Positions 1 to 64,000 of a stretch of 64,000 nucleotides of DNA are shown here, piece after piece. The translations under genes and the position numbers were made by a program. Below the pieces are notes generated by a model. It had not been told where the DNA came from. It saw nothing but the letters and a program-made list of their open reading frames with translations, and did no database searches. The stretch comes from Pirellulales bacterium (GTDB lineage: Bacteria; Planctomycetota; Planctomycetia; Pirellulales; UBA1268): contig JBIIQM010000001.1 of assembly GCA_044342075.1 (NCBI GenBank), forward strand, positions 15,847-79,846, written 5' to 3'. Positions within the stretch are counted from its first letter, which is position 1; every line of letters begins with the position of its first letter.

Positions 1-1
1 C

Positions 2-244
2 GGGATCGACGGCACGCGCGACCTGCTCGTGTCGGCTATCGTGCACGAGGGTTTCGTGGATGTGACCGAGGAAGGCACCGAGGCCGCCGCGGCCACGGGC
101 GTGGCCGTCGGCGTGAGAAGCGCGGCGCCATCGCCGGAGCCGCCGCTCGACATCCGGGCCGACCGTCCCTTCGCCTGGGCGATCATCGAGCGGGCCACGG
201 GCACGATCCTCTTCGCCGGCACCGTTCGCGATCCCCGCGGCTAA
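2..244 (+). CDS. serpin-family protease inhibitor, C-terminal fragment (5' end outside window)
   Basis: ORF is open to the window edge. It carries the serpin hinge/reactive-centre loop EEGTEAAAATGVAVGVRS and the C-terminal signature RADRPFAWAIIE..GTILFAGTVRDP. Confidence 0.8.
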   Translation, partial: GIDGTRDLLVSAIVHEGFVDVTEEGTEAAAATGVAVGVRSAAPSPEPPLDIRADRPFAWAIIERATGTILFAGTVRDPRG

Positions 245-304
245 GCGTCGCGCGAGTGGCCGTGGTATTCTCTGCGGTCATCTCATGGCCCCTGGAGGAT
301 TTTC

Positions 305-1165
305 ATGCGCACCCTCGCCACGCTCGTCGCTGCTCTTCTTCCCTGTCTCGCCGCCGCCGCCGAGGCCGGCAAGCCGCTCCAGGTGCTCTTGGTCGCCGGG
401 GGCTGCTGCCACGACTACGCCGCGCAGACACAGATCCTCAAGAAGGGCATCGAGGCTCGTGTGCGGTCGCACGTGGATGTGGCCTACAGCCCAGACACGT
501 CGACGAAGGCCACGTTCGACATCTACGGCAATCCCGACTGGGACAAAGGCTATGACGTCGTGATCCACGACGAGTGCTCGTGCGACGTGACCGACCGCGC
601 CTACATCGAGCGGATTCTCGCGGCCCACCGTCGTGGCACGCCGGCCGTGAACATCCACTGTGCGATGCACTCCTATCGCCGAGGCAACTTCCGGGAGCCG
701 GTTCCGCCCGGCGCCGACAACGCAGACTGGTATGAGATGATCGGGCTGCAGTCGACAGGGCATGGTCCCCAGCAGCCGATCGAGGTCGTTTTTGCCGACC
801 ATGCGCATCCGGTCACGAAGCCGCTCGCAAACTGGAAGACGATCAACGAGGAGCTCTACAACAACATCCAGGTCCTGCCGACCGCCAAAGTGCTCGCCTC
901 GGGCCGGCAACTCGTGCCGCCGAAGCCGAAGAACGGCGAGCCTGTCGATCCAGCAGCCCGGCCGACCGAAGCCACCGCAGCCGTTGTGTGGACCAACGCG
1001 TACGGCCCCAACAAGACGCGGATCTTCAGCACGTCGCTCGGACACAACAACGACACCGTCGCCGACGACCGATATCTGGACCTCGTGACTCGCGGGCTGC
1101 TCTGGGCGGCCGGCCGCCTCGGCGACGACGGCTCGATCGCGTCCGAGCTGCAGGCAAAGCCGTGA
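305..1165 (+). CDS. secreted ThuA-like domain protein
   Basis: 286-aa ORF with GGAGGA just upstream of the ATG and a signal peptide ([15 protein letters not shown]). The body ([19 protein letters not shown]) resembles ThuA-type proteins. Assignment is from recalled family features only. Confidence 0.5.
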
Positions 1166-1238
1166 AGGGGACAACTCTTTTGGAGTCGGGAAGTGTCGCT
1201 ATCATGGGAGCATAACCCCGAAAAGGAGACCCGACGGC

Positions 1239-2381
1239 GTGGCACGTGCAGCACTGGCTCTCGAGGATGGCACGGTCTATTTCGGTGAGTCTTTTGGCGC
1301 CACGGGCACCGTCTCTGGCGAGGTCTGCTTCAACACGTCTATGACGGGGTATCAGGAGATCCTGACCGACCCCTCCTACCGCGGTCAGATCCTCACGATG
1401 ACCGCGCCGCAGATCGGCAACTACGGCGTCAACCACGCCGACGTCGAGAGCGGCAAGCTGCAGATGGCCGGCTTCGTGGTTCGCGAGGCGAGCCGCGTGG
1501 CGAGCAACTTCACCGCCGAGGGCACGCTCGGCGACTATCTCGCGAAGGCCGGCGTCGTCGGCATCGCCGGCATCGACACGCGGGCGCTCGTGCGGCGGCT
1601 GCGGATCCGCGGCGCGATGACGGGCGTGCTCTCGAGCGAGGTGCTCGACGAGGCAAAGCTCGTCGCGATGGCCAAGGCGGCGCCGCAGCTCGTGGGGCAT
1701 GATCTCGTCCGCGAGGTGATGCCGGAGCGCCAGAGCGAATGGACGGAGCGTCTCGATCCCTGGGGTGAGCCGCTGCCGCAGCCGACCGTGGGCGGAGACT
1801 ACCCCGGCAAGCCATCGTTCGCCGGCGAGAAGCACGTGGTCGCGCTCGACTACGGCATGAAGTGGAACATCGCCCGTCATCTCGCGAGCACCGGCTGCCG
1901 CGTGACCGTGCTGCCCGGGAAGGCGACTGCCGCCGAGGTGCTCGCGCTCGGGCCCGACGGCGTGTTTCTCTCCAACGGCCCCGGCGACCCCGAGGTGCTC
2001 GACTACTGCGTGGCCACGGTCCGCGACCTCGTCGGCAAGGTGCCGATCTTCGGGATCTGCCTCGGGCACCAGCTGCTCTCGCTCGCCTGCGGCGCAAAGA
2101 CGTTCAAGCTCAAGTTTGGCCACCGCGGCGCGAATCAGCCCGTGATGGATCTCGAGACCGGCAAGGTGGAGATCACGTCGCAAAACCACGGCTTCGCGGT
2201 CGACGAGGCCACGCTGCCGCCGGAGCTCGTGGTGACGCACCGCAACCTCAATGACGGCACGATCGAGGGCGTGCGGCACAAGACGGCCAACGCCGCGAGC
2301 GTGCAGTATCACCCCGAGGCCGCCGCCGGCCCGCACGACTCGGCCTATCTCTTCGACCGCTTCCGCACGATGATGGCGTGA
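1239..2381 (+). CDS. carA: carbamoyl-phosphate synthase small (glutaminase) subunit
   Basis: GTG start 11 nt after AAAAGGAG. It has the CarA N-domain ([17 protein letters not shown]) and a class-I amidotransferase region ([22 protein letters not shown]). Confidence 0.95.
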
Positions 2382-2382
2382 A

Positions 2383-2435
2383 GTAGGACAGGCTTCAGCC
2401 TGTCGCCGTTACTGACAGGCTGAAGCCTGTCCTAC
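2383..2435. repeat. REP inverted doublet
   Basis: GTAGGACAGGCTTCAGCCTGTC, a 9-nt spacer, then the exact reverse complement, between two convergent genes. Confidence 0.92.
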
Positions 2436-3526
2436 TTTTCCGGCACGGTGATCGTGAACTTCTGCTCGCCGGCCGAGTGTTTGAAAAACTCGTCGCGGTT
2501 CCACTGCGGCTGCTCCGAGTCCGTCGGCGATGGCAGATCAAACGTGGCCCGCAGTTCATAGGTGCGGTCGTCGAGCCGCGTGTAGCCGTAGGGCTGCTTC
2601 GTGACCGGGTCGACGGCGTCGACCACGAACGTGTCGGGATCCTTGGCGAGGTCGTCGAGCGTCGCGGGCAACGAGCCTCGCCGCGTGTGAAACTGCTCGA
2701 TGTTGGACTGGAGCGACCGCAGATCGCCGACCCGCTGGCCGTCGAGCCGCAGCATCCTCGCCCGCACCGGGCTGCCGATGAGGCCCAGCGCCGCGGCGAG
2801 CGCCGCCACCGCCATGGCCGTGCCGGCCCGGTCGAGCCACTTCCGCCAAGGCGGCGCGGGTGGCAGTGCGACCGAGTGAGAGGCTGCCCCTGCGCCGAGC
2901 GCCTCCTCGCGGCGGACGTCGCTCGAATACCAGAGATAGATGCCCCCCGCGATGGCCATGACGACGAGCGACTTGAGCGTGAACCGCAGCGTGGCATCGC
3001 CCTCCAGGAAGTTGATCACCAGGCAGATCAAATTGCCCGCCATGATGAGCGCCGTGACGAGGAGCGTGAAGTAGGCAAGTGCCCGATAGATGGGCGTCAT
3101 GCGGGCCATCGGGTTGGCGGCGGCGTCACGGGCGATCGTGCGGCGCACCAGGGCGAGGATCGGCAGTGACACGATCAGCGCGGCAGCTGCCCAACGGAGG
3201 ATTGGATACACGAACATGCCGCGGTCGCCCGGCAGCGGCAGCCAGCGGTCGATGAGCACGAAGAGGATCGAGCCGGTGGCGAGGGCCGCATGGTAGAGCG
3301 TGGCCGTGGAGAGCAGGTTCAAGAACGCGTCGCGTGGCGAGCTCGACACCCGCTTCCGCGGCACGGGCACCGGCAGCGGCGAATCGGCAAACTCATCGAG
3401 CGCGGTCTGCGCCTCGCGTGCCGACCAGCCCGCGTTCTCCAGGCCGCGAGCGATCTCGGCCCGCGACAGCCCCCGTTCGAGGCATGACTTCACGAAGGCG
3501 ACGAGCACGTCAGGGGCGGCTGGCAT
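2432..3526 (-). CDS. integral membrane protein of unknown function
   Basis: 364-aa ORF with a soluble helical N-terminal module, several hydrophobic spans and a soluble C-terminal domain. Its TAG stop lies in a REP head. Confidence 0.6.
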   Translation of the reverse strand: MPAAPDVLVAFVKSCLERGLSRAEIARGLENAGWSAREAQTALDEFADSPLPVPVPRKRVSSSPRDAFLNLLSTATLYHAALATGSILFVLIDRWLPLPGDRGMFVYPILRWAAAALIVSLPILALVRRTIARDAAANPMARMTPIYRALAYFTLLVTALIMAGNLICLVINFLEGDATLRFTLKSLVVMAIAGGIYLWYSSDVRREEALGAGAASHSVALPPAPPWRKWLDRAGTAMAVAALAAALGLIGSPVRARMLRLDGQRVGDLRSLQSNIEQFHTRRGSLPATLDDLAKDPDTFVVDAVDPVTKQPYGYTRLDDRTYELRATFDLPSPTDSEQPQWNRDEFFKHSAGEQKFTITVPEK

Positions 3527-3746
3527 GGCTTTTCATTCCGAAGAAACGGGACTGCAAACCGGCCTAACTGTCGCGGCGCACACATGTTCCGTCCAGCCAG
3601 CAACCGCCAAATATTGGCTGATCCACGGGTTTTTTGACAAACCGGGTGTGTATGCCAGAGTTGAGGGAAGTCGCGGCTGCATCCCGGCTTTCGCCGGCAG
3701 GCATGGATCTGCCGGTCCCAGTCTCTGCGCCAAGGAGGCTCATCTC

Positions 3747-4268
3747 ATGAGTCGTTTGCTCTCCGTTTGCGGCCTTGCCGCCGCTCTGTTGCTCGCCTTC
3801 GGCTCGTCTGCTGAAGCGGGCTTTGGTCATCACCGTCGCCATCTCGACCCCACCTGCGCCGCCCCGGAGGCCACCTGTGCCGCCGAGCCCGGCTGCAGCG
3901 CCTTTGAGCCGGCCTGTGCCATCGAGCCGTCGTGCGGCTTCGAGCCCGGCTGCGGCGCCGAAACCTGCTGTCCGACGAACCCCTGCATCAAGTATCGCCA
4001 CAAGCACGCCCACAAGCACAAGTGCGCCAAGGGCTGCTGCGAGGAGCCGACCTACCAGACCGTGCTCACCCCGACGAGCCCGGAGACCTGCTGCACGGTG
4101 AACGTGCCGGTGTGCCTCCCGGCCTGCTGCCAGGGCTGCCCGTGCGAGACCTCGCGCTGCACGCTCTTCGGCTGCGGCCAGGTTCGCTATGACTACGGCT
4201 GCGGCTGCTCGGTGATCATCCGCTTCCAGAAGTGCGGCGACATCTGCGTGACCTACGTCGGCTTCTAG
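3747..4268 (+). CDS. small secreted cysteine-rich protein (~25 Cys in ~150 mature residues)
   Basis: ATG at 3747 lies 9 nt after AAGGAGG. Signal peptide is MSRLLSVCGLAAALLLAFGSSAEA. It contains C..EP.C tandem heptads, a KYRHKHAHKHKC patch and many CC/CxC pairs, and is followed by an intrinsic terminator. The longer ORF from 3300 is rejected. Confidence 0.75.
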   Translation: MSRLLSVCGLAAALLLAFGSSAEAGFGHHRRHLDPTCAAPEATCAAEPGCSAFEPACAIEPSCGFEPGCGAETCCPTNPCIKYRHKHAHKHKCAKGCCEEPTYQTVLTPTSPETCCTVNVPVCLPACCQGCPCETSRCTLFGCGQVRYDYGCGCSVIIRFQKCGDICVTYVGF

Positions 4269-4285
4269 TCTGCCACGAAAATCGA

Positions 4286-4319
4286 CCCGGCCGGGAGCCC
4301 TCTCCCGGCCGGGTTTTTT
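4286..4319 (+). terminator. rho-independent terminator of the Cys-rich gene
   Basis: CCCGGCCGGGAG-CCC-TCTCCCGGCCGGG stem-loop followed by TTTTTT, 18 nt after the stop codon. Confidence 0.8.
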
Positions 4320-4330
4320 CGTCGATGCAA

Positions 4331-4352
4331 GACAGGCTGAAGCCTGTCCTAC
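4331..4352 (-). repeat. REP unit (supplies the trxB stop)
   Basis: The plus strand reads GACAGGCTGAAGCCTGTCCTAC. Confidence 0.92.
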
Positions 4353-5410
4353 TTGCCTTGGGCGGCGAGCCAGCGTTCGGCGTCGAGGGCCGACATGCAA
4401 CCGGTGCCGGCGGCGGAGATCGCCTGGCGGTAGTAATCGTCGGCCACGTCGCCCGCCGCGAAGACTCCCTCCACGCTCGTGTCGGTACGGAAGTGCTTCT
4501 TCCAGACGATGTATTTCTTCGGCGTGAGCTCGAGCTGGCCGTCGAGGAAGGCGGTGTTCGGCGTGTGGCCGATGGCGAGGAAGACGCCCGCCACGTCGAC
4601 CTTCTCTTCTTTCCCCTTCTCCGTCGTGCTCTCCAGCCGCACGCCCGTCACACCCTTCGCGTCGTCACCGAGCACTTCGGCGAGCGCCGTGTTGAAGTGG
4701 ATCTTGATCTTGGGATCGTCGTGGGCGCGCTGGGCCATGATCTTCGAGGCCCGGAGGGCGTCGCGGCGGTGAACCAGGTGCACCGTGCTTGCAAACTTCG
4801 TGAGATAGGTCGCCTCTTCGACGGCCGAGTCGCCGCCGCCGACGACCACGAGCTCCTTGTTGCGAAAACGCGGCAAGGCACCATCGCAGACGGCGCAGGC
4901 GCTCACGCCCCGGTTCTTGAACCGCTCTTCGCTCGGCAGGCCGAGCCAGTTGGCGCTGGCGCCGGTGGCCACGATCACGCATGCCGCCTCGACCATGCCC
5001 CCTTCGCTCGGATACAGCTTGAAGGGCCGCTTCGAGAAATCAACCTTCACGATGTCGTCGGTGATGATTCGCGTGCCCATATTGACGGCCTGCTGACGCA
5101 TGAGCTCCATGAGCTCGGGACCGGTCACACCCTCGCCGGCATGGGGAGCCATCATCTGCCGCCGAGCCGCGGGCAGGGCGGAATCGAGAAACCCGCCGAG
5201 GTTGCCATGCGGGAAGCCGGCGTAGTTTTCGACTTCGCTCGTGAGGGCGAGCTGGCCGAGCGGGAGCGTGCCGGACATCCGGTTCTTCTCCGAGATCGCC
5301 CCCTCGTAGACGAGCGGCTTGAGCTGGGCGCGGGCGGCGTAGGTGGCGGCCGACCAGCCGGCGGGCCCGCTGCCGATGATGACGATGGTTTCGTGCGTGG
5401 ATGCGGCCAT
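4349..5410 (-). CDS. trxB: thioredoxin-disulfide reductase
   Basis: FAD motif [10 protein letters not shown], redox-active CAVCDG, NADPH motif [13 protein letters not shown]-terminal GVFAAGDV. Its TAG stop lies in a REP head. Confidence 0.93.
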
Positions 5411-5569
5411 GCTGATCGACTCCCTTCACTCTGGCGTGGATTGCGGGCCGGGCCGCACGGATTCGACGGCACCCCGCGGATCGGCCATGATGATGAAATT
5501 CATGGCGGGCCGGAAGCCCCGACGCTTGCGGCCGCACGTTTCCCAGAGCCTCCGTGGAAGGAACTGCCG

Positions 5570-7354
5570 ATGAGCCTGCTTGCGATCCTCGTGCCGAGCG
5601 CCCTGGTGCTCGCCGTCGCCTACCGCGTCTATGGCGGCATCCTGGCACGGCTGTTTCGGCTCGACGACGCCGAGCCCACGCCGGCCGTCACGCTCCGCGA
5701 CGACATCGACTACGAGCCGATCCCGCCGCAGCTCCTGATGGGGCAGCACTTCTCCGCGATCGCCGCGGCCGGCCCGATCGTGGGGCCGATCCTCGCAGGC
5801 GTTGCCTTCGGCTGGCTGCCCGCGCTCCTGTGGATCCTCATCGGCAGCATCTTCATCGGCGGCGTCCACGATTTCTCCGCGCTCACGGCCTCAATCCGCC
5901 ACAAGGCCCGCTCGATCGCCGAGGTGGTCCGCGACCACATGAGCCGCCGCGGCTACCTCCTCTTCCTCACGTTCGTCTGGATCGCGCTGGTCTACATCAT
6001 CGTGGCCTTCACCGACATCACGGCCTCGAGCTTCATCGGCCGGCAGACGCTCGAAAACGGCGAGACCGTCTCCGGCGGCGGCATCGCCACGTCGAGCCTG
6101 CTCTATCTCGTGCTGCCGGTCGTGATGGGCGTGTGCATGCGATATCTGAAGATGCCCCTCTGGCTGGCGACCGCGGTCTTCCTGCCGCTCGTGGGCCTGG
6201 CAATCTGGGGCGGCCAGCGGATGCCCTTCGATCTCGCTCAGACGCTCGGCACGACGGACGTCACCGCGCAGAAGATCTGGGGCGTCTTGCTGCTCGTCTA
6301 TTGCATCGGCGCCGCGATGCTGCCGATGTGGATGCTCCTTCAGCCGCGCGGCCATCTGGGTGGCTGTTTTCTTTACGTGGCCCTCGCGGGGGCTGCCGTC
6401 GGCTTGATCCTGAGTGACCGGCTCGTGGCGGGCGATGCGTCGGTGCAATACCCGGCCTTCACCAGCTGGCAGACCGCGAAGGCAGGTGACCTGATCCCGA
6501 TGCTCTTCATCACGATCGCCTGCGGCGCCTGCTCGGGCTTTCATTCGCTGATCGCGTCGGGCACTACGAGCAAGCAGTTGCGCCGCGAGACCGACGCGCG
6601 GCCGATCGGCTACGGTACGATGCTGCTCGAGGCGATGGTGGCGATCGTCAGCCTCTGCTGCGTGATGGTGCTCGCGGGGGACGATCCCCGGGCCAACCAG
6701 CCCCCCAACTTCATCTATGCCCTCGGCCTGGGCCGGTTCCTCGAGATCCTCGGCGTGCCGACGGCGATCGGCGTGTCGTTCGCCCTCACCGCGTTCACGA
6801 CGTTCGTCTACGACACGCTCGACGTCTGCACGCGGCTGGGCCGCTACATCGTCCAGGAGCTCACCGGCATGACCGGCAAGGCGGGGGCGTGGCTGGGCAC
6901 CGTGCTCACGGCCGGCGTGCCGATGCTCTTCCTGCTGCGGCCGCAGCTCGATGGCAACGGCAACGCCGTGCCGGTCTGGAAGACGTTTTGGAGCCTCTTC
7001 GGTGCGAGCAACCAGCTGCTCGCCGCCCTCACGCTTCTGGGCGTGACAGTCTGGCTCTGGCGGACCCGTCGCGAGACGTGGGTCTGGCTCGTCACGGGCC
7101 TGCCGACCGCGTTCATGTATGCCATGAGCACCTGGGCCCTGGCGAGCATGACGCTGCCGAGGTTTCGCAATGCATCCGGCTTCGTGTTGCCGGCCGACCC
7201 GGTGCCATGGGCGGGCGCCGTGCTCCTGGCGCTGGCCGTCGTGATGCTGGTAGAAGCCATTCGCGTGATCGCGTTGCCGCAGGGCCCGCGCGGGCCGGGC
7301 CGGATCGGAGGCCTCCCGGAGCCGCGCGGATGGGCCGCCGCCAAGACCGCCTGA
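5570..7354 (+). CDS. cstA: carbon starvation protein A family transporter
   Basis: ATG at 5570 follows GGAAGGA. CstA N-terminal signature is present ([41 protein letters not shown]), and the protein is polytopic. The upstream part of the 4232 ORF is antisense to trxB. Confidence 0.88.
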
Positions 7355-7482
7355 AACGCGGCTCAGACCGCCCCACCAAGATCTGCGCCGCCTGCGGCCG
7401 GCCGTTCACGTGGCGCAAGAAATGGGAGCGTTGCTGGGAGCAGGTCCGCTACTGCAGCGACCGCTGCCGCGCTTCTACGTAG
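7330..7482 (+). CDS. DUF2256-type small zinc-ribbon protein
   Basis: 50-aa ORF with [29 protein letters not shown]. It overlaps the cstA end by 25 nt, and its TAG stop is in a REP head. Start choice is uncertain. Confidence 0.6.
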
Positions 7483-7557
7483 GACAGGCTTCAGCCTGTC
7501 GTGTCCAGATTCGCTTCCGGAGGAAGCGGTCTACAGACAGGCTGAAGCCTGTCCTAC
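7479..7557. repeat. REP inverted doublet with an inner GTAG-headed hairpin of a second class (7512-7534)
   Basis: Consensus units at 7479-7500 and 7536-7557. The inner element is CGCTTCC-GGA-GGAAGCG-GTCTAC. Confidence 0.9.
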
Positions 7558-9605
7558 TGGAGTTCACGATCCAAAAACGTCCAGCCGAGCGCGTCCATGA
7601 AGGCCCGCTGCTTGTTGTCGGCCGCGCCGCCGTGGCCGCCCTCGATGTTTTCGTAATAGAGCACCTGCTTGCCCTGCTCCATCAGGAGCGCCGTCATCTT
7701 ACGGGCGTGGCCAGGGTGCACGCGGTCATCGCGGGTGCTCGTCGTGATCAGGATCGGCGGGTGAGTCTTCGCCTTATCGACGTTGTGATAGGGGGAGAAG
7801 CCGCGGATGAAACGCCACTCCTCGGGTGAATCCGGGTTGCCGTATTCCCCCATCCAGCTCGCGCCGGCAAGGAGCGTGTGAAACCGGCGCATGTCGAGCA
7901 GCGGCACCTGGCAGACGACGCCGCCGAAGAGGTCGGGCCGCATCGCATACATGTTGCCCACGAGTAGGCCGCCGTTGCTGCCTCCTTTGACGCCGAGGTG
8001 CGCGGGAGACGTCACCTTCCGGCGGACGAGGTCTTCCGCCACCGCGATAAAGTCTTCATAGGCCCGCGGCCGCTTCTCCTTAAGGGCCGCCTGGTGCCAG
8101 GCGGGGCCGAATTCGCCGCCGCCGCGGATGTTGGCGATCACGTAGACGTTTTTCTGTTCGAGCCAGGCCGCGCCGGCGACCGGCTCGTAGCCGGGCAGCA
8201 GCGGGATCTCGAATCCGCCGTAGCCATAGAGCAGCGTGGGCGTGGAGCCGTCGAGCGGAAGATCGTGCGGCCCGATCTGGAAGTAGGGCACCCGCGTGCC
8301 GTCCTTCGAAACGGCCTCGTGCTGGGTCAGCTTTAGCCCCCGCGCGTCGAAGAACGCCGGCGCCTGCTTGAGCCTCTCCGGAGCCGCGCCCCCCACCGTG
8401 CCGAGCGCGAGCGTCGAGGGCTCGAGCGAGCTCGACGTGACGAGGAAGAAGTCGTCGGTTTCGATGTCATCGACCGGGATCGCGCTGCCGGTGCCGATCT
8501 CCGGCACGCCCGGCAGCGGCTCCCGCCGCCACTGGCCGTCGCGAAATGTGAGCGTGAAGAGCCGGTTGCGCACGTTGTCGAGCGTCGTGATGACGACGTG
8601 GTTTTTCGTGGTGGAGAAGCCCGCGAGCGACGTGCGTTCCGTGGGCTCGAAGAGCACGTGCAGCGTGCGGTCGCCGGCGAGAAACCGCTCGAAGTCGGCC
8701 GCCAGGAGGCTGCCCGCCTTGAACGCTTTTCCTCCGGCCTGCCAGTCGCTCCGCAATTCGACGAGCAGCCACTCGCGGTGGACGGCGGCATTGGCGTCGT
8801 CGGGCTTGTCTATCTTTACCAAGGCGCCACCACGGCTTAGAAACAGCTCGTTCGTCCAAAACGTGATCTGCCGCTGCACGAAGTCTCGCTCGAAGCCGGG
8901 CGTGAGATCGCGATAGGCGCCCACGCTCATGTCGTCAGTCCGCCCCTCGTAGACGGTCTTCGCCTCCGCCAGCGGCGCTCCCCGCCGCCATTCCCGCACC
9001 GTCCGCGGGTAGCCCGACGTCGTGAGCGACCCGGGGCCGAAGTCGGTGGCCACGAACAGGCTCTGCTCGTTCCGCCAGGCCACGTTGCTCTTTGCCTCCG
9101 GAAGCGCAAAGCCGCCATCCACGAACGCCCTCTTCTCGAGATCGAACTCGCGGACGACATCTGCATCCGCGCCGCCCCGCGAGAGCGAGACGAGGCAGAG
9201 CCGGTCTTGGGGTTCGAGCACGGTGGCCCCGTGCCAGACCCAGTTTTCATTTTCGGCCGCGGCGAGCGCGTCGAGATCGATCACGGTCTCCCAGGCCGGC
9301 TCGGGCTTCTTGTATTCCTCGAGCGTTGTCCGCCGCCAGAGCCCCTTCGGGTTCTTGGCGTCGCGCCAGAAGTTGTAGAAGCGGTCGCCGATCTTCGAGA
9401 CCATCGGGATCCGGTCCTTCGAATCGAGGATCGACCGAATCCGCGTTTCGAGCCGCTTGAACTCCTCCGACTCGGCGAGCGCCTTCACGCTCTCGGCATT
9501 CCGCGCCCGCGCCCACTCGAGCGGCTTTTCACCGGTTACGTCCTCGAGCCAGAGATGGGGGTCGTGGGGAGTCTCGCTCACTTCGGCAGCGTTGGTGGGA
9601 TGCAT
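7554..9605 (-). CDS. prolyl oligopeptidase family (S9A) serine peptidase
   Basis: N-terminal DPHLWLEDV plus a beta-propeller region. The C-terminal alpha/beta-hydrolase has GGSNGG (nucleophile Ser) and DDRVHP/GGHGG motifs. The ORF upstream of 9605 runs through REPs and proA and is not coding. Confidence 0.88.
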   Translation of the reverse strand: MHPTNAAEVSETPHDPHLWLEDVTGEKPLEWARARNAESVKALAESEEFKRLETRIRSILDSKDRIPMVSKIGDRFYNFWRDAKNPKGLWRRTTLEEYKKPEPAWETVIDLDALAAAENENWVWHGATVLEPQDRLCLVSLSRGGADADVVREFDLEKRAFVDGGFALPEAKSNVAWRNEQSLFVATDFGPGSLTTSGYPRTVREWRRGAPLAEAKTVYEGRTDDMSVGAYRDLTPGFERDFVQRQITFWTNELFLSRGGALVKIDKPDDANAAVHREWLLVELRSDWQAGGKAFKAGSLLAADFERFLAGDRTLHVLFEPTERTSLAGFSTTKNHVVITTLDNVRNRLFTLTFRDGQWRREPLPGVPEIGTGSAIPVDDIETDDFFLVTSSSLEPSTLALGTVGGAAPERLKQAPAFFDARGLKLTQHEAVSKDGTRVPYFQIGPHDLPLDGSTPTLLYGYGGFEIPLLPGYEPVAGAAWLEQKNVYVIANIRGGGEFGPAWHQAALKEKRPRAYEDFIAVAEDLVRRKVTSPAHLGVKGGSNGGLLVGNMYAMRPDLFGGVVCQVPLLDMRRFHTLLAGASWMGEYGNPDSPEEWRFIRGFSPYHNVDKAKTHPPILITTSTRDDRVHPGHARKMTALLMEQGKQVLYYENIEGGHGGAADNKQRAFMDALGWTFLDRELQ

Positions 9606-9628
9606 AAAAATTAAGAGGAGGCAAAGCA

Positions 9629-9650
9629 GACAGGCTGAAGCCCGTCCTAC
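9629..9650 (-). repeat. REP unit, variant (G-U in minus sense)
   Basis: GACAGGCTGAAGCCCGTCCTAC, 23 nt upstream of the peptidase ATG. Confidence 0.85.
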
Positions 9651-9701
9651 TGGAACGGGAGGCTTCGGGCGACCGAAGGCCGAATGGGTCGGGAGGCGAA
9701 G

Positions 9702-9814
9702 GGGGATCGGCGGAAGCTCGAGGAGCGTTAGGAACTTTCGAGCCGCAGCGGCAAAGGAGCGCCTCTGACGTTCAAGCGAGGAAGTTTCTCCGCGACGAGA
9801 CTTCTGCCGTCCCC
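9702..9814. repeat. MITE-like intergenic element, copy A (imperfect ~15-bp inverted termini)
   Basis: Left end GGGGATCGGCGGAAG, right end GACTTCTGCCGTCCCC. Homologous to 12133-12207. Confidence 0.6.
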
Positions 9815-9843
9815 CGAGCCGGGTTGGGCCCTTGCTGGGGCAT

Positions 9844-9865
9844 GACAGGCTGAAGCCTGTCCTAC
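9844..9865 (-). repeat. REP unit abutting the proA TGA
   Basis: Consensus 22-mer. The minus sense reads TGA-GTAGGACAGGC... Confidence 0.92.
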
Positions 9866-11125
9866 TCATGCGCGCACCTGGCCCGAACCGAGCACGATAA
9901 ACTTGTAGGTCGTCAGTTCCTTCGTGCCGCAGGGGCCGCGGGCGTGGAGCTTGTCGGTGGAGATGCCGATCTCTGCCCCCAGCCCCATTTCGCCACCGTC
10001 GTTGAACCGCGTGCTGGCGTTCACCATCACGACGGCCGTGTCGACCCGCGCGGCGAACCGATCGGCGGCGGCCTTGTCGGCCGTGACGATCGAGTCGGTG
10101 TGGCGGGAACCGTAGCGGTTGATGTGGTCGATCGCGCCGTCGACGGACTCGACGACGGCCACGGAGATCTTCGGGCCGAGGTATTCGGTGGCCCAGTCGG
10201 CCTCGGTCGCGGGGCCCGCCGTGGGCACGAGCTTCCGCGTGGCCTCGTCGCCCACGATCTCCACCTTGTGCTCGCCGAGTGCGGCGGCGACGTCGGGCAG
10301 GAACTTCGCCGCGATATCCCGGTGCACGAGCAGCGATTCGGCGGCGTTGCAGACACCCATCCGCTGGCACTTCGCGTTGACGGTGATCGCCTTGGCCATG
10401 GCGAGGTCGGCGGCCTTGTCGACATAGACGTGGCAGTTGCCGTTGAAGTGCTTGAGCACCGGCATCCGCGCCTCGGAGCAGACGCGGCGGATGAGCGTCT
10501 CGCCGCCGCGGGGGATGACGATGTCGATCAGGTCGTCCATCTTCAGGAATTCGCCGACAGCCTCGCGATCGGGCGTATCGACGAGCTGCACGCAGTCGAC
10601 GGGCAAGCCACTCGCCGCGATCGCGGCCCGCATGCTCTCGACGATTCGGCCGCTCGAATGGGCCGCTTCCTTGCCGCCGCGAAGGATGATGGCGTTGCCG
10701 GCGGCGAGGGCCACGGCCGCGGCATCGGCCGTGACGTTGGGCCGCGACTCGTAGATGAAGAAGACAACGCCCAGCGGCACGCGGATTTTTTTCACGACGA
10801 GGCCACTGGGCCGCGTGGTCTCCTCGAGCACCTCGCCCACGGGATCGGGCAGCAGGGCCACCGCCTCCACGCCGGCGGCAATCCCCTCCACGCGCTTCGC
10901 GTCGAGCGTGAGCCGGTCGATGGCGGCAGCCGTGAGGCCGAAGCCGGGGGCGGCGGCGACGTCGAGCTTGTTGGCGGCCAGGATCGCATCGACGTCGGCG
11001 CGGATGTGCGCGGCGGCGGCCTTCAGGCAGGCGGCCTTCTTTTCGGCGGGGATGTTGGCCAGATCGATCGCGGCGCGGCGGGCGCGGGTGGCGATGTCGC
11101 GGCAGTGCTGAGCGAGGTGTGACAT
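9866..11125 (-). CDS. proA: glutamate-5-semialdehyde dehydrogenase
   Basis: 419 aa with ProA-type motifs (VPLGVVFFIYESRPNVT, RGGKEA, NAKCQRMGVCNAAESLLVH, ASTRFNDGGE). Confidence 0.95.
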   Translation of the reverse strand: MSHLAQHCRDIATRARRAAIDLANIPAEKKAACLKAAAAHIRADVDAILAANKLDVAAAPGFGLTAAAIDRLTLDAKRVEGIAAGVEAVALLPDPVGEVLEETTRPSGLVVKKIRVPLGVVFFIYESRPNVTADAAAVALAAGNAIILRGGKEAAHSSGRIVESMRAAIAASGLPVDCVQLVDTPDREAVGEFLKMDDLIDIVIPRGGETLIRRVCSEARMPVLKHFNGNCHVYVDKAADLAMAKAITVNAKCQRMGVCNAAESLLVHRDIAAKFLPDVAAALGEHKVEIVGDEATRKLVPTAGPATEADWATEYLGPKISVAVVESVDGAIDHINRYGSRHTDSIVTADKAAADRFAARVDTAVVMVNASTRFNDGGEMGLGAEIGISTDKLHARGPCGTKELTTYKFIVLGSGQVRA

Positions 11126-11127
11126 GA

Positions 11128-11215
11128 GTGGGACAGGCTTCAGCCTGTCGAAGTAGGTCAGCCTTCAGGCTGACAATAAATGTCGATATTCCCGACAGGC
11201 TGAAGCCTGTCCTAC
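11128..11215. repeat. REP cluster of three units (GTGG-head variant, compensatory-stem variant, consensus)
   Basis: 11128-11149 GTGGGACAGGCTTCAGCCTGTC; 11153-11174 GTAGGTCAGCCTTCAGGCTGAC; 11194-11215 consensus in reverse orientation. Confidence 0.9.
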
Positions 11216-12096
11216 TGCTGCATCGTAACAAACAGTTCGAGCGCTGCCCGCACCTGCCCCACGGCGTGGACGCGAACGATCTGGATGCCCTGGGCGGCAA
11301 GGCCGCAGGCGGCCCCGGCCGTGCCCGCGTCGAGCTCGTCGAGCGTGGCGAGGCGGCCCAGGGCCTGCTCGATCGACTTGCCGATGAAGCCCTTCCGCGA
11401 ATGGCCGATGAGGATCGGCGCGCCGAGGTCGAGGAATCGGCCCGCGTTCGCCATCAGCTCGCGGTTGTGGGCATGGGTCTTTCCGAACCCGATTCCGGGA
11501 TCGAGGCAGATCTTTTCGAGCGGGATACCGGCGGCGAGCAGGGCGTCGCGGCGGGCGGCCAGATAGGCGTGTATCTCGGCGACGACTTCGTCGTAGCGCG
11601 GGTCGATCTGCATGGTCTGCGGCGTGCCCCGCATGTGCATGGCGCAGATGCCAGCTCCGCTCTCGCGGGCGACCCGCAGCATCTCGGCGTCGCCTTCAAG
11701 CCCCGTCACGTCATTGATGATCTCGGCGCCGAGTGCGATAGCCCGCGCGGCCACGCTCGCCTTCGAAGTGTCGATGGAGACGGGCACGCCCGCCTCGGCG
11801 GCCAATCGCTTCACGACCTCGCTCACGCGACGCAGTTCCTCGTCGGCAGCCACGGGCTCGGAATACGGCCGCGTGCTCTCCCCGCCCACGTCGAGAATGT
11901 CGGCGCCGTCGGCAGCGAGCTTGAGACCGTGGGCGACAGCGGCCTCGACCGAGTCGTGCCGGCCGCCATCGGAAAAACTGTCGGGGGTGACGTTGACGAT
12001 CCCCATCACGAGCGGCCGCCGGATCGCGCCGCCCGGATGCGGCAGGGCGAGGGCGCGGGTGCGAAGCTGCCAGTGAGTCGGTACGCGGATGTGCAT
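11212..12096 (-). CDS. folP: dihydropteroate synthase
   Basis: MGIVNVTPDSFSDGG, ADILDVGGESTRP and a pterin-binding fold through to GHSRK. ATG at 12096. Its TAG stop is in a REP head. Confidence 0.92.
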   Translation of the reverse strand: MHIRVPTHWQLRTRALALPHPGGAIRRPLVMGIVNVTPDSFSDGGRHDSVEAAVAHGLKLAADGADILDVGGESTRPYSEPVAADEELRRVSEVVKRLAAEAGVPVSIDTSKASVAARAIALGAEIINDVTGLEGDAEMLRVARESGAGICAMHMRGTPQTMQIDPRYDEVVAEIHAYLAARRDALLAAGIPLEKICLDPGIGFGKTHAHNRELMANAGRFLDLGAPILIGHSRKGFIGKSIEQALGRLATLDELDAGTAGAACGLAAQGIQIVRVHAVGQVRAALELFVTMQQ

Positions 12097-12132
12097 GCGG
12101 GATAATTTACACAACCAAAGGACGAGCGAGCC

Positions 12133-12207
12133 GGGGATCGGCGGAACGTCGACGAGCATTTGGACCGAGTCTTCGAGGGCCACCGCGAGGCGACTTCTGC
12201 CGTCCCC
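12133..12207. repeat. MITE-like intergenic element, copy B
   Basis: Same termini as copy A, with a similar left interior (GGCGGAACGTCGACGAGCATT versus GGCGGAAGCTCGAGGAGCGTT) and a shorter centre. Confidence 0.6.
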
Positions 12208-12239
12208 GGCGAGCGGTCTTCTTTCGAAGCGGTCTACGT

Positions 12240-12261
12240 GGCAGGCTGAAGCCCACCCTAC
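12240..12261 (-). repeat. REP unit, variant with two G-U pairs in minus sense
   Basis: Plus strand GGCAGGCTGAAGCCCACCCTAC; minus strand GTAGGGTGGGCTTCAGCCTGCC. Confidence 0.8.
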
Positions 12262-12818
12262 CACGGTTCTTCCATCAGGCCGACGATCTGCTGGGCCATC
12301 TTGACGATGCCTTCCTGCTGCGTCGTGACGACGGAGCGGCCGAATTCCGGCACGAGCATCGCCGCCTGGCCCACGTCCACGCTCGCCGCCGGCAGCGGCA
12401 CGTTGCCCGAGGCGAGCACGGAGCCGCCGCGATCGGCCCAGGTGACGAGCGCCTGGATGTTCATCTCCACCTGCCGCGACTGGTCGGTCGGGCTCTCGAC
12501 GACCATGCGTTTCGTGTCGGCCACGATCCGCGTCGTGAGCACGCTGTCGGCATTCGGGTCGCCCACCACCTTGAAGGGCGTGCGCTTTTCGATCTCCTTG
12601 CAGATCGCCTCGGTGAGCCGCTCGCCGAGATCGACGCCGGGCGTCGTGCGAAAGCTCTCCGACTGCACCATCGGCACGTAGACGGTGCGGACGTTTGGCG
12701 CGTAGAGCGTGTTGTTGCCGAAGCGGTAGCCGGCGCAGCCGACGGGGATCGTGATCGCGAGGGTGCACGCGATCATCGCAAGCACGGGCCGGCGCGGGTG
12801 GATGACTCTCGCGGCCAT
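12258..12818 (-). CDS. LptE-like lipoprotein
   Basis: Lipobox ITIPVG-C followed by C-AGYRFG. The body (VYVPMVQSESF..PGVDLGERLTEAICKEI) resembles LptE/RlpB-type LPS-assembly lipoproteins. Judged from motifs only. Confidence 0.55.
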   Translation of the reverse strand: MAARVIHPRRPVLAMIACTLAITIPVGCAGYRFGNNTLYAPNVRTVYVPMVQSESFRTTPGVDLGERLTEAICKEIEKRTPFKVVGDPNADSVLTTRIVADTKRMVVESPTDQSRQVEMNIQALVTWADRGGSVLASGNVPLPAASVDVGQAAMLVPEFGRSVVTTQQEGIVKMAQQIVGLMEEPW

Positions 12819-12831
12819 GGGCGGTGAGTCT

Positions 12832-14859
12832 CTAACGGAGAGGGGGGGCGGCGCCGGAATTGTCCTCGCGGGCGATCATCGCGTCGGCCTCCGCCATCGC
12901 GTCGAGCTCGGCTTCCTTGAGCGAATCCGGATTCAAGACCCGCGTGAGCATCGGGAATGGATCGTCCGAAACATCTTCCTTGCCCGCGATCAGGTTGAGC
13001 TTATCGCGTGACGCCTGGGCGAGCTGTGTCTTCGGGTAATCGCGGGCGATCAAGGCGTAGTAAATCCGCGCCGACGTGTAATGCTTCCCCTTGGCGTAAA
13101 ACTCAGCGCGGTTCCAGTGCCGCATCGCCTGCTGGGCCGCGACCTCGGCCCGCACCTTCACGACCCGCTCCTGCTCGTCCTTGTCGAGCTGATCCGGAAA
13201 CTGCACGAGGATCTGGTCGGCGAGGACCTCGGCGTCTTCGAGCACGCCCCCCTCGTAGCCGGGCCCCTGGTAGGCCCGCAGCTTCGATTGGAGCCCGAGC
13301 AGATGGGCCTGCATCAGGAACTCGCTGTCGGGATATTCGGTCCGCAGCAGGCCGTAGAAGTAGTCGGCGTCGATCCACTGCCGGTGGAGGAAGTGGGCGT
13401 TGGCCTGGGCCATGATGCTGTCGTCGGCGAGTGGTCCGCGCGGGTCGTTGATCCGCACGTGGTCGAAAGCCTTGAGCGCCCGGCCGTGGGTGTCGAAGAG
13501 CGGCCGGCTGCGGTCGGCGAGGTTCGGCACGATCACCGGCAGGTGGAGCTTGTTGTCGAGCGCGAGCCAATACTGCCCGATCACGAACTGCCGCTGCGCG
13601 ATCCGGTCGAGGTATTTCGTGTTGGCATATTTCTTCACCAGCTCCTCGTAGCAATCCTCCGCCTTCGGATACTTGTCGGTGAAGAACCAGCATTCGGCCA
13701 GCTGCCAGAGGGCGTCTTCCTCGATCACGGAGTCGGGCCAGCGGTCGATCGCCTGCTTGTATTTCGGGATCGCCTTGGCGTAATCCTTCTCGCGGAAGAA
13801 GGCGTCGCCCTCGACGAGCGCCTTGCGGGCGATCGGCTCGTTGGGGCCGCGGCCGAGCACCTTCTTCCAGCGCTTCTTGATGTTGTCGCCCTTGAAGTAG
13901 TCCCAGCCGAATTCGGTGTCGGCGGGCGCGTATTCCGACGAGATGACGGAGGAATCACCGTCCTCGCCCACCTCCGCGGCAGCCGACTTTTCAGCTTCGG
14001 TCTTCGACCACGGCATCGTGGGCATCTTGATCGTGGCGCAGCCCGCCGCGGCCAGGAGCGACGCCATCGCCAAGACGAGCAGGCTCCGGCCGATCCTGCC
14101 GGAGGCGTCGCGGGCGCCGGACGCGGCGCATTTGAGCCGGCGGCCGAGCAGGTTGGCGAAATAGGTGTTCATGATCGCGCGAAGCTCCCCCGCGACGCGG
14201 TCGGGCAGGTCGATCGATCGCCAGGCGTCATTGGAACCGGCAAGCAGCCGCAGCGCGTCCATGGCGTCGGCCGAGACCGAGACGACCGATCGCTTGCCCT
14301 GGCGGCAGCGCTGGCAGAGCCCGCCGCCATCGAGCATCCCGAAGGCGAACCGTCCCTGGGGTTCGAGCCGCGTGCGGCATTCGGCGCAGGCGCCAAGCGC
14401 CGGCGCATGGCCGACGAGCCGGAGCATGGCGAGCTGGGCGTGGACGAGCAGGGCGCGCACGGCCCGATCAGGGCCCTCGTAGCCGGAGAGTGCAAGCAGT
14501 GTTTTTTCGGCGACATCGAAGAGTTCCGGCTGCGGGTCTGCGTCGGCGGTGAGCGCATCGAGCAATTCGGCGATTTCCATGCCGCCATGAAAAGCCGCCA
14601 TGCTCCTGCCGACGCGAAACCGGTGATCGAGCCGCGCCTCCGTCAGCAAGTCGAGGCCGCCCGACGATTTACGGAGGACGAGTACCTGACAGATCGAAAG
14701 CAGGTCAAGGGCGGCGTCGAATCCGCTCTTTGGCCGCCACGCTCCCTTTGCCAGAGCCCGCAGCTTGCCGAATTCCCGCGTAAAAATGGTGACGACGCTG
14801 CTCGTCTCGCCGAACGCCACCGTGCGGATCACGATCGCCTGGGCATTTTCCGCGGCCAT
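12832..14859 (-). CDS. recO: continuous 675-aa ORF: RecO DNA-repair module (N-terminal ~250 aa) reading without a stop into a TPR (BamD/YfiO-like) lipoprotein module
   Basis: The N-terminal part has a RecO OB-fold region and Zn finger (CAECRTRL..CQRCR). From about 14067 downward comes RSLLVLAMASLLAAAG-C (lipobox) and then TPR-like repeats. There is no in-frame stop between the two parts. Confidence 0.7.
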   Translation of the reverse strand: MAAENAQAIVIRTVAFGETSSVVTIFTREFGKLRALAKGAWRPKSGFDAALDLLSICQVLVLRKSSGGLDLLTEARLDHRFRVGRSMAAFHGGMEIAELLDALTADADPQPELFDVAEKTLLALSGYEGPDRAVRALLVHAQLAMLRLVGHAPALGACAECRTRLEPQGRFAFGMLDGGGLCQRCRQGKRSVVSVSADAMDALRLLAGSNDAWRSIDLPDRVAGELRAIMNTYFANLLGRRLKCAASGARDASGRIGRSLLVLAMASLLAAAGCATIKMPTMPWSKTEAEKSAAAEVGEDGDSSVISSEYAPADTEFGWDYFKGDNIKKRWKKVLGRGPNEPIARKALVEGDAFFREKDYAKAIPKYKQAIDRWPDSVIEEDALWQLAECWFFTDKYPKAEDCYEELVKKYANTKYLDRIAQRQFVIGQYWLALDNKLHLPVIVPNLADRSRPLFDTHGRALKAFDHVRINDPRGPLADDSIMAQANAHFLHRQWIDADYFYGLLRTEYPDSEFLMQAHLLGLQSKLRAYQGPGYEGGVLEDAEVLADQILVQFPDQLDKDEQERVVKVRAEVAAQQAMRHWNRAEFYAKGKHYTSARIYYALIARDYPKTQLAQASRDKLNLIAGKEDVSDDPFPMLTRVLNPDSLKEAELDAMAEADAMIAREDNSGAAPPLR

Positions 14860-14874
14860 CGAGCCCTCCCGCCC

Positions 14875-16179
14875 TCAGGTGCGCAGCCGCTCGAGCCTCA
14901 CCAGGTCGATCCGCCGGCCCGTGGCGGCGAGCACCTCGATCGCCGCCCCGTGCGATTCGATCCGCTCCCCGACGACGGGCGGTCGGCCGCACTGGTGGAA
15001 GACGAAGCCGCCGATGGTTTCGAAGTCGGCCTCTTCCGGCAGCTCGAGCCCCATCTTTTCGTTGACGTCCGCGATCCGCACGGTCGCCCGGGCCTCGCAG
15101 ACGTCGGGCGTGACCATGCGGATGCCGTCCGAAAACGCCTCGTCGTGCTCGTCGGCGATCTCGCCCACGATCTCCTCGAGCGCGTCCTCGATCGTGACGA
15201 GCCCCGACACGCCGCCAAACTCGTCGGTGACGACGGCCATGTGGGTGTGCGTCCGCTGAAACTCCCGCAGCAGCTTCTGCACGCTCATCGACTCGGGCAC
15301 GAAGTAGGGGGGCCGCAGGAGTGGCCGCAGCTCCGGGACGACCGCTTTCCCACCCGAGGCCGCGGGCATCGCCTCCACGAGCTTCTCCAGCAGTTCGCGG
15401 GTGTGGAGGATGCCGACGATGTCGTCGCGCGAGCGGTCCCAGACCGGCAGGCGGGTGTGGTGGCTTTCGGAGGCCAGCCGCACCGCCTCCTCCCAGGGTG
15501 TGGCCAGCGAAATCGAGATCATGTCGGTGCGCGTGGTCATGATCTGCGAGACCTTCGCCTCGTTGAGCTCCATCACGCCCTCGATCATGTCGCGGGCGGC
15601 GCCCTCGAGCCGTCCCTCGCGGTGTGCCTCGTCCACGACGAGCCGCAGTTCGTCCTGCAGGCTCTCCGCCGGCCCTTCGCCGCGGCGGCCGACGAGCCCG
15701 CCCAGGAGCGTGCCGAAGGCGCCGAGCAGCCTCACCACCGGCGACGCCAGCCGTACGATCGGCCGCCAGAGCCGCCATGTCGCCACCACGATCCACGGGC
15801 CGGCGATCTTCGTCACGAGCATCGGCACGACGACGAGCATGAGCCAGACCACCGCGATCCAGCCGGCCACCTCCGAAACGCCGAGCACACGCGATTTCGC
15901 TGGGTCGGCCAGGAGCGGTCGGCCGACGAGCAGCGTGGCCACGGCCGCGGCGATCACGACGATCGACGCGGCCACGAACGCGATCGTCTCGCTGCCTGCG
16001 ACGATTTCGTCGTAGCGTTCGGGACGGCCGCTCGCGCGGCACCGCTCCAGGATCCGATGCCGCTGCGCGCCGCGAACCGCGCGGGCCTGGATGGCCGCCA
16101 CGCTCGCCACGAGGAGGAGCACGATCGCCGCCTCGATGCCAAGGGTAGCCGCGATGCTAAGGGTCGCGGCGGGGCTCAT
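14875..16179 (-). CDS. CNNM/DUF21-CBS-CorC_HlyC family membrane protein (hemolysin/CorC-like)
   Basis: N-terminal TM domain, a CBS pair (MTTRTDMISI.., IVGILHTRELL) and a C-terminal CorC/HlyC domain (LVTIEDALEEIVGEI). Confidence 0.85.
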   Translation of the reverse strand: MSPAATLSIAATLGIEAAIVLLLVASVAAIQARAVRGAQRHRILERCRASGRPERYDEIVAGSETIAFVAASIVVIAAAVATLLVGRPLLADPAKSRVLGVSEVAGWIAVVWLMLVVVPMLVTKIAGPWIVVATWRLWRPIVRLASPVVRLLGAFGTLLGGLVGRRGEGPAESLQDELRLVVDEAHREGRLEGAARDMIEGVMELNEAKVSQIMTTRTDMISISLATPWEEAVRLASESHHTRLPVWDRSRDDIVGILHTRELLEKLVEAMPAASGGKAVVPELRPLLRPPYFVPESMSVQKLLREFQRTHTHMAVVTDEFGGVSGLVTIEDALEEIVGEIADEHDEAFSDGIRMVTPDVCEARATVRIADVNEKMGLELPEEADFETIGGFVFHQCGRPPVVGERIESHGAAIEVLAATGRRIDLVRLERLRT

Positions 16180-16655
16180 GATCGTGTGCGCCGTGAAGGA
16201 GTGCGAGGGGGCACGGGCAGGCCGATCGCCTTCATCACCGCTCGCTCGCGAGACCGCATGGCCCGCCGGTCGGACGCCGTGTGGTCGTCGTAGCCGGTGA
16301 GGTGAAGCAGCCCGTGAACCACGTAATAGGCCACCTCCTGCCGCGGCGTCCAGCCGAGCTCGCGGGCCAGGCGGCGGGCCGTTTCCGTGCTCACGGCGAT
16401 GTCCCCCGCGAGCACGTCACCGGCCGAAAGGTCGAACGTGATCACGTCGGTCGGCGTGGGATCGTCGAACCACTCGCCGTGGAGCTTCGCGATCCGCCGG
16501 TCGTCCACGAGCAGGATGCCGATCTCGGCCTGCTCGATCCCCTCGGCCGCGAGCGCCCGCTTCACCAGCCGTTCGAGCCAGGGCTTGGAGATGCTCAGGA
16601 TCTTCTGCCGGTCGGTGATGCCGACGGAGCAGCCGTGCGCTGGGTCGGATTTCAC
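16176..16655 (-). CDS. ybeY: rRNA maturation RNase YbeY
   Basis: 159 aa with metal-binding HGLLHLTGYDH. 4-nt overlap with the next gene. Confidence 0.92.
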   Translation of the reverse strand: MKSDPAHGCSVGITDRQKILSISKPWLERLVKRALAAEGIEQAEIGILLVDDRRIAKLHGEWFDDPTPTDVITFDLSAGDVLAGDIAVSTETARRLARELGWTPRQEVAYYVVHGLLHLTGYDDHTASDRRAMRSRERAVMKAIGLPVPPRTPSRRTRS

Positions 16656-16677
16656 AGCGCCGACTCCGGGACCGCGC

Positions 16678-19179
16678 TCATGCCGTCCTCTGGTCGGGGT
16701 ATTTCACGCGACCGTGATAGACGGCCGTCAGGCTCTTCACGAGGCTCTGCTCGATGATCTCGAGTTCCTCGAGCGTGAGGCCGCACTCGTCGAACTGGCC
16801 GTCGAGCAGCCGCTTCATGGCGAGGTCGTGCACGAGGCTCGAGATGCGAGCGGGCGTGGGCTCGGTGAGGGCGCGGCTCGCGCTCTCCACGGCGTCGGAG
16901 AGCATGAGCACGGCCGATTCGCGGCTCGTGGGCTTGGGGCCGGGGTAGCGGTAGGTCTGCTCGTCCACCTCGGCGCCGTCGGGATCCTGCTGCTGCCGCT
17001 CCGTGGCGCGACGATAGAAGTATTCGACGAGCGTGGTGCCGTGGTGCTCGGCGATGAGATCGACGATCGGCTGCGGCAGGTTGTATTGCCGCGCGAGCTC
17101 CGCGCCTTCCTTCACGTGCGCGATGATGATCAGCGTGCTCATCGCCGGCACGAGCGATTCGTGGCGGTTTTCCGTCCCCTGATTCTCCACGAAATACGCC
17201 GGCTTGAGCATCTTGCCGATGTCGTGGAAATACGCCCCCACGCGCACGAGCAGCCCGCGGGCGCCGATCGCCTCGGCAGCCGCCTCGCCGATGCTCGCCA
17301 CGTTGATCGAATGGTTGTAGGTGCCCGGAGCGCGGCGGACGAGTTCCTGCAGGAGCGGATGGGCCACGTCGCCCACCTCGAGCAGGCTCAGGTCGGTGAG
17401 CACGCCGAAGAGCCGCTCGATGAAGGGGAGCAGGCCGGTCATGAGGAAGCCGGCCAAAAGCGTCCAGACGCCCATGCGTCCCGCTTCGTAGAGCAGTTGC
17501 ATGTCGAATGGCCGCTCTTCGAGCAGATGGGCGCCGATCTGCGTCGCCAGCGCCACCGCCCCCGCCCAGAGCCCCACGTAGATCAGCTTGCTGCGGCTGC
17601 GGATACGGCCCATCCAGAAGACCATCGCGGCGGCAGCGGCGGTGAGCGTGACATAGTCGCCGAGCGTGCGGCCGAGCCCCACCACCACGACGAGGGCCAC
17701 CTCCGCGGCGAGCAACAGCGCCAGGTCTTCGTCGTAGGCGATCGCCACGGTCATCGCGAAGACGAGCAGCGGGAGGATCTCCGCCTGCCAGGACTCGTGC
17801 GCCGAGAGCAGGCAGAGCACGACGGTGATGACGGAAAGCCCCAGGAGAGTGGAAACATGCCCCAGGTCGTCGAGCACCTCGCGGTGGTGGAGGTGCATGT
17901 AGAAGCCGGCGAGTGTGAACATCGCCACGAAGAGGCCGAAGAGGGAGGCGGCCCGGAGCAACCGGTCGCGGAAATCCTGCTGCCGGACATATTCATCGTG
18001 CTCGCGACGCAGGAGCACGAGCTCGTCGGGGCCGACCGGCTTGCCCGCCGCCGCGAGCAGGTCGCCCTCGGCATACCGCACGAATTGCTGCGGCGTCTTC
18101 TCGACGGCCTCGCGTTTCGCCTTGGCCGTCGAATCGCGGTCGATCTCGAGCGATCCGGAGAGCTTCGGTTCGATCCAGCCAAACACCCGATTGGCAAACG
18201 GCCCCTCGCCGAGTTCCTCCTCGATCCGCGCCTTCAGCCGCACCTTCGCCTCGCCGAGGAGGACGTCGGCCACCTGCACGCGGGTCAGCTCGGCGGCATT
18301 GCCCACCGGATGGACGTCGATCTCGGTCTGGCTGCCCTCGTCGATGCCGTGCTGGATCTTCTCGAGCACACCGTTCTTTTCGACGTCGGCAAAGGCGCGA
18401 TCGACGGCCTTGTCGAACTCGAGCTGCTTCTCCTTCGTGTCGAGCCGTGCGCGAAACTTCTGAAACACCTGCTCGGCGGCGATGACGGCCGGATTGGCCG
18501 GTGGCTCCTCGGGGGCCGCCGGCTCCGGCTTGGCCGCCTCGGCGGTCTCTTTCGACGTGTCTTCCGCCTTCGCCTTCTCTGCCGTTTTGTCGCCGGTCTT
18601 GTCTTGCGGTGCGTCGTCTTTCTTTTCGGCGGTCTTGTCGTCCTTCGCGACCGACGCTTCGGGCGGCTCCGGCGCCACCGGCGGCGCGCGGGGTTCCTTC
18701 ACCTCGCCGGGCTTCTCCACCGGGATGAGCTCGAGAGCGTCGGCCGCGTCGGGGGTGAACTCGAGCCACGCCTTCCGTGAGACGGTCGCGAGCGTATCGG
18801 CGGCGGCGATCTCGGCGATCCGATTTTTGAGGCCATCGCGGAGCCGTACGACGGGCGCCTTGTCTTGGGCATAGACCACCCGCACCTGCGCGGCGGCTCG
18901 TTCCTGCGCCGCCCGAGTTCGCTCCGGGTCGGGCTTCTCGAAGGGCACCCGCGCCACGAGGCCGTGCGGCGCGACGGAGCCCTCGCGGAAGGGCTGCGGC
19001 CCCGTCCAGCCGTGCAGCATGATCATGAGCACGGTGGCGGCGGCCAGGCAGAGCGCGAGCCGCACGAGCACCTCGGCCCGCGAGATCCGCTCGACGAGCA
19101 GCGACCAAAAGCCCTGCGGCCCCTCGACGGAGCCGCCACGGCGGGCACGGCGACGGTAGGAGGATGGGGCGACTGTCAT
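16678..19179 (-). CDS. 7TM-receptor HD-domain phosphohydrolase (PgpH/YqfF-like)
   Basis: Long extracytoplasmic N-region with an acidic/lysine-rich low-complexity stretch, a 7TM block and an HD domain (HSINVA, FHDIGK, HHG). Start taken at the Met 13 nt after the phoH stop; the ORF extends to 19260. Confidence 0.82.
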   Translation of the reverse strand: MTVAPSSYRRRARRGGSVEGPQGFWSLLVERISRAEVLVRLALCLAAATVLMIMLHGWTGPQPFREGSVAPHGLVARVPFEKPDPERTRAAQERAAAQVRVVYAQDKAPVVRLRDGLKNRIAEIAAADTLATVSRKAWLEFTPDAADALELIPVEKPGEVKEPRAPPVAPEPPEASVAKDDKTAEKKDDAPQDKTGDKTAEKAKAEDTSKETAEAAKPEPAAPEEPPANPAVIAAEQVFQKFRARLDTKEKQLEFDKAVDRAFADVEKNGVLEKIQHGIDEGSQTEIDVHPVGNAAELTRVQVADVLLGEAKVRLKARIEEELGEGPFANRVFGWIEPKLSGSLEIDRDSTAKAKREAVEKTPQQFVRYAEGDLLAAAGKPVGPDELVLLRREHDEYVRQQDFRDRLLRAASLFGLFVAMFTLAGFYMHLHHREVLDDLGHVSTLLGLSVITVVLCLLSAHESWQAEILPLLVFAMTVAIAYDEDLALLLAAEVALVVVVGLGRTLGDYVTLTAAAAAMVFWMGRIRSRSKLIYVGLWAGAVALATQIGAHLLEERPFDMQLLYEAGRMGVWTLLAGFLMTGLLPFIERLFGVLTDLSLLEVGDVAHPLLQELVRRAPGTYNHSINVASIGEAAAEAIGARGLLVRVGAYFHDIGKMLKPAYFVENQGTENRHESLVPAMSTLIIIAHVKEGAELARQYNLPQPIVDLIAEHHGTTLVEYFYRRATERQQQDPDGAEVDEQTYRYPGPKPTSRESAVLMLSDAVESASRALTEPTPARISSLVHDLAMKRLLDGQFDECGLTLEELEIIEQSLVKSLTAVYHGRVKYPDQRTA

Positions 19180-19192
19180 GCGCTGGTGTGGC

Positions 19193-20191
19193 TCACGTCT
19201 GTTCGTCGTAGGCTTCGACGATCCGCTGCACGAGCGGATGCCGGACGATGTCTTTGCCACCGAGCCGCACGCGGCAGCAGCCGCGGACGTCTTGCAGGCG
19301 ATTCATGGCATCGATCAGTCCGCTCGAACGGTTGGCCGGCAGGTCGATCTGCGTCGTGTCGCCGGAGATCACCATCTTCGAGCCCATGCCGAGCCGCGTC
19401 AGAAACATCTTCATCTGCGAGATCGTCGTGTTTTGGGCTTCGTCGAGAATGATGAAGGCGTTGTTGAGCGTGCGGCCGCGCATGTAGGCCAGCGGGATCA
19501 TCTCGATGACATCCTGCTCGGTGAGCCGCTTGAGCACGTCGTAATCCATCATCTCGCGGAGCGCGTCCATGAGCGGCCGCAGGTAGGGATTGATCTTGGC
19601 CTGCAGGTCGCCGGGCAGAAAGCCGAGGCTCTCGCCGGCCTCCACCGCGGGCCGCACGAGGACGATCTTCCGCACCTCTTCAGCACGGAGCGCCGCGACG
19701 GCCATCGCCACGGCAAGGAATGTCTTGCCGCTGCCGGCCGGACCCGCACAGAGGACGACGTCGTTGTCTTGGATCGCCTTCACGTAGGCCGCCTGCCCAT
19801 CCGACCGCGGCTGCACCTGCCGGCCGACCCGGTGGACCTCGATCGCCGCGTGTTGCATGGGCGGCTTCTCGCCGGTCGCCACGGCGAGCAGGGCGGCCAC
19901 GTCCTCAGCCTCGACGGCCCCCTGTTCACGAGCGATCTTGTCGAGCTGCTCGAAGACCTCGGTGGCGCGGAGGACGGCCGGCTCCTCCCCTTCGATCTGG
20001 ATCGAGTCATCCCGCGCCGACACGCCGACCCCGAGCGTCGAACGGATTCGACGTAAATGCTGGTCACGCGGCCCGAAGATCGTGAGGAGCCTCTTCGAGT
20101 CGACAACCGCGATGGTCGTGCGGGGCATCGGAGCCCGCGGCGAATGAGTCGCCGACGGTCTCGGGGGAAAGGGATTCGAAACCACCCACAA
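19193..20191 (-). CDS. phoH: PhoH-family ATPase
   Basis: Walker A GPAGSGKTFLA, PhoH signature ILDEAQN, GD.TQIDLP. Alternative start at 20128. Confidence 0.9.
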   Translation of the reverse strand: MWVVSNPFPPRPSATHSPRAPMPRTTIAVVDSKRLLTIFGPRDQHLRRIRSTLGVGVSARDDSIQIEGEEPAVLRATEVFEQLDKIAREQGAVEAEDVAALLAVATGEKPPMQHAAIEVHRVGRQVQPRSDGQAAYVKAIQDNDVVLCAGPAGSGKTFLAVAMAVAALRAEEVRKIVLVRPAVEAGESLGFLPGDLQAKINPYLRPLMDALREMMDYDVLKRLTEQDVIEMIPLAYMRGRTLNNAFIILDEAQNTTISQMKMFLTRLGMGSKMVISGDTTQIDLPANRSSGLIDAMNRLQDVRGCCRVRLGGKDIVRHPLVQRIVEAYDEQT

Positions 20192-20216
20192 ATATACCCG
20201 CTCCCGGCGCCGGTCG

Positions 20217-20313
20217 AGAAAAAGGTGTCAGGACTCTTTTCCGGCCATTTGCCGGACTTTATTACCGTTGAAAAAAAGGGGGCGGCCGGAAAAGAGTCCT
20301 GACACCTTTTTCT
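20217..20313. repeat. ~100-bp hairpin element with perfect 30-bp terminal inverted repeats (family 2, copy 1)
   Basis: AGAAAAAGGTGTCAGGACTCTTTTCCGGCC, a 37-nt centre, then the exact reverse complement. The cdsA TAG stop lies at its right end. Confidence 0.9.
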
Positions 20314-21229
20314 ACAGCCACAAGACCCAGGCCACTGGGGCGGCCAGGAGGAGCGAATCGACGAGGTCGAGCACGCCCCCCATGCCGCCGAGCGACCGTC
20401 CGGAATCCTTGAGCCCGGCCTCCCGCTTGAGGAGCGACTCCGCAAGGTCGCCGAGTATCCCGGCCAGGCCCACGGCCACGCCGAAGACCGGCCAACCGCC
20501 CCACGGCTGCGCGGCCACCGGGGTTGGCCAGTGCTCGAGCACGAGCCAGGCCACGAAGAGCGAGCCGGCGAGTGAGGCCACCGCGCCCTCCCACGTTTTC
20601 CCTGGGCTAAGGAGCGGCGCCATGCGGTTTCTGCCGATGGCCGAGCCGATGATATAGGCCGCGATGTCGCCCCCCTTCACCACGGCCACGAGGCTCACGA
20701 GCGGCAGGATGCCGAGATGACCGCGGCCCGATTGCTCGGGCCCGAGGTTCTCGAGGCAGAGAAGACGCAGGCTCACCATGAATGCCAGCGGCAGACCGAG
20801 GTAGGCGAGGATCAGGGCCGAGAACGCGAGACTTTCCGCAGACCGCGCCTGCGGCCGATAGGCGGCGATCGCGTCCAAAAACAGCACGCCAATGCCCAGC
20901 ATAAGAGCAGCTGCCGCCCAGCCCATCGCCGCTGCCGGCGAGGCAAACGCATTCGCGGCGCCGAAGGCCTGCGCGCCGAAGGCGGCCGCGAGGGGGATCG
21001 CCACCACCGCGCCCCGCAAGAGCCAGGAAGGCAGGAAAAGATCGTGCGACGCGAAGAGCCGCACGAGTTCCTGCGCGCCGCCCACGGCCAGGAGCACGAC
21101 GATCGGCAGGAGCCACCAGGCCGGCATCGCGCCGCCGAAGCTGTTGGCGTCGGCCCAGGCGAGCAGGCCGAACGTGGCGGCCACAGCCGCCGCCACCACC
21201 ACCCGCGATGCCTTCGAGGCGTCGTTCAT
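20312..21229 (-). CDS. cdsA: phosphatidate cytidylyltransferase
   Basis: Polytopic, with the CDS signature SPGKTWEG...GD..ES..KR..G.KDSG. The ATG at 21229 overlaps the uppS stop. The long ORF to 22408 is rejected. Confidence 0.88.
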   Translation of the reverse strand: MNDASKASRVVVAAAVAATFGLLAWADANSFGGAMPAWWLLPIVVLLAVGGAQELVRLFASHDLFLPSWLLRGAVVAIPLAAAFGAQAFGAANAFASPAAAMGWAAAALMLGIGVLFLDAIAAYRPQARSAESLAFSALILAYLGLPLAFMVSLRLLCLENLGPEQSGRGHLGILPLVSLVAVVKGGDIAAYIIGSAIGRNRMAPLLSPGKTWEGAVASLAGSLFVAWLVLEHWPTPVAAQPWGGWPVFGVAVGLAGILGDLAESLLKREAGLKDSGRSLGGMGGVLDLVDSLLLAAPVAWVLWL

Positions 21230-22002
21230 GATGGCGAGAGCCCTCCGAAACGGCGCTCGCGTGAGGCGAATGCCTGGATCGCCTCGTCGAGGTGCGCCTC
21301 GGTGAAGTCGGGCCACAGGGCGTCGGTCACCCAGAGCTCGGCGTAGCTGACCTGCCAGAGCAGGAAGTTGCTGATCCGCATTTCGCCCGCCGTGCGGACG
21401 AGGAGATCGGGTTCGGGCATGCCCGCGGTGTCGAGCCGCGCGGCGAAGAGGTCCTCGTCGATCGCGGCGGGGTCGAGCGTGCCAGCCCGCGCCTCCTCGG
21501 CGAGCTTCTGCGCGGCGGCCACGATCTCGCCGCGGCCGCCGTAATTGATCGCGAGGCAGAGTCGCATGCCGTCGTTCGCGGCGCACATGCCAACGGTGCG
21601 GTCCATCGCAGCGAGCGTGGCCTCGGGCAGGCCGTCGCGGCGGCCGATCATCGCGATCCGGATCCGCTCCCGCATGAGCAGCGCCCGCTCCTCCACCATG
21701 TATTGCTCGAGCAGGTGCATGAGGAAGTCGAGCTCGGCCGCGGGCCGACGCCAATTCTCGCTCGAGAGGCAGTAGAGCGTGAGCTGCTCGACGCCCAACC
21801 GCGCGCAGTGCTCGGTGATCCGCCGCACACTCGCCACGCCCTGGCGGTGGCCTTCGATCCGCGGCAGGCCGCGGGTTTGCGCCCAGCGGCCGTTGCCGTC
21901 CATGATGATGGCGATGTGCCGGGGACGACGATCGGCCGCCGGGGCGGGCGCTGCCGCACCGCTCACGCGTTGGCCCGCACGGGCTGCTGGTGTCGTGGCC
22001 AT
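21226..22002 (-). CDS. uppS: isoprenyl transferase (undecaprenyl-diphosphate synthase)
   Basis: HIAIIMDGNGRWA, cis-IPPS motifs RTAGE.R.SNFLLWQ..YAEL. Confidence 0.93.
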   Translation of the reverse strand: MATTPAARAGQRVSGAAAPAPAADRRPRHIAIIMDGNGRWAQTRGLPRIEGHRQGVASVRRITEHCARLGVEQLTLYCLSSENWRRPAAELDFLMHLLEQYMVEERALLMRERIRIAMIGRRDGLPEATLAAMDRTVGMCAANDGMRLCLAINYGGRGEIVAAAQKLAEEARAGTLDPAAIDEDLFAARLDTAGMPEPDLLVRTAGEMRISNFLLWQVSYAELWVTDALWPDFTEAHLDEAIQAFASRERRFGGLSPS

Positions 22003-23321
22003 GGTTTCTCGTCGGCAGCCGCGGGGCAGAGGATCGTCTGGGACCGGTCGGGGCCGACCGAAACGATCGACACCGGCCGGCCGAGGAGCGTGCCGATCTT
22101 CGCGATGTAGCGGCGGGCCCCTTCGGGCAGATCATCGTAGCGGCGAACGCCCGAGAGTTCCTCCTGCCAGCCGGGCACCGTCTCGTAGACGGGCACGGCC
22201 TTCTTGAGGTCGTCCACGTGGCTCGGGAAGTGCTCCACCCGCTTTCCGTCGATCGTGTAGGCGGAACAGATCTTGATCTCGTCGAATCCCGAGAGCACGT
22301 CGAGCAGCATGACGGCCAGTTCGTCCACGCCGGACAGTCGCGCGGTGTAGCGGGCGGCGACGGCGTCGAACCAGCCGCAGCGACGCGGCCGCCGGGTGAC
22401 CGTGCCATATTCGTTGCCGCGATCGCGGAGCCGCTGCCCCGTGGCGTTGTCCTGCTCGGTGGGCATCGGGCCGCCGCCGACTCGCGTGGAATAGGCCTTC
22501 ACCACGCCGATCACCCGTTCGACCCAGCGGCCGGGCACGCCCGATCCGCTCGCCACGCCGAGGCCGGAGGAATTGCTGCTGGTGACGTAGGGAAACGTGC
22601 CGTGGTCGATGTCGAGCAGCGCCCCTTGCGCGCCCTCGAAGAGCAGTTTCTTGCCCGCCTCGATCGCGTCGAGCAGGTAGGCATTCGTGTCGCAGACGAA
22701 GGGCTCGAGCCGCTTCGCGTATTGCATGTATTGGTCGTGGATCGCGGCGGCATCGAGATCGGCGCCCGCGTCGGCGCCCCCCGCGGCCTGCTGCCAGCCG
22801 GCGAAGAGCCGCTTCTTGTGTTCGACGATGTGCGCGAGCTTCGCGCGGAAGTCGCTGCGGTAGAGGTCGCCGAGCCGGATGGCGAGCGAGCGGCCCACCT
22901 TGTCTCGGTAGCAGGGGCCGATGCCGCGTCCCGTCGTGCCGATCGCCTCGCCCCCGGAGACGCTCCCGTCGAGGAGTTTGTCTTCGGCGATGTGCCAGGG
23001 GAAGACGACATGCGCCCGGTCGCTGAGCATCAGCTTGCCCGCCACCTTCACGCCCCGCGATTCCAGGCCGTCGATCTCCTTGATCACGCTGGCAGGATCG
23101 AGCACGACGCCGCCGGTGACCACGCAGGTGACGCCGTCGCGGAGGATGCCGCTGGGGATGAGGGAGAGCTTCCAGGTCTCGCCGCCGGAGACGACCGTGT
23201 GGCCGGCGTTCGCACCGCCGGCGTAGCGGACGACGATCTCGTTTTGCTCGGTGAGAATGTCGACGAGCTTGCCCTTGGCCTCGTCACCCCACTGCAGACC
23301 GATGACGCATGTGCCGGGCAC
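21963..23321 (-). CDS. purA: adenylosuccinate synthase
   Basis: N-terminal GLQWGDEAKGK, GIGPCY, TTGRG-type motifs along the full length. Confidence 0.95.
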   Translation of the reverse strand: MPGTCVIGLQWGDEAKGKLVDILTEQNEIVVRYAGGANAGHTVVSGGETWKLSLIPSGILRDGVTCVVTGGVVLDPASVIKEIDGLESRGVKVAGKLMLSDRAHVVFPWHIAEDKLLDGSVSGGEAIGTTGRGIGPCYRDKVGRSLAIRLGDLYRSDFRAKLAHIVEHKKRLFAGWQQAAGGADAGADLDAAAIHDQYMQYAKRLEPFVCDTNAYLLDAIEAGKKLLFEGAQGALLDIDHGTFPYVTSSNSSGLGVASGSGVPGRWVERVIGVVKAYSTRVGGGPMPTEQDNATGQRLRDRGNEYGTVTRRPRRCGWFDAVAARYTARLSGVDELAVMLLDVLSGFDEIKICSAYTIDGKRVEHFPSHVDDLKKAVPVYETVPGWQEELSGVRRYDDLPEGARRYIAKIGTLLGRPVSIVSVGPDRSQTILCPAAADEKPWPRHQQPVRANA

Positions 23322-23458
23322 GGTTCGAGTTCCTCACGAAAATAGAAACGGACAACCTCTGGAGGCTGCCGAAGTGAGGCCTCCCCACAGAGTCTAAAAC
23401 TGCGGAAAACCCGGTCAAGGGACGCCATCTTCCCCGCCGCGTGTGTTACCCTCGGAGC

Positions 23459-24436
23459 ATGAAACCGTCCACCGGAACCGTTCATCACGTCACCGCCGCC
23501 GAACGCGGCCAAACGCTCGCGGCCTTCCTGCGGGCCAAGCTCGGCGCGAGCTGGGGCCGCGTGCAGAAGATGGTGCGATCGCGGCACGTCATGATCCACG
23601 GCAACATCTGCACCGACGCCGCCCGGCGGCTGAAGGATGGCGAGGTGGTGAAGGTTTTGGAGGTGGCGGCGACCGCGCCCCCGAAGGCCGACGACGTGCG
23701 GATCGTCTTCGTCGACGATCAGGTGGTCGTGGTCGAGAAGCCCACGGGGATCACCACGACGCGTCACACTGAGGAGCTCTCCTGGCCCACCCGCCGCCGG
23801 CAGGTGCAGCCCACGCTCGACGAGATGGTGCCGGAGGCGATTCACCAGCACCTCGCGCGGAAGTTCGGCGGCCGCGGGAAGAAGCCGCGGCGGCTGCCGC
23901 CGGTGCGCGCGGTCCACCGCATCGACCGCGAGACGAGCGGCCTCGTCGTCTTCGCGCGGACGGTTCCCGCCGAACGAATCCTCGCCGAGCAGTTTCGGGC
24001 CCACACGACGGAGCGCCGCTACCTCGCGCTCTGCGTGGGCCGCGTGGGATCCGGTTCGATCATCACGAATCTCGTCCGCGATCGGGGCGACGGCCGTCGC
24101 GGCTCGTCGGGCACCGAGGAAGGCAAGCGGGCCGTCACCCACGTCGAGCCGGTCGAGCACTATGGCGACGCCTACACGCTCGTAGCCTGCCGGCTCGAAA
24201 CGGGCCGCACCCACCAGATTCGCATCCACATGGCGGAGACGGGGCATCCCGTCTGTGGCGAGCGGGTCTACTCGGCGCCGCGGCATCTCAAGGTGACCGA
24301 CGACTCGGCCGCGCCACGGGTGATGCTCCACGCCGCCGAGCTCGGCTTCGTGCATCCGGAGACAGGCGAATTGATCCGGTTCGAAAGCCCGCTCCCCGCC
24401 GACATGAAAAAAACCCTTTCTCTCCTCCGCAAGTAG
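23459..24436 (+). CDS. RluA-family pseudouridine synthase (RluD-like, S4 domain plus catalytic domain)
   Basis: S4-like N-terminus and catalytic HRIDRETSGLVVFA. ATG at 23459 (GTG at 23441 possible). Its TAG stop is in a REP head. Confidence 0.88.
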   Translation: MKPSTGTVHHVTAAERGQTLAAFLRAKLGASWGRVQKMVRSRHVMIHGNICTDAARRLKDGEVVKVLEVAATAPPKADDVRIVFVDDQVVVVEKPTGITTTRHTEELSWPTRRRQVQPTLDEMVPEAIHQHLARKFGGRGKKPRRLPPVRAVHRIDRETSGLVVFARTVPAERILAEQFRAHTTERRYLALCVGRVGSGSIITNLVRDRGDGRRGSSGTEEGKRAVTHVEPVEHYGDAYTLVACRLETGRTHQIRIHMAETGHPVCGERVYSAPRHLKVTDDSAAPRVMLHAAELGFVHPETGELIRFESPLPADMKKTLSLLRK

Positions 24437-24485
24437 GACAGGCTTCAGCCTGTCGGAGTCCGGTGGGGCAGGCTTCCAGCCTGCC
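24433..24485 (+). repeat. two tandem REP units (consensus plus GTGG-head variant with a 5-nt loop)
   Basis: 24433-24454 consensus; 24463-24485 GTGGGGCAGGCTTCCAGCCTGCC. Confidence 0.88.
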
Positions 24486-24512
24486 GTTTCATCGCACACT
24501 GGCTTCCCAGCC

Positions 24513-25523
24513 CTACGGTGCCGCGACCTCGCCGCCGGCCCGCGTGGCGAGCGCCTTCCACACCGCTGGATCGACACCATCCTCGACGAACTGCGCCGAC
24601 CCGTCGGCCATGAGCACATTCACCCCGCCGGGATGCCGGCTCCGCGCCGCCCGCCAGCCGTAGGCTGCGTAGAGCCTGTCTGCCTTCCCTGCGGGCGGGC
24701 TCATGAGCACACCCATGCAATCCATCGTCGTGTCGTTGGGCATGAGCCGGTGGTTGTACATCGTCGTTCGGTATTCACCGTTTGCCCAGGCGAACCCCCG
24801 AGGATCGCTGAAGTTCCAAACCGCCGTGGCCGCGCACGACGCCTCCGACAGCGGGGCCGACATGATAAATTGATAGGCGTTCGCTGGAGTGACGGTCGAT
24901 CGGTTGGCGCTTGCGGAATCGCCCAGCAGGCTTTCCGAAAAAGCGACTGTCTTCGTCAGGCCGTCCGTGACGTCTTTCATCCTGATCTGCGAGTTGATGA
25001 AGAAGAGGCCGTCCGTGTCGTACGGCGTGCCGTCGTTGCCGCTGCCGGTACAGGCCGCGTAGTTCGTCGGCCCGAAGATCGGCGAAACGGCCAAGCCCCT
25101 GTCGCTCGGGCAGAGGAACAACGGCACGGTAATCTTGACGATAGGCTTATTCTGCGGCGCGATCGCGTCGGGCCGCAGGTCGATGTAGAGCGGAACTGAA
25201 CGGTCGAGTCCGTTGAGCAACGCCTGCTCTTCGTAGTAGGGCGAGAGGTGCGCGAGCGCGGACCAGCGGCAATGCTGGGGGGTCACGCGTGGAAACGCAG
25301 GGAAAGATCGCGATTCGGAACCAACCGGGTATCTACGACTGGCCGACTCGTAGTTGGCGAGCCCAAGCCCGAGCTGTCGCATGTTGTTGACGCACGCCGT
25401 CCGTCGGCCCGACTCTCGAGCTTGCTGCACGGCCGGAAGCAGAAGCCCCACGAGCGCCCCGATGATCGCGACGACCACGAGGAGTTCGACGAGCGTGACG
25501 CCTGTTCGTCGCACGTGCCTCAC
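24513..25523 (-). CDS. DUF1559 protein with prepilin-type N-terminal cleavage/methylation domain
   Basis: RRTG-VTLVELLVVVAIIGALVGLLLPAVQQARE..R...C.NN..Q, typical of planctomycete DUF1559 proteins. Start ambiguous (25559, 25523 or 25514, all GTG). Confidence 0.85.
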   Translation of the reverse strand: MRHVRRTGVTLVELLVVVAIIGALVGLLLPAVQQARESGRRTACVNNMRQLGLGLANYESASRRYPVGSESRSFPAFPRVTPQHCRWSALAHLSPYYEEQALLNGLDRSVPLYIDLRPDAIAPQNKPIVKITVPLFLCPSDRGLAVSPIFGPTNYAACTGSGNDGTPYDTDGLFFINSQIRMKDVTDGLTKTVAFSESLLGDSASANRSTVTPANAYQFIMSAPLSEASCAATAVWNFSDPRGFAWANGEYRTTMYNHRLMPNDTTMDCMGVLMSPPAGKADRLYAAYGWRAARSRHPGGVNVLMADGSAQFVEDGVDPAVWKALATRAGGEVAAP

Positions 25524-26536
25524 GCCTTCCGCCGCCGACTCCGCCACAGTCCCGCGCACGACACGCCTGCGAGTGCAAGCAACGCCGCTGATGGCTCCGG
25601 CACAGCGACGATGCCGCCGATCTGGCCGTATTGAGACGCTCCGAAAGCGGAGACCAAATCCGCGTCGGCATCGAACTGGTAGATAAGCCCGGCCGGGCCG
25701 GAGACGCTGCCGACAAGCAGGCCCCCGTTCGAGAGCGCTGCCAGCGGGCCGATGTAATCTCCACTAGCGTACGCATAAGGCACGGTGTTGCTGGATGTAT
25801 TGGGGTTCGAGAGATCGGTCTTGTAAACCCATCCGTCCATCGCGCTGGCGACAAAGAGGGAGTTGCCAACGATCGCGAGACCAGCGGGGCCAAACAAACC
25901 ACCGGTCGCTGATCCATCCGCAGTGACCTGCGTTTGAAACGTTCCGGAAGAATCAAATTCCAAAACGTTGCCCGTCATCGCAAACGTCGCGATGTTGTAG
26001 AGGGAATTGCTGACGTAGAGCGTGCCGTCCGCGGCAACGGCCAGTCCCGGGCTGTAATCGACCGAAGTGCCGGTCGTGTAGGCCTGCACCGACGGCGTTT
26101 GTCCTGCGTTCCACCCTGAGACCTCGAGCACGGGCCCCGTCGGGTAGCTAAAGAACGCCGTTTCAGGGTTGCGACCCACCAGCATTTGGCCGCCCTGCGC
26201 ACTCGTGCGGAAGGCAATCGCACCTGGGCTCGCGGGACCACTGCCCGCTAGCGATACGACAGTCGCCACCGAGCCGGTTGTCATCACGTAGCGTGCAACT
26301 CTTCCTCCCCCCGCGCCGTCGCCAATATAAAGGTTACCGTCAGGCCCCAAGGCGAGCGCAGTAGGCGACGTGAACGTGTTGTTCGCGGCGATCTGCGTGA
26401 TTGCAGTACCAGAGGTGTCGAAGCTGTAGAGACCACCCGTAGTCTTGCTGGTGAAGTACACCGTGTCCGCGTTGGCCCGAACCGCTGGCGCAATGACGGC
26501 GACGACGACGAAGAGAGGGAGTAATCGGCGAATCAT
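25520..26536 (-). CDS. PEP-CTERM-anchored beta-propeller (NHL-like repeat) protein
   Basis: ATG at 26536 after GGAGAA. Signal peptide is MIRRLLPLFVVVAVIAPAVRA, with repeated P.GLA...DG.LYV units and a C-terminal VPEPSAALLALAGVSCAGLWRSRRRKA. Confidence 0.8.
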   Translation of the reverse strand: MIRRLLPLFVVVAVIAPAVRANADTVYFTSKTTGGLYSFDTSGTAITQIAANNTFTSPTALALGPDGNLYIGDGAGGGRVARYVMTTGSVATVVSLAGSGPASPGAIAFRTSAQGGQMLVGRNPETAFFSYPTGPVLEVSGWNAGQTPSVQAYTTGTSVDYSPGLAVAADGTLYVSNSLYNIATFAMTGNVLEFDSSGTFQTQVTADGSATGGLFGPAGLAIVGNSLFVASAMDGWVYKTDLSNPNTSSNTVPYAYASGDYIGPLAALSNGGLLVGSVSGPAGLIYQFDADADLVSAFGASQYGQIGGIVAVPEPSAALLALAGVSCAGLWRSRRRKA

Positions 26537-26818
26537 GATGTTCTCCATGCAGCCAAAACAGGCAGGGGGCGGGCATGACCGCGCAGCAACGATCTCGAAG
26601 GGGATCAGCCATCTGAACCGGTGACAAAAGCCCATCACGCACATCCGCGTGGCGGGGGAACGGTCACCGAAAAAGAAGAGCCAGCGTCCGAAACGAGACG
26701 GCGGCTACGCGTTCACGAGCGTTTTCCGGGGGGTCTGTATCCAGTCGCCTCCGCGGCGATGGAACAACAATTTTATACCGCAGCGAAAACCGGCTGCAAG
26801 CAGCCGGAAAGTGGGTAA

Positions 26819-26889
26819 TTGCCCGACTAGGATTCGAACCTAGACAAAGGGAACCAAAATCCCTTGTGCTACCGTTACACCATCGGGCA
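26819..26889 (-). tRNA. tRNA-Gln (anticodon UUG)
   Basis: Cloverleaf folded by hand: acceptor TGCCCGA/TCGGGCA (U1-A72), anticodon stem AGGGA/TCCCT, loop TTTTGGT, T-arm CTAGG-TTCGAAT-CCTAG. 71 nt, no encoded CCA. Confidence 0.9.
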
Positions 26890-26965
26890 GTGAAGCGGAA
26901 TTCGCCCCATCATAACATTTGCCCGCCGGGCTACCGACGGCATCCTGGAGGCCGCTTCGTCCAAA

Positions 26966-27019
26966 GTAGACCGCTTGCTCCGCAAGCGGATCTGCTTGGC
27001 AGGCTGAAGCCTACCCTAC
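26966..27019. repeat. class-2 GTAG hairpin (26966-26989) plus REP variant (26998-27019)
   Basis: GTAGACCGCTTGC-TCC-GCAAGCGG, then GGCAGGCTGAAGCCTACCCTAC. Confidence 0.85.
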
Positions 27020-27681
27020 TCGGGCTCGCCGATCTGGCGGAGCAGTTCGGCCATGCGGGCCTGCAGGTCGAGCATCGCCTGCCAGTTCGGGAATTCGAGT
27101 TCCACCTTCTCGTTGCCCGGCCGCATCACGGCGCCCTCCGTCGCCTCGCGGAGCACGCCCTGCACGTAGTCGAGCAGCTCGGCGAGCTCAGCCGACTGTG
27201 CCGGGCTCAACCGTCCGGGCAACGGCGGTGGCCCACCGGGCAGGAGCGGCGCACGCACCTCGGAGAGATCCTCGATCACGTCCGATTGATGCGCCGCGAG
27301 CCGCTTCATCTGGTCGTCCATCTGGCGACGAACCGACTCCGCCTCGGGATGCTTCGCCGCGATCTCGGCGATCCGCCGGTCGATGTCGCTATGGGAGCCG
27401 ACGAGCAGGAGTGAACGGCCGACCGAGATCAGGTCGCCATCGCGGACGATCCGCACCTGGATGTCTTCGCCGTTGACCTTCGTGCCGTTGGTGCTCTCGA
27501 GGTCGGTGAGGACGATCTTCTCGTTGTCTTCCTGCAGCTTGAGGTGGTAGCGGCTGATCCGCTCGTCGTTGAGCTGGATCGAGTTCCCCTCTTCGCGGCC
27601 GATCGTGACGGGCGTGGGCAGATCGTCGAAGATCCGCCCGCGATCGGCACCGTGCAGCACTCTGAGCGTGACGTGTCCCAT
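27016..27681 (-). CDS. FHA domain protein
   Basis: N-terminal FHA motifs (IGREEGNSIQL.D..ISRYH, STNGT.VNG) and a helical C-terminal half. The ORF extends to 27726. Its TAG stop is in a REP head. Confidence 0.85.
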   Translation of the reverse strand: MGHVTLRVLHGADRGRIFDDLPTPVTIGREEGNSIQLNDERISRYHLKLQEDNEKIVLTDLESTNGTKVNGEDIQVRIVRDGDLISVGRSLLLVGSHSDIDRRIAEIAAKHPEAESVRRQMDDQMKRLAAHQSDVIEDLSEVRAPLLPGGPPPLPGRLSPAQSAELAELLDYVQGVLREATEGAVMRPGNEKVELEFPNWQAMLDLQARMAELLRQIGEPE

Positions 27682-27970
27682 GCTTCTTCGATGATCCCCC
27701 ATAAACCCCATATGGTCAATTCGCATGGCGCGGCCGTCGACGTCACAACCGTCGCGACCCGTACAACCGTGCTTTCGGACGGGCGAAGTGAACGTCCACG
27801 GCGTCGCGGCCCCTGCCGCAAAGATGCATTGTTCACCGATTCATTGCGGACTCCTCACCCACCGGGCTATCCTCCTCCAAGCGAGCGTTGCAGCGACAAC
27901 TGCGAGTGCCGTTCGCTAGCCATCCGTCCAGGTCTGGCTTTGCCCACCCTTTTGGATTGTTTGGAAAAAT

Positions 27971-30673
27971 ATGCTTTGGCAGCTTGTGTCGACGCTCCGC
28001 GGAACCTCATCCACCCGATCCAAGCGGGCGCGCGTCCGACGACACCGCCCATCCCTTCGCACTGGCATCGAATGCCTCGAATCGCGAGTAGCGTTTGCCG
28101 TCACCGGCGATGCTGGAGTGGGCTCGGGGGTGGGCGTGGCCATCCCCTTGGCGGCCGATGCAAGTGACATCTTCGTCACGACCGCCATCGCGCCTGTCCC
28201 AGGCCCCGGGGCCGACTTGCGCAACGCCGATCTTCGCAACGCCGATCTCCGCGGGGTGAACCTCACAGGAGCCCTGATGAGCGGCGCCCAACTCGCCGGC
28301 GCCCGACTGGCAGGTGCGAACCTCACGGGTGTCGTTTCGGGCGGCATCGTGGGCAAGCCGGCGAGTTTGCCCCAGCAATGGCAGTTTCGCCGCGGCTATC
28401 TGCTCGGGCCGGGCGCCAATCTGTCGGGCGCCAACCTCAGGGGCATCAATCTGACGGGAATGAATCTGTCGTATGCCAACCTCGCTCAGGCAAACCTGGC
28501 ACAAGCGACGCTGAACGTCACCGCTTTGCGTGGCGTGCGGTCGGGCGGCATTACGGGAGTGCCGGCGTCCCTTCCCGGGGGCTGGACTCTCGCCAACGGG
28601 TTTCTCATCGGTCGGACCGCTGATCTTTCGGGGGCCGATCTTTCGGGATCCAACCTGCGGCGAGCCAATCTGGGTGCTGCCAACCTGACTAATGCAAATC
28701 TGGCAAACGCGAAGGTCGGTGGCGCGAACCTGGTCCGCGCCCAATTGAACGGAATCCAGTCCGGCGGACTGCAGGCTGGAGTCCCCGTCGCCCTGCCGCC
28801 GGGTTGGCGGCTGGCGCGCGGGTATCTTGTGGGCAGCGGTGCCAATCTGGCGAATGCGAGTCTGCAGAGTGCCAATCTGAGGAATCTCAACCTTGGCACG
28901 GCCAACCTGGCCGGCGCCGATCTCTCCGGCGCCGATCTCCGTTCGGCCTCGTTTTCCGGAAGCCTCGCCGGAGCAATCCTGTCGGGCGCCAGGATTCAAG
29001 GGACGAATTTTGCCGCCGCCAATCTGACCGACATTCGCTCCGGCGGATTGGCGTCCGGCGCGCCGGCCGCCCTGCCGCCAGGGTGGGCTTCAGACTCGGG
29101 CTTCCTCGTCGGGCGGACGATGGCTTTGGAAGATGCCCGCCGCTTCGTCACCCGCGTGAGCGGCGAGATCGGCCGGACCGTCAAGGCGATCAACGCCGCT
29201 GCGGAGGATCAAAAGCCTTCACTCCGCGCCGCGCTGGCCGGACAGGAAACACGTCGCTATCCGGCCTTGGTGCGGGTGGTCTTGGCGGAGAATCCCCAGG
29301 CCCGGGAAATCGATCCAGTCGACAGGATCTTTTCGGTTCCCGTGCCGGGCGCCGCCACGGGAACGGTCAACGGCTCGGCATCGGCCATCGTCGCTTGGAA
29401 TGCGCACAATCTGTCGCCCATCAACGGGCAATTCATGGGCATGAGCCGCGGACTTGGACCCGATCCTGCGCGGATCGCGTCCAACCAGTCACTGGCAGGG
29501 AGTTCGAACTGGAGCGGGTTTTATCCAGCGCCGGGTGACTACGACTGTTCAGAACAGTGGGACATCACCACCGCCCCAGACAAAGCCACCGCCGCCGGCT
29601 GGGCCGCCGACGAGTTGATCAAGTTCGCCACCTATCAGCAGGATTCCAGCGGAGCGCCGCGTTTCGCGAATTTCGAATTTTATCGCCTCGGGATCGCGTA
29701 CACAGGCGGACGGGCTACGTTCACGCGCGCTGAGTTGGTGGACGCCGGCAAGTCAGACTCCGAATCGGGCCGGGCGGTGCGCGCGGAGATGATCAGTGCC
29801 ATCGAACGGCTCGATAAGGGCCGGATCAGCCTGAACTTCTTTGCCCTGCTCAACGATGGCCGCCTCACGCACATGCAGAAAGTCATCGGCCTGTCCGCGA
29901 CCGACCCGGCCACGGGAGCCGGCTTTTTCGAATCCATCATCGACACCCCCGAGTTGCTCGACGCCGGAGCGCACAACGATCCCAGCCCCGACTTCTTTTT
30001 CCGCTCACAGGTCATCAGTTCGGCTTTCCAGGAGATCTATGTCGTGGGCCGGCCCTCTGGGCTCGACCCCGAAGGACTGGAGGAATATGCCATCAGCATG
30101 CGGCGCCTGGCTCTCAAGGAAATCGGCCTGAAGCCAGATGGCACACCCGACCCCACTGTGACACCGGACAAGATCCGCATCTTGAAGTCCGCCAACCGGG
30201 CGTTTTCCTACCTGCGGACGATCGGTGATATCGAGGGAATGGAAAAACTGGAGCCCATCTACCAATCGCCGTATCTCTTGATGAACCAGCGGATGCAGAT
30301 GCTCGACGTGCTCCAAGACGCTTTGGGCAGGTTTGGCACCACCATCATCACCGCTGCCAAGGCACGGGAACAGGTACTCGGCGCCGCGAATGAAGTGCGT
30401 CCACTCGATGCATCCGTTGCCGATGAATTGGTGCGGATCGCATCGCTCTTCAAGGGCACGGGAGTCGATCCGGCCGACCTCTCGAAGCCTTTGCTGCAAG
30501 ACTCCGTGCTCGAGGATGACCTGGGCAACGCGGAGGACGCGCTGTCCAACGCCATCGATGCCGCCGTGGAACGCGATTTCGGCTTGACGAGCATCGTGAA
30601 GACGTACGTCGTGCCGTGGACCAGGGCCGACAATCCCTCGTCGACGTGGCACGGCTCGGGGAGCGGCGGATGA
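27971..30673 (+). CDS. 900-aa pentapeptide-repeat protein with an uncharacterised ~500-aa C-terminal region
   Basis: Arg-rich N-terminus with IECLESRVAFA. Four super-repeats of A(D/N)L..-type pentapeptide runs are each closed by SGG(I/L).G.P..LP.GW.L..G(Y/F)L(V/I)G. The C-terminal half has no motif I recognise. Confidence 0.85.
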   Translation: MLWQLVSTLRGTSSTRSKRARVRRHRPSLRTGIECLESRVAFAVTGDAGVGSGVGVAIPLAADASDIFVTTAIAPVPGPGADLRNADLRNADLRGVNLTGALMSGAQLAGARLAGANLTGVVSGGIVGKPASLPQQWQFRRGYLLGPGANLSGANLRGINLTGMNLSYANLAQANLAQATLNVTALRGVRSGGITGVPASLPGGWTLANGFLIGRTADLSGADLSGSNLRRANLGAANLTNANLANAKVGGANLVRAQLNGIQSGGLQAGVPVALPPGWRLARGYLVGSGANLANASLQSANLRNLNLGTANLAGADLSGADLRSASFSGSLAGAILSGARIQGTNFAAANLTDIRSGGLASGAPAALPPGWASDSGFLVGRTMALEDARRFVTRVSGEIGRTVKAINAAAEDQKPSLRAALAGQETRRYPALVRVVLAENPQAREIDPVDRIFSVPVPGAATGTVNGSASAIVAWNAHNLSPINGQFMGMSRGLGPDPARIASNQSLAGSSNWSGFYPAPGDYDCSEQWDITTAPDKATAAGWAADELIKFATYQQDSSGAPRFANFEFYRLGIAYTGGRATFTRAELVDAGKSDSESGRAVRAEMISAIERLDKGRISLNFFALLNDGRLTHMQKVIGLSATDPATGAGFFESIIDTPELLDAGAHNDPSPDFFFRSQVISSAFQEIYVVGRPSGLDPEGLEEYAISMRRLALKEIGLKPDGTPDPTVTPDKIRILKSANRAFSYLRTIGDIEGMEKLEPIYQSPYLLMNQRMQMLDVLQDALGRFGTTIITAAKAREQVLGAANEVRPLDASVADELVRIASLFKGTGVDPADLSKPLLQDSVLEDDLGNAEDALSNAIDAAVERDFGLTSIVKTYVVPWTRADNPSSTWHGSGSGG

Positions 30674-31227
30674 CCTACGTCATGGTCGACGTGGAGGCCG
30701 ATGGGCCGATCCCCGGCGACTATTCGATGATCTGTGTCGGGGCAATCGTGGTCGAGCCCACTTTGGACCGGACGTTCTACGGAAGGCTGAAGCCGATTTC
30801 CGAACAGTGGCTCCCTGGCGCCCTGCAGGTCAGCGGGTTCACGCGGCAGGAGACGTTGGCGTTCGACGAGCCCAGGGCGGTCATGCAGCGGTTCGCCGAC
30901 TGGATTGGCTCCGTGGCCCACGGGCGGCCCATCTTCGTGTCCGACAACAACGGGTTCGACTGGCAATTCATCAACTGGTATTTCCACCACTTTGTGGGCA
31001 CGAATCCGTTCGGCCACAGTTCCACGAACCTGGGTTCGCTCTACAAGGGGGTCGTCAAGGACACCCGCGCCAGCTTCAAGCATCTGCGAAAAACGCCGCA
31101 TACTCACAACCCAGTGGACGATGCCCGCGGCAACGCCGAGGCGCTCCTGCGGATCGAGCAAGAGCATGGACTCAGGATTTCCGCCCGCTCCGCCGGTGCA
31201 GGGTCTTCTTCGAGAGGGTCTTCTTGA
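30670..31227 (+). CDS. DEDDh-type 3'-5' exonuclease domain protein
   Basis: Its ATG overlaps the upstream stop (ATGA). Exo I VDVEADG, Exo II SDNNGFDWQF, Exo III HNPVDDARGNA. Confidence 0.8.
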   Translation: MTYVMVDVEADGPIPGDYSMICVGAIVVEPTLDRTFYGRLKPISEQWLPGALQVSGFTRQETLAFDEPRAVMQRFADWIGSVAHGRPIFVSDNNGFDWQFINWYFHHFVGTNPFGHSSTNLGSLYKGVVKDTRASFKHLRKTPHTHNPVDDARGNAEALLRIEQEHGLRISARSAGAGSSSRGSS

Positions 31228-31443
31228 TCCACGGGCGCCGTATGCCTGAATGCCCGGCCCCGGCGAAGGCTCGGCCGTCTCCTGACTCATGGATGCTTTT
31301 TTCGTGAACAGCGAAGCCGCCTGCGGAAGAACGGCTTCATCGAACCGATTCTTTGCAGCCCGCGTGTTTGCAACTTAGATTTCATAGATCTCCGTTTGAC
31401 TTGCCCCATTCTGACCCCTCCAGCGATTGGGGCCTCGTCCATC

Positions 31444-34400
31444 ATGAAGTCCAGGTCTTGGAGAATGTTTCGTCGCGCCGATTCCCCGCCGACGGGTAGC
31501 CAGCGACCGCGACGTCGCGGGCAGCGGTCGACGCTGCGGCTCGAGTTGCTCGAGGCCCGCCAACTGCTTGCAGCCGATGTCGACGTGGCGGGGCTTCTCT
31601 TTCGCGGCGACCTCGTGCAAGACGGCCAGCGCTGGGTGGCCGCGAGCGGCGCCGTCGACGTGGGCTTCAAGCCGGCGGCGAACGAGGCCTTCCGCCCGCT
31701 CTTCACGGTGTCGGGCGGCACCACGGTCGACGTGGTCGACACGAGCGTGTCGTTCACCGGGCAGGGCAGCGTTTCTGGCAGGCCGTTCTTTTCGGCGTCG
31801 CCATTGCAACCGATCGCGCTCGACCTGGAGAGCCTCATCGGCGCCGGGGTATTCGTCGCCGGGAGCCCATTCGCCTGGGGCGGTGCCCTCCAGGCCTCGA
31901 CGCTGAAACTGGTCAATCCCGGCGGCGGCGACACGAGCGACAGCCGGATCGAGTTTGCAGGCGCCGGCACGTTCTCCTTTGGTGACGCTGCCAACGGCTC
32001 GAGAAGCCCGCTCGCGCTCAGCGACCTGCAGGCCACCCTGGCGCCCACCGGCGACGGCTCCGCCACCGCGAAGGCTGCCGGCGAGTTTTACGCCGCCGGC
32101 ACCTCCTGGATGATTGCCGGCAATGACTTCAGCGCAACGCTGGTGTCGGGCGTCTCCAGTGCGAGCATCGCGGGCGCCGCTTCGGTGACGATCGACGGCG
32201 ACGCCTTCGCGGCCACGTTCAGTGGCCAGGGGCTGCAGGTCGGCCAATCGGCGATCAGCGGGCTCACCGCCACGCTGGATGGATCGTTCACTCCGGGCGG
32301 AGCGAAGCTGGCCGGCAGTTCCTGGAACGCGACCTGGTCGTCCGGCACGCTGGACGTCACCGGCTCCGGCACGCTCGAGTTCGGCACGGCCAACACGGGC
32401 ACGACCGCCAACGCGCTCCCCGCGATCACGGGAGCTGCGCTCGCGATCGCCGACGGCAGGATCGCCTCCGCCGCGGCGACGCTCGTCGGCACGATCCAGA
32501 TGGCCGGCTCGAAATGGGAGTTTGGCTCGGCCCCGCTCTCCTATGCCGCCGATGCCGACGAACTTCGGATCAGGGGCACCGCGACGGCCACGCTCAATCC
32601 CGCGGGCGGCGTGCCAGCGCAGGCAACTTTGGAGGGCACGGGCCTGGCGATCACGGCCGGCGGCGTGAAGAGCCTCGCCAGTCGAATCGCCTCGGGCGAC
32701 CTGAAGGTGGCGGGCACGACGGTGGCCATTTCCGATCTCGTCTTGACCTACGCGGCCAACGAAGACGCGATCGACTTCAGCGGCAAGGCGAAGATCACTC
32801 TCGACCTCGGGATCACCAACGGCCCCTGGACGATCAACGCCTTCACGGGCCGGGTCTCCGCCGGCGCATTCGCGAAGTTCGGGGGAACGGTGGACGTGGT
32901 CCAGGAGACCGACTACTTCCCCGACCGGAGCGAAGATGCCGTACTCAAGTTTCTCCTTGGGACCATCCTCCAGGCGAAACTGAACCTTGGCTTGTTCATC
33001 GACCCGACGACGGGCCTCGATTTCCTCCAGCTCACCGGCGGCTTCAATCTCGACTTCGCCGTCGTCAAGCTGAAGCTCGACACGACGAATAATGGCATCC
33101 TGGTGCGGAATGGCACGCTGGAGCAGTTCGAGGCGGTTCACCGCGGCGAACTGTCGGTTGCCACCAGCAAGTTTCGGGCGTTGGACTCGCTCGTCAAATG
33201 GGTCAGGGAGACCGGCGAGCTACAGGTTTCCGGCAGTTTCGAGTTCTACCTCGGCAAGAAATTCTGGCCGAAGGACAACACGGGCAAGCCTGTGCCCCCC
33301 TACCAGGGCACGCCCAACGAGGAATCGCTTCGGGCTGAGGCGGAAAACATCATCGTCGTCGACCTTGGCACCTCCGCGGAGCCGGGGCTCGTGATCAAGA
33401 ACGGCGTGCTCGAGAAGCTCGACGCCAACGTCAGCGCGAAGACGATCAACCTCGGTCTCTTCGAGATGAAGCTCAACAAGGCCGGCTTCGTCTACAAGAA
33501 AGACTACGTCACCGACGCCGGCACCACGGTGCCCTCCTACCTCGGCTTCTACGGCGAGGTCGCCCTCTCGAACCAGATTCAAAAAACGCTGCAGGGCACG
33601 ACGCTGGCGGCGAGCCTCGGAACCCGAGAGAGACCGGGCATCGAGATCGTCGATAACAACTACAACATCAACAATCTCAAGCTCTTCTTCGGCGCGGCCT
33701 GGTCCGGGCCGTTCCAGATCAACGAGCTGTTCTTCGAGTGGAAGAAGACGTCGACGAGCGAATACACAATCAACGGCGGGGGGATGATCACGCTCGGGCC
33801 GATTCGTGTCGGCTGCGAGATCGGGCTCTACCAGGGCACGACCGTGACCGACACGGGCCTGACGCAGCCTACGGCCTGGCTCTTCGATCGGATCAAGATC
33901 AAGTGGGAGGCGGCTGAGGAAAACGGCTACCGCGGCATCCCGATCAAAGGGGTCTTCATCCGCAAGTTGGCCGGCGAACTCAAGAACCTGCAATCGCCCG
34001 GCGATGTGACCTTCGTCGGCACCGTCGGCATCTCGGCCGGGCCGCTCATCAAGCTGCCGGGCGTTCAAAACAACATCCCCGGCCAGAACGGGCTGGTCAA
34101 CATCCACCCACTCATGGCCGAGGGCCGCGTCACGATCAGCAAGAGCATGCTCGTCGTCGACGCCTCGTTCTACAAGTTCGCCTACTACGACGTTTCCTAT
34201 GCGGGCACCTCGCTCGACCCGTGGCGCTACCTGCTTGGCAAGGGCACCGGCACGCTGACGATCGACTGGACCCGTGACATCTACGAGCTCAAGGGCAACT
34301 TCACGGCGCTCGATCTGATCCGCGGCGAGCTCCTGCTGCGGTTTTTCTCCACCGACACGGGCAGTGTGGGCTTCGTCGGCTTCGGGTCGGTCGACATCAA

Positions 34401-37400
34401 GCCGGAGCCGAACAGTAAGTTCGATTTCAAGCCGGTCAGCTGGTTCAACGCCCGAGGGTCGGTGTTCTACGTCGTCGATGACTCGAGAAACGAGTTCGGC
34501 GCGTGGGGAACCATCAAGATCGCGATCTTCTCGGCCACGGGTGGCCTGCTCTACGACATTCGCAACGACACGTTCGATTTCCTCGACGCTTCGGAGGTGA
34601 AAGACTACGAGAAGAAGGCCCGGGCGATCATGAACGGCACCGACCAGACGTTTCCCTGGTCACGTGAATACGACGTGGGAATCGCGACGGGCTCGACAAA
34701 CCTCTACGCCAACAAGCTCACGGCCGCGATCCCCTTCTCCACTCGCAAGATCACCTCCACGCAATACCAGGGACGCACCGGCAACGAATACACGGTCGCC
34801 GAGATGCTCACCGAGGCGGACATCGAGGTCGCGGTGTCGGGGCTGCCGAGCGGCACGAGCTACCGGACCAGCGTCAGCCTCCAGCCGGCGAAGGATGGCG
34901 TGGCGTCGGGGCAGATCCTCCTCGAGATCTTTCCGGCCGGCGCACCGAGCCTCGATTCATCCCGCACCTTCGCCGGGCTCGGTCTCGCGCAACTCGCCGG
35001 CAAGGTGCAGGTGAAGCTCAAGAAAAACTCCTTCCTTTCCGCCGACGCCGCGGTCGTCGAGGCGGTCGCCGCCAAGCCCAACGATTACCTCACCGGGGTG
35101 GTCTTCGTGGACGGCAAGCCCGATCTCGCGAAGGCCGATTGGGACGAATCCAAGCAGGTCGGCGGCGCAGGCATCCTGCCGTCGCTCGTGACCACGCCGA
35201 CGATGCCGCAGCCCACGATCAGCCTCGGCGGCCCGGCTGGCGACGTGGCCGTGCACCGCGAGATCAACTCGTTCACCAACGAGACGCTCTTCCGCTTCAC
35301 GACGAACGCCTCGCCGCATACCCGCGACAAGGGCGTGGTGTCGCTGCATGTGATCGACCAGCGAGAAGTGCTCGCCAAACGGTGGCTGATCCAGGCAACC
35401 AGCGGGACGGTCACGGGCGATGTGGACGGCACGGCTGCGGGCGTTGCCGACGCGCGCGTGGTCGAGATGGCCGCTTTCTCCCAGCAGGAGATCGTGGGCA
35501 ACGCCGCCGACGACGAGATCGTCTGGACGCCCGCCGTGGGCATGGAGGTGCTCTACTTCGACTCGGACCGCGCGGTCCGCCGCGGCCGGATCGAGGAGCT
35601 TGGCACGGCCCTCGACGAGCAGGGCCGTCCGCGCGAGCTCACGCTGCGTGTGGCTGATGGCTCCACAGCCACCGTGGCCCGCGAGAAGATGAAGCCGCTC
35701 TGGCTCGATCGCGGCGTCGCGAAGATCCGGGCCGGCGCGGGCGTGACGCTCGAGGTCGGCGCGGTCTACCTGGCCTCTGCCTCTGGCAAGGCGGCTTCCC
35801 TGCCCAACGCCACCGGCGGCCGCGACTACTTCGAACTCTTCGATGCCAAGGAGGCCATTCGCTTCGGTGCCGTGCCCACGGCGGCCCCGGCCGTGCTCTC
35901 CAACCGCGATGTGCGCTTCGCGTCGCTGCCCGACGCGGTCGGCGCGATCTTCGACGCGAAGGCCGACAAGCGGCGCGACACGTTCCAGCGTTCGGGCGAC
36001 TGGACCGTGACCACGCTCGGCGGCGGCGTGGCCGTCCCCGTGACGAGCGTGAACGGCACGAACAGCCAGACCTCGTCGGCCAGCCTGCCGCTCTCGCTCT
36101 TCGCGGACGGCGCGCGGTTTACCTGGCGGGAGGACGCGCTCGCCCCCACGCCCCGCTACGTCTTCATGACGATCGACGACAAGCTCCACGCGGCGACGAG
36201 CAGCGACTTCGTCTCCTTTACGTCGTCGCCCGAGGTCACCGGCAAGGTGATTCTCCGCGACGCCGCCGGCACCGAGGAGCCGCTCGCCGGCGTGCGGGCC
36301 TACTTCGACGCCAACGGCAACGGGGCGTTCGACGCCGGCGAGCGGCACGCGTATACGGGCCCCACCGGGGAGTATTACTTCTACGACGTCTCCACGGCAG
36401 GCAATGACGTCCGCTTCGAACTGACGGCCAATCGCCGGACGACCGACGGCGGCCCGGCAACGGTGAGCTTCGTGCGCGGAGCCAATCCCGTCACCGTCGC
36501 CCCGACGCTCGTCGTTTCGACGATCTACCCGCTCATCAAGGGCCGTGTCGGCGTCGATGCCAACGCCAACGGCAAGATTGATGAGGGCGAGCAGGGTTTC
36601 CCGCTGGCGAAGGTCGTCGTCACGGGCGCCGCGGGCGTCACCGTCACGGGGCTCACCAACGAATCGGGCTGGTTCGAGATCCAGGTGACCGAGGAGTTCG
36701 GCCCCACCGTGACGGCAGCCGTCGGCGGCGCCGAGGATGAAAACACGTCGCTCGACGTCACGGATCCGTCCTCCGCCACCGTGACGATCGCGGGCATCGA
36801 CTACCTGCAGCCGAAGATCTTCACGGCCGACTTCGCGGTGCAGGCGGGCATAGAGTTTCGCTTCGATCCCAACCAGAGCTTCTGGGCCAACCTCGGAACC
36901 TACTTGGGGCTCTTCTCGTCGGGCCGCTACACGAAGATCAGTCTCCTGACGACGGGCTTCGAGTTCCATGTCGACAAGTTCCAGTTCCTCTCCGGCAAGG
37001 CCGACGAGACGGGGCTCAAGACCGCCCGCGGTCGCGCCATCTTCCAGGGGGAGACGCTGAAGTTCGAGTTCCCCGGCCCGCGGGGCCTCGTGGTGAAGGG
37101 CAAGGAGCTGGCGGAGGTCAACGCGAAGTTCTCGGGCACGATCCCGATCTTCGGGGCGAAGCTGAATCTCGACACGCTGGCCGTGCGCTACGTCGCGGCT
37201 GATCCGGTGGCCGGCACCGCCGCCGCCTTCCGGCTCACCGGCTCCACCGAGCTCGACATCGCCGGCCAGCGGCTCCGCATTTCGCTCCCCGGCAGCGGCC
37301 TCGTGATCACCGATCAGGGCATCCAGTCGCTCGAGGCCAAGCTCACCGGCACGCTGAAGATCGGCGGGCAGGATCTGGAGCTGGGCTCGCTGGCCGCCTC

Positions 37401-40400
37401 GTACAACCGGGCCACCGACACGCTGCGGCTGACCGGCCAGAGCCAGCTGCTGAGCCTCGGTTCCCGCGCGAGCGGCCGCTTCTTCGGGCTCGACGACGTG
37501 GTGCTCGAGATGACCCAAGGCAAGATCACGAGCCTCGCGGCGCGCATCAGCGGCATGTACGAGGTCGAGGGGGCGTCGTTCGCACTCAACAACCTCGCCT
37601 TCCGCTACGCGCCGCAGGACGACGCCTTCTCGCTCACCGGCCAGACGTCGCTGCAGGTGGGCGCGAGCACGCTCGCCGTCTCGCTGCCCGCGCCGGGCAT
37701 CGTCTTCTCCCCGGCCGGCGTGGCGATCAACGGCAAGGTGACCGGCAGCGTGGTGGTCGGCGGTTCGACGCTCGCGCTCGAACAGCTCGCCCTCACGTAT
37801 GGCGAAGGCGCACTCCGAATCCTGGGCAACGTGGACCTCACGGTCGAGAGCCGGAAACTGGCCCTCGCCTCGATGGACCTGCGCTGGAAGAACGGCGCGT
37901 TCCGCAGCCTCTCGGCCGGCATCGGGGGCGAGATCGAGATCAGCCAGGCCATCGTGAAGCTCAACACGATGCAGGCTGGATACGACGCCGACACGGACAC
38001 GTTCTCGCTCTCGGGAGGGGCGACACTGCTCCTCCGGCAGACCGGGCAGGCCAAGGGCGAAGACAAGCTCGACAAGCTCTTGGGCATCAGCGGCTCGATC
38101 GGCGTGAAGGCGGGCGCGGTGCAGTCGCTCGTCGCCACCGTCCAGACCGGCAGCCTGGCGATGGCCGGCGGCGCGCTCGAGCTCAAGTCGCTCACGGTCA
38201 CCTATGACCGCCAGCAGGAAAGCTTCGGCATCGCCGGCTCCAGCAAACTGGCGATCGCCGGTGGCGAACTTACCGCCACGCTCGTGGCCCCGGGCCTCGT
38301 GTGGAAGCAGGGCGCGTTCGGCGGGTTCTCCGCGCAACTCGGCGGCCTGCTGCCGCTGCAGAAGGATTCCAAAGGCAAGGTCACCGCCGCCGTCGAGGTT
38401 CGCAACTTCTCCGCCAGCTACACGGCAGCCACCGCGACGCTCGTTCTCAAGGGCGCCGGCGAGGTCCGCGTGGGGGCCAACCGCGGCGTCCTCGAGACCG
38501 ACGCGACCGGCATCGTGATCGTGAACGGCTCGCTCCGGGCCTTCAGCGGCTTCCTCACGCTCGCGATCGATTTCGGCTCCGAGGCGTTCACCGACGCCAA
38601 TAAAAACGGGCTCTGGGACGAGTCCGAACAGTTCACCGACGCCAACGGCAACAAGAAGTTCGACGGCGGCTTCGCCATCGCCGTGAGCCGTGCCGGGCTC
38701 GCCTATGCGGCCGCGGCGGGTGAGGCGCCCTCGCGGGTGAAGCTTTCCGGCAAGGGCCGGCTCGACTTCGACGGCACCGGCCCCGGCAACGAAGGAGTCG
38801 AGATCGACCTCTCGACGACCGGCATCGAGCTCGTCGGCGGCGAGATCGAAAACTTCACGCTCTCGGTCGCAGCGCGGTTCAAGCTCGGCTCCGTGGACTT
38901 CACGCCGGGCCCCGGCACGACCGTCGGCTTTCGCTACCAGCGGGCCCTGTCGCAGATCGACGTCTTCGGCTCGGTCGGCATCAAGGTCGCCGACACGTCG
39001 TTCGCCTTCGTCATGGGCACGAGCTTCGACAACCCGGGCATCCGGCTCCAGCACGGGGCGATCACCTACGCGACGGCCGACATCACGACGGGTTTCGGCA
39101 TCGGCGATCTGCGGCTCGAAGTGAAGGAGGCGGGCTTCACCTACGACGCCGCCGCGTCCGCCTGGGCGATCTACGGATCGGCCAGCCTCACGAACGTCTT
39201 CTCAGTCGGCATCGACCTCGGCAAGCGGGCCTCCCCCGGCCTGCTCGTCCGCGACAACGACTGGGAAATCCGCAACGGCACGTTCCGGGCGGCGGGGTTC
39301 GATCTCGGGGCGATCAAGCTCGACGAGGTCACGATCAGCCTGCAGAAGACCGCCGCCTCGTGGAAGGTGTCGGGCGCCGCGGGCCTGACGCTGCCGATGG
39401 GCATCGGGGCCGCCGGATCGTTCGAGCTCGTGAACGGTGCCATCTCTTCGATCAGCGTCGGACTTTTCTCCGAAACGGGCATCCCGATCCCTCAGACGCC
39501 GCTGTTCGTCACGAGCATCGAAGGCAGCATCCGCAATCTCGACAACCTCGCGGCTGTGAGCGTCACCGGCCGGATCGGACTGATGGCCGGGCCGAGCGTC
39601 TCGCTGCTCGGCAAGTCGGCGCGGGTCGCGCAGTTCTTCGGCTCGTTCACGCTCGACGCGAGCAGCCTGAGGCTGCAGGCCGACGCCTACTTGGGCGCAA
39701 TCAACACGGGCACGACGACGAGCCAGGTCTGGACCGGCCTGATCGGCGAGGGGACGGCGGTGATCCTCGTCGACTGGTCGCGCAACGTTTATTACGGCGA
39801 CATCTCGGCGAAATTCCTCGGCGGCACGTTCCTGGCGACGGGACGCATGGGCTTCAGCGAGGCCGACGGCCTCTTGATGCGTGGCACGGCGCGGATGCGG
39901 ATCCCCGACAAGATTCCGATCATTGGCGGCGAGGAGATCGCCGGCGCGGGTTTCCAGTTCCAGCACAAGGCGGGCTTCGAGACCTACGTCATGGGCTGGG
40001 GGCAATTCTGGGGCGGCACCCGGGGACTGAAGTACGACCTGGTGAACGACAAATTCACGTCGATCGGAACGAAGGATCTCGAGGCCGTCCAAAACGGGCC
40101 GGTCTTGCGTTCGGCCGCTTTCGTCGAACCGCTCTCCTTCTCGGCGGTCGATGAGGAACTCGTGCTGACCGCCGCGGCGCCTGCCGAGGAGGCGATGGCC
40201 GAGCCGGTCGACGACCGTGCGTTTGCAGCCGCTCCGCTCTCCGCCGCGGTCGGCCCTTCCTCGATCGATGCTCCGGCACTCCCGGGCCGGCCTGGTGCCC
40301 CCGGGCGAATCGACACGGGCCGGCAGACCACGCGGCTCACGGGCCGTGTGAACGATCCCACGATGACGACCGTCCGTGTGTCGCTCTTCTACTCGCTCGA

Positions 40401-42915
40401 CGAGGCCGGCGAGATGGAGTTTGTGATGCCTTTGGCGGGCACGCTCTCCCCAGCCGCGGGCATCGAGGTGCCGGTGAACCCGGACGGATCCTGGTCCGTT
40501 GACGTCGCCTGGGATGCGTCGGCCCTCCCCTCGGGCGACCTCTGGATCTACGGCCAGGTGGATGACGACGGCGTGTGGGTTCCCGTCTACGGCGCGTCGG
40601 CAGGGCCGTTCCAGGTCGTGCGCGATGTTGAAGGCCGCATCACCGAGCCGTCTGGAAAGACGCAGAACGGCATCGCGATCATGCGGGGCCGCGCGGGCGT
40701 GCCGGTCTTCGCCGACCTCGATGACGACGGCATCTGGGACGCCGGCATCGAGCCGCGGGCGATCTCCGACAGCCAGGGTTCCTGGTTCCTCGACGTCCCG
40801 GGCAGCGATGTGCTCGGCGGCGGCGGGGTGGTACCGATCGTCTATTCATTGCCCGACTACGTCTCTCCGGCGGCCGGCAGTTCGGCGCGGCAGGCCGTGA
40901 CGCTCACGGAGGCCGGGGCGAAGCTCGACCTGCGGGTGGACTTCACAAGGCCGGTCATCAGCGGCGAAGTCTTCGTGGATGGGGGTGGGTCGCGCAGCTT
41001 CTTTGACAGGCTGTCGCAGCCGGTCTCGGGGCTGGCCGTGGTGGCGACGAGCCCGGACGGCCGCGTCTATCGCGTCTCGACCGACAACTTCGGCCGGTAC
41101 GAGATCCCGGTGGCGGCGACCGGCCGCTATTCCGTGGCGATCGATTTCGCGGGCGCGACGTTCCTCGGCCACACGATCCGGGCTGCTCACGGCGAGGCAG
41201 CCGTCCGCCGCGTGAACGTGGCCGGAGCGGGCGTGGCGGTCGTGGATCGGTTTGAAGTCGATTCCGTCGGCATCGTCCGCGATCTCGACTCCGACCGCTC
41301 GGAGAGCCTGCCGGCGCTCGTGCGGCACTCGAACGACGGATTCGTCTCTACGATCGAGTTCGACGGCAGCCTCCGCGGCCAGATGGTCGAGCTCGAGCCG
41401 CCCGACCTGCCCGCACCGTCGTCGTATTACGTCTACGACGAGCAGGACGATCGCTGGGAACTCGTGATGCCTCCGGCCGACGACGTCGCGCTCGCCGGCC
41501 CATCGGCCTTCGTCATCCGTGACGACCTCCGCATCCTCGGCGGCGATCTCGGCATCACGCTCAAGCCCGGCGCCGCAGCCGCCCACGACGCTTTCCGTGC
41601 CTTCCACGTGGTTCCGGGTGTTTCGTTCGAGCTTGCGGGGCTGCGGCTCGAGGGATTCGCGAGCCAGGGCCCTGATGGCGCGGCCGGTCGCGGCGGGGCG
41701 ATCTTCAACCAGGGCCGCACGACCGTTCGCGACGTCACGTTCGTGAGCAACACGGCCCGTTTTGCGCAGACTTCGACCGACTCGGGCCGCGGGGGCGCAA
41801 TCTTCAATGCCGCCGGGGCCGAGCTCACGCTCGCCGGGCGGCTCGGCTTCCACGGCAATGCCGCGGAGGATGGTTCGGCGATCTGGACCGAGGGGAGCAT
41901 CTCGTTCGACGCCGACGTGGCCGAGACGAACAAGGCGTCGCGACGCACGAAACTCCTCGACATCGACATCACCGACGCGGCCGGCCTCTCCGTGCCGGTG
42001 GCCTTCAACATCCGCGGCGCCGATGCCGGCCGGTTCATGGTCGCCGACGGCGCTCTCTGGCTGCGACCGGGCACCCGCTTGAATAGCGAGGGACGCAATC
42101 AGTACACGGGGCGGGTCACGGTCGATAGCATCGCCATCGAGGGATCGGGGCCGCGCACCGGCGTGTTCACGCTCGACGTGACCGACGTCAACGAGGCGCC
42201 GCTGGCGGTGCGGCTGTCCGGCAGCATCATCGCCGAGAACATGCCCGCAGGCACCGTGGTCGGCAGTTTCTCGTCGGTCGATCGCGACCAAGACGAGCTC
42301 TTTACCTACAGCATGGTGCCTGGCCGAGGCGGACGTGACAACGCCGCCTTCGAGATTCGTGGTGGGCAGTTGGTCGCAACCGAGTCGTTCAACTTCGAGA
42401 TGCGGAGGACCTATTCGATCCGCGTCCGCTCGACCGACCGGGGTGGGCTCTTCGCCGAACGGGTCTTCGTGATCCGCGTGCGCAACATGCCCGAGCGGCA
42501 GTCTGCCGTCGGCATGACGCTCCCCGCGGCCTTCGAGGCCATCGCCGGCAACCGCAGCAAGCTTGTCTTTGCACAATCGCCGCTAAGCGATACCAATCCG
42601 TCGGCCACGCGGCAGATCGTCGTGACGCTGCGGGTTGCGAGCGGAGCGATCTATGCCAAAGCCGCTGCGGGCGTGACGGTCGGCGGAACCGCTGCCGCCC
42701 GGACGTTCACGGGAACGCTCGACGACCTGAACCTGTATTTCACAGATCCCCGCGGGTTCGTCACGTATCGGGCGCCAAGGGGCAGCGCAGCCGCGCAGAC
42801 GCTCACCGCGGTGGCGAGCAAGCCGAATGGACCGCGAAGCCGACCGTCGACCGCCACGATCAGTGTCACCCCGCGGAGCGAAGCACTCTTCCGGGTATTC
42901 GGCCAGGCGGAGTGA
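31444..42915 (+). CDS. giant (3,823-aa) extracellular adhesin-like protein
   Basis: Start at the ATG of MKSRSWRMFRR (a TTG at 31396 is possible). It has the N-terminal RRRGQRSTLRLELLEARQLLA motif, many ~80-aa beta-type repeats and SdrD-B/Cna-B-like modules (YFDANGNGAFDAGE..GEYYFYDV). There are also PMP/beta-helix-like GGAIFN repeats (~41690-41910) and a cadherin-like repeat (DVNEAP..., ~42184-42495). Confidence 0.9.
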   Translation: MKSRSWRMFRRADSPPTGSQRPRRRGQRSTLRLELLEARQLLAADVDVAGLLFRGDLVQDGQRWVAASGAVDVGFKPAANEAFRPLFTVSGGTTVDVVDTSVSFTGQGSVSGRPFFSASPLQPIALDLESLIGAGVFVAGSPFAWGGALQASTLKLVNPGGGDTSDSRIEFAGAGTFSFGDAANGSRSPLALSDLQATLAPTGDGSATAKAAGEFYAAGTSWMIAGNDFSATLVSGVSSASIAGAASVTIDGDAFAATFSGQGLQVGQSAISGLTATLDGSFTPGGAKLAGSSWNATWSSGTLDVTGSGTLEFGTANTGTTANALPAITGAALAIADGRIASAAATLVGTIQMAGSKWEFGSAPLSYAADADELRIRGTATATLNPAGGVPAQATLEGTGLAITAGGVKSLASRIASGDLKVAGTTVAISDLVLTYAANEDAIDFSGKAKITLDLGITNGPWTINAFTGRVSAGAFAKFGGTVDVVQETDYFPDRSEDAVLKFLLGTILQAKLNLGLFIDPTTGLDFLQLTGGFNLDFAVVKLKLDTTNNGILVRNGTLEQFEAVHRGELSVATSKFRALDSLVKWVRETGELQVSGSFEFYLGKKFWPKDNTGKPVPPYQGTPNEESLRAEAENIIVVDLGTSAEPGLVIKNGVLEKLDANVSAKTINLGLFEMKLNKAGFVYKKDYVTDAGTTVPSYLGFYGEVALSNQIQKTLQGTTLAASLGTRERPGIEIVDNNYNINNLKLFFGAAWSGPFQINELFFEWKKTSTSEYTINGGGMITLGPIRVGCEIGLYQGTTVTDTGLTQPTAWLFDRIKIKWEAAEENGYRGIPIKGVFIRKLAGELKNLQSPGDVTFVGTVGISAGPLIKLPGVQNNIPGQNGLVNIHPLMAEGRVTISKSMLVVDASFYKFAYYDVSYAGTSLDPWRYLLGKGTGTLTIDWTRDIYELKGNFTALDLIRGELLLRFFSTDTGSVGFVGFGSVDIKPEPNSKFDFKPVSWFNARGSVFYVVDDSRNEFGAWGTIKIAIFSATGGLLYDIRNDTFDFLDASEVKDYEKKARAIMNGTDQTFPWSREYDVGIATGSTNLYANKLTAAIPFSTRKITSTQYQGRTGNEYTVAEMLTEADIEVAVSGLPSGTSYRTSVSLQPAKDGVASGQILLEIFPAGAPSLDSSRTFAGLGLAQLAGKVQVKLKKNSFLSADAAVVEAVAAKPNDYLTGVVFVDGKPDLAKADWDESKQVGGAGILPSLVTTPTMPQPTISLGGPAGDVAVHREINSFTNETLFRFTTNASPHTRDKGVVSLHVIDQREVLAKRWLIQATSGTVTGDVDGTAAGVADARVVEMAAFSQQEIVGNAADDEIVWTPAVGMEVLYFDSDRAVRRGRIEELGTALDEQGRPRELTLRVADGSTATVAREKMKPLWLDRGVAKIRAGAGVTLEVGAVYLASASGKAASLPNATGGRDYFELFDAKEAIRFGAVPTAAPAVLSNRDVRFASLPDAVGAIFDAKADKRRDTFQRSGDWTVTTLGGGVAVPVTSVNGTNSQTSSASLPLSLFADGARFTWREDALAPTPRYVFMTIDDKLHAATSSDFVSFTSSPEVTGKVILRDAAGTEEPLAGVRAYFDANGNGAFDAGERHAYTGPTGEYYFYDVSTAGNDVRFELTANRRTTDGGPATVSFVRGANPVTVAPTLVVSTIYPLIKGRVGVDANANGKIDEGEQGFPLAKVVVTGAAGVTVTGLTNESGWFEIQVTEEFGPTVTAAVGGAEDENTSLDVTDPSSATVTIAGIDYLQPKIFTADFAVQAGIEFRFDPNQSFWANLGTYLGLFSSGRYTKISLLTTGFEFHVDKFQFLSGKADETGLKTARGRAIFQGETLKFEFPGPRGLVVKGKELAEVNAKFSGTIPIFGAKLNLDTLAVRYVAADPVAGTAAAFRLTGSTELDIAGQRLRISLPGSGLVITDQGIQSLEAKLTGTLKIGGQDLELGSLAASYNRATDTLRLTGQSQLLSLGSRASGRFFGLDDVVLEMTQGKITSLAARISGMYEVEGASFALNNLAFRYAPQDDAFSLTGQTSLQVGASTLAVSLPAPGIVFSPAGVAINGKVTGSVVVGGSTLALEQLALTYGEGALRILGNVDLTVESRKLALASMDLRWKNGAFRSLSAGIGGEIEISQAIVKLNTMQAGYDADTDTFSLSGGATLLLRQTGQAKGEDKLDKLLGISGSIGVKAGAVQSLVATVQTGSLAMAGGALELKSLTVTYDRQQESFGIAGSSKLAIAGGELTATLVAPGLVWKQGAFGGFSAQLGGLLPLQKDSKGKVTAAVEVRNFSASYTAATATLVLKGAGEVRVGANRGVLETDATGIVIVNGSLRAFSGFLTLAIDFGSEAFTDANKNGLWDESEQFTDANGNKKFDGGFAIAVSRAGLAYAAAAGEAPSRVKLSGKGRLDFDGTGPGNEGVEIDLSTTGIELVGGEIENFTLSVAARFKLGSVDFTPGPGTTVGFRYQRALSQIDVFGSVGIKVADTSFAFVMGTSFDNPGIRLQHGAITYATADITTGFGIGDLRLEVKEAGFTYDAAASAWAIYGSASLTNVFSVGIDLGKRASPGLLVRDNDWEIRNGTFRAAGFDLGAIKLDEVTISLQKTAASWKVSGAAGLTLPMGIGAAGSFELVNGAISSISVGLFSETGIPIPQTPLFVTSIEGSIRNLDNLAAVSVTGRIGLMAGPSVSLLGKSARVAQFFGSFTLDASSLRLQADAYLGAINTGTTTSQVWTGLIGEGTAVILVDWSRNVYYGDISAKFLGGTFLATGRMGFSEADGLLMRGTARMRIPDKIPIIGGEEIAGAGFQFQHKAGFETYVMGWGQFWGGTRGLKYDLVNDKFTSIGTKDLEAVQNGPVLRSAAFVEPLSFSAVDEELVLTAAAPAEEAMAEPVDDRAFAAAPLSAAVGPSSIDAPALPGRPGAPGRIDTGRQTTRLTGRVNDPTMTTVRVSLFYSLDEAGEMEFVMPLAGTLSPAAGIEVPVNPDGSWSVDVAWDASALPSGDLWIYGQVDDDGVWVPVYGASAGPFQVVRDVEGRITEPSGKTQNGIAIMRGRAGVPVFADLDDDGIWDAGIEPRAISDSQGSWFLDVPGSDVLGGGGVVPIVYSLPDYVSPAAGSSARQAVTLTEAGAKLDLRVDFTRPVISGEVFVDGGGSRSFFDRLSQPVSGLAVVATSPDGRVYRVSTDNFGRYEIPVAATGRYSVAIDFAGATFLGHTIRAAHGEAAVRRVNVAGAGVAVVDRFEVDSVGIVRDLDSDRSESLPALVRHSNDGFVSTIEFDGSLRGQMVELEPPDLPAPSSYYVYDEQDDRWELVMPPADDVALAGPSAFVIRDDLRILGGDLGITLKPGAAAAHDAFRAFHVVPGVSFELAGLRLEGFASQGPDGAAGRGGAIFNQGRTTVRDVTFVSNTARFAQTSTDSGRGGAIFNAAGAELTLAGRLGFHGNAAEDGSAIWTEGSISFDADVAETNKASRRTKLLDIDITDAAGLSVPVAFNIRGADAGRFMVADGALWLRPGTRLNSEGRNQYTGRVTVDSIAIEGSGPRTGVFTLDVTDVNEAPLAVRLSGSIIAENMPAGTVVGSFSSVDRDQDELFTYSMVPGRGGRDNAAFEIRGGQLVATESFNFEMRRTYSIRVRSTDRGGLFAERVFVIRVRNMPERQSAVGMTLPAAFEAIAGNRSKLVFAQSPLSDTNPSATRQIVVTLRVASGAIYAKAAAGVTVGGTAAARTFTGTLDDLNLYFTDPRGFVTYRAPRGSAAAQTLTAVASKPNGPRSRPSTATISVTPRSEALFRVFGQAE

Positions 42916-42962
42916 CCGCCCGCGAGTTGGCTGGCTGCAAAGTCTGCTAGAATGCCGTCCAC

Positions 42963-43036
<74 letters not shown>

Positions 43037-43095
43037 TTCAAAGCTGTCCAGTGGCGAAGCGAGGCCCGAAGGGATCGCGACGCCGGAAAGCAGCC

Positions 43096-43123
43096 TGCAG
43101 GTTCAAGTCCTGCCGGGCGTATT
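43096..43123 (+). repeat. 28-bp direct duplicate of the tRNA-Arg 3' end (att-like)
   Basis: TGCAGGTTCAAGTCCTGCCGGGCGTATT is identical at 43011-43038 and 43096-43123. The second copy has only the T-arm and acceptor 3' half. Confidence 0.9.
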
Positions 43124-43138
43124 GTTGGCGATCGGGTC

Positions 43139-43555
43139 TCACTCCGTGGTCGGCACGTGCGGCTCCACCGCAGTCACCGTCTTGCGGGCGATATCACGGG
43201 CAGCGACAGCGTCTTGCCGCGTGTAAAAACCGGATGGCGTGAGATCCTCGGCACCGTAAAAGGCGAGTTCCCGGTCACGCCGCAGAGTCCGCGAGCCAGC
43301 CGCGAGGGCCTCGACGTGTGGCTGAACCGCCCGGGGAAGCCGCGATTTCTCTGCCGTGAGCACCTCCGACACATCGTGGATTCGCGGTGGCTCGATGCCG
43401 GAGCCCCGCAGCAGGCCCTTGAGCGCCAGCTCCACGACTTCCTGCGACTCCCGCACCACGTCCGCCCAGCTGTGGGCGGCAAAGAGTGCGTCCAGGGCCG
43501 CCAGCCGCGCCTTCGCCCGGCGAACGTAGTCTGCTGCGAGTTCAGGACTGCGCAT
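43139..43555 (-). CDS. HEPN domain protein (putative toxin partner of the MNT)
   Basis: About 138 aa, all-helical, with the HEPN-like core SRTLRRDRELAFYG. Its start overlaps the MNT gene end by 14 nt. The ORF extends to 43630. Confidence 0.65.
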   Translation of the reverse strand: MRSPELAADYVRRAKARLAALDALFAAHSWADVVRESQEVVELALKGLLRGSGIEPPRIHDVSEVLTAEKSRLPRAVQPHVEALAAGSRTLRRDRELAFYGAEDLTPSGFYTRQDAVAARDIARKTVTAVEPHVPTTE

Positions 43556-44165
43556 CGAAACCCTCGTCGATCCAGTAGGGCTGGCCCTGAGCCATGCGCC
43601 GCACCAGCCCGCCCGCCGCAATGCGTTCACGGATGCTGATCAGCCGCCGTGACAACGCCAGATTGCGATCGTAGAGAACGATCCCGCAGACTGCGGCTTC
43701 CGCCCAACTGCCAGACACGCGATCGTCTGCCGCGGGCAGATGCACGAAATGGAGGTCGACTTCGCGGCCATCCCAGGCCAGCGCCCTCTCCTCCCACTCG
43801 CGATACAGCGCCCGAGTGATCGGCCTGCCTGAGCGGACCACGGCGAGCAGATCGACGTCCGACGTGGTGGAGAGATCATCGCGGGCGAACGACCCGTGCA
43901 GCACGATCCCCTCGAGATCGTCGCCGAGCCACGATCGGATCGACAGTACGACCTCCGCGGCGGCGACCCCGCCGGCGCCAGGGGCCGCCAGCATGCGACC
44001 GCACCATTCGTTGAGTGAAACGCCTGCCGTCAGGGCATCCTGCCGAAGCAGGTCGTGGAGCCGGGCGTCGAGACGCAAAACGAATGTGCCGGATGCGGGA
44101 GATCGGCGTGCAGCCCGAGCCCCGGGCGGACGGCCCGCGGAGCGCGGCTTGATACTGTTACCCAT
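43542..44165 (-). CDS. minimal nucleotidyltransferase (MNT) with N-terminal RHH/HicB-like DNA-binding module
   Basis: LRLDARLHDLLRQDALTAGVSLNEW (ribbon-helix-helix-like) followed by the NTase motif HGSFARDDLSTTSDVDLL. Confidence 0.75.
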   Translation of the reverse strand: MGNSIKPRSAGRPPGARAARRSPASGTFVLRLDARLHDLLRQDALTAGVSLNEWCGRMLAAPGAGGVAAAEVVLSIRSWLGDDLEGIVLHGSFARDDLSTTSDVDLLAVVRSGRPITRALYREWEERALAWDGREVDLHFVHLPAADDRVSGSWAEAAVCGIVLYDRNLALSRRLISIRERIAAGGLVRRMAQGQPYWIDEGFDAQS

Positions 44166-44171
44166 ACCATC

Positions 44172-44181
44172 ATGATATCAT
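44172..44181. promoter_or_regulatory. 10-bp palindrome ATGATATCAT just upstream of the RHH-MNT start (candidate TA operator)
   Basis: A perfect palindrome 7 nt from the ATG of a protein with an RHH-like N-terminus. Function is inferred only. Confidence 0.25.
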
Positions 44182-44580
44182 CGAAGTGACCGCTCCGGAA
44201 AGTGCGGCCGCTTGCGGATCCGCCTTGCGCCGAAGCCACCCGGCCGGCGGTGTCCACATCGCGATTCCGCCTTGATAGCCGGGAAAACGCGTCCAGCTGG
44301 CGGCCGGCCCTTGCCTCACCGTGGGCGGCGGGCGAAGGGTTGTCGCCGAGGCAGCCGGGAGAGCGTTTCGCTCGCCCGAAGGCCCCTGGCGATTTTTCTC
44401 GGAAGACGAGTTGCTGGCAGCTCCGCCTCTTTGCGGAGCCCCGGCGCAGCGTAGGCCGAGTGGGTGAACGCTTTCGGGCGTCTCCCCCACCGGCTTTTTT
44501 GTTGCGCCGAAACGCACTTTGGCGCGCCTTTGGGCGCAGCGGACGCCGTCGAACGTCCCTCCCACAAGGGAGCAAGCTCC

Positions 44581-45438
44581 ATGCGTTTCCTCGCGTTTCT
44601 ATCTCGCAGTCTGCTTCTGTCTACGATCGCGGCGGCCTTGGCCGTGGCGGCGGTCGCGTGTGCACCCCGCCCGGCGGCCGGCGACGTGATCTTCATGGCA
44701 TCGGGCACTTCCAGCCTCGGCACACCGGTGGCGTTTCAGGCCCAGTTCTCCATCGACGGAGACAACCTGAAGATCGTGCTCGACAACCTGTCTCCCAAAG
44801 ACACGACCGACGCGGCCGAAGTGCTCACCAGTTTCTACTTCGACATCTGGAACGGCACGACCCGGCCGACGCTCAAATACGAGAGCGCAAGCGGCTTCGT
44901 CTTTCAGGTGAAGAGGGGGCGGGACAACGACGTGCCGGTCTACTACACGCCGCAGAGATACGAGAAAGCGGAAGACAAGCCGAGCAACCTGCTGGCAAAG
45001 GAGAAAGGCGATGCCTCCTGGCAGTTTTTGGAGATGGATCCCGCGCATGCCCCAAATCTCGGCGTTGGGATCGGCACGGTCGCCAACAATGGCCTCAAGC
45101 CGAACGATTTCACGGCGGCGGTCGTGGGGCCCGCGGGCAACGACTTCATCAACTTCGGGATCTACCGGGGGGGCGATATCAACCCCAGCGGTGTCCTCAA
45201 CAACAAATACGTGGTGAAGAACACCGCCACGTTCAACTTCACCGGGGTGGGCAACTACAAGGAGACCGACATCCGGCCCAAGGCGGTGTTTGGCCTTGGC
45301 ACGACGCCGGACTCGATCGTGGTGGTGCCGGAGCCGAGCACAATCGTGATCGCCGCGAGCGGCGTCCTGCTCACAGCGTGGCGCGCAGGGCGGCGTCGAA
45401 AGGCAGGCTGGAAGCCTGCCCCACCGACGACAGGCTGA
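44581..45438 (+). CDS. PEP-CTERM sorting-domain protein
   Basis: Signal peptide MRFLAFLSRSLLLSTIAAALAVAAVA. C-terminal VVPEPSTIVIAASGVLLTAWRAGRRRK plus an 11-aa tail and stop codon that are encoded by REP units. Confidence 0.8.
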   Translation: MRFLAFLSRSLLLSTIAAALAVAAVACAPRPAAGDVIFMASGTSSLGTPVAFQAQFSIDGDNLKIVLDNLSPKDTTDAAEVLTSFYFDIWNGTTRPTLKYESASGFVFQVKRGRDNDVPVYYTPQRYEKAEDKPSNLLAKEKGDASWQFLEMDPAHAPNLGVGIGTVANNGLKPNDFTAAVVGPAGNDFINFGIYRGGDINPSGVLNNKYVVKNTATFNFTGVGNYKETDIRPKAVFGLGTTPDSIVVVPEPSTIVIAASGVLLTAWRAGRRRKAGWKPAPPTTG

Positions 45439-45450
45439 AGCCTGTCCTAC
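45402..45450 (-). repeat. two tandem REP units overlapping the 3' end of the PEP-CTERM CDS
   Basis: 45402-45424 GGCAGGCTGGAAGCCTGCCCCAC; 45429-45450 consensus. Confidence 0.88.
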
Positions 45451-45490
45451 TTTCGGCAGGGAAGCCGCCGTGGTCGGCGGAAGCTCGGCT

Positions 45491-45527
45491 AAAAAAGCGA
45501 CGGCCCGGGTCTTGCGACCCGGGCCGT
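45491..45527 (-). terminator. rho-independent terminator of the YTV gene
   Basis: On the minus strand: ACGGCCCGGGTC-GCAA-GACCCGGGCCGT followed by CGCTTTTTT, about 55 nt after the TAA stop. Confidence 0.8.
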
Positions 45528-45581
45528 GCTCGTTCCCAATCGTTTCGGCTCAGAGCCGACAGATCACACGCTGCGAGGGCG

Positions 45582-48281
45582 TTACTCGCAGCAAGGCACC
45601 TCGCGGTACACCGTCGTCGGCACGCACTTGGTCACCGTGTAGGCGACCTTCTTCGGCACCATGCGGACGACTTCCACCGTCTTGGTGTAGTGGACAGGCC
45701 GGGTGGTGAAGACGGGCACCTGCTTGGTGTGCGTCTCCTTCACCATGGTGCAGACCTTGTAGCACTCCTCACGGGAGCACTCTTCGCGCACCATCTTGCA
45801 CACCTTCTGAGTGCAGGTCTTCACGCGTTGCTCGGCAACCATCGTGCAGACCTTGTACTCACAGGTGCGGACCTGTTCTTCCTTCACCATCTTGCAGACC
45901 TTGTAGCAGCAGGTGCGAACCCGCTGCTCCGGAACCATCTTGCAGACCTTGTAGGTCCGCACGCGCTGTTCCGGAACCATCTTGCAGACCTGGTAGGTGC
46001 AGTGGCGGACCTGCACTTCCGGAACCATGCGGCAGACCTGGTAGCTGCAGGTGCGAACACGGTGCTCGGGCACCATCTTGCACACCTGGTAGGTCCGAAC
46101 ACGCTGCTCGGGCACCATGCGGCACACCTGGTACGAGCAGGTGCGAACACGCTGCTCGGGAACCATGCGGCACACCTGATACGTCCGAACACGCTGTTCC
46201 GGCACCATGCGGCACACCTGGTACGAGCAGGTGCGAACACGCTGCTCGGGGACCATGCGGCACACCTGATACGTCCGAACACGCTGTTCCGGCACCATGC
46301 GGCACACCTGGTACGAGCAGGTGCGAACACGCTGCTCAGGAACCATGCGGCACACCTGATACGTCCGAACACGCTGTTCCGGCACCATGCGGCACACCTG
46401 GTACGAGCAGGTGCGAACCCGCTGCTCGGGGACCATGCGGCACACCTGATACGTGCGAACCCGCTGCTCCGGCACCATGCGGCACACCTGGTACGAGCAG
46501 GTGCGGACACGCTGCTCGGGGACCATGCGGCACACCTGGTAGGTGCGCACCCGCTGCTCCGGCACCATCTTGCAGACGGTGTAGGTGCAGGTGCGGACCC
46601 GCTGCTCGGGCACCATCTTGCAGACCTTGTAGCACCGGACGCGCTGTTCCGGCACCATCCGGCAGACCGTGTAGGAGCAGGTCTTCACCCGCTGCTCGGC
46701 GACCATCTTGCAGACCTTGTAGCACTGCTTCTCGACGATCGTCTCACGCTCGTACCGGACGCAATTGACTTCCTTCTCGCAGACCGTCGGCACCCACTTC
46801 TTCTTCGTGATGGTGCGCGGCGGGCACTGCTCCTCGACGCGGCAGACCTTGCCGGGGATGTAGCGGCGACGGCCGGAGCAGTCGCACTCCCAGCAACCGG
46901 GCTCACGCACGCAGCGGGTGATCACCGGGCCGGGGACCTCGCAGGTCTCCGTTTCCCAGTGGCCGCCGCAGACCTTGACGGTCTTCGTGTAGTGAACCGG
47001 CTTGCAAACCGTCTTGCAGACGTCCCGCTCGCGGGTCTCCCACACCGGCTTGCACACGGTGTAGGGCACTTCCTTCGTCCGGGTCTCCGACACCGGCTTG
47101 CAGACCGTGTAGGTCTCCTGCCGCTCTTCATACACGGGCTTGCAGACCGTGTAGGGGATCTCCTTGGTGAAGGTCTCCTGGACCGGCTTGCAGACGGTGT
47201 AGGTCTGCTCGCGGGTCTCATACACCGGCTTGCAGACGGTGTAGGGGATTTCCTTGACGCGGGTCTCGTAGACCGGCTTGCAGACCGTGTAGGTCTGTTC
47301 GCGAGTCTCATAGACCGGCTTGCACACCGTGTAGGGGATCTCCTTCGTCATCGTCTCGTAGACCGGCTTGCAGACCGTGTAGGTCTGTTCGCGGGTCTCG
47401 TAGACCGGCTTGCACACCGTGTAAGGGATCTCCTTCGTCCGCGTCTCGTAGACCGGCTTGCAGACCGTGTAGGTCTGTTCGCGGGTCTCATAGACCGGCT
47501 TGCACACCGTGTAGGGGATCTCCTTCGTCATCGTCTCGTACACCGGCTTGCAGACCGTGTAGGTCTGTTCGCGGGTCTCGTAGACCGGCTTGCACACCGT
47601 GTAGGGGATCTCCTTGGTCATCGTCTCGTAGACCGGCTTGCAGACGGTGCTACGGATCTCGCGGGTCCGCGTCTCGTAGACCGGCTTGCAGACCGTGTAG
47701 GTCTCCTGCCGCTCTTCGTAGACGGGGGTGCAGACCGTGTAAGGAATCTCCTTGGTCACGGTCTCCCACACCGGCTTGCAGACGGTGCTGCGGATCTCGC
47801 GGGTCCGGGTCTCCCACACCGGCTTGCAGACCGTGTAGGGGATCTCCTTCGTGAACGTCTCCCACACCGGCTTGCACACGGTGTAGTTGACGGTCCGCGA
47901 ACGGTTCTCCCACACCGGCTTGCAGACGGTGTATTCGACGTCCTTGAACGACTTCTCGGTCTCGTAGCGGACGCAGTTCACCTCTCGCTGCTCGACGACC
48001 TTTTCGCAGACCGTCTTGTAGCAGGTGTACTGCTTCTGCTCGTACACGACGTCCTTCACCATGCGGGTGCCGCAGCACGACGCCTTGGCGGCGCAACTGG
48101 GTTCGCTGGCGGAGGACTCACAACTTGAACAACCACCACGGGCATGGGCGAAACCGACCGTCGTCAGTTTCGCGGCGCCGTGTTTGTAGCTGGCAAGCCC
48201 GCAGTAGGCGGCGTCGGCGCGATTCACCAACGACGCGATGCAGGCGATTGCCAGCAGACAACAGAGCCACGTACTTCTCAT
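45582..48281 (-). CDS. 899-aa secreted cysteine-rich YTV-repeat protein
   Basis: ATG at 48281 after GGAAGAGG. Signal peptide MRSTWLCCLLAIACIASLVNRADA, ~21 YTVCKPV(Y/W)ET units, then ~22 C.Y.VC(R/K)MVPEQRVRT units. Confidence 0.9.
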   Translation of the reverse strand: MRSTWLCCLLAIACIASLVNRADAAYCGLASYKHGAAKLTTVGFAHARGGCSSCESSASEPSCAAKASCCGTRMVKDVVYEQKQYTCYKTVCEKVVEQREVNCVRYETEKSFKDVEYTVCKPVWENRSRTVNYTVCKPVWETFTKEIPYTVCKPVWETRTREIRSTVCKPVWETVTKEIPYTVCTPVYEERQETYTVCKPVYETRTREIRSTVCKPVYETMTKEIPYTVCKPVYETREQTYTVCKPVYETMTKEIPYTVCKPVYETREQTYTVCKPVYETRTKEIPYTVCKPVYETREQTYTVCKPVYETMTKEIPYTVCKPVYETREQTYTVCKPVYETRVKEIPYTVCKPVYETREQTYTVCKPVQETFTKEIPYTVCKPVYEERQETYTVCKPVSETRTKEVPYTVCKPVWETRERDVCKTVCKPVHYTKTVKVCGGHWETETCEVPGPVITRCVREPGCWECDCSGRRRYIPGKVCRVEEQCPPRTITKKKWVPTVCEKEVNCVRYERETIVEKQCYKVCKMVAEQRVKTCSYTVCRMVPEQRVRCYKVCKMVPEQRVRTCTYTVCKMVPEQRVRTYQVCRMVPEQRVRTCSYQVCRMVPEQRVRTYQVCRMVPEQRVRTCSYQVCRMVPEQRVRTYQVCRMVPEQRVRTCSYQVCRMVPEQRVRTYQVCRMVPEQRVRTCSYQVCRMVPEQRVRTYQVCRMVPEQRVRTCSYQVCRMVPEQRVRTYQVCKMVPEHRVRTCSYQVCRMVPEVQVRHCTYQVCKMVPEQRVRTYKVCKMVPEQRVRTCCYKVCKMVKEEQVRTCEYKVCTMVAEQRVKTCTQKVCKMVREECSREECYKVCTMVKETHTKQVPVFTTRPVHYTKTVEVVRMVPKKVAYTVTKCVPTTVYREVPCCE
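45736..46725 (-). repeat. tandem array B: MVPEQRVRT units, 42/48-bp alternating (90-bp super-unit), five near-identical copies around 46080-46530
   Basis: Near-perfect 90-bp periodicity is visible in the DNA (ggcaccatgcggcacacctggtacgagcaggtgcgaacacgctgctcgg...). Confidence 0.9.
46962..47933 (-). repeat. tandem array A: YTV units, 42/48-bp alternating (90-bp super-unit)
   Basis: Repeated cttgcagaccgtgtaggt... blocks. At protein level YTVCKPVYETREQT alternates with YTVCKPVYETMTKEIP. Confidence 0.9.
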
Positions 48282-48509
48282 GTCTGCTGCCTCTTCCGAG
48301 GCAGGCTCCTGAGCTGGGATTGGAAACGGGGAACGAAACGCTGGGGATGCGGAGGCGGTTGCCCACTTCCACACCTTCTTAAAGATCGACCACAAACTCG
48401 CCGCAGGTTGATCACTCCCCGCAACCGATCCTGCTTTTCCAGACCCCCAGTGACCCTACAACCGATCCAGATTGACTCGGGGTGGTGGTTTCGTTTCGAT
48501 TTGTCCGGA

Positions 48510-48533
48510 TAAGCGGGTAGAGTCTCCCGCTTA
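48510..48533. promoter_or_regulatory. inverted repeat TAAGCGGG-N8-CCCGCTTA upstream of rex
   Basis: Perfect 8-bp arms, 28 nt before the rex ATG. It does not match the classical Rex box. Confidence 0.2.
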
Positions 48534-48560
48534 ACGGGGCAGTTCCTCGAGGCCGTTCGC

Positions 48561-49238
48561 ATGACCGACCCACGACCCCAGCCCAGCGAGATTCCCTCCG
48601 ACGCCTCGGTGCCGAAGGTCGTCGTCAGCCGTCTCTCCCTCTACCTGAGGGAGCTGCAGCGCCTGCAGGCCGCGGGGCAGCAGACGATCTCCTCGGGGCA
48701 GCTCGGCACGCTCCTGGGCTTCAGCGACGCCCAGGTGCGTAAGGACCTCGGCTTCTTCGGGCAGTTTGGCTATCCCGGCGTGGGTTATCGCTGCGACGAG
48801 CTCATCCGCGCGATGCGCGACATTCTCGGCACCAATCATTCCTGGCCCGTGGTGATGATCGGCGTGGGCAACCTCGGCCAGGCGCTGCTCGGCTACCGCG
48901 GCTTCGGCCGGCAAAACTTTTCGATCCAGGCCGCCTTCGACGCCGACCCCGCGAAGGTCGGCCAGACGGTGCAAGGCATCCGCATCCAACACATCGACGA
49001 GCTGCCCGAGGTGGTGAAGTCGAAGGGCATCCGTCTCGGCATGATCGTGGTGCCGGCGGAGCGGGCGCAGGAGGCGGCCGACCGGCTCGTCGCGGCGGGC
49101 ATCGAGGGCATCGTGAACTTCGCCCCCGTCACGCTCACGCTCCCGCCCCACGTGCAGATCGTGTCGGTGGATCTCGCGATCGAGCTCGAGCAGCTCTCGT
49201 TCGCCGTCACGAGCAAGCTCGCCAAAGCCCTCGAGTAG
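48561..49238 (+). CDS. rex: redox-sensing transcriptional repressor Rex
   Basis: Winged-helix N-terminus (RLSLYLRELQRL...ISSGQLG...G....QVRKDL..FG.FG.PGVGY) and a Rossmann GVGNLG motif. Confidence 0.92.
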   Translation: MTDPRPQPSEIPSDASVPKVVVSRLSLYLRELQRLQAAGQQTISSGQLGTLLGFSDAQVRKDLGFFGQFGYPGVGYRCDELIRAMRDILGTNHSWPVVMIGVGNLGQALLGYRGFGRQNFSIQAAFDADPAKVGQTVQGIRIQHIDELPEVVKSKGIRLGMIVVPAERAQEAADRLVAAGIEGIVNFAPVTLTLPPHVQIVSVDLAIELEQLSFAVTSKLAKALE

Positions 49239-49338
49239 GACAAAAAGGTGTCAGGACTCTTTTTCGTTCCACCTTTTTGCTGTCGCGGCTTGCCCCTTCA
49301 GGTTCAGGCCGAAAAAGAGTCCTGACACCTTTTTGTCC
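49238..49338. repeat. family-2 hairpin element, copy 2 (perfect 29-bp arms)
   Basis: GGACAAAAAGGTGTCAGGACTCTTTTTCG, a 43-nt centre, then the exact reverse complement. It starts at the G of the rex TAG stop. Confidence 0.9.
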
Positions 49339-49362
49339 ACCGCGTCAATTACACTCTCCTGC

Positions 49363-51627
49363 ATGCCTCCCGAACGCGCCGTCGTCTTCCTCCCCTGCTA
49401 TTCGCTCGACGACTTTCCCACCTGGCTCGACGACCGCGAGGCCGACGAGCTTCTTGCCCATTGGACGGCCGCCTGGGATCCGCGGCTCATCGCTGCCACC
49501 GGCAAGATCCCCGACTGGGCGAGCGTCGACGTTTCCCCGCAGGATGGCGAAGCGTTCCTCGGGCTCGTGCCTCCCCAGTGCGACGAGCGATTCGAAGTCA
49601 TGGCCTCGACAACGGGCCTGGCCGGTTCGCAGGTCGTGCGGCAGGTGCAGGGACGCGACGCGATCGTGGCGGAGGCCGTCATGAAGCTCGGCGTCGCGCA
49701 GCCCGAAGACCCTCCCTTGCGCGAAGACTTTCATGCCCTCGGCCTCGCCTGGCTCCTCTCTGAATTGCTCGCCCGAAGGATGCGGTCTTCGACGGCGCTG
49801 GGGGCCACGAATTTCGCGGAGGCGGCCGTGGCCGCCGCACGGTCGTCCGTCGCTGGCGACGAGCCTGCGACGCGAGAGAAGCTGCAGGAGTGCTTTGGCG
49901 CGCTCGCGGCAAACCGCGGCCAGTACTATCCGGTCGATTTCTGGCTGCTCGATCTCGTGCTGCTCGCCGAGTCGACGCTCGGGCCGCGGCTGGCGCGGGA
50001 GCTCGACTCGATAACGCCGCTGGCCTTTGTCGCCACCGGCCAGGTGATCGAATCGCTCGCCCACACCGATCCCGCCCTGCTCGCTCGCATGCGGTCGCGG
50101 CTGGAGGACGGCAGCATCGAGATCGTGGGGGGGCGTTACGATTCCACGGCGCTCGAGTGCTGCACGCTCGCCACGATCCGCGAGTCGTTTGCCCGCGGGC
50201 AGGCCTCGTATCGCGCTCACCTGGGCGCAGTGCCCACCACTCATGGCCAGTGCACGGGTGGCTCGTCCGCATTCCTGCCGGCGATCCTCACCGAACTCGG
50301 ATATTCCGGCGCGATCTGGACGCTCTTCGACGGAACGCCGCTCCCCGACACGGGCACAAGCCGCATCCGCTGGCAGGGAGAAGGAAAGGCGTGCATCGAT
50401 GCCGTGGCGCGGCCGCCGCTCGACGCCCGCTCGGCCGCGACGATCCTCTCGCTTGCCGACAAAATCGGCGACGCGCTCGACCATGACCACACGGCCGTGA
50501 TCCAGTTTGCCCATTACGCCGGCACGGCGAGCCCGTGGTTTGAGGCCCTGCGGCGGATCGGCGGCTGGAGCACTGCGCTCGGCACGTTCGTGACGCCGCA
50601 GAAGTTGTTCGCCGCCACGGCCGGCGCCGGCATGCTCGCCGACTTCGCCCCCGACGCCTTCCCGCCCACGCTCCCCGACGCGAAGGACGATGCATCCCCC
50701 GACCCGCTCGGTGCCAAAGTCGCTGCCGCCCGCGACGAGGCCCGCCGGCTCGCCTCGATGGAGCCGGCGATCGCTGAGTGGCAGGCGGCAATTGCCACGC
50801 CGGCGCCGGTAACGGCCGCGCCGGCCGCGTCACGGGAGCCAGCGATCTGGCAGCGCGTGGCCCGCGGGCTCTTTGGCGGGGCTGACAACGATGACGCGCG
50901 GCTCTTGCTCGAGAATGAGTGGCTGCGGCTCAAGGTCAATCCGAAGACGGGTGGCCTGCTCTCGCTGCGCAGCGTGAAAAACGATCGCGGCAACCAGCTC
51001 TCGCAGCAGCTCTCGCTGCGCACCACCCGGCCAGCGCCCCCGGTGGGCTCGGCGTGGGAAGACCCGCAGGAGCGCGCCCTTTATTCAAGCATGGTGGCCG
51101 ACCGCATTCTCCGCGAAGGGCCGGCTTCGATCGTGAGTTCAGGGCGGCTCGTCGATGCCGATGGCCGCGAACTGGGCGGCTTCACGCAGCGTGTCTCGCT
51201 CGTGGCAGGCCGGCCGCTCGCCCTCATCGACATCGATCTCACGGTGCCGCGGCACGGGATCGCCGGGCCTGTCTTCGAGGCTTATGCCGCCTGCCGGTTC
51301 GCCTGGAACGAGAATGACGACATCGATCTCTGCCGCAGCCTCCATGCCGAGCCGATCGTCACGGAGCGCAGCCGGTTCACGGCGCCCCACTTCCTTGCGC
51401 TCAAAAACATCGCCGCCCGGGCTGACGACGTCTTCATCGCCACCGGCGGACTTCCCTGGAGCCTGCGGTCCGCGCCCCACATGGTCGATCTGATCCTGCT
51501 CGCCGGCAGCCGGCAGGCGGGCGCCTTCCGTTTGGCCGTGGGGCTTGGCATCGAGAGCCCGCGGGAAGTAGCGTTGGCCCTCGCGGCCGACACTCCGTCG
51601 GCCCCACTGGCAGGAGCCGCAGGATGA
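49363..51627 (+). CDS. conserved hypothetical protein (C-terminal half weakly GH38-C-like)
   Basis: 754-aa ORF from the ATG of MPPERAVVFLPCYSL. LLLENEWLRLKVNPKTGGLLSLRS resembles alpha-mannosidase C-terminal domains, but no catalytic motif was recognised. ATGA coupling to cmk. Confidence 0.45.
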   Translation: MPPERAVVFLPCYSLDDFPTWLDDREADELLAHWTAAWDPRLIAATGKIPDWASVDVSPQDGEAFLGLVPPQCDERFEVMASTTGLAGSQVVRQVQGRDAIVAEAVMKLGVAQPEDPPLREDFHALGLAWLLSELLARRMRSSTALGATNFAEAAVAAARSSVAGDEPATREKLQECFGALAANRGQYYPVDFWLLDLVLLAESTLGPRLARELDSITPLAFVATGQVIESLAHTDPALLARMRSRLEDGSIEIVGGRYDSTALECCTLATIRESFARGQASYRAHLGAVPTTHGQCTGGSSAFLPAILTELGYSGAIWTLFDGTPLPDTGTSRIRWQGEGKACIDAVARPPLDARSAATILSLADKIGDALDHDHTAVIQFAHYAGTASPWFEALRRIGGWSTALGTFVTPQKLFAATAGAGMLADFAPDAFPPTLPDAKDDASPDPLGAKVAAARDEARRLASMEPAIAEWQAAIATPAPVTAAPAASREPAIWQRVARGLFGGADNDDARLLLENEWLRLKVNPKTGGLLSLRSVKNDRGNQLSQQLSLRTTRPAPPVGSAWEDPQERALYSSMVADRILREGPASIVSSGRLVDADGRELGGFTQRVSLVAGRPLALIDIDLTVPRHGIAGPVFEAYAACRFAWNENDDIDLCRSLHAEPIVTERSRFTAPHFLALKNIAARADDVFIATGGLPWSLRSAPHMVDLILLAGSRQAGAFRLAVGLGIESPREVALALAADTPSAPLAGAAG

Positions 51628-52313
51628 TCATCACGCTCGACGGTCCGGCAGGCGCGGGCAAGAGTTCCGCCGCGCGGGCGCTGGCCCGGCGGCTCGGCTG
51701 GTGCTACATCGACACCGGCGCCATGTATCGGGCCGTCACGCTCGTGGCGCTCGACCGCGGCATTCCGCTCGAGGATTCCGCGCGGATCGCGACCCTCACG
51801 GAGTCGGTGCGGATCGAGTTTTGCGACGGCCGTGTGGTCGTCGATGGCCGCGACGTCTCCACCGAGATTCGCACCGAGCGGATCACGCTGGCCACGCGGC
51901 CGGTCGCCGACGCCCCCCCCGTGCGCGACGCGATGAAGCGGGTGCAGCGTCGGATGGCCGAGGGGATCGACGTGGTCACGGAGGGCCGCGACCAGGGTTC
52001 GGTCGTGTTTCCCCATGCCGAATTGAAGGTCTTTCTCACCGCATCGGCCGAGGAGCGGGCCCGGCGACGCCACCGCGAGGAGGTGGGCCGGGGCAATGCC
52101 GCATCGATCGAGGCGGTGCTCGCCTCGCAGTCGCAGCGCGACGAGGCCGATCGCACGCGGCCGGTCGGCGCGATGAAGCCCGCCGACGACGCCGTGACGC
52201 TCGAGACCGACGGCATGAGCCCGGAGCAGGTGATCGACCGGCTCGTCGCCATGATCGAGGCCGTGCGCAGGTCGGGCCCGCATGGCTCGGGGAAGGCGGC
52301 CGGCCAATCATGA
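51624..52313 (+). CDS. cmk: (d)CMP kinase
   Basis: IITLDGPAGAGKSS P-loop, IDTGAMYRAVT, EGRDQGSVVFP. Confidence 0.93.
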   Translation: MIITLDGPAGAGKSSAARALARRLGWCYIDTGAMYRAVTLVALDRGIPLEDSARIATLTESVRIEFCDGRVVVDGRDVSTEIRTERITLATRPVADAPPVRDAMKRVQRRMAEGIDVVTEGRDQGSVVFPHAELKVFLTASAEERARRRHREEVGRGNAASIEAVLASQSQRDEADRTRPVGAMKPADDAVTLETDGMSPEQVIDRLVAMIEAVRRSGPHGSGKAAGQS

Positions 52314-53014
52314 CCGACCAGCAGGCCGCGACGGGCTCCACTTCGGCAGCCGCACCCGCGGGCCCCGGTGGCCGCCACACCGCGTTTGGCCGCTGTCTCT
52401 ATGCCGCGCTCTGGGTGATCTGCCGCACGCTCGGCATCTCGGTCTTCGGCGTGCGCACACGCTTCGCCGAGCCTTTGCCGAAGACGGGCGGCCTGCTCGT
52501 GCTCTCGAGCCACCAGAGCCATCTCGATCCGCTGCTCTTGGGCCTCGCCTGCGACCGGCGGCTTTCGAGCCTCGCCCGCGCGTCGCTCTACAAGTTCAAG
52601 CCGTTCGGCTACGTGATCACGGCGCTCGATGCGGTGCCGATCGACCGTGAGGCCTCCACGGTGGCGGCGATGAAGGCCGTGATCCGGAGGCTGGAAGCGG
52701 GCGCGGCGGTAGTCGTCTTTCCGGAGGGCACGCGCACCCCCACGGGCCGGCTCACCGATCTCAAGAGCGGTTTCGCACTGTTGGCAAAGCGGGCGAAGGT
52801 GCCGATCGTGCCCGTGGCGATCGTCGGCGCCTGGGAATGCTGGCCGCGCACTCGGCTCTTCCCGCAGCCGGGCCGCGTGCGGCTCGAGTTTGGCAAGCTG
52901 CTGATGCCCGAGGAGATCGCCGCCATGGACGAGCGGCAGATCCTCGCCGAATGCACCGCGCGGCTCACGGCCCTCGACGCCGAAGCCCGCCGCATCCGCA
53001 ATCACGGAAAGTAG
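52310..53014 (+). CDS. plsC: 1-acyl-sn-glycerol-3-phosphate acyltransferase
   Basis: ATGA overlap with cmk. HX4D (SHQSHLD) and FPEGTR motifs. Its TAG stop is in a REP head. Confidence 0.85.
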   Translation: MTDQQAATGSTSAAAPAGPGGRHTAFGRCLYAALWVICRTLGISVFGVRTRFAEPLPKTGGLLVLSSHQSHLDPLLLGLACDRRLSSLARASLYKFKPFGYVITALDAVPIDREASTVAAMKAVIRRLEAGAAVVVFPEGTRTPTGRLTDLKSGFALLAKRAKVPIVPVAIVGAWECWPRTRLFPQPGRVRLEFGKLLMPEEIAAMDERQILAECTARLTALDAEARRIRNHGK

Positions 53015-53090
53015 GACAGGCTTCAGCCTGTCATGAAGCACGACAGGCTGAAGCCTGTCATGAAGCACGACAGGCTGAAGCCTGTCCTAC
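53011..53090. repeat. REP cluster of three units with a duplicated 27-bp (spacer plus unit) block
   Basis: Units at 53011-53032, 53042-53059 and 53069-53090. The ATGAAGCAC spacer occurs twice. Confidence 0.92.
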
Positions 53091-56000
53091 GGCTGCGGGC
53101 GGGCGCGCTTGAAGGGATCGATTCGTCCGCCTCCCGGCCCCGGCGGCGGCGTGTTGGGCGATTGCCCGAAGGGCATCATCTTGGGCCATTCGAGGTTCAT
53201 GCCCGGCCAGGCTGGTGCCGCCACCGTGTCGGATCGCTTCGGTCTCGTCGGCTGAGCGGGTGGCAGCGGAGTGGGAATCGTGGCCGGCCCGAGGAGTTCG
53301 CTCGGCTGTGGAAACGAGCCGACGGCTGGATCCTGCGGCGACGTCGAAACGACCATGCCCGGCACGCCCGCGCCGCGATCCACCACCCGAATCGAAACAT
53401 CGTCGATCCGCGCGGCGCCGAGGCCCGTCATCGCGAAAGTCACCATCAGCGGCTCGCCCGCCGCGTCGGCCGGCACGATCCGGTAGAGCACGAGCCTCCG
53501 CCAGCCGGGCGTCATGCCCACGCGCTCGGCGAGCGCCGGCCCGCCGATCGAATCGAAGACGAGCAGGCCGTCCACGCTCCCCTTCACCGCCTGCGGCACC
53601 CACACGCGAGCCTCGATCTGTAGGAGCTTGCCCGTGGGCGCGGCGATCGGGGGCGACGTGATCCAGACCGGCGGGGTCTCCACGACGACGGGCGCCTCGG
53701 CGGGGTTCGTCGGCTCGGCGCGGATTTCGAGGCTCGCGGCGCCCGAGGCCGGATCATCCCGCGCGATCTCGACGGCCGTGCGAATCTCGGGCTGATCCAC
53801 GGCGAAGTGCCGCCAGCCGCTTCCGGAGAGTTCGTCGATCCGCTCCATGCCGCCGCCCGGCAGCAGGTTCGCCCCGGCCTGCACCGAGCCGAGCGCCTCG
53901 ACGAATCTCCAGTGTTCCGCGAGCGTGGCATCGGAGGTGGCCAGCGGGCCGGCCACCATCGAGCCGGTCGCCACCACGCCGCGTTCCCAGGTGAGCCGTT
54001 CGAATTGCCCACCGATCGCCGCGGCGCGTTCGATCTTCGCGATCGCGGCGGCCATGTCGGTGGCGGCGAGCGCCTCCCCTTCGAGCGCGTTGCGCTGCGC
54101 TTCGGAGAGCATCGCTGCCGCCGGCAGGTGGCCGAGCGCCGAGGGGGGCAGCCGTGCGAGCAGTTCGGCGCCGTCGGCGAGCACGAGGCCGGCCACCGAC
54201 CGGGCCGAGGCCAGCGCGATCGGCGTGAGCTCGCGCACCCGCTCCTGCACGTGCGCCGTCACGGCCGGATCGCCGCTGAGGAGCAGGAGTCCCGACGAGC
54301 GAAATGAGTCGAGCACGATCGACACTCCCCCCGTCACCCGCTTCTGCCGCACGGGCCGGAGTCCGCCGGGGCTCACCTCCCAGGCCTGATGGGCCTCGGG
54401 CACGCCCGGCACGAGGAGCGTGAGCGGCGTGTTCTCCTTCGGCATGTCGCCCGCGTAATGCCGCGCGACCACCTGCGATCCCTGCACGCTCCGCCAGACG
54501 AGCACCATCCGCGCGCGGGCGGCCTCGAGCACGAAGGCCTTCACTTCCGGATCGCTCGATTGGGCCGTCGCGGCGAAGCGGCCGGCGGCGCCCCAGGGCT
54601 CGAGCAACTTGAGCTTCAGATTCATCGCGCGGGCGGCCGCTGCCCGCGCCCGCGACTCGCGGTCTTCGCCATCGAGCCGGCGCATCGATGTGAAGAGGAT
54701 GCCGCGGGTGCCGGCGGCCACGGCCGACATCGCGGCGAGCGTGAGGCTTTCGGGATCGACGGAGAGCCCGCGGCCGCCGATGCCGGCCAGGGCATTGGCC
54801 TGCCGCGCGGTCTTCGGGTCAAGCTCCGTGGAGAGCGTGGTGAGGATCGGCGTGCCGGGCCGCGTGAGCCGGGGCCGTTCGCGGAGCCAGGTCAGGTAGT
54901 CGGTGAGTTCCAGGCTCGTGCCGAGCACGGTTCGCCGGGCCACGAGCAGGTCAACGTGCCGCGAGACATTTCGCAGCGACGAATCGGCCGAAGCGATCAG
55001 CGGCCGGCCGGCGTGCATGTCGCAGGCCCGCACCCGCCGCGCACGTTCCGCAAGCGCCTCGACATCCCCCTCGGCCAGGCCGCTGCCCATGTCCCAGAGC
55101 AACACGCGATCCCAGTTCGACGAGAAGATCGGCAGCGATTCGGGATCGCGCACGTCCACGTCGGGCAATTGCGGTGGCGGGCAGACCACCCAGAGGCCGG
55201 CCTCCCGCGCCTCGGCGAGCAGGTCGCTCGATGCGGGCGCGGGCAGCCGCACGCAGTTGAAGCCCAGTGATGCGAGCCATTCGAGCGGCTCGCCATTGTG
55301 GTCGATCGCCCGCGGAAAAAACGGCATGCCCCCCACCTCGAGCACGCCGCGCGAGAGGCCGGTGGGTGGATCCTGCGGCGCGGCCGGCATCGATGGCTGT
55401 GGCACTGCGGGTGGCGGCTGCAGCGGTGGCGCCATCGGAGTCGGCGGTGCGAGTGGCTGCGGCGGCGCGAACTGGGCGGGCTGCACGTCGGCATCGCGGA
55501 TGGTCGTCGTCACTGCCGCCGCGGGCGTCGCCGCGACGATCCCCTCGACAAGCACGTCGTCGATCGCCACGTCGTAGCGGCCTGGCGACGAATAGAGTTC
55601 GAGCACGAGATGCGTGACCGACGCGTTCGTGAGGTCGCCCTTCGGCCCGTGTTCGGCCCGCAGCGCCAGGAGTTGCCGCTGCAAGCCCGTCGCGAGTCGG
55701 CCGACGTCGAGCCGCTCCCAGCGCTCGGCATCCTTGGAGATGCTGCCGGGCACGAGCACCTCGACGGGCTTGCCGGTCTTGGGGGCGATGAAGTTGGGGA
55801 GCACCACGCGGGCGGAGAGCCGGATGTCGGGCCGGTCGGCCCGCACCCAGAGCGATGCCTTCCATTCGTCGATCACCCGCGCCGGCTCGATCGGCATCTG
55901 CACGCGCAGCGTCGTGCCGGCGGAGGCGTCGATGACAAACCGCTCGCAGGCCGCGCCGCGATGGGGCGCCTCGCGGGAGCGGGCATGGCCCACCACGCGG

Positions 56001-56164
56001 TGGCCCACGTCCGATTCCGCCACCTCCCAGGATGGCTCCGGACCCTCGAACGAGTCTTCGAGGGTGGCGGCAGCCGCCCCGACGGATGCCCATGCCACGA
56101 TCGCCGCACAAGTGGCCAAGAGCCATGGCAGGCAGCGCGCGCGGCGGTGACATCGTTTGGCCAT
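53087..56164 (-). CDS. 1,025-aa secreted protein, possible glycoside-hydrolase-like TIM-barrel core flanked by jelly-roll (CBM-like) domains
   Basis: Signal peptide (CLPWLLATCAAIVAWASVGAAAA) and a Pro-rich linker. Central GMPFFPRAIDHNGEPLEWLASLGFNCVRL resembles GH clan-A entry motifs. Function not established. Confidence 0.4.
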   Translation of the reverse strand: MAKRCHRRARCLPWLLATCAAIVAWASVGAAAATLEDSFEGPEPSWEVAESDVGHRVVGHARSREAPHRGAACERFVIDASAGTTLRVQMPIEPARVIDEWKASLWVRADRPDIRLSARVVLPNFIAPKTGKPVEVLVPGSISKDAERWERLDVGRLATGLQRQLLALRAEHGPKGDLTNASVTHLVLELYSSPGRYDVAIDDVLVEGIVAATPAAAVTTTIRDADVQPAQFAPPQPLAPPTPMAPPLQPPPAVPQPSMPAAPQDPPTGLSRGVLEVGGMPFFPRAIDHNGEPLEWLASLGFNCVRLPAPASSDLLAEAREAGLWVVCPPPQLPDVDVRDPESLPIFSSNWDRVLLWDMGSGLAEGDVEALAERARRVRACDMHAGRPLIASADSSLRNVSRHVDLLVARRTVLGTSLELTDYLTWLRERPRLTRPGTPILTTLSTELDPKTARQANALAGIGGRGLSVDPESLTLAAMSAVAAGTRGILFTSMRRLDGEDRESRARAAAARAMNLKLKLLEPWGAAGRFAATAQSSDPEVKAFVLEAARARMVLVWRSVQGSQVVARHYAGDMPKENTPLTLLVPGVPEAHQAWEVSPGGLRPVRQKRVTGGVSIVLDSFRSSGLLLLSGDPAVTAHVQERVRELTPIALASARSVAGLVLADGAELLARLPPSALGHLPAAAMLSEAQRNALEGEALAATDMAAAIAKIERAAAIGGQFERLTWERGVVATGSMVAGPLATSDATLAEHWRFVEALGSVQAGANLLPGGGMERIDELSGSGWRHFAVDQPEIRTAVEIARDDPASGAASLEIRAEPTNPAEAPVVVETPPVWITSPPIAAPTGKLLQIEARVWVPQAVKGSVDGLLVFDSIGGPALAERVGMTPGWRRLVLYRIVPADAAGEPLMVTFAMTGLGAARIDDVSIRVVDRGAGVPGMVVSTSPQDPAVGSFPQPSELLGPATIPTPLPPAQPTRPKRSDTVAAPAWPGMNLEWPKMMPFGQSPNTPPPGPGGGRIDPFKRARPQP

Positions 56165-56367
56165 CGGTGGACAGTGCCGGGGGCAATCGGGGCAAGAGCC
56201 GTAAACATGGGCTTTTAGCAGCCGCGGCCGCGCCGGCTCCAGCCCAGCCGGCGGCCCCTGCGGGCCTCTCCGGCCGGCCTCCCCCGCCGGCCCTCCGGCC
56301 GGCCTCCCCTTGAACTCCGCCCCGAAGCGGCAAAAACTAGGGTTTTCGGCGGGAACCGCGCCCCACC

Positions 56368-57846
56368 ATGAAACCCACCACGGCTGAGGAACTCGCGCAC
56401 CGCGCCCAGGAACTGCAGCTGGTCGGTGCCGCCCATCTGGGCGAAGCCTGGACCGAGCTCGGCGGCCACAACGTGCCGATCGAGAAGCTCGGCGCCGTTC
56501 TCGTCCGCCGCGAATTGCTCACGGGCTATCAGCTCGAGCGGCTGCTCAAGGGGGAGCGGACCGGATTCTTCTTCGGGAAGGCCAAGCTGCTCTATCAGAT
56601 CGGCGCCGGCTCGTTCGCCCGGGTCTTCCGCGCGATCAACATCGAAGACGGCAGCATCCTGGCCGTGAAGGTGCTCCGCAGCCGATTCAGCGCCGATGCG
56701 GAGAAGTGCCGGGCGTTTCGCCGCGAGGGCGAGATGGGGCGGCTGCTGCGGCATCCTCATATCGTCGCGATCGAGGACGTGGGGCAGGAAGGCAACACGA
56801 CCTACATCACGATGGAGTTTCTCGAGGGGCAGACGCTGCGCGAGCTCGTGCGAATCCGCGGCGCTCTCGATCTGCCCCGCGCGCTCGATCTCATCCTGCA
56901 GATGGTGTCGGGGCTCGAGTATGCCCATCGCCGTGGCGTGACACACCGCGATCTCAAGGCTTCCAACGTGCTCGTCTCCTCGACGGGGCAGGCCAAGCTC
57001 GTCGATTTCGGGCTCGCCGGCGTCGATGCCGAGGCGGGAGACCGGCACCTCGACCGCACGGAGCAGCCGCGCACGGTGGATTATGCCGCGCTCGAAAAGC
57101 TCTCCGGCATGAAGGACGACAGCCTGCGGAGCGACATCTACTTCCTCGGCACGATCGCCTACCTCACGCTCTCCGGCAAGCCGGCGCTGGCCGAATCGAG
57201 GGACCGGCTCGTGCGGTCCGATCCGCGGCGATTCACGGGGGTCGCGCCCCTCGCGACGGTCGCCGCCGACCTCCCGCGCGACGTGGCCGACGTCGTCGGG
57301 CGGATGATGCAGATCGATCCACTCGAGCGCTGGCAGACGGCCGCCGACGTCCGGCGGGCGCTCGAACCGCTCACCACGAAGTATGCCGCGGGGGGCGCCG
57401 GCCCCAGGTTGGCGACCCGCGATTCCAGCGAATTTCCGGCGCCGTCGGCGATGAGCGCCGAGCGGGCCGCCACGAAGGGCACGATCATGGTGGTCGAGAC
57501 CTCGCAGAAGGCGCAGGAAGCCCTGCGGAGTTTCTTCACGAAGCTTGGCTACCGGGTGCTGGTGACGGAAAACCCCGATCGCGCACTCGTGCGGTTTTCG
57601 ACCACGCCGCTGCCGGCCGACTGTCTCGTGATGAGCACGCAATCGCTCGGCGACGCGGCGGTGCACGCCTTCAACAGGCTCTCGACCGACGCATTCTTCG
57701 CGGCCGTGCCCGCGATCCTGCTCACGAGCCCCAAGCAGAAGTCCCTCTCCAAGCAGGCGAAGCTCGACGGCCTGCGCAAGGTGCTGGAAACGCCGATCCG
57801 CACCGCGGAGATGACGAAGCTGCTCGACTCGCTCGTGAAGAAGTAG
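56368..57846 (+). CDS. Ser/Thr protein kinase with C-terminal degenerate receiver-like domain
   Basis: Kinase motifs GAGSFARVF, AVK, HRDLKASNVLV, DFG. The C-terminal ~120 aa are REC-like. Its TAG stop is in a REP head. Confidence 0.88.
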   Translation: MKPTTAEELAHRAQELQLVGAAHLGEAWTELGGHNVPIEKLGAVLVRRELLTGYQLERLLKGERTGFFFGKAKLLYQIGAGSFARVFRAINIEDGSILAVKVLRSRFSADAEKCRAFRREGEMGRLLRHPHIVAIEDVGQEGNTTYITMEFLEGQTLRELVRIRGALDLPRALDLILQMVSGLEYAHRRGVTHRDLKASNVLVSSTGQAKLVDFGLAGVDAEAGDRHLDRTEQPRTVDYAALEKLSGMKDDSLRSDIYFLGTIAYLTLSGKPALAESRDRLVRSDPRRFTGVAPLATVAADLPRDVADVVGRMMQIDPLERWQTAADVRRALEPLTTKYAAGGAGPRLATRDSSEFPAPSAMSAERAATKGTIMVVETSQKAQEALRSFFTKLGYRVLVTENPDRALVRFSTTPLPADCLVMSTQSLGDAAVHAFNRLSTDAFFAAVPAILLTSPKQKSLSKQAKLDGLRKVLETPIRTAEMTKLLDSLVKK

Positions 57847-57921
57847 GACAGGCTTCAGCCTGTCGCAAGTAGGACAGGCTTCAGCCTGTCGCGATTCATG
57901 ACAGGCTAAAGCCTGTCCTAC
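57843..57921. repeat. REP cluster of three units
   Basis: Units at 57843-57864, 57869-57890 and 57900-57921 (loop variant TAAA). Confidence 0.92.
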
Positions 57922-58652
57922 TCGCGCGAGTGCAGGCCGCACTCCGTCTTTGCCGTGCCGCTCCAACGGCCGGCCCGTTCGTCCTCGCCGGCCAAGATCG
58001 AGCGGGTGCAGGGCCAGCAGCCGATGCTCACATAGCCTTGGTCGTGCAGCGGGTTGTAGGGGATGTTTTCCCGGACGATCAGGTCCCAGACCTTCGCCTT
58101 CGTCCAGTTGGCCAGCGGGGAGATCTTCGCCACGCCAAACTTTCGATCCCAGCCGACGATCGGCGCCGCGGCGCGATCGGGGCTCTGGTCGCGGCGGATG
58201 CCGCTCATCCAGGCGTCGAACCGGGTGAGCACTCGTCGGATCACGGCGATCTTGCGGTCGCCGCAGCAGCGGTTCGAGTCGGTGCGGTAGAGCGGGCCGC
58301 CGTGGAGCCGCTCGTATTCCTCGACGGTGGTGTCGGGCGCCTCGAGCGAGACCTCGATGCCATACCGCTTCGCGAGCCGGTCGCGGAGCTCGAGCGTCTC
58401 CTTGAATTGGTAGCCCGTCTCGAGATTGAAGACGAAGGTCTTCGGGGCGACGGCGGCCAGCCAATGGATGATGGCGCAGCCTTCCGGTCCAAACGCCGTC
58501 GCCATCGTGAGCCGGTCGCCAAACCGCTCGGCCGCCCAGCGGATGATCTCCGGCGGCTCGGCCGATTCGAGCCGCTCGCTGGCGCGGGCCAGTTCTTCGA
58601 GCAGGTCCGCCGGGGGCGCCGCCGCAGCTTTGTCGATGGTTTCAGTCGCCAT
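57918..58652 (-). CDS. cysH: phosphoadenosine-phosphosulfate (PAPS/APS) reductase
   Basis: PAPS-reductase fold with C-terminal ECGLH. Its TAG stop is in a REP head. Confidence 0.88.
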   Translation of the reverse strand: MATETIDKAAAAPPADLLEELARASERLESAEPPEIIRWAAERFGDRLTMATAFGPEGCAIIHWLAAVAPKTFVFNLETGYQFKETLELRDRLAKRYGIEVSLEAPDTTVEEYERLHGGPLYRTDSNRCCGDRKIAVIRRVLTRFDAWMSGIRRDQSPDRAAAPIVGWDRKFGVAKISPLANWTKAKVWDLIVRENIPYNPLHDQGYVSIGCWPCTRSILAGEDERAGRWSGTAKTECGLHSRE

Positions 58653-58774
58653 GCCGTCCGACCGGGTCGAATCCTCTCACTGTTGCCCAAACAGATTAAC
58701 AATAGGTGCCGGCCGATGTTTTATCGACCCCGTTTGTCGCGGCCGGGCAAAGCCCCGCTCCCGCCCCGAAACCC

Positions 58775-58790
58775 GCCGGCAATTGCCGGC
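58775..58790. promoter_or_regulatory. 16-bp perfect palindrome GCCGGCAATTGCCGGC in the cysH/rhaB divergent intergenic region
   Basis: Seen directly, about 60 nt upstream of the rhaB-like ATG. No cognate regulator identified. Confidence 0.2.
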
Positions 58791-58848
58791 GTTCGCGGCT
58801 GCGGTAGGCTTTGACGCCGATTTCCGCCGTTTCCGGGAGGTGCTTGGC

Positions 58849-60288
58849 ATGGCTCGTTCCGTTTCACTCGCAGTCGACCTTGGGGCGTCTGGCGGCCGTG
58901 TGGTGTCGGGGGCGTTCGATGGCAGGCTGATCGAGCTGGAGGAGATCCATCGGTTCGAGAATGGACCGGTGGCGCTCGGTGGCGAACTCGTCTGGGATCT
59001 CGTCCGACTCTGGCAGGAGGTGGTGAACGGGCTGCGGGCCTCGGCGGCGCGGCATGGCAAGGCGGTGACGACGGTCGGCGTCGACACCTGGGGGGTCGAT
59101 TACGCCTTTCTCGGTGCCGATGGCGGGCTGCTCGCGAACCCCCTCTGCTACCGCGACCCGCGCAACCGCGGCATGATCGAGGTGGCCGAAAAGACCGTGC
59201 CGCGCGACGAGATCTTCGCCGCCACCGGCCTGCAGTTCATGGATCTCAATTCGCTCTATCAGCTGCTGGCGATGCAGCGCCGCCGCTCGTCGGCGCTCGC
59301 GGCCGCCGAGCGGATGCTGATGGTTCCCGATATCTTCCACTGGCTGCTCTCGGGCGAGGCCTCCAATGAACACACCAACGCCTCCACGTCGCAGTGCTAC
59401 GACCCGCAGCGGCATGACTGGGCCTTCGGCCTCATCGAGCGATTCGGGCTGCCGCGGCGGATCTTCGGCCCGCTCGTCGAGCCGGGCACCGTGCTGGGGA
59501 GCCTGCGGACCGATGTCGCGGCCGAGACCGGCCTCTCCGGCACCCGCGTCGTCGTCCCCGGCACGCACGACACGGCCAGCGCCGTCGCAGCCGTGCCCGC
59601 CACCGACCCGCCGAGCGCGCGGCCCGATTGGTGCTATGTGAGCCTCGGCACCTGGGCCCTCGTGGGGGCGGAGCTCGATCGCCCGCTCGTCACGCCGGCC
59701 TGCCTGGCCCGCAACTTCACCAACGAGGGTGGCATCGGCGGCACGACGCGGCTCCTCAAGAATGTCTGCGGCCTCTGGCTCGTGCAGCAGTGCCGCGCCG
59801 CCTGGCAGCGGGCGGGCAAGGATTGGACATGGGAGCAGCTGACGTCACTGGCCGCCGAGGCGCCGCCGCTTGCCACGATCATCGATCCCAATCATCCCTC
59901 GCTGGTGGCGCCGCCCGACATGCCCGAGGCGATCCGGGCGCTGGCGAAGGCTTCGGGCCAGCCGGTGCCCGAATCGACGGGCGCGGTGGTGCGGACGGCG
60001 CTCGAGAGCGTGGCCGCCGCCGTGAGCCGCACGCTCGAGGAACTCGATTCGCTCGTCGGCCGCCGGATCGGCCGGGTGCACGTCGTGGGAGGCGGAGTGA
60101 AGAACGCGCTGCTCTGCCAAATGATCGCCGATGCCACCGGCCGCCCGGTGATCGCCGGCCCGGTGGAGGCCACGGCGATCGGCAACCTGCTCGTGCAGAT
60201 CATGGCCCGCGAGGGCAGCGTCGATCTACGGAGCGTGCGGCAGGTGGTTCGCGATAGTTTCGAGCTCGCGCACTTCGAGCCACGGTAG
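58849..60288 (+). CDS. rhaB: FGGY-family sugar kinase, rhamnulokinase-like
   Basis: ATG 9 nt after GGGAGG. AVDLGASGGRV, F.N.PV..GG.L.WD, VDTWGVDY and a C-terminal GGG.KN.LL.Q..AD motif. The upstream part of the 58426 ORF is rejected. Confidence 0.75.
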   Translation: MARSVSLAVDLGASGGRVVSGAFDGRLIELEEIHRFENGPVALGGELVWDLVRLWQEVVNGLRASAARHGKAVTTVGVDTWGVDYAFLGADGGLLANPLCYRDPRNRGMIEVAEKTVPRDEIFAATGLQFMDLNSLYQLLAMQRRRSSALAAAERMLMVPDIFHWLLSGEASNEHTNASTSQCYDPQRHDWAFGLIERFGLPRRIFGPLVEPGTVLGSLRTDVAAETGLSGTRVVVPGTHDTASAVAAVPATDPPSARPDWCYVSLGTWALVGAELDRPLVTPACLARNFTNEGGIGGTTRLLKNVCGLWLVQQCRAAWQRAGKDWTWEQLTSLAAEAPPLATIIDPNHPSLVAPPDMPEAIRALAKASGQPVPESTGAVVRTALESVAAAVSRTLEELDSLVGRRIGRVHVVGGGVKNALLCQMIADATGRPVIAGPVEATAIGNLLVQIMAREGSVDLRSVRQVVRDSFELAHFEPR

Positions 60289-60354
60289 GGTAGGCTTCAG
60301 CCTGCCTGATCGCTGCCGGGTCCGATAGGCGTGACAGGCTGAAGCCTGTCCTAC
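60285..60354. repeat. REP inverted doublet (variant plus consensus)
   Basis: 60285-60306 GTAGGGTAGGCTTCAGCCTGCC; 60333-60354 consensus in reverse orientation. Confidence 0.9.
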
Positions 60355-60932
60355 TCGGCAACCGGCTCGGCAACCGGCTCGGCGGGGACTTCTTCAGTCG
60401 TCTCGACCGGCGTTTCTTCCACAGGCGCGGCGATCTCCGGCTCCGGTGGCGGCGAAGGCCGGCGGCCCGCCTGCCGGAAGACGGCGTAGAGCACCGTCAT
60501 GCCGATGAGCGAGGCCCCGATGAAGACGGCCGACCAGATGGCCCGCTTCAGCCACTTCTCGGCGTCCTCCGCCTCCTTCTGCTGCCGCAGCGCTTCCTGC
60601 TCGCGCTGGTATTCGCGACTGTCTTCGAGCCGGATTTCGAAGACGGTATTGCACGTCGGGCAGACCGCCTGCTGGCCGATCATGGCCGGGCCCACCTTGA
60701 GATTGTGGCCATTGGGGCAGGGGATGCGGTAATACTTCGGCCCGCTCGGCCGAGGTGCGGCTGCGGCTGCGGCCGCTGGCGCGGCCGGTGGTGCCATCGC
60801 GACAGGCGGTGGGGCGGCGGGCCGCTGGCGGCCAGTCTCGGCGGGCGTCCGGCAGATGGGGCATACGGGCCGCCCGCCTTCGGGCACGCTCGGGCCCCGG
60901 TAGCCGCAGATGCACGTGATGCTGTCGGACAT
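60351..60932 (-). CDS. double zinc-ribbon membrane-anchored protein, unknown function
   Basis: C.C..17..C..C and C.NGH..16..C..C pairs, a coiled acidic/basic stretch, one TM helix (IWSAVFIGASLIGMTVLYAVF) and an acidic tail. Confidence 0.6.
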   Translation of the reverse strand: MSDSITCICGYRGPSVPEGGRPVCPICRTPAETGRQRPAAPPPVAMAPPAAPAAAAAAAPRPSGPKYYRIPCPNGHNLKVGPAMIGQQAVCPTCNTVFEIRLEDSREYQREQEALRQQKEAEDAEKWLKRAIWSAVFIGASLIGMTVLYAVFRQAGRRPSPPPEPEIAAPVEETPVETTEEVPAEPVAEPVAE

Positions 60933-60941
60933 GGCGATTGA

Positions 60942-62927
60942 TCAGGCAGCCTGGAGGGCTGCCGCCGGCCGTTTCGTGACGACGCCGTGCTCCACTTGGA
61001 TGATCGCATCGGCGAGGGCCAGGGTGCTGGCCCGATGCGTGATCATAATCACCGTCCGGTTTTCCACATATTCGGCCAGCGCCTCGTGGATAAGCCGCTC
61101 GCTCTCCACGTCGATTTGGCTCGTCGCCTCGTCGAGGACGAGGATCTCGGCGTTTCGCAGGAAGGCCCGGGCCAGCGAAATCCGCTGCCGCTGGCCGCCG
61201 GAGAGCCGGAAGCCCCCGGGGCCGACCATCGTGCGGTAGCCCTCGGGCATCAGCGAGATGAATTCGTGGGCGTGGGCCTTCTTGGCCGCCTCGATGACCT
61301 CCTCTTCGGTCGCGTCCCAGCGGCCGTAGCGGATGTTGTAGAAGATCGACTCGTTGAAGAGTTCGGTCTGCTGCGTCACCATCGCGATCCGGCGGCGGAG
61401 GTCGTGCAGGGCGATGTCGGTGAGCGGCACACCGTCGATCATCACCTGTCCCGACGTCGGGTCGTAGAACCGGCAGATCAGGTTCACGAGCGTGCTCTTG
61501 CCGCCGCCATTCGGGCCGACGATCGCCACCCGTTCGCCGAAGGGGATCTTGAGATTCACGTCCTTCAGCACGGTATCGATGCCGTCGTAGCTGAAAGAAA
61601 CCCGCTCGAGCCGGATCTCGCGGTGGGGCGAGACGATCGTCTTCGGCTCGGCCGGCTCCTTGAGCTTCGAGGGGGTGTCGATCAGCGGATAGAGCGCCTG
61701 TGCGCCGACCACGCCCACGTTGACGCCGGTGAGCACGCCCGAGAGCTTCCGCACCGGATCGCTCGCACCGATGAGCATGCCGAAGAAGACCATGATGCCC
61801 GGCACCGTCATCGGCCGCTCGGTCATCGTGAGGCCGAAGATCTCGGTCTGCTGGTTGATCACGAGCCAGGCGCCGACGGCGATCGAGGTGGCCACCATGC
61901 CGATGCCGAGGATTTCGGTGATCGGGTTGGCGAGCGCGTGATAGAAGGAATGCATCATGCCGGTCTTGAGCATGTCGCCGGTGCAGTTGCGAAACCGCTG
62001 CCGCTCGAAATCCTCCATCGTGTAGGCCTGCACGGTGAGCACGTTGTTGAGCGCCTCGAGCAAGACATGATGAAAGCCCCGCGAGCGGTCGAGAATGCTT
62101 TTCGAGATGCCGCGGATCCGCCGGTTGAGCCAGACCATGAGGAAGCCCACGATCGGCGCCATCGTGAGGCAGGCGAGCGTGAGCTGCCAGGAGATGCAGA
62201 AGGCGCCCGCGAGGCAGGCGATGATCTTCAGCGGCTCCGTGATCGCCCCGCCGAAGACGCTCGTGATGCCGCTGGCGAGCATGTCGGAGGTGCCCGTCAC
62301 CTGGGCCATGAATCCTGCCGACCCATTCCGCATGAACTGGGCTCGGTCGAGCTCCAGCGCCTTGTCAAAGACCTTCAGCCGCAGGTCGCGGCTGATGTTC
62401 ATCGCCACCCAGCTCACGATCAGCGTGTTGGCCAGCAGGAAGGCGTGCTTGAGAAACGTGCTCACGACGACGAAGCCCACCACCCAGAGCACGGTGGTGA
62501 AGGGATCCGTGGGCAGGAAGCGGGCGATCCAGGGCTGGAGCTTCTTCGACGAGTAGACGATCGCCTCGTCGCCCCGCATGGAGAGATTGAGTGCATCGAT
62601 GCGACTGCGGGCGGCGGTGGCCTTGCCCCCGTCGAGCCGGCCGTTGTCGAGGTCGGCCGTGAGGGTCTCGCGTTCCTTTTCGCCGGCGGCGATCCGCGTC
62701 TCGGCGGCCTCGATCCGCTCCTCGTTCCATGACTGGAGCGACTTGCCGTTGAGCGTCACTTCGATGATCGGAAAGAGGGCGGCGATATTCGCGCCCCAGA
62801 GTCCGGCCACGCCCGCGGAGCAGAGGAAGGCGGCCACGAGGAGCGGCCACCGCTTGGCGGCATCGCGAAGGGCGCGGAGAAAATAATGCATGCTTTTCGT
62901 TCGGGTCTTGGCGGATGGTGTCGCCAT
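60942..62927 (-). CDS. ABC transporter, fused permease/ATPase (MsbA-type exporter) with a long first periplasmic loop
   Basis: Six-TM ABC_membrane region, Walker A GPNGGGKST, signature LSGGQRQR, Walker B ILVLDEATS. Alternative start at 62891. Confidence 0.88.
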   Translation of the reverse strand: MATPSAKTRTKSMHYFLRALRDAAKRWPLLVAAFLCSAGVAGLWGANIAALFPIIEVTLNGKSLQSWNEERIEAAETRIAAGEKERETLTADLDNGRLDGGKATAARSRIDALNLSMRGDEAIVYSSKKLQPWIARFLPTDPFTTVLWVVGFVVVSTFLKHAFLLANTLIVSWVAMNISRDLRLKVFDKALELDRAQFMRNGSAGFMAQVTGTSDMLASGITSVFGGAITEPLKIIACLAGAFCISWQLTLACLTMAPIVGFLMVWLNRRIRGISKSILDRSRGFHHVLLEALNNVLTVQAYTMEDFERQRFRNCTGDMLKTGMMHSFYHALANPITEILGIGMVATSIAVGAWLVINQQTEIFGLTMTERPMTVPGIMVFFGMLIGASDPVRKLSGVLTGVNVGVVGAQALYPLIDTPSKLKEPAEPKTIVSPHREIRLERVSFSYDGIDTVLKDVNLKIPFGERVAIVGPNGGGKSTLVNLICRFYDPTSGQVMIDGVPLTDIALHDLRRRIAMVTQQTELFNESIFYNIRYGRWDATEEEVIEAAKKAHAHEFISLMPEGYRTMVGPGGFRLSGGQRQRISLARAFLRNAEILVLDEATSQIDVESERLIHEALAEYVENRTVIMITHRASTLALADAIIQVEHGVVTKRPAAALQAA

Positions 62928-63099
62928 AACGAATCGGATTCCTCGCGCCTCCGCGCCAGCGGCATCGTCTGGAAGACGCTCCGGGTAGGCTGCGGGCGGG
63001 TTGAGAAACTGGGCAAACGGGGTCGACGGGCGGCGCCGTATGGGTGGGGAGGGTAGTGATGCCCCCCGAAACGCTCAAGACCGGAAATCACCGCGTCAC

Positions 63100-63146
63100 G
63101 GCAGGCTGAAGCCTGCCCTACTTCAGCAGGCTAAAGCCTACCCTAC
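63100..63146 (-). repeat. two tandem REP variants
   Basis: 63100-63121 GGCAGGCTGAAGCCTGCCCTAC; 63125-63146 AGCAGGCTAAAGCCTACCCTAC. Confidence 0.85.
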
Positions 63147-64000
63147 TTCGTGCGGGTTTCGGCGGCGAGGAGCGTGTTGGAGAGGAGCATCGCCACGGTC
63201 AGCGGCCCCACGCCGCCGGGCACCGGCGAGATCCAGCCGGCCACCTCGCGCACTGCGTCGTAGTCGACGTCGCCCACGAGCCTGCTCTTGCCGTCCTTCT
63301 CAACACGGTTGATGCCCACGTCCACGACGGCGGCCCCTGGCTTCACCATGTCGGCCGTGATCAGGTGCGGGCGGCCGACGGCCGCCACGAGGATGTCGGC
63401 GCGGCGGCAGTGTTCGGCGAGGTCGGCGGAGCGGCTGTGGCAGATCGTCACCGTGGCGTCGCCCCCGTTGCCGAGCGCGCCTGCCGTCGCCGGCGGCTTC
63501 GATGCCAAAAGCAGCGCGAGCGGCTTCCCGACGATGTCGCTGCGGCCGACGATCACCGCATGCCGGCCGGCCGTCTCGATTCCGGCGTCGATGAGCATCC
63601 GCTGCACGCCGGCGGCGGTGCAGGGGATGAATCGCGGACGGCCCTGCGAGAGCAGGCCGGCGTTTTCGGGATGGAAGCCGTCCACGTCTCGATCCGGGGG
63701 CACGGCGTCGAGCACGGCGACGGCATCCACATGGGCCGGCAGCGGCAGTTGCACGAGGATGCCGTCGGCCGGGCCGTGGGCATCGCGGGCGATCGCCTTC
63801 ACGAGCGCCACGAGCGCGGCCGTGTCGGTCTCGGCCGGCACCCGCACCACCTCCGAGTCGATCCCCACGCGTTCGGCCGCCTGCTGCTTGCTCTTCACAT
63901 ACGACGCGCTCGCCGCCACGTCGCCCACCAGCACGACCACGAGCCGCGGCCGCCGCCGAAACATGTCGGCGAAGACCTGCACTTCCTCGCGGAGCGAATC
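63143..64000 (-). CDS. folD: bifunctional methylene-THF dehydrogenase/methenyl-THF cyclohydrolase (5' end outside window)
   Basis: SYVKSK, ILVQLPLP, DVDGFHP, GRS.IVGKP, PGGVGP motifs. The ORF is open at the window edge. Its TAG stop is in a REP head. Confidence 0.9.
   Translation of the reverse strand, partial: DSLREEVQVFADMFRRRPRLVVVLVGDVAASASYVKSKQQAAERVGIDSEVVRVPAETDTAALVALVKAIARDAHGPADGILVQLPLPAHVDAVAVLDAVPPDRDVDGFHPENAGLLSQGRPRFIPCTAAGVQRMLIDAGIETAGRHAVIVGRSDIVGKPLALLLASKPPATAGALGNGGDATVTICHSRSADLAEHCRRADILVAAVGRPHLITADMVKPGAAVVDVGINRVEKDGKSRLVGDVDYDAVREVAGWISPVPGGVGPLTVAMLLSNTLLAAETRTK

Follow-up and report, generated by a model that had tools for sequence, protein, structure and literature searches.

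The window, i.e., the whole stretch of 64,000 nucleotides analysed here, comes from a freshwater planctomycete with a genome of 67% GC, and it raises the question of how the head of a short hairpin repeat has come to be the stop codon of many of its genes. It contains 26 copies of this repeat (REP), a GTAG-headed hairpin with a 7-bp stem and a 4-nt loop, for which the chance expectation is 0. Scanning the window with GTAGGACAGGCTTCAGCCTGTC at <=3 mismatches yielded 21 matches, versus 0 in 100 shuffles, and five diverged units (starting at 11153, 12240, 24463, 45402, and 63125) were added to these; all 26 unit positions listed in an earlier, sequence-only reading of this DNA are real. Units 24463 and 45402 constitute a subfamily in which the head is GTGG and the loop has 5 nt; the starts listed earlier for these two were 1-2 nt loose. 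The units are the following, with "Pfam" marking the genes identified in that way:

2383..2404, +, consensus REP; head 1 nt after the carA TGA (2379-2381); left half of a head-outward doublet
2414..2435, -, REP; DUF5671 gene 2432-3508 (Pfam) stops at the head TAG (2434-2432)
4331..4352, -, REP; trxB (4349-5410; Pfam) stops at the head TAG; canonical intrinsic terminator at 4314-4285
7479..7500, +, REP; DUF2256 gene (7357-7482; Pfam) stops at the head TAG
7536..7557, -, REP; S9 prolyl oligopeptidase gene (7554-9605; Pfam) stops at the head TAG
9629..9650, -, REP with 1 mismatch; upstream of the S9 peptidase gene start, off gene ends
9844..9865, -, REP; head begins 0 nt after the proA TGA (9868-9866)
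11128..11149, +, REP with a GTGG head (non-stop); between folP and proA, flush with neither
11153..11174, +, diverged GTAG GTCAGCC TTCA GGCTGAC; both arms changed, pairing kept
11194..11215, -, REP; head TAG is the stop of folP (11212-12183; Pfam)
12240..12261, -, variant GTAG GGTGGGC TTCA GCCTGCC; head TAG is the lptE stop (12258-12776; Pfam)
24433..24454, +, REP; RluD-like gene (23459-24436; Pfam) stops at the head TAG
24463..24485, +, subfamily GTGG GGCAGGC TTCCA GCCTGCC with 5-nt loop; second in tandem, non-stop
26998..27019, -, variant GTAG GGTAGGC TTCA GCCTGCC; head TAG is the FHA-domain gene stop (27016-27660; Pfam)
45402..45424, -, GTGG-headed subfamily unit; a PEP-CTERM gene crosses it tail-first, encoding ..AGWKPAP..
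45429..45450, -, REP met tail-first by the PEP-CTERM gene 44644-45438; loop TGA (45436-45438, +) is the stop
53011..53032, +, REP; head TAG is the stop of plsC (52310-53014; Pfam)
53042..53063, -, headless unit, TCAT replacing GTAG; within a 27-nt tandem duplication
53069..53090, -, REP; 978-aa gene 53087-56023 stops at the head TAG
57843..57864, +, REP; Ser/Thr kinase+receiver (REC) gene (56368-57846; Pfam) stops at the head TAG
57869..57890, +, second tandem REP unit, 26-nt period
57900..57921, -, REP whose loop is TTTA; cysH (57918-58652; Pfam) stops at the head TAG
60285..60306, +, variant GGTAGGC/GCCTGCC; FGGY sugar kinase gene (58900-60288; Pfam) stops at the head TAG
60333..60354, -, REP; 193-aa Pro/Glu-rich gene (60351-60932) stops at the head TAG
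63100..63121, -, variant GGCAGGC/GCCTGCC; second in tandem after folD
63125..63146, -, variant GTAG GGTAGGC TTTA GCCTGCT; head TAG is the folD stop (63143 to window end; Pfam)

The REPs are found as single units, as head-outward inverted doublets (REPINs), and as short tandem arrays, and both this doublet arrangement and the GTAG-REP identity agree with the earlier reading: the unit belongs to the GTAG-tagged REP/REPIN superfamily already known. At the 57869 site, a contig of the same species (L196) carries three tandem units versus two in the window. A family-2 GTAG REP lies in tandem after unit 7536..7557. The stem pairing is strand-specific, the non-Watson-Crick pairs being 58 G.T versus 4 A.C (unit 12240..12261 has two G.T wobbles on the head strand), and compensatory stem variants also occur; it is only on the head strand, i.e., the sense strand of the mRNA, that the stem is kept. 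Directly after the stop codon, a single unit is predicted to fold into a hairpin of -12.5 kcal/mol, and the doublets into a 24-bp stem of -48 kcal/mol that includes both stop codons.

Since the REP is flush with the gene end, about one in three genes here stops at its head TAG, which is the in-frame stop in 15 of the 42 window genes as defined by a codon-usage gene call and Pfam, most of them by Pfam. This is the number that had been claimed from the sequence alone, and the TGA stops said to precede the heads by 1 nt (carA) and 0 nt (proA) were found as well. The head-to-stop histogram that had been proposed was drawn from 135 units with a same-strand gene upstream, located in 113 further loci of Planctomycetota and Acidobacteriota that carry the same 22-mer. 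It shows a spike at exactly 0, with 56 of the 135 units at this offset versus ~2 expected if they were uniform over the first ~60 nt. By group, the offset is exactly 0 in 34/62 units of Planctomycetota, 20/66 of Acidobacteriota, and 12/16 of the window. The flush association of head and stop is far beyond chance, and the use of the head TAG as stop also holds for the same REP in other Planctomycetota and Acidobacteriota. The statement that the head always faces the gene it abuts stands as a bias of ~3-5:1 and fails as an absolute rule, as illustrated by the tail-first PEP-CTERM gene 44644-45438. GTAG heads are flush in 66/140 cases, GTAA heads in 2/2, and GTGG heads in 0/6; stop-serving heads tolerate only stop-preserving variants. 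Flush REPs are kept in place between genomes that are 76-88% identical in the flanking coding DNA, and unit 24433..24454 is kept in place in a Pirellulales MAG locus (L015).

The 42 stops of the window comprise 20 TAG, 20 TGA, and 2 TAA. Fifteen of the 20 TAG stops are heads of this REP (family 1), two adjoin a second repeat (20312 and 49238), and the one at 24513 is a GTAG with a small hairpin, leaving two without GTAG, at 4268 (a doubtful ORF) and 12832. Compared between clades, the TAG share is 49% in the REP-rich clade of the window versus 22-26% in sister clades of equal GC. Stops provided by REP heads are frequent enough here to double TAG usage.

The ancestral stops were sought in REP-free orthologues, which end with TGA or TAA, in three genes at the same codon and in trxB one codon later; the direction of the change is given by parsimony in these four genes only, three of them within one 11-kb region. 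The cysH gene ends in GAG TAG plus REP in the window and L115, and in GAG TGA without REP, at the same codon, in L116 and L117 (94-95% amino acid identity). It also has TGA in about 40 outgroup loci and, therefore, TAG and REP arose on the same short branch. The 978-aa gene ends in CCG TGA in the REP-free L114 and L161 versus CCG TAG plus REP in the window, again at the same codon. The kinase gene ends at the same codon in AAG TGA or AAG TAA in the REP-free L161, L123, L140, and L122, and in AAG TAG plus REP in the window, L114, L120, and L121; some REP-free relatives already have AAG TAG (L124, L125, and L116), which in L124 and L125 may represent either footprints or empty target sites. In more than 100 relatives, TrxB ends in ..QGVH (GTT CAC TGA in L197), versus AAG TAG plus REP in the window. 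Together with the doubled TAG share, these four comparisons support the claim that the REP creates the TAG and does not merely adjoin one. The hairpins themselves turn over: one junction holds family 1 in the window, family 2 in L115, and no REP in L114, and a given junction can hold different GTAG families in genomes that share about 90% identity. The hairpin found 3' of GAG TAG in L114 is missing after the identical codons in L115, suggesting that its loss can leave a GTAG footprint.

The possibility that the REP hairpin is an intrinsic terminator was rejected, since no T-run follows the units and trxB has a separate canonical terminator 16 nt past its REP. At least for trxB, the REP hairpin is not what ends transcription.

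We consider it probable that GTAG-tagged REPs, as selfish or domesticated hairpin repeats, are acquired at gene ends and overwrite the resident stop, which would turn TGA or TAA into the head TAG. Purifying selection on the gene would then freeze the head while the hairpins go on turning over, and the net effect would be a one-way ratchet feeding TAG stops into the genome. By analogy with REPs elsewhere, the hairpin on the transcript would most likely be a 3'-end barrier or stabiliser. In other bacteria, the GTAG and hairpin of REPs are recognised by a Y1/HUH RAYT enzyme. Neither a RAYT nor another Y1 enzyme was found in the window, as already pointed out for the RAYT, or in about 1.9 Mb of related DNA that consists of genome fragments only, so mobilisation by a RAYT is an assumption. 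The flank logos of the units gave no clear target, and the known TnpAREP cleavage sites (CT/CA) fail to predict the placement of the head on the old stop.

An unlikely alternative is that GTAG is the integration site and not carried by the element, the hairpin inserting directly 3' of an existing GTAG, in the way that IS608 uses TTAC. In a compact genome of 67% GC, tolerated GTAG sites would be mostly NNG-TAG gene ends and, therefore, REPs would accumulate on older TAG stops. The hairpin difference between L114 and L115, the kinase ends in AAG TAG without REP, and the G that already precedes the stop in the REP-free orthologues of three genes are consistent with this model. However, the use of existing TAGs only would not raise the TAG share over that of sister clades with the same genes and GC, cysH gained TAG and REP on the same branch, the last codon of trxB changed too, and each unit of the tandem arrays repeats GTAG. 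Biochemistry also places GTAG within the REP, as its guide and recognition motif (PMC8266576).

That the REP is a regulatory cassette selected by the host, and its placement adaptive for the genes instead of a side effect of element dynamics, seems quite unlikely to us. A flush hairpin might tune termination, with ribosome pausing, tmRNA tagging, and lower protein output by analogy with E. coli REPs, or give maximal 3'-exonuclease protection without a 3' UTR. The E. coli REPs within 15 nt of the stop, as quoted in PMC12306157, offer a precedent, and the persistence of flush REPs between genomes of 76-88% identity and of the hairpin on the mRNA-sense strand would fit, but RAYT recognition of single-stranded DNA would lead to such pairing just as well. 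There is no common function among folD, folP, trxB, cysH, plsC, lptE, the kinase, and the hypothetical genes, and the presence of different REP families or none at the same junction in close relatives looks like turnover and not like a conserved regulatory requirement. It is very improbable that survivorship alone accounts for the pattern, with REPs inserting wherever this is non-lethal and the stop-capturing ones, which cannot be deleted without harm to the gene, outliving free-standing copies and dominating the population. Non-flush copies do turn over fast while flush ones are kept in place, and there is selection on flush heads. Nevertheless, random insertion should spread C-terminal truncations and extensions, whereas the stop lies at exactly the old codon in 3 of the 4 orthologue comparisons and one codon off in the fourth; moreover, hairpin-only deletions that leave the TAG occur, so protection of the hairpin would be at best about two-fold.

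The REPs of the window can be compared with the REPIN-RAYT or REPtron systems of Pseudomonas and E. coli (Nunvar 2010; Bertels & Rainey; Ton-Hoang 2012; Corneloup 2021). As in these systems, inverted doublets fold as one long hairpin, GTAG is the recognition and guide motif, copy number shifts by tandem amplification, and the copies are more alike than the surrounding DNA. Unlike them, no cognate RAYT was located in the DNA fragments searched; in addition, REPINs are said to be inherited strictly vertically and to be lineage-specific, whereas the unit is identical here in Planctomycetota and Acidobacteriota. The REP resembles Rho-independent terminators in being a GC-rich hairpin just downstream of a gene, but it has no U-run after it. 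The E. coli REPs within 15 nt of the stop (Liang, Rudd & Deutscher 2015, cited in PMC12306157) also place a stable hairpin nearer to the stop than the ribosome footprint, according to the latter source; there the REP is separate from the stop, whereas here the stop is inside the REP, with zero spacing, in about a third of the genes. The stalling and trans-translation proposed for flush REPs are carried over from the E. coli case.

The closest relative is the superfamily of GTAG-tagged REPs described by Di Nocera, De Gregorio & Rocco (2013, BMC Genomics 14:522; PMC3733652), which according to that article includes the Stenotrophomonas SMAGs and the Rhodopirellula baltica families GTAG-20/21, is listed in Planctomycetes, and has termini that often supply the TAG stop of flanking ORFs. 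TAG stops supplied by GTAG REPs are thus not new, having been stated in that 2013 paper. The shared traits given there are a 5' GTAG left unpaired, with a stem of 6-13 bp and a short loop; an occurrence as singletons, as dimers (head-head, tail-tail, or head-tail), and in clusters; a location after genes, between convergent or unidirectional ORFs; and G.T pairs in the stem, suggesting a strand-specific role. The peptides it lists for R. baltica REPs differ, and GACAGGC TTCA GCCTGTC is absent from its main text and supplementary files, the Figure 1 consensus list aside. Beyond what that paper reports in those parts, the overlap of head and stop is quantified here, the REP is found to put its TAG in place of TGA or TAA at the same codon, with a doubling of TAG usage, and an identical 22-mer is common to two phyla. 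In our opinion, the proposed stop-codon ratchet is moderately new, as is the finding that two phyla share one REP.

The 22-nt unit of the first REP family (family 1), GTAGGACAGGCTTCAGCCTGTC, has 21 matches at up to 3 mismatches in the window and none in 100 dinucleotide-preserving shuffles. A looser scan and direct reading added five diverged units (11153, 12240, 24463, 45402 and 63125, named by their start coordinates), which accounts for all the 26 positions that the sequence-only reading had listed. With 26 copies in the 64-kb window, the family agrees with the GTAG-tagged REPs in being abundant, dispersed and largely extragenic, its units standing behind genes in convergent or unidirectional order, and no Rfam family matches its unit. 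Neither the GTAG head nor the TTCA loop is symmetric, which makes the orientation of each unit unambiguous. Three subfamilies are found in the window:

GTAG-GACAGGC-TTCA-GCCTGTC
GTAG-GG(T/C)AGGC-TT(C/T)A-GCCTGCC
a GTGG head with a 5-nt loop (units 24463 and 45402)

The units are arranged as five head-outward doublets, the tandem pairs 57843/57869 and 63100/63125, and a triplet at 53011-53090. A stem of 7 bp and a loop of 4 nt within 22 nt fit the GTAG-tagged REPs (palindromes of 20-40 bp with stems of 6-13 bp). A single unit folds as RNA at -12.5 kcal/mol (z = -4.1), and the doublet 2383-2435 closes into one 24-bp stem (-48.1 kcal/mol, z = -11), the fold of a REPIN (inverted REP doublet); both stop codons lie inside this 24-bp stem. 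The unpaired head is GTAG in 256 and GTGG in 20 of 300 distinct units. The non-Watson-Crick stem pairs in 312 related units, read on the head strand, are G.T (58) and A.C (4), and fully compensated stems such as CACAGGC/GCCTGTG, GGCAGGC/GCCTGCC and GTCAGCC/GGCTGAC were also seen. The family-1 unit is a hairpin that is maintained on one strand.

Since raw ORF lists are useless at 67% GC, we have predicted the genes by a model of codon usage that was trained on this window and checked them by Pfam. This gene call agrees with the sequence-only reading that 15 genes have the TAG of the head as their in-frame stop; they encode DUF2256, an RluD-like protein, PlsC, a Ser/Thr kinase with a receiver domain, an FGGY kinase, DUF5671, TrxB, an S9 peptidase, FolP, LptE, an FHA protein, a 978-aa protein, CysH, a 193-aa protein and FolD. 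No truncation is visible in them, because the Pfam domains that reach the C-terminus run to 2-4 residues from the end. It was likewise correct that carA and proA end in TGA 1 and 0 nt before a head, respectively. Measured against the REP-stop spacing of the E. coli type (up to 15 nt), the distance is 0 nt in the 15 genes and 3-4 nt in carA and proA. The 42 stops of the window comprise 20 TAG, 20 TGA and 2 TAA. Fifteen of the TAG stops are family-1 heads, two adjoin another repeat (20312 and 49238), one is a GTAG with a small hairpin (24513), and only two, at 4268 (a doubtful ORF) and 12832, lie outside a GTAG context.

The claim that the head always faces the gene it abuts holds as a bias: a gene 3' end is faced by the head about 3-5 times more often than by the tail. 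It fails at a PEP-CTERM gene (44644-45438), which crosses units 45402 and 45429 tail-first and stops at a TGA in the loop of the latter, gaining about 11 REP-encoded residues (AGWKPAPPTTG) from the two units. Therefore, the REP provides stops in the opposite orientation too.

Other features of the window are the following:

4284-4315, canonical terminator of trxB, 16 nt past its REP
7503-7534 (-), 12205-12237 (-) and 26966-26997 (+), units of a second GTAG REP family, GTAGACCGCTT(C/G)C-NNN-G(G/C)AAGCGG, tandem or inverted beside family-1 units
20219-20311 and 49242-49334, two copies of a MITE-like element of about 93 bp with 22-bp TIRs (AAAAAGGTGTCAGGACTCTTTT), beginning 0-3 nt after the G-TAG stops of a cdsA-like gene (20312) and a Rex-like gene (49238)
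26819-26889, tRNA-Gln(TTG), shortly downstream of the REP pair at the 3' end of the FHA gene
31546-42915 (+), one ORF of about 3,789 codons; its coding signal is strong, and its product may be a giant protein of the surface or adhesin type
42963-43994, tRNA-Arg(TCG) adjoining a HEPN/nucleotidyltransferase (MNT-type) toxin-antitoxin-like pair (43139-43994)

The family-1 units do not behave as Rho-independent terminators, with no T-run after them. At trxB the REP is not the terminator, because a separate canonical one is present. A terminator scan flags this trxB terminator and, among the REPs, only the doublet 2386-2432 with its right-hand unit 2414-2431, for which a gene end read in antisense provides the T-run. 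The family-1 units do not resemble MITEs with TIRs and a target-site duplication either, being single units whose head and loop are asymmetric and whose flanks are not duplicated.

An exact scan with one genome per species returned at least 113 stretches carrying the identical 22-mer. Among the matches listed, the carriers are Planctomycetota (Pirellulales, Planctomycetia, Planctomicrobium) and many Acidobacteriota MAGs, some with contigs that are megabases long (up to 2.7 Mb); stray matches in Verrucomicrobiia, Kapaibacterium, Saccharimonadales, Heliomicrobium and Acidimicrobiales MAGs may be binning noise. The Acidobacterial copies have an extra conserved tail, nGGTTT, and resemble longer REPINs. 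The coding frame upstream of each unit was assigned by a GC3-GC2 test, which replaced a longest-ORF criterion that undercounted, in 67% GC DNA, the units whose head TAG is the in-frame stop (flush units). The distance from the stop to the head TAG was exactly 0 in 34 of 62 units of Planctomycetota, 20 of 66 of Acidobacteriota and 12 of 16 of the window. In nine more Acidobacteriota units the offset is -3 or -4, with the gene's stop overlapping or adjoining the head, and every other offset holds 1-5 units. The histogram of head-to-stop distances proposed in the sequence-only reading, built here on the loci of other genomes, has its peak at offset 0.

The variants of the head follow the same rule. 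GTAG heads are flush in 66 of 140 units, and none of the six GTGG units with an upstream gene (16 GTGG units in total) is flush; the GTGG heads of the window (11128, 24463 and 45402) do not serve as stops either. Both of the GTAA heads found (in L016 and L104, two of the loci carrying the identical 22-mer) are flush, TAA being still a stop. These head variants show a head that is under selection as a stop codon. Flush REPs are kept in place between genomes with 76-88% identity in the flanking coding DNA, the units themselves being about 100% identical.

The stop usage of whole clades was then considered. For the same genes at the same GC (0.65-0.68), TAG makes up 49% of the stops in the clade of the window, 26% in the next clade and 22% in the outgroups, so that the comparison of stop usage suggested earlier, run by clade, shows TAG raised where REPs are abundant. 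In the clade of the window, 34 of 38 TAG stops are preceded by G. Among 496 gene ends, a hairpin begins within 3 nt of the stop in 35 of 91 G-TAG, 1 of 43 other TAG and 12 of 332 TGA stops.

To follow individual gene ends, we have mapped them through alignments of 80 syntenic loci (75-95% amino acid identity) obtained from a CysH metagenome scan. In the window and in L115 (a related locus, as are the other L-numbers from L114 onward), cysH ends in HSRE GAG TAG plus REP, while L116 and L117 (94-95% identity) have HSKE GAG TGA and no REP, and about 40 outgroups have TGA. The gene for the 978-aa protein ends in CCG TAG plus REP in the window, and L114 (90% nucleotide identity) and L161 stop at the same codon with CCG TGA; at this junction the convergent genes of L114 overlap. 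The kinase gene shows every state: AAG TAG plus REP in the window, L114, L120 and L121, AAG TGA in L161, L123 and L140, AAG TAA in L122, and AAG TAG without REP in L124 and L125. Finally, TrxB ends in QGVH in more than 100 relatives. In L197 and L198 (98% amino acid identity) its gene ends in GGC GTT CAC TGA, with a doublet of a different GTAG family 6 nt further on, and in the window it ends in GGC AAG TAG plus REP, one codon shorter, with VH replaced by K (QGK). Compared with L197 (2349-5330), the window (4268-4352) is without a 3-kb block holding a VWA-domain gene and an ECF sigma factor, and the family-1 REP sits exactly on that rearrangement junction. Across orthologues, the stop is thus at the same codon or one off, and its identity follows the REP.

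The junction between plsC and the gene for the 978-aa protein has a family-1 REP in the window and a family-2 REP in L115, and it is empty in L114; thus, turnover is fast relative to the sequence divergence of about 10%. The second family also occupies the trxB-region junction of L197. At the same gene ends, L122, L140, L124, L125 and L185 have other palindromic repeats, e.g., GTGGGGCGACCGTCTCGGTCGCC and GTAGGGACGGGACTCCAGCCCCGTCC, and in one hairpin of these relatives, GTAGCCCAGAGC..GCTCCGGGCTAC, the two heads are apparently the stops of both flanking genes. When close loci were compared all against all to find recent indels, a single informative presence/absence event of family 1 emerged. 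The gene ending at 49238 has GAG TAG plus hairpin in L114, GAG TAG alone in L115 and GTAGGAC in the window, so the hairpin can be absent while GTAG remains. The GTAGGAC that precedes the MITE-like copy is apparently what is left of a family-1 REP, and L114 has this REP intact. Within the species, the exact-protein look-up of CysH gave only one 3-kb contig (L196), which comes from a different sample, with a tandem copy-number difference and no empty site: the 3' end of the kinase gene has three tandem 26-nt units in L196 (2712-2810) and two in the window (57843-57921), and REP arrays therefore vary in copy number within the species.

The simplest reading of all these data is a ratchet driven by the element. 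A GTAG REP would be acquired at a gene end with its own TAG, overwriting TGA or TAA; the head would thereafter be protected by selection on the gene, and the hairpins could be exchanged, amplified (as in the two versus three tandem units of the window and L196) or lost, with GTAG left behind as a footprint. In the main rival explanation, GTAG was there first and the hairpin integrates 3' of it. Such a target site is consistent with the one presence/absence case and with the REP-free AAG TAG alleles of the kinase gene, but it leaves unexplained why the usage of TAG is doubled, why cysH has TGA in sister and outgroup loci, why the last codon of trxB is altered and why tandem arrays repeat the head. 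Moreover, biochemistry places GTAG within the REP as its guide and recognition motif (PMC8266576). A purely regulatory role by ribosome pausing and tmRNA is conceivable, although it fits badly with genes of unrelated function and with families that turn over rapidly. The observation made from the sequence is confirmed and extended, and its interpretation as a combined stop codon and hairpin is partly supported.

Three traces of the insertion or excision event were also sought. A displaced old stop after the REP tail (TGA within 1 nt of the tail at 53011, 57900, 60285 and 63100) was suggestive, but inseparable from a weak ATGA tail motif, and the idea of GTAGCTAC excision footprints was rejected, with 0 copies in 1.7 Mb. 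TnpAREP enzymes cleave by a CT/CA rule. The flanks of the units have a weak preference for A at -1 and -2 and no enrichment in C at -2, and for this reason we have derived no insertion chemistry.

A bolder reading is one that we hold tentatively, at somewhat short of even chances. A mobile hairpin family would steer the stop usage of its lineage, each gain rewriting TGA or TAA to its own TAG at the same codon and each loss leaving the TAG, so that about 90% of the TAG stops of this region would be REP heads or footprints and TAG about half of the stops; since Planctomycetota and Acidobacteriota have the identical REP, the REP and its enzyme, possibly a class 3 Y1 HuH protein, would moreover have passed between phyla as a pair, against strict verticality. 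The system is a clean, quantified case of housekeeping genes (folD, folP, trxB, cysH, plsC) whose coding signal now includes a selfish or domesticated repeat. In annotation, it matters that REPs overlap the gene ends of these genomes and that TAG usage there does not depend on GC in a neutral way. In evolutionary terms, a repeat family may shift stop usage through such a ratchet, which also gives REPs a route to becoming hard to lose. The many filled, empty and footprint alleles of the clade, together with a REP in two phyla, make insertion specificity and horizontal transfer directly testable. We consider its interest moderate, resting on the quantified ratchet, on the filled/empty/footprint series and on the identical REP across phyla.

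REPINs and their RAYT enzymes (Y1/HUH enzymes that recognize REPs elsewhere and are encoded by a single-copy gene with REPs typically on its flanks) are usually described as strictly vertical. In contrast, the identical 22-nt REP described here spans Planctomycetota and Acidobacteriota, suggesting cross-phylum transfer of the REP system. The absence of a RAYT gene noted for the window has stood, since Pfam searches of all the small unassigned ORFs found no Y1/HUH gene, and none was detected in 193 related loci (genome fragments) by tblastn or phmmer with E. coli RayT or by a motif search for HUH...Y (class 3). Quentin et al. (2018; PMC6006769) describe rare class 3 Y1 enzymes, most of them from Planctomycetes and Acidobacteria, a pair of taxa that matches this REP and makes a class 3 Y1 HuH protein a candidate cognate enzyme, as a lead; the structures flanking class 3 enzymes have a CnGA foot, not GTAG (PMC6006769). 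The GTAG-tagged REP superfamily was defined by Di Nocera, De Gregorio and Rocco (2013; PMC3733652), who listed Planctomycetes (R. baltica) and Verrucomicrobia among the carriers and remarked on the G.T pairs and on the location behind genes. The core finding has been in print there since 2013, in one sentence, with no counts, polarity or consequences (PMC3733652). The family-1 unit agrees with that superfamily in every structural feature, and its stem and loop are absent from the text of that article and from those of its supplements that we examined.

Follow-up and report, generated by a model that had tools for sequence, protein, structure and literature searches.

GTAG-tagged REP elements were surveyed by Di Nocera, De Gregorio & Rocco 2013 (BMC Genomics 14:522; PMC3733652), including families from Rhodopirellula baltica and Planctomyces. 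The families of that survey have traits that are shared by the repeats described here: a tag of GTAG or GTGG at the 5' end, a stem of 6-9 bp with a short loop, sub-families with alternative complementary stem residues, frequent G-T pairing (read in that paper as a hint of an RNA role), HH (outer-head) dimers between convergent genes and a REP terminus that supplies a TAG stop codon. In E. coli, the RAYT (REP-associated tyrosine transposase) binds the hairpin of the GTAG strand as single-stranded DNA, depends on the 5' GTAG and leaves the inverted REP unbound (Messing et al. 2012, PMC3479197). The REPINs of Pseudomonas fluorescens (Bertels & Rainey 2011), as far as they are cited in PMC3733652, consist of an inverted REP pair that folds as a longer hairpin, and show copy-number dynamics within populations.

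The DNA analysed here, referred to as the window, is a 64 kb stretch from an uncultured freshwater planctomycete with relatives among Pirellulales MAGs and contains 26 copies of a 22-nt REP with the consensus GTAG GACAGGC TTCA GCCTGTC. These repeats are ordinary GTAG-class REP elements, small mobile hairpins. Elements of this class are already in the literature, as are the argument from G-T pairing and the supply of TAG stops by REPs. The stem and loop GACAGGC TTCA GCCTGTC were not found in the text or supplements of PMC3733652, and the matches listed by a full-text literature search with the core GGCTTCAGCC were all unrelated primers.

The family shares with the E. coli REP/BIME elements and their RayT (TnpA_REP) the GTAG head, essential for binding in E. 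coli, the hairpin on the GTAG strand and the apical loop TTCA or TTTA, which in E. coli lies within GGCGTT(C/T)ACGCC (PMC3479197). The E. coli RAYT gene is bracketed by inverted REPs, and the same 'REPtron' layout is seen in a metagenome contig carrying our 22-mer (L202). However, the E. coli stem is longer and has an obligatory, protein-read A-C/A-G mismatched bulge, whereas the window stem has seven perfect pairs with G-T as the sole tolerated irregularity, and the RAYTs here are only about 24% identical to E. coli RayT. Unlike REPINs, many window copies are singletons or head-to-tail tandems, and the strain changes involve 26-27-nt single-REP units rather than whole dimers. The SMAG repeats of Stenotrophomonas maltophilia, reportedly described by Rocco and colleagues in 2010, are said to be GTAG palindromes of a high-GC genome that lie very near ORF stops and were proposed to stabilise upstream mRNAs; their stem sequences and host phylum differ from ours.

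The REP family in the window

Allowing up to three mismatches, the 22-mer had 21 matches in the window and none in 100 shuffles, and the chance expectation is none. The consensus hairpin has a 7-bp stem and a 4-nt loop, with calculated folding energies of -10.9 kcal/mol as RNA and -6.1 kcal/mol as DNA (z about -4.5). All 26 copies are intergenic or overlap a gene only at its stop codon, and 22 of them have the same orientation as a gene upstream (Table 1). The dimer at 2386-2432 folds as a 20-pair stem. The heads are GTAG in 21 copies and GTGG in three, as the preliminary description had it for all of them, except that one tandem duplicate (53042-53063) is headless. An Rfam scan of the window identified two tRNAs only, and no family at the REPs at the gathering score.

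Table 1. Copies of the REP family in the window, with their arrangement and genomic context
Position	Strand	Repeat	Arrangement	Context
2383-2404	+	Consensus	HH dimer 2383/2414	1 nt past TGA of carA-like gene 1239-2381
2414-2435	-	Consensus	HH dimer 2383/2414	TAG (2432-2434) is stop of gene 2432-3508(-)
4331-4352	-	Consensus		TAG is stop of thioredoxin-reductase-like gene 4349-5410(-); terminator-like GC hairpin and T run next, 4284-4315
7479-7500	+	Consensus	HH dimer 7479/7536	CstA gene end (7354) 125 nt upstream
7536-7557	-	Consensus	HH dimer 7479/7536	TAG is stop of S9 peptidase gene 7554-9605(-); tail adjoins second-family hairpin GTAGACCGCTTCC
9629-9650	-	GACGGGC/GCCTGTC, one G-U at pair 4		Sense; next gene's start 24 nt downstream
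9844-9865	-	Consensus		Right behind TGA of proA-like gene 9866-11125(-)
11128-11149	+	GTGG head, consensus stem		Antisense to both flanking minus-strand genes
11153-11174	+	GTCAGCC/GGCTGAC, two compensated transversion pairs, 7 Watson-Crick pairs	HH dimer 11153/11194	Antisense to both flanking genes
11194-11215	-	Consensus	HH dimer 11153/11194	TAG is stop of folP-like gene starting 11212(-)
12240-12261	-	GGTGGGC/GCCTGCC, two adjacent G-U		TAG is stop of LptE gene 12258-12818(-); hairpin missing in 4 related strain contigs, TGG TAG kept there
24433-24454	+	Consensus	Tandem 24433/24463	TAG is stop of RluD-like gene; identical copy at same site in related species at 88% identity (L087)
24463-24485	+	GTGG GGCAGGC TTCCA GCCTGCC, 5-nt loop	Tandem 24433/24463	Behind 24433
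26998-27019	-	GGTAGGC/GCCTGCC, one U-G at pair 3		TAG is stop of FHA-domain gene 27016-27660(-)
45402-45424	-	GTGG GGCAGGC TTCCA GCCTGCC, 5-nt loop	Tandem 45429/45402	Behind 45429
45429-45450	-	Consensus	Tandem 45429/45402	Opposite-strand loop TGAA gives TGA stop of convergent gene 44644-45438(+)
53011-53032	+	Consensus	HH dimer 53011/53069	TAG is stop of acyltransferase gene 52310-53014; loop flipped to TGAA in one related contig (L120)
53042-53063	-	Headless hairpin copy	27-nt tandem duplication	Missing from 10 related contigs
53069-53090	-	Consensus	HH dimer 53011/53069	TAG is stop of gene starting 53087(-)
57843-57864	+	Consensus	Tandem 57843/57869	TAG is stop of protein kinase gene 56368-57846
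57869-57890	+	Tandem REP, 26-nt unit	Tandem 57843/57869; HH dimer 57869/57900	1, 2 or 3 copies in related contigs; extra copies are G-U variant GACGGGC
57900-57921	-	TTTA loop	HH dimer 57869/57900	TAG is stop of PAPS-reductase gene 57918-58652(-)
60285-60306	+	GGTAGGC/GCCTGCC, one U-G	HH dimer 60285/60333	TAG is stop of FGGY kinase gene ending 60288
60333-60354	-	Consensus	HH dimer 60285/60333	TAG is stop of gene starting 60351(-)
63100-63121	-	GGCAGGC/GCCTGCC, A-T to G-C, fully compensated	Tandem 63125/63100	Behind 63125
63125-63146	-	GGTAGGC TTTA GCCTGCT, two G-U	Tandem 63125/63100	TAG is stop of gene starting 63143(-)
HH, outer-head; Tandem, head-to-tail tandem.

Covariation and wobble bias in the stem

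The six variant copies on which the preliminary description was built (9629, 12240, 26998, 60285, 63125 and 11153) read as it gave them, and every one-sided stem change in the window is indeed a G-U pair in the GTAG sense, with seven such cells in five copies against no A-C and no other mismatch; two copies, 11153-11174(+) and 63100-63121(-), are fully compensated. The seven cells represent only about four independent events, a T at stem position 3 being common to four copies, and the window alone therefore gives a p of roughly 0.06-0.12, not 1/128.

A pooled sample of 503 non-redundant copies was assembled from the window and about 260 fetched loci. Among its non-Watson-Crick stem cells, read in the GTAG sense, 81 are G-U, 13 are A-C and 44 are of other kinds; the rule that every substitution is G-U thus breaks down family-wide, although A-C mismatches are far rarer than G-U pairs. 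The excess is also seen in distinct stem types (31 with G-U, 12 with A-C) and in intermediates between compensated stem types (28 against 5), and the share of cells with a standard pair is 92.9% when the GTAG sense is read and 90.1% on the other strand. A merely more variable 5' arm, the 3' arm being the one read by RAYT, was rejected as the origin of this excess because the G-U changes are split evenly, with seven change types in each arm. Two-sided changes were found at all seven stem pairs, and the covariation score is 0.708, compared with 0.166 in shuffled alignments (0/500). This covariation is strong, but Watson-Crick compensation is strand-symmetric. Compensatory change shows that selection keeps the stem paired. 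Reading the element from its GTAG head, the tolerance of G-T/U wobble is about 3-6 times that of A-C.

Several G-U variants form subfamilies of repeated occurrence, for example GACGGGC/GCCTGTC (13 copies), CGCAGGC/GCCTGTG and GGTAGGC/GCCTGCC. Conservation of the upper stem and loop, GGC TTCA GCC, extends to the sequence itself, beyond what pairing demands, and points to recognition by a protein. The calculated RNA energies of the G-U variants are -9.3 to -11.0 kcal/mol, and -4.4 to -6.3 kcal/mol on the other strand. As DNA, the wobble variants have -2.8 to -4.1 kcal/mol, compared with -6.1 kcal/mol for the consensus, and thus lose a third to half of the hairpin energy.

Orientation relative to neighbouring genes

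In the window, the GTAG sense coincides with the coding sense of the abutting gene for nearly all copies, as had been claimed for each variant, because the TAG of the head is the in-frame stop codon of 14 genes; the compensated copy 11153(+) departs from this, being antisense to both of its minus-strand neighbours, as does 11128(+). In the fetched loci, gene orientation was assigned with a flank coding-frame (codon-bias) caller validated on this window only, where it matched the Pfam-supported annotation at all 24 copies tested. A stop-to-stop GC3 gene caller was dropped, as several window genes were mis-called by it.

The G-U to A-C ratio is 17:2 in copies whose only neighbouring gene 3' end lies on the other strand, and 34:9 in sense copies (Fisher p=0.48). 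With stringent gene calls in co-directional spacers, the wider family divides into 57 sense and 56 antisense copies, with ratios of 11:2 and 7:1, respectively. We infer that the G-U bias tracks the strand of the element itself and not the mRNA of the neighbouring gene. The proposal of purifying selection on the hairpin is upheld in that the stem is kept paired, but its further step, to the upstream mRNA as opposed to DNA, is not, since the bias follows element polarity and not transcription; selection acting through the upstream mRNA is not established by the G-U bias. A further reason for this is that heads and loops, although unpaired, show changes of the same C>T / A>G direction.

Stop codons supplied by REP heads

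In 14 of the 26 window copies, the reading frame of the upstream gene ends at the TAG of the head; in the wider sampled family, this holds for 20 of 190. TAG accounts for 19 of 41 stops in this 67% GC genome, and the REP head supplies it for about one gene in three. As for how the head comes to lie there, a doubtful variant reading, suggested by the single empty LptE site, is that the hairpin body integrates beside pre-existing (G)TAG stops. The idea that GTAG invariably exists beforehand, as a target for insertion, is weakened by the base that precedes it: 19 of 23 copies have an A there, 11 of the 14 stop-supplying ones among them, so the head seems to travel with the element. Among the empty sites, one retains GTAG and another is without it.

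Mobility and RAYT genes

The family has been recently active, as contigs 98-99% identical to one another differ in the presence, absence and copy number of its elements. The four strain contigs that lack REP 12240 carry a REP 130 nt away instead, and copy number shifts in units of 26-27 nt at 57843-57890 and 53042. In L087, at 88% identity, the orthologue of 24463 reads GTGG GATAGGC TTTA GCCTGTC and has one compensated pair and one wobble.

No RAYT gene was found in the window by tblastn. In L202, a RAYT-like gene with HVH and YIYHNP motifs (tblastn to E. coli RayT, 2e-6) is bracketed by the exact 22-mer, and L193 has the same arrangement; their Pfam Y1_Tnp scores, 22.7 and 21.2 bits, respectively, are just below the 23-bit cut-off. 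A further contig, L247, scores 39.9 bits, but its flanking REP differs from the 22-mer. The identical 22-mer is present in MAGs labelled Planctomycetota and Acidobacteriota, beside RAYTs that are only 37% identical.

Origin of the wobble polarity

The explanation that we favour, with moderate confidence, is that these are GTAG-class REPs spread by RAYT, and that the wobble polarity belongs to the element, whose GTAG strand folds as a single strand. RAYT would copy the 22-nt hairpins around the genome, and the form that needs to fold would be the GTAG strand as a single strand, the one bound by RAYT in hairpin form as DNA. With a G-T wobble, a variant would still be copied and give rise to a multi-copy subfamily, while those with A-C on the GTAG strand would be lost. 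Energetics are a counterweight and favour the RNA reading, in that the wobble variants are weakened as DNA and almost unchanged as RNA. Resident hairpins would be co-transcribed in 3' UTRs and are probably also RNA stem-loops. By analogy with E. coli REPs, a 3'-exonuclease barrier or interference with the ribosome at a stop directly abutting the hairpin is plausible, although the G-U pattern does not demonstrate an RNA role.

Purifying selection on a 3'-UTR RNA hairpin that blocks exonucleases or modulates translation termination would keep G-U, which pairs in RNA, and remove A-C. We consider this reading possible but on balance unlikely. It accords with the 22 window copies that are sense to an upstream gene, 14 of which contain its stop, and with RNA energies of the G-U variants that stay close to the -10.9 kcal/mol of the consensus and collapse on the other strand. 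REP 4331 is probably transcribed, having a stop codon before it and a terminator-like hairpin after it, and the compensated pair and wobble in place in L087 fit selection on a resident hairpin. E. coli REPs within 15 nt of a stop affect translation, as cited in PMC12306157, and Di Nocera 2013 argued alike from G-T pairing (PMC3733652). However, the bias is equally strong in antisense copies, orientation in co-directional spacers is evenly divided, the G-U variants are propagated subfamilies and not independent survivors, the conservation of GGC TTCA GCC as sequence points to protein recognition, and the GTAG strand is the known single-stranded DNA substrate of RAYTs. Antisense copies could carry a wobble inherited from a master copy, and the orientation test is compatible with RNA-level selection on such masters. 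A more specific proposal, which we hold to be doubtful, is that the hairpin is an RNA-level module fused to the stop codon, starting one base past it and under selection for an effect on translation termination or on the stability of mRNA 3' ends. If so, the spread of REPs would have rewritten stop-codon usage and 3'-UTR architecture genome-wide.

Strand-biased mutation is improbable as the source of the polarity. Under it, C>T or A>G changes (deamination) on the GTAG strand, for instance while single-stranded during RAYT copying, would each turn a Watson-Crick pair into G-T. All uncompensated window changes, including one in a head and two in loops, are of these two kinds; pooled loops are TTCA in 362 copies, TTTA (C>T) in 19 and TCCA (T>C) in 2, and pooled heads are GTAG in 375 and GTGG (A>G) in 22, while the 30 commonest flanking 4-mers include no head with G>A or T>C. 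These head and loop variants may nevertheless be the only ones that are functionally tolerated, GT[AG]G being a known head degeneracy (PMC3733652), and the spectrum is uncalibrated by neutral positions inside the element. Moreover, the extensive two-sided compensation reflects real selection on pairing, and a bias independent of transcription is not that of ordinary non-template-strand deamination.

A role as Rho-independent terminators, offered in the preliminary description and suggested by GC-rich 7-bp hairpins at gene 3' ends and by a simple scan that flags REP 2414 and the 2386-2432 dimer, where a T run follows by chance, is very improbable, given that 24 aligned copies have no conserved U tract behind the 3' arm, that beyond REP 4331 there is a separate GC hairpin of 13-14 bp followed by a T run (4284-4315), and that some copies, such as 9629, closely precede another gene of one operon-like array.

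For REP biology, the consequence of these results is that wobble asymmetry in REP stems does not serve as evidence of an RNA function, because the strand in question is also the single-stranded DNA substrate of the transposase and because the asymmetry persists in antisense copies. The reach of the finding beyond REP biology is small, but the unusually high share of stop codons supplied by REP heads, together with a 22-mer found in MAGs with two different phylum labels, could be of interest for the evolution of REPs and their RAYTs.

The REP hairpins and their genomic context

The window has a GC content of 67%, and its proteins include planctomycete hallmarks: DUF1559 with a methylation motif at the N terminus, PEP-CTERM and YTV repeats. 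Near-identical contigs (98–100% identity to the window) are present in freshwater metagenomes, and L087, a contig of a Pirellulales metagenome-assembled genome (MAG), is 88% identical to one window stretch. An Rfam scan of the window returned two tRNAs and nothing else.

The REP unit (GTAG GACAGGC TTCA GCCTGTC, 22 nt) is a 7-bp stem closed by a 4-nt loop and preceded by a 4-nt head. At up to three mismatches, 21 matches were found in the window and none in shuffled sequence; looser criteria gave 26 copies, and those quoted in the preliminary description had all been read correctly. Another hairpin family, also with a GTAG head (GTAG A CCGCTT[C/G]C TCC G[G/C]AAGCGG), with a C-G/G-C pair compensated between copies, adjoins the tail of a main-family REP in every case. 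Two co-directional spacers have in common a repeat of ~110 nt, with cores GGGGACGGCAGAAGTC and TTCCGCCGATCCC, for which an Rfam search gave no match.

Using a codon-model annotation backed by Pfam, we found that the head TAG of 14 REP copies is the in-frame stop of the upstream gene. TAG ends 19 of the 41 window genes, including these 14, an unusually high share for a genome of 67% GC. Since A precedes GTAG in 19 of 23 window copies, the final sense codon of REP-stopped genes is mostly xAG (6 AAG, 3 GAG, 2 CAG). In the wider family sampled, only 20 of 190 copies supply a stop. The GTAG sense had been described as the coding sense of the abutting gene; this is true of most window copies, because the head TAG is the gene's stop, but not of REPs 11128 and 11153, the latter a compensated copy. 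No U tract was found after the window REP hairpins.

Coordinates of features in the window
Feature	Position (strand)	Remark
Gene ends stopped by a REP head	2432(-), 4349(-), 7554(-), 11212(-), 12258(-), 24436(+), 27016(-), 53014(+), 53087(-), 57846(+), 57918(-), 60288(+), 60351(-), 63143(-)	
REPs after a TGA stop	2383, 9844	Begin 0–1 nt past the stop
REP with stop-giving loop	45429-45450(-)	Opposite-strand loop (TGAA) gives TGA stop to convergent gene 44644-45438(+)
Antisense REPs	11128(+), 11153(+)	Antisense to both neighbours
Terminator-like hairpin	4284-4315	13–14 bp, GC-rich, T runs on both strands, between convergent genes and just past REP 4331; resembles a bidirectional terminator
Second hairpin family	7505-7535(-), 26966-26995(+), 12205-12239(-)	
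Spacers with ~110-nt repeat	9651-9843(-), 12097-12239(-)	
Giant ORF	31546-42915(+)	3,789 aa
HEPN/nucleotidyltransferase gene pair	43139-44078(-)	Looks like a toxin-antitoxin pair
YTV-repeat protein	45582-48062(-)	Its 90-nt DNA repeats dominate the direct-repeat list

Wobble pairs in the REP stems

The preliminary description had reported one-sided stem changes as G-U only, read in the GTAG sense. The seven G-U cells in the window represent about four independent events, as four copies have the pair-3 T in common. We enlarged the sample to 503 non-redundant copies among the matches listed in two collection scans and the strain contigs. The inclusion rules treated G-U and A-C alike: a GTAG or GTGG head, a TTCA or TTTA loop and at least 5/7 Watson-Crick pairs. 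The G-U excess holds beyond the window as a 3–6-fold bias over A-C, not as an absolute rule.

Non-Watson-Crick stem pairs, read in the GTAG sense
Set	Number	G-U	A-C	Other
Stem cells in window		7	0	0
Stem cells, pooled copies	503	81	13	44
Cells over distinct stem types (binomial p=0.005)	97	31	12	36
Stem types with a single odd pair		21	5	15
Intermediates linking compensated Watson-Crick types (copies)		28	5	n/a
Sense copies (3' of same-strand gene)	252	34	9	
Antisense copies (sole nearby gene 3' end on other strand)	109	17	2	
Sense copies in co-directional spacers (stringent calls)	57	11	2	
Antisense copies in co-directional spacers (stringent calls)	56	7	1	

G-U pairs arose through 5'-arm changes in seven types and 3'-arm changes in seven. 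The covariation that the preliminary description had proposed to look for is strong, with two-sided changes at all seven pairs and a score of 0.708 vs 0.166 in shuffles. The earlier interpretation is supported in part: the hairpin is under selection, with wobble favoured on the GTAG strand.

Wobble bias and the direction of transcription

From the wobble and compensated variants, purifying selection on a hairpin in the 3' UTR of the upstream mRNA, and not just on a DNA palindrome, had been proposed. Copies were classed by the coding strand of their flanks, with a caller that matched the window annotation at 24/24 copies tested. The G-U:A-C ratios of sense and antisense copies do not differ (Fisher p=0.48); therefore, wobble tracks the polarity of the element itself and not the direction of transcription, which speaks against mRNA-level selection. 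Structural work (PMC3479197) shows a REP-associated tyrosine transposase (RAYT) recognising the GTAG strand of the REP as a hairpin of single-stranded DNA; binding depends on the GTAG at the 5' end, and an inverted REP is not bound. This predicts the same strand asymmetry without any RNA. The selected stem and the favoured wobble stand, but selection at the mRNA level is not established.

It is nevertheless plausible that the hairpin acts at the RNA level in the 3' UTR, although the wobble pattern does not establish this. As RNA, the wobble variants fold at -9.3 to -11.0 kcal/mol (consensus -10.9) and their opposite strands at only -4.4 to -6.3 kcal/mol; as DNA, folding weakens from -6.1 for the consensus to -2.8 to -4.1 kcal/mol. 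REP 4331 sits in a 3' UTR ahead of a separate terminator-like hairpin. At the RluD stop of a species with 88% identity the REP is unchanged, and the tandem copy beside it differs by a compensated pair and a wobble. According to work cited in PMC12306157, REPs within 15 nt of the stop codon influence translation in E. coli. Di Nocera et al. 2013 (PMC3733652) surveyed GTAG-tagged REPs from over 80 species, planctomycetes among them, and took their frequent G-T pairs as a hint of an RNA role; the earlier RNA inference is therefore a rediscovery. The stem of this REP was not found in the text or supplements of that paper.

Strand-specific C>T and A>G input, for example by deamination of the GTAG strand in single-stranded form, may also contribute, the mutational direction at unpaired positions of that strand (loops: TTCA 362, TTTA 19, TCCA 2; heads: GTAG 375, GTGG 22) being the same as in the stem.

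RAYT-like genes and recent activity of the family

RAYT-like genes were detected in three contigs (tblastn with E. coli RayT; Pfam). The comparison contig L202 has a 164-aa ORF that contains HVH and YIYHNP motifs and lies between exact copies of the 22-mer and REP-dimer arrays; L193 has the same arrangement, and the two genes, both beside the identical 22-mer, are only 37% identical. Near 2702 of L193, this RAYT-like gene is stopped, like the window gene 44644-45438(+), by TGA from an opposite-strand REP loop. Among the matches listed (L001-L117, L131-L250), MAGs with Planctomycetota (Pirellulales, Planctomycetia) and Acidobacteriota (Terriglobia, Thermoanaerobaculia) labels, Mb-scale contigs included, carry the identical 22-mer, and the wider design GTAGG-NNN-GGCTTCAGCC-NNN-C is present in Gamma-, Beta- and Alphaproteobacteria. 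The sharing of the 22-mer across phyla, beside such divergent RAYTs, suggests either deep REP conservation or horizontal transfer.

In a comparison of L118, L119, L128, L129 and L130, REP 12240 was absent from four contigs 98–99% identical to the window, where the sequence reads ...CCC TGG TAG; this empty allele keeps GTAG without the hairpin. Three of the four span a site 130 nt downstream and carry a GGTAGGC/GCCTGCC REP there, where the window has no GTAG. The 57843-57890 array holds one, two or three forward units among contigs, the extra units being the G-U variant GACGGGC, and REP 53042, a 27-nt duplication, is missing from 10 contigs. At an acyltransferase stop orthologous to 53011-53032, contig L120 has a loop-flipped REP (GTAG GACAGGC TGAA GCCTGTC), suggestive of inversion of the hairpin or of conversion by the adjoining inverted copy. 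G-U variants recur across loci as multi-copy subfamilies; they have spread as copies rather than surviving purifying selection independently gene by gene. The REP family is recently active and probably RAYT-associated.
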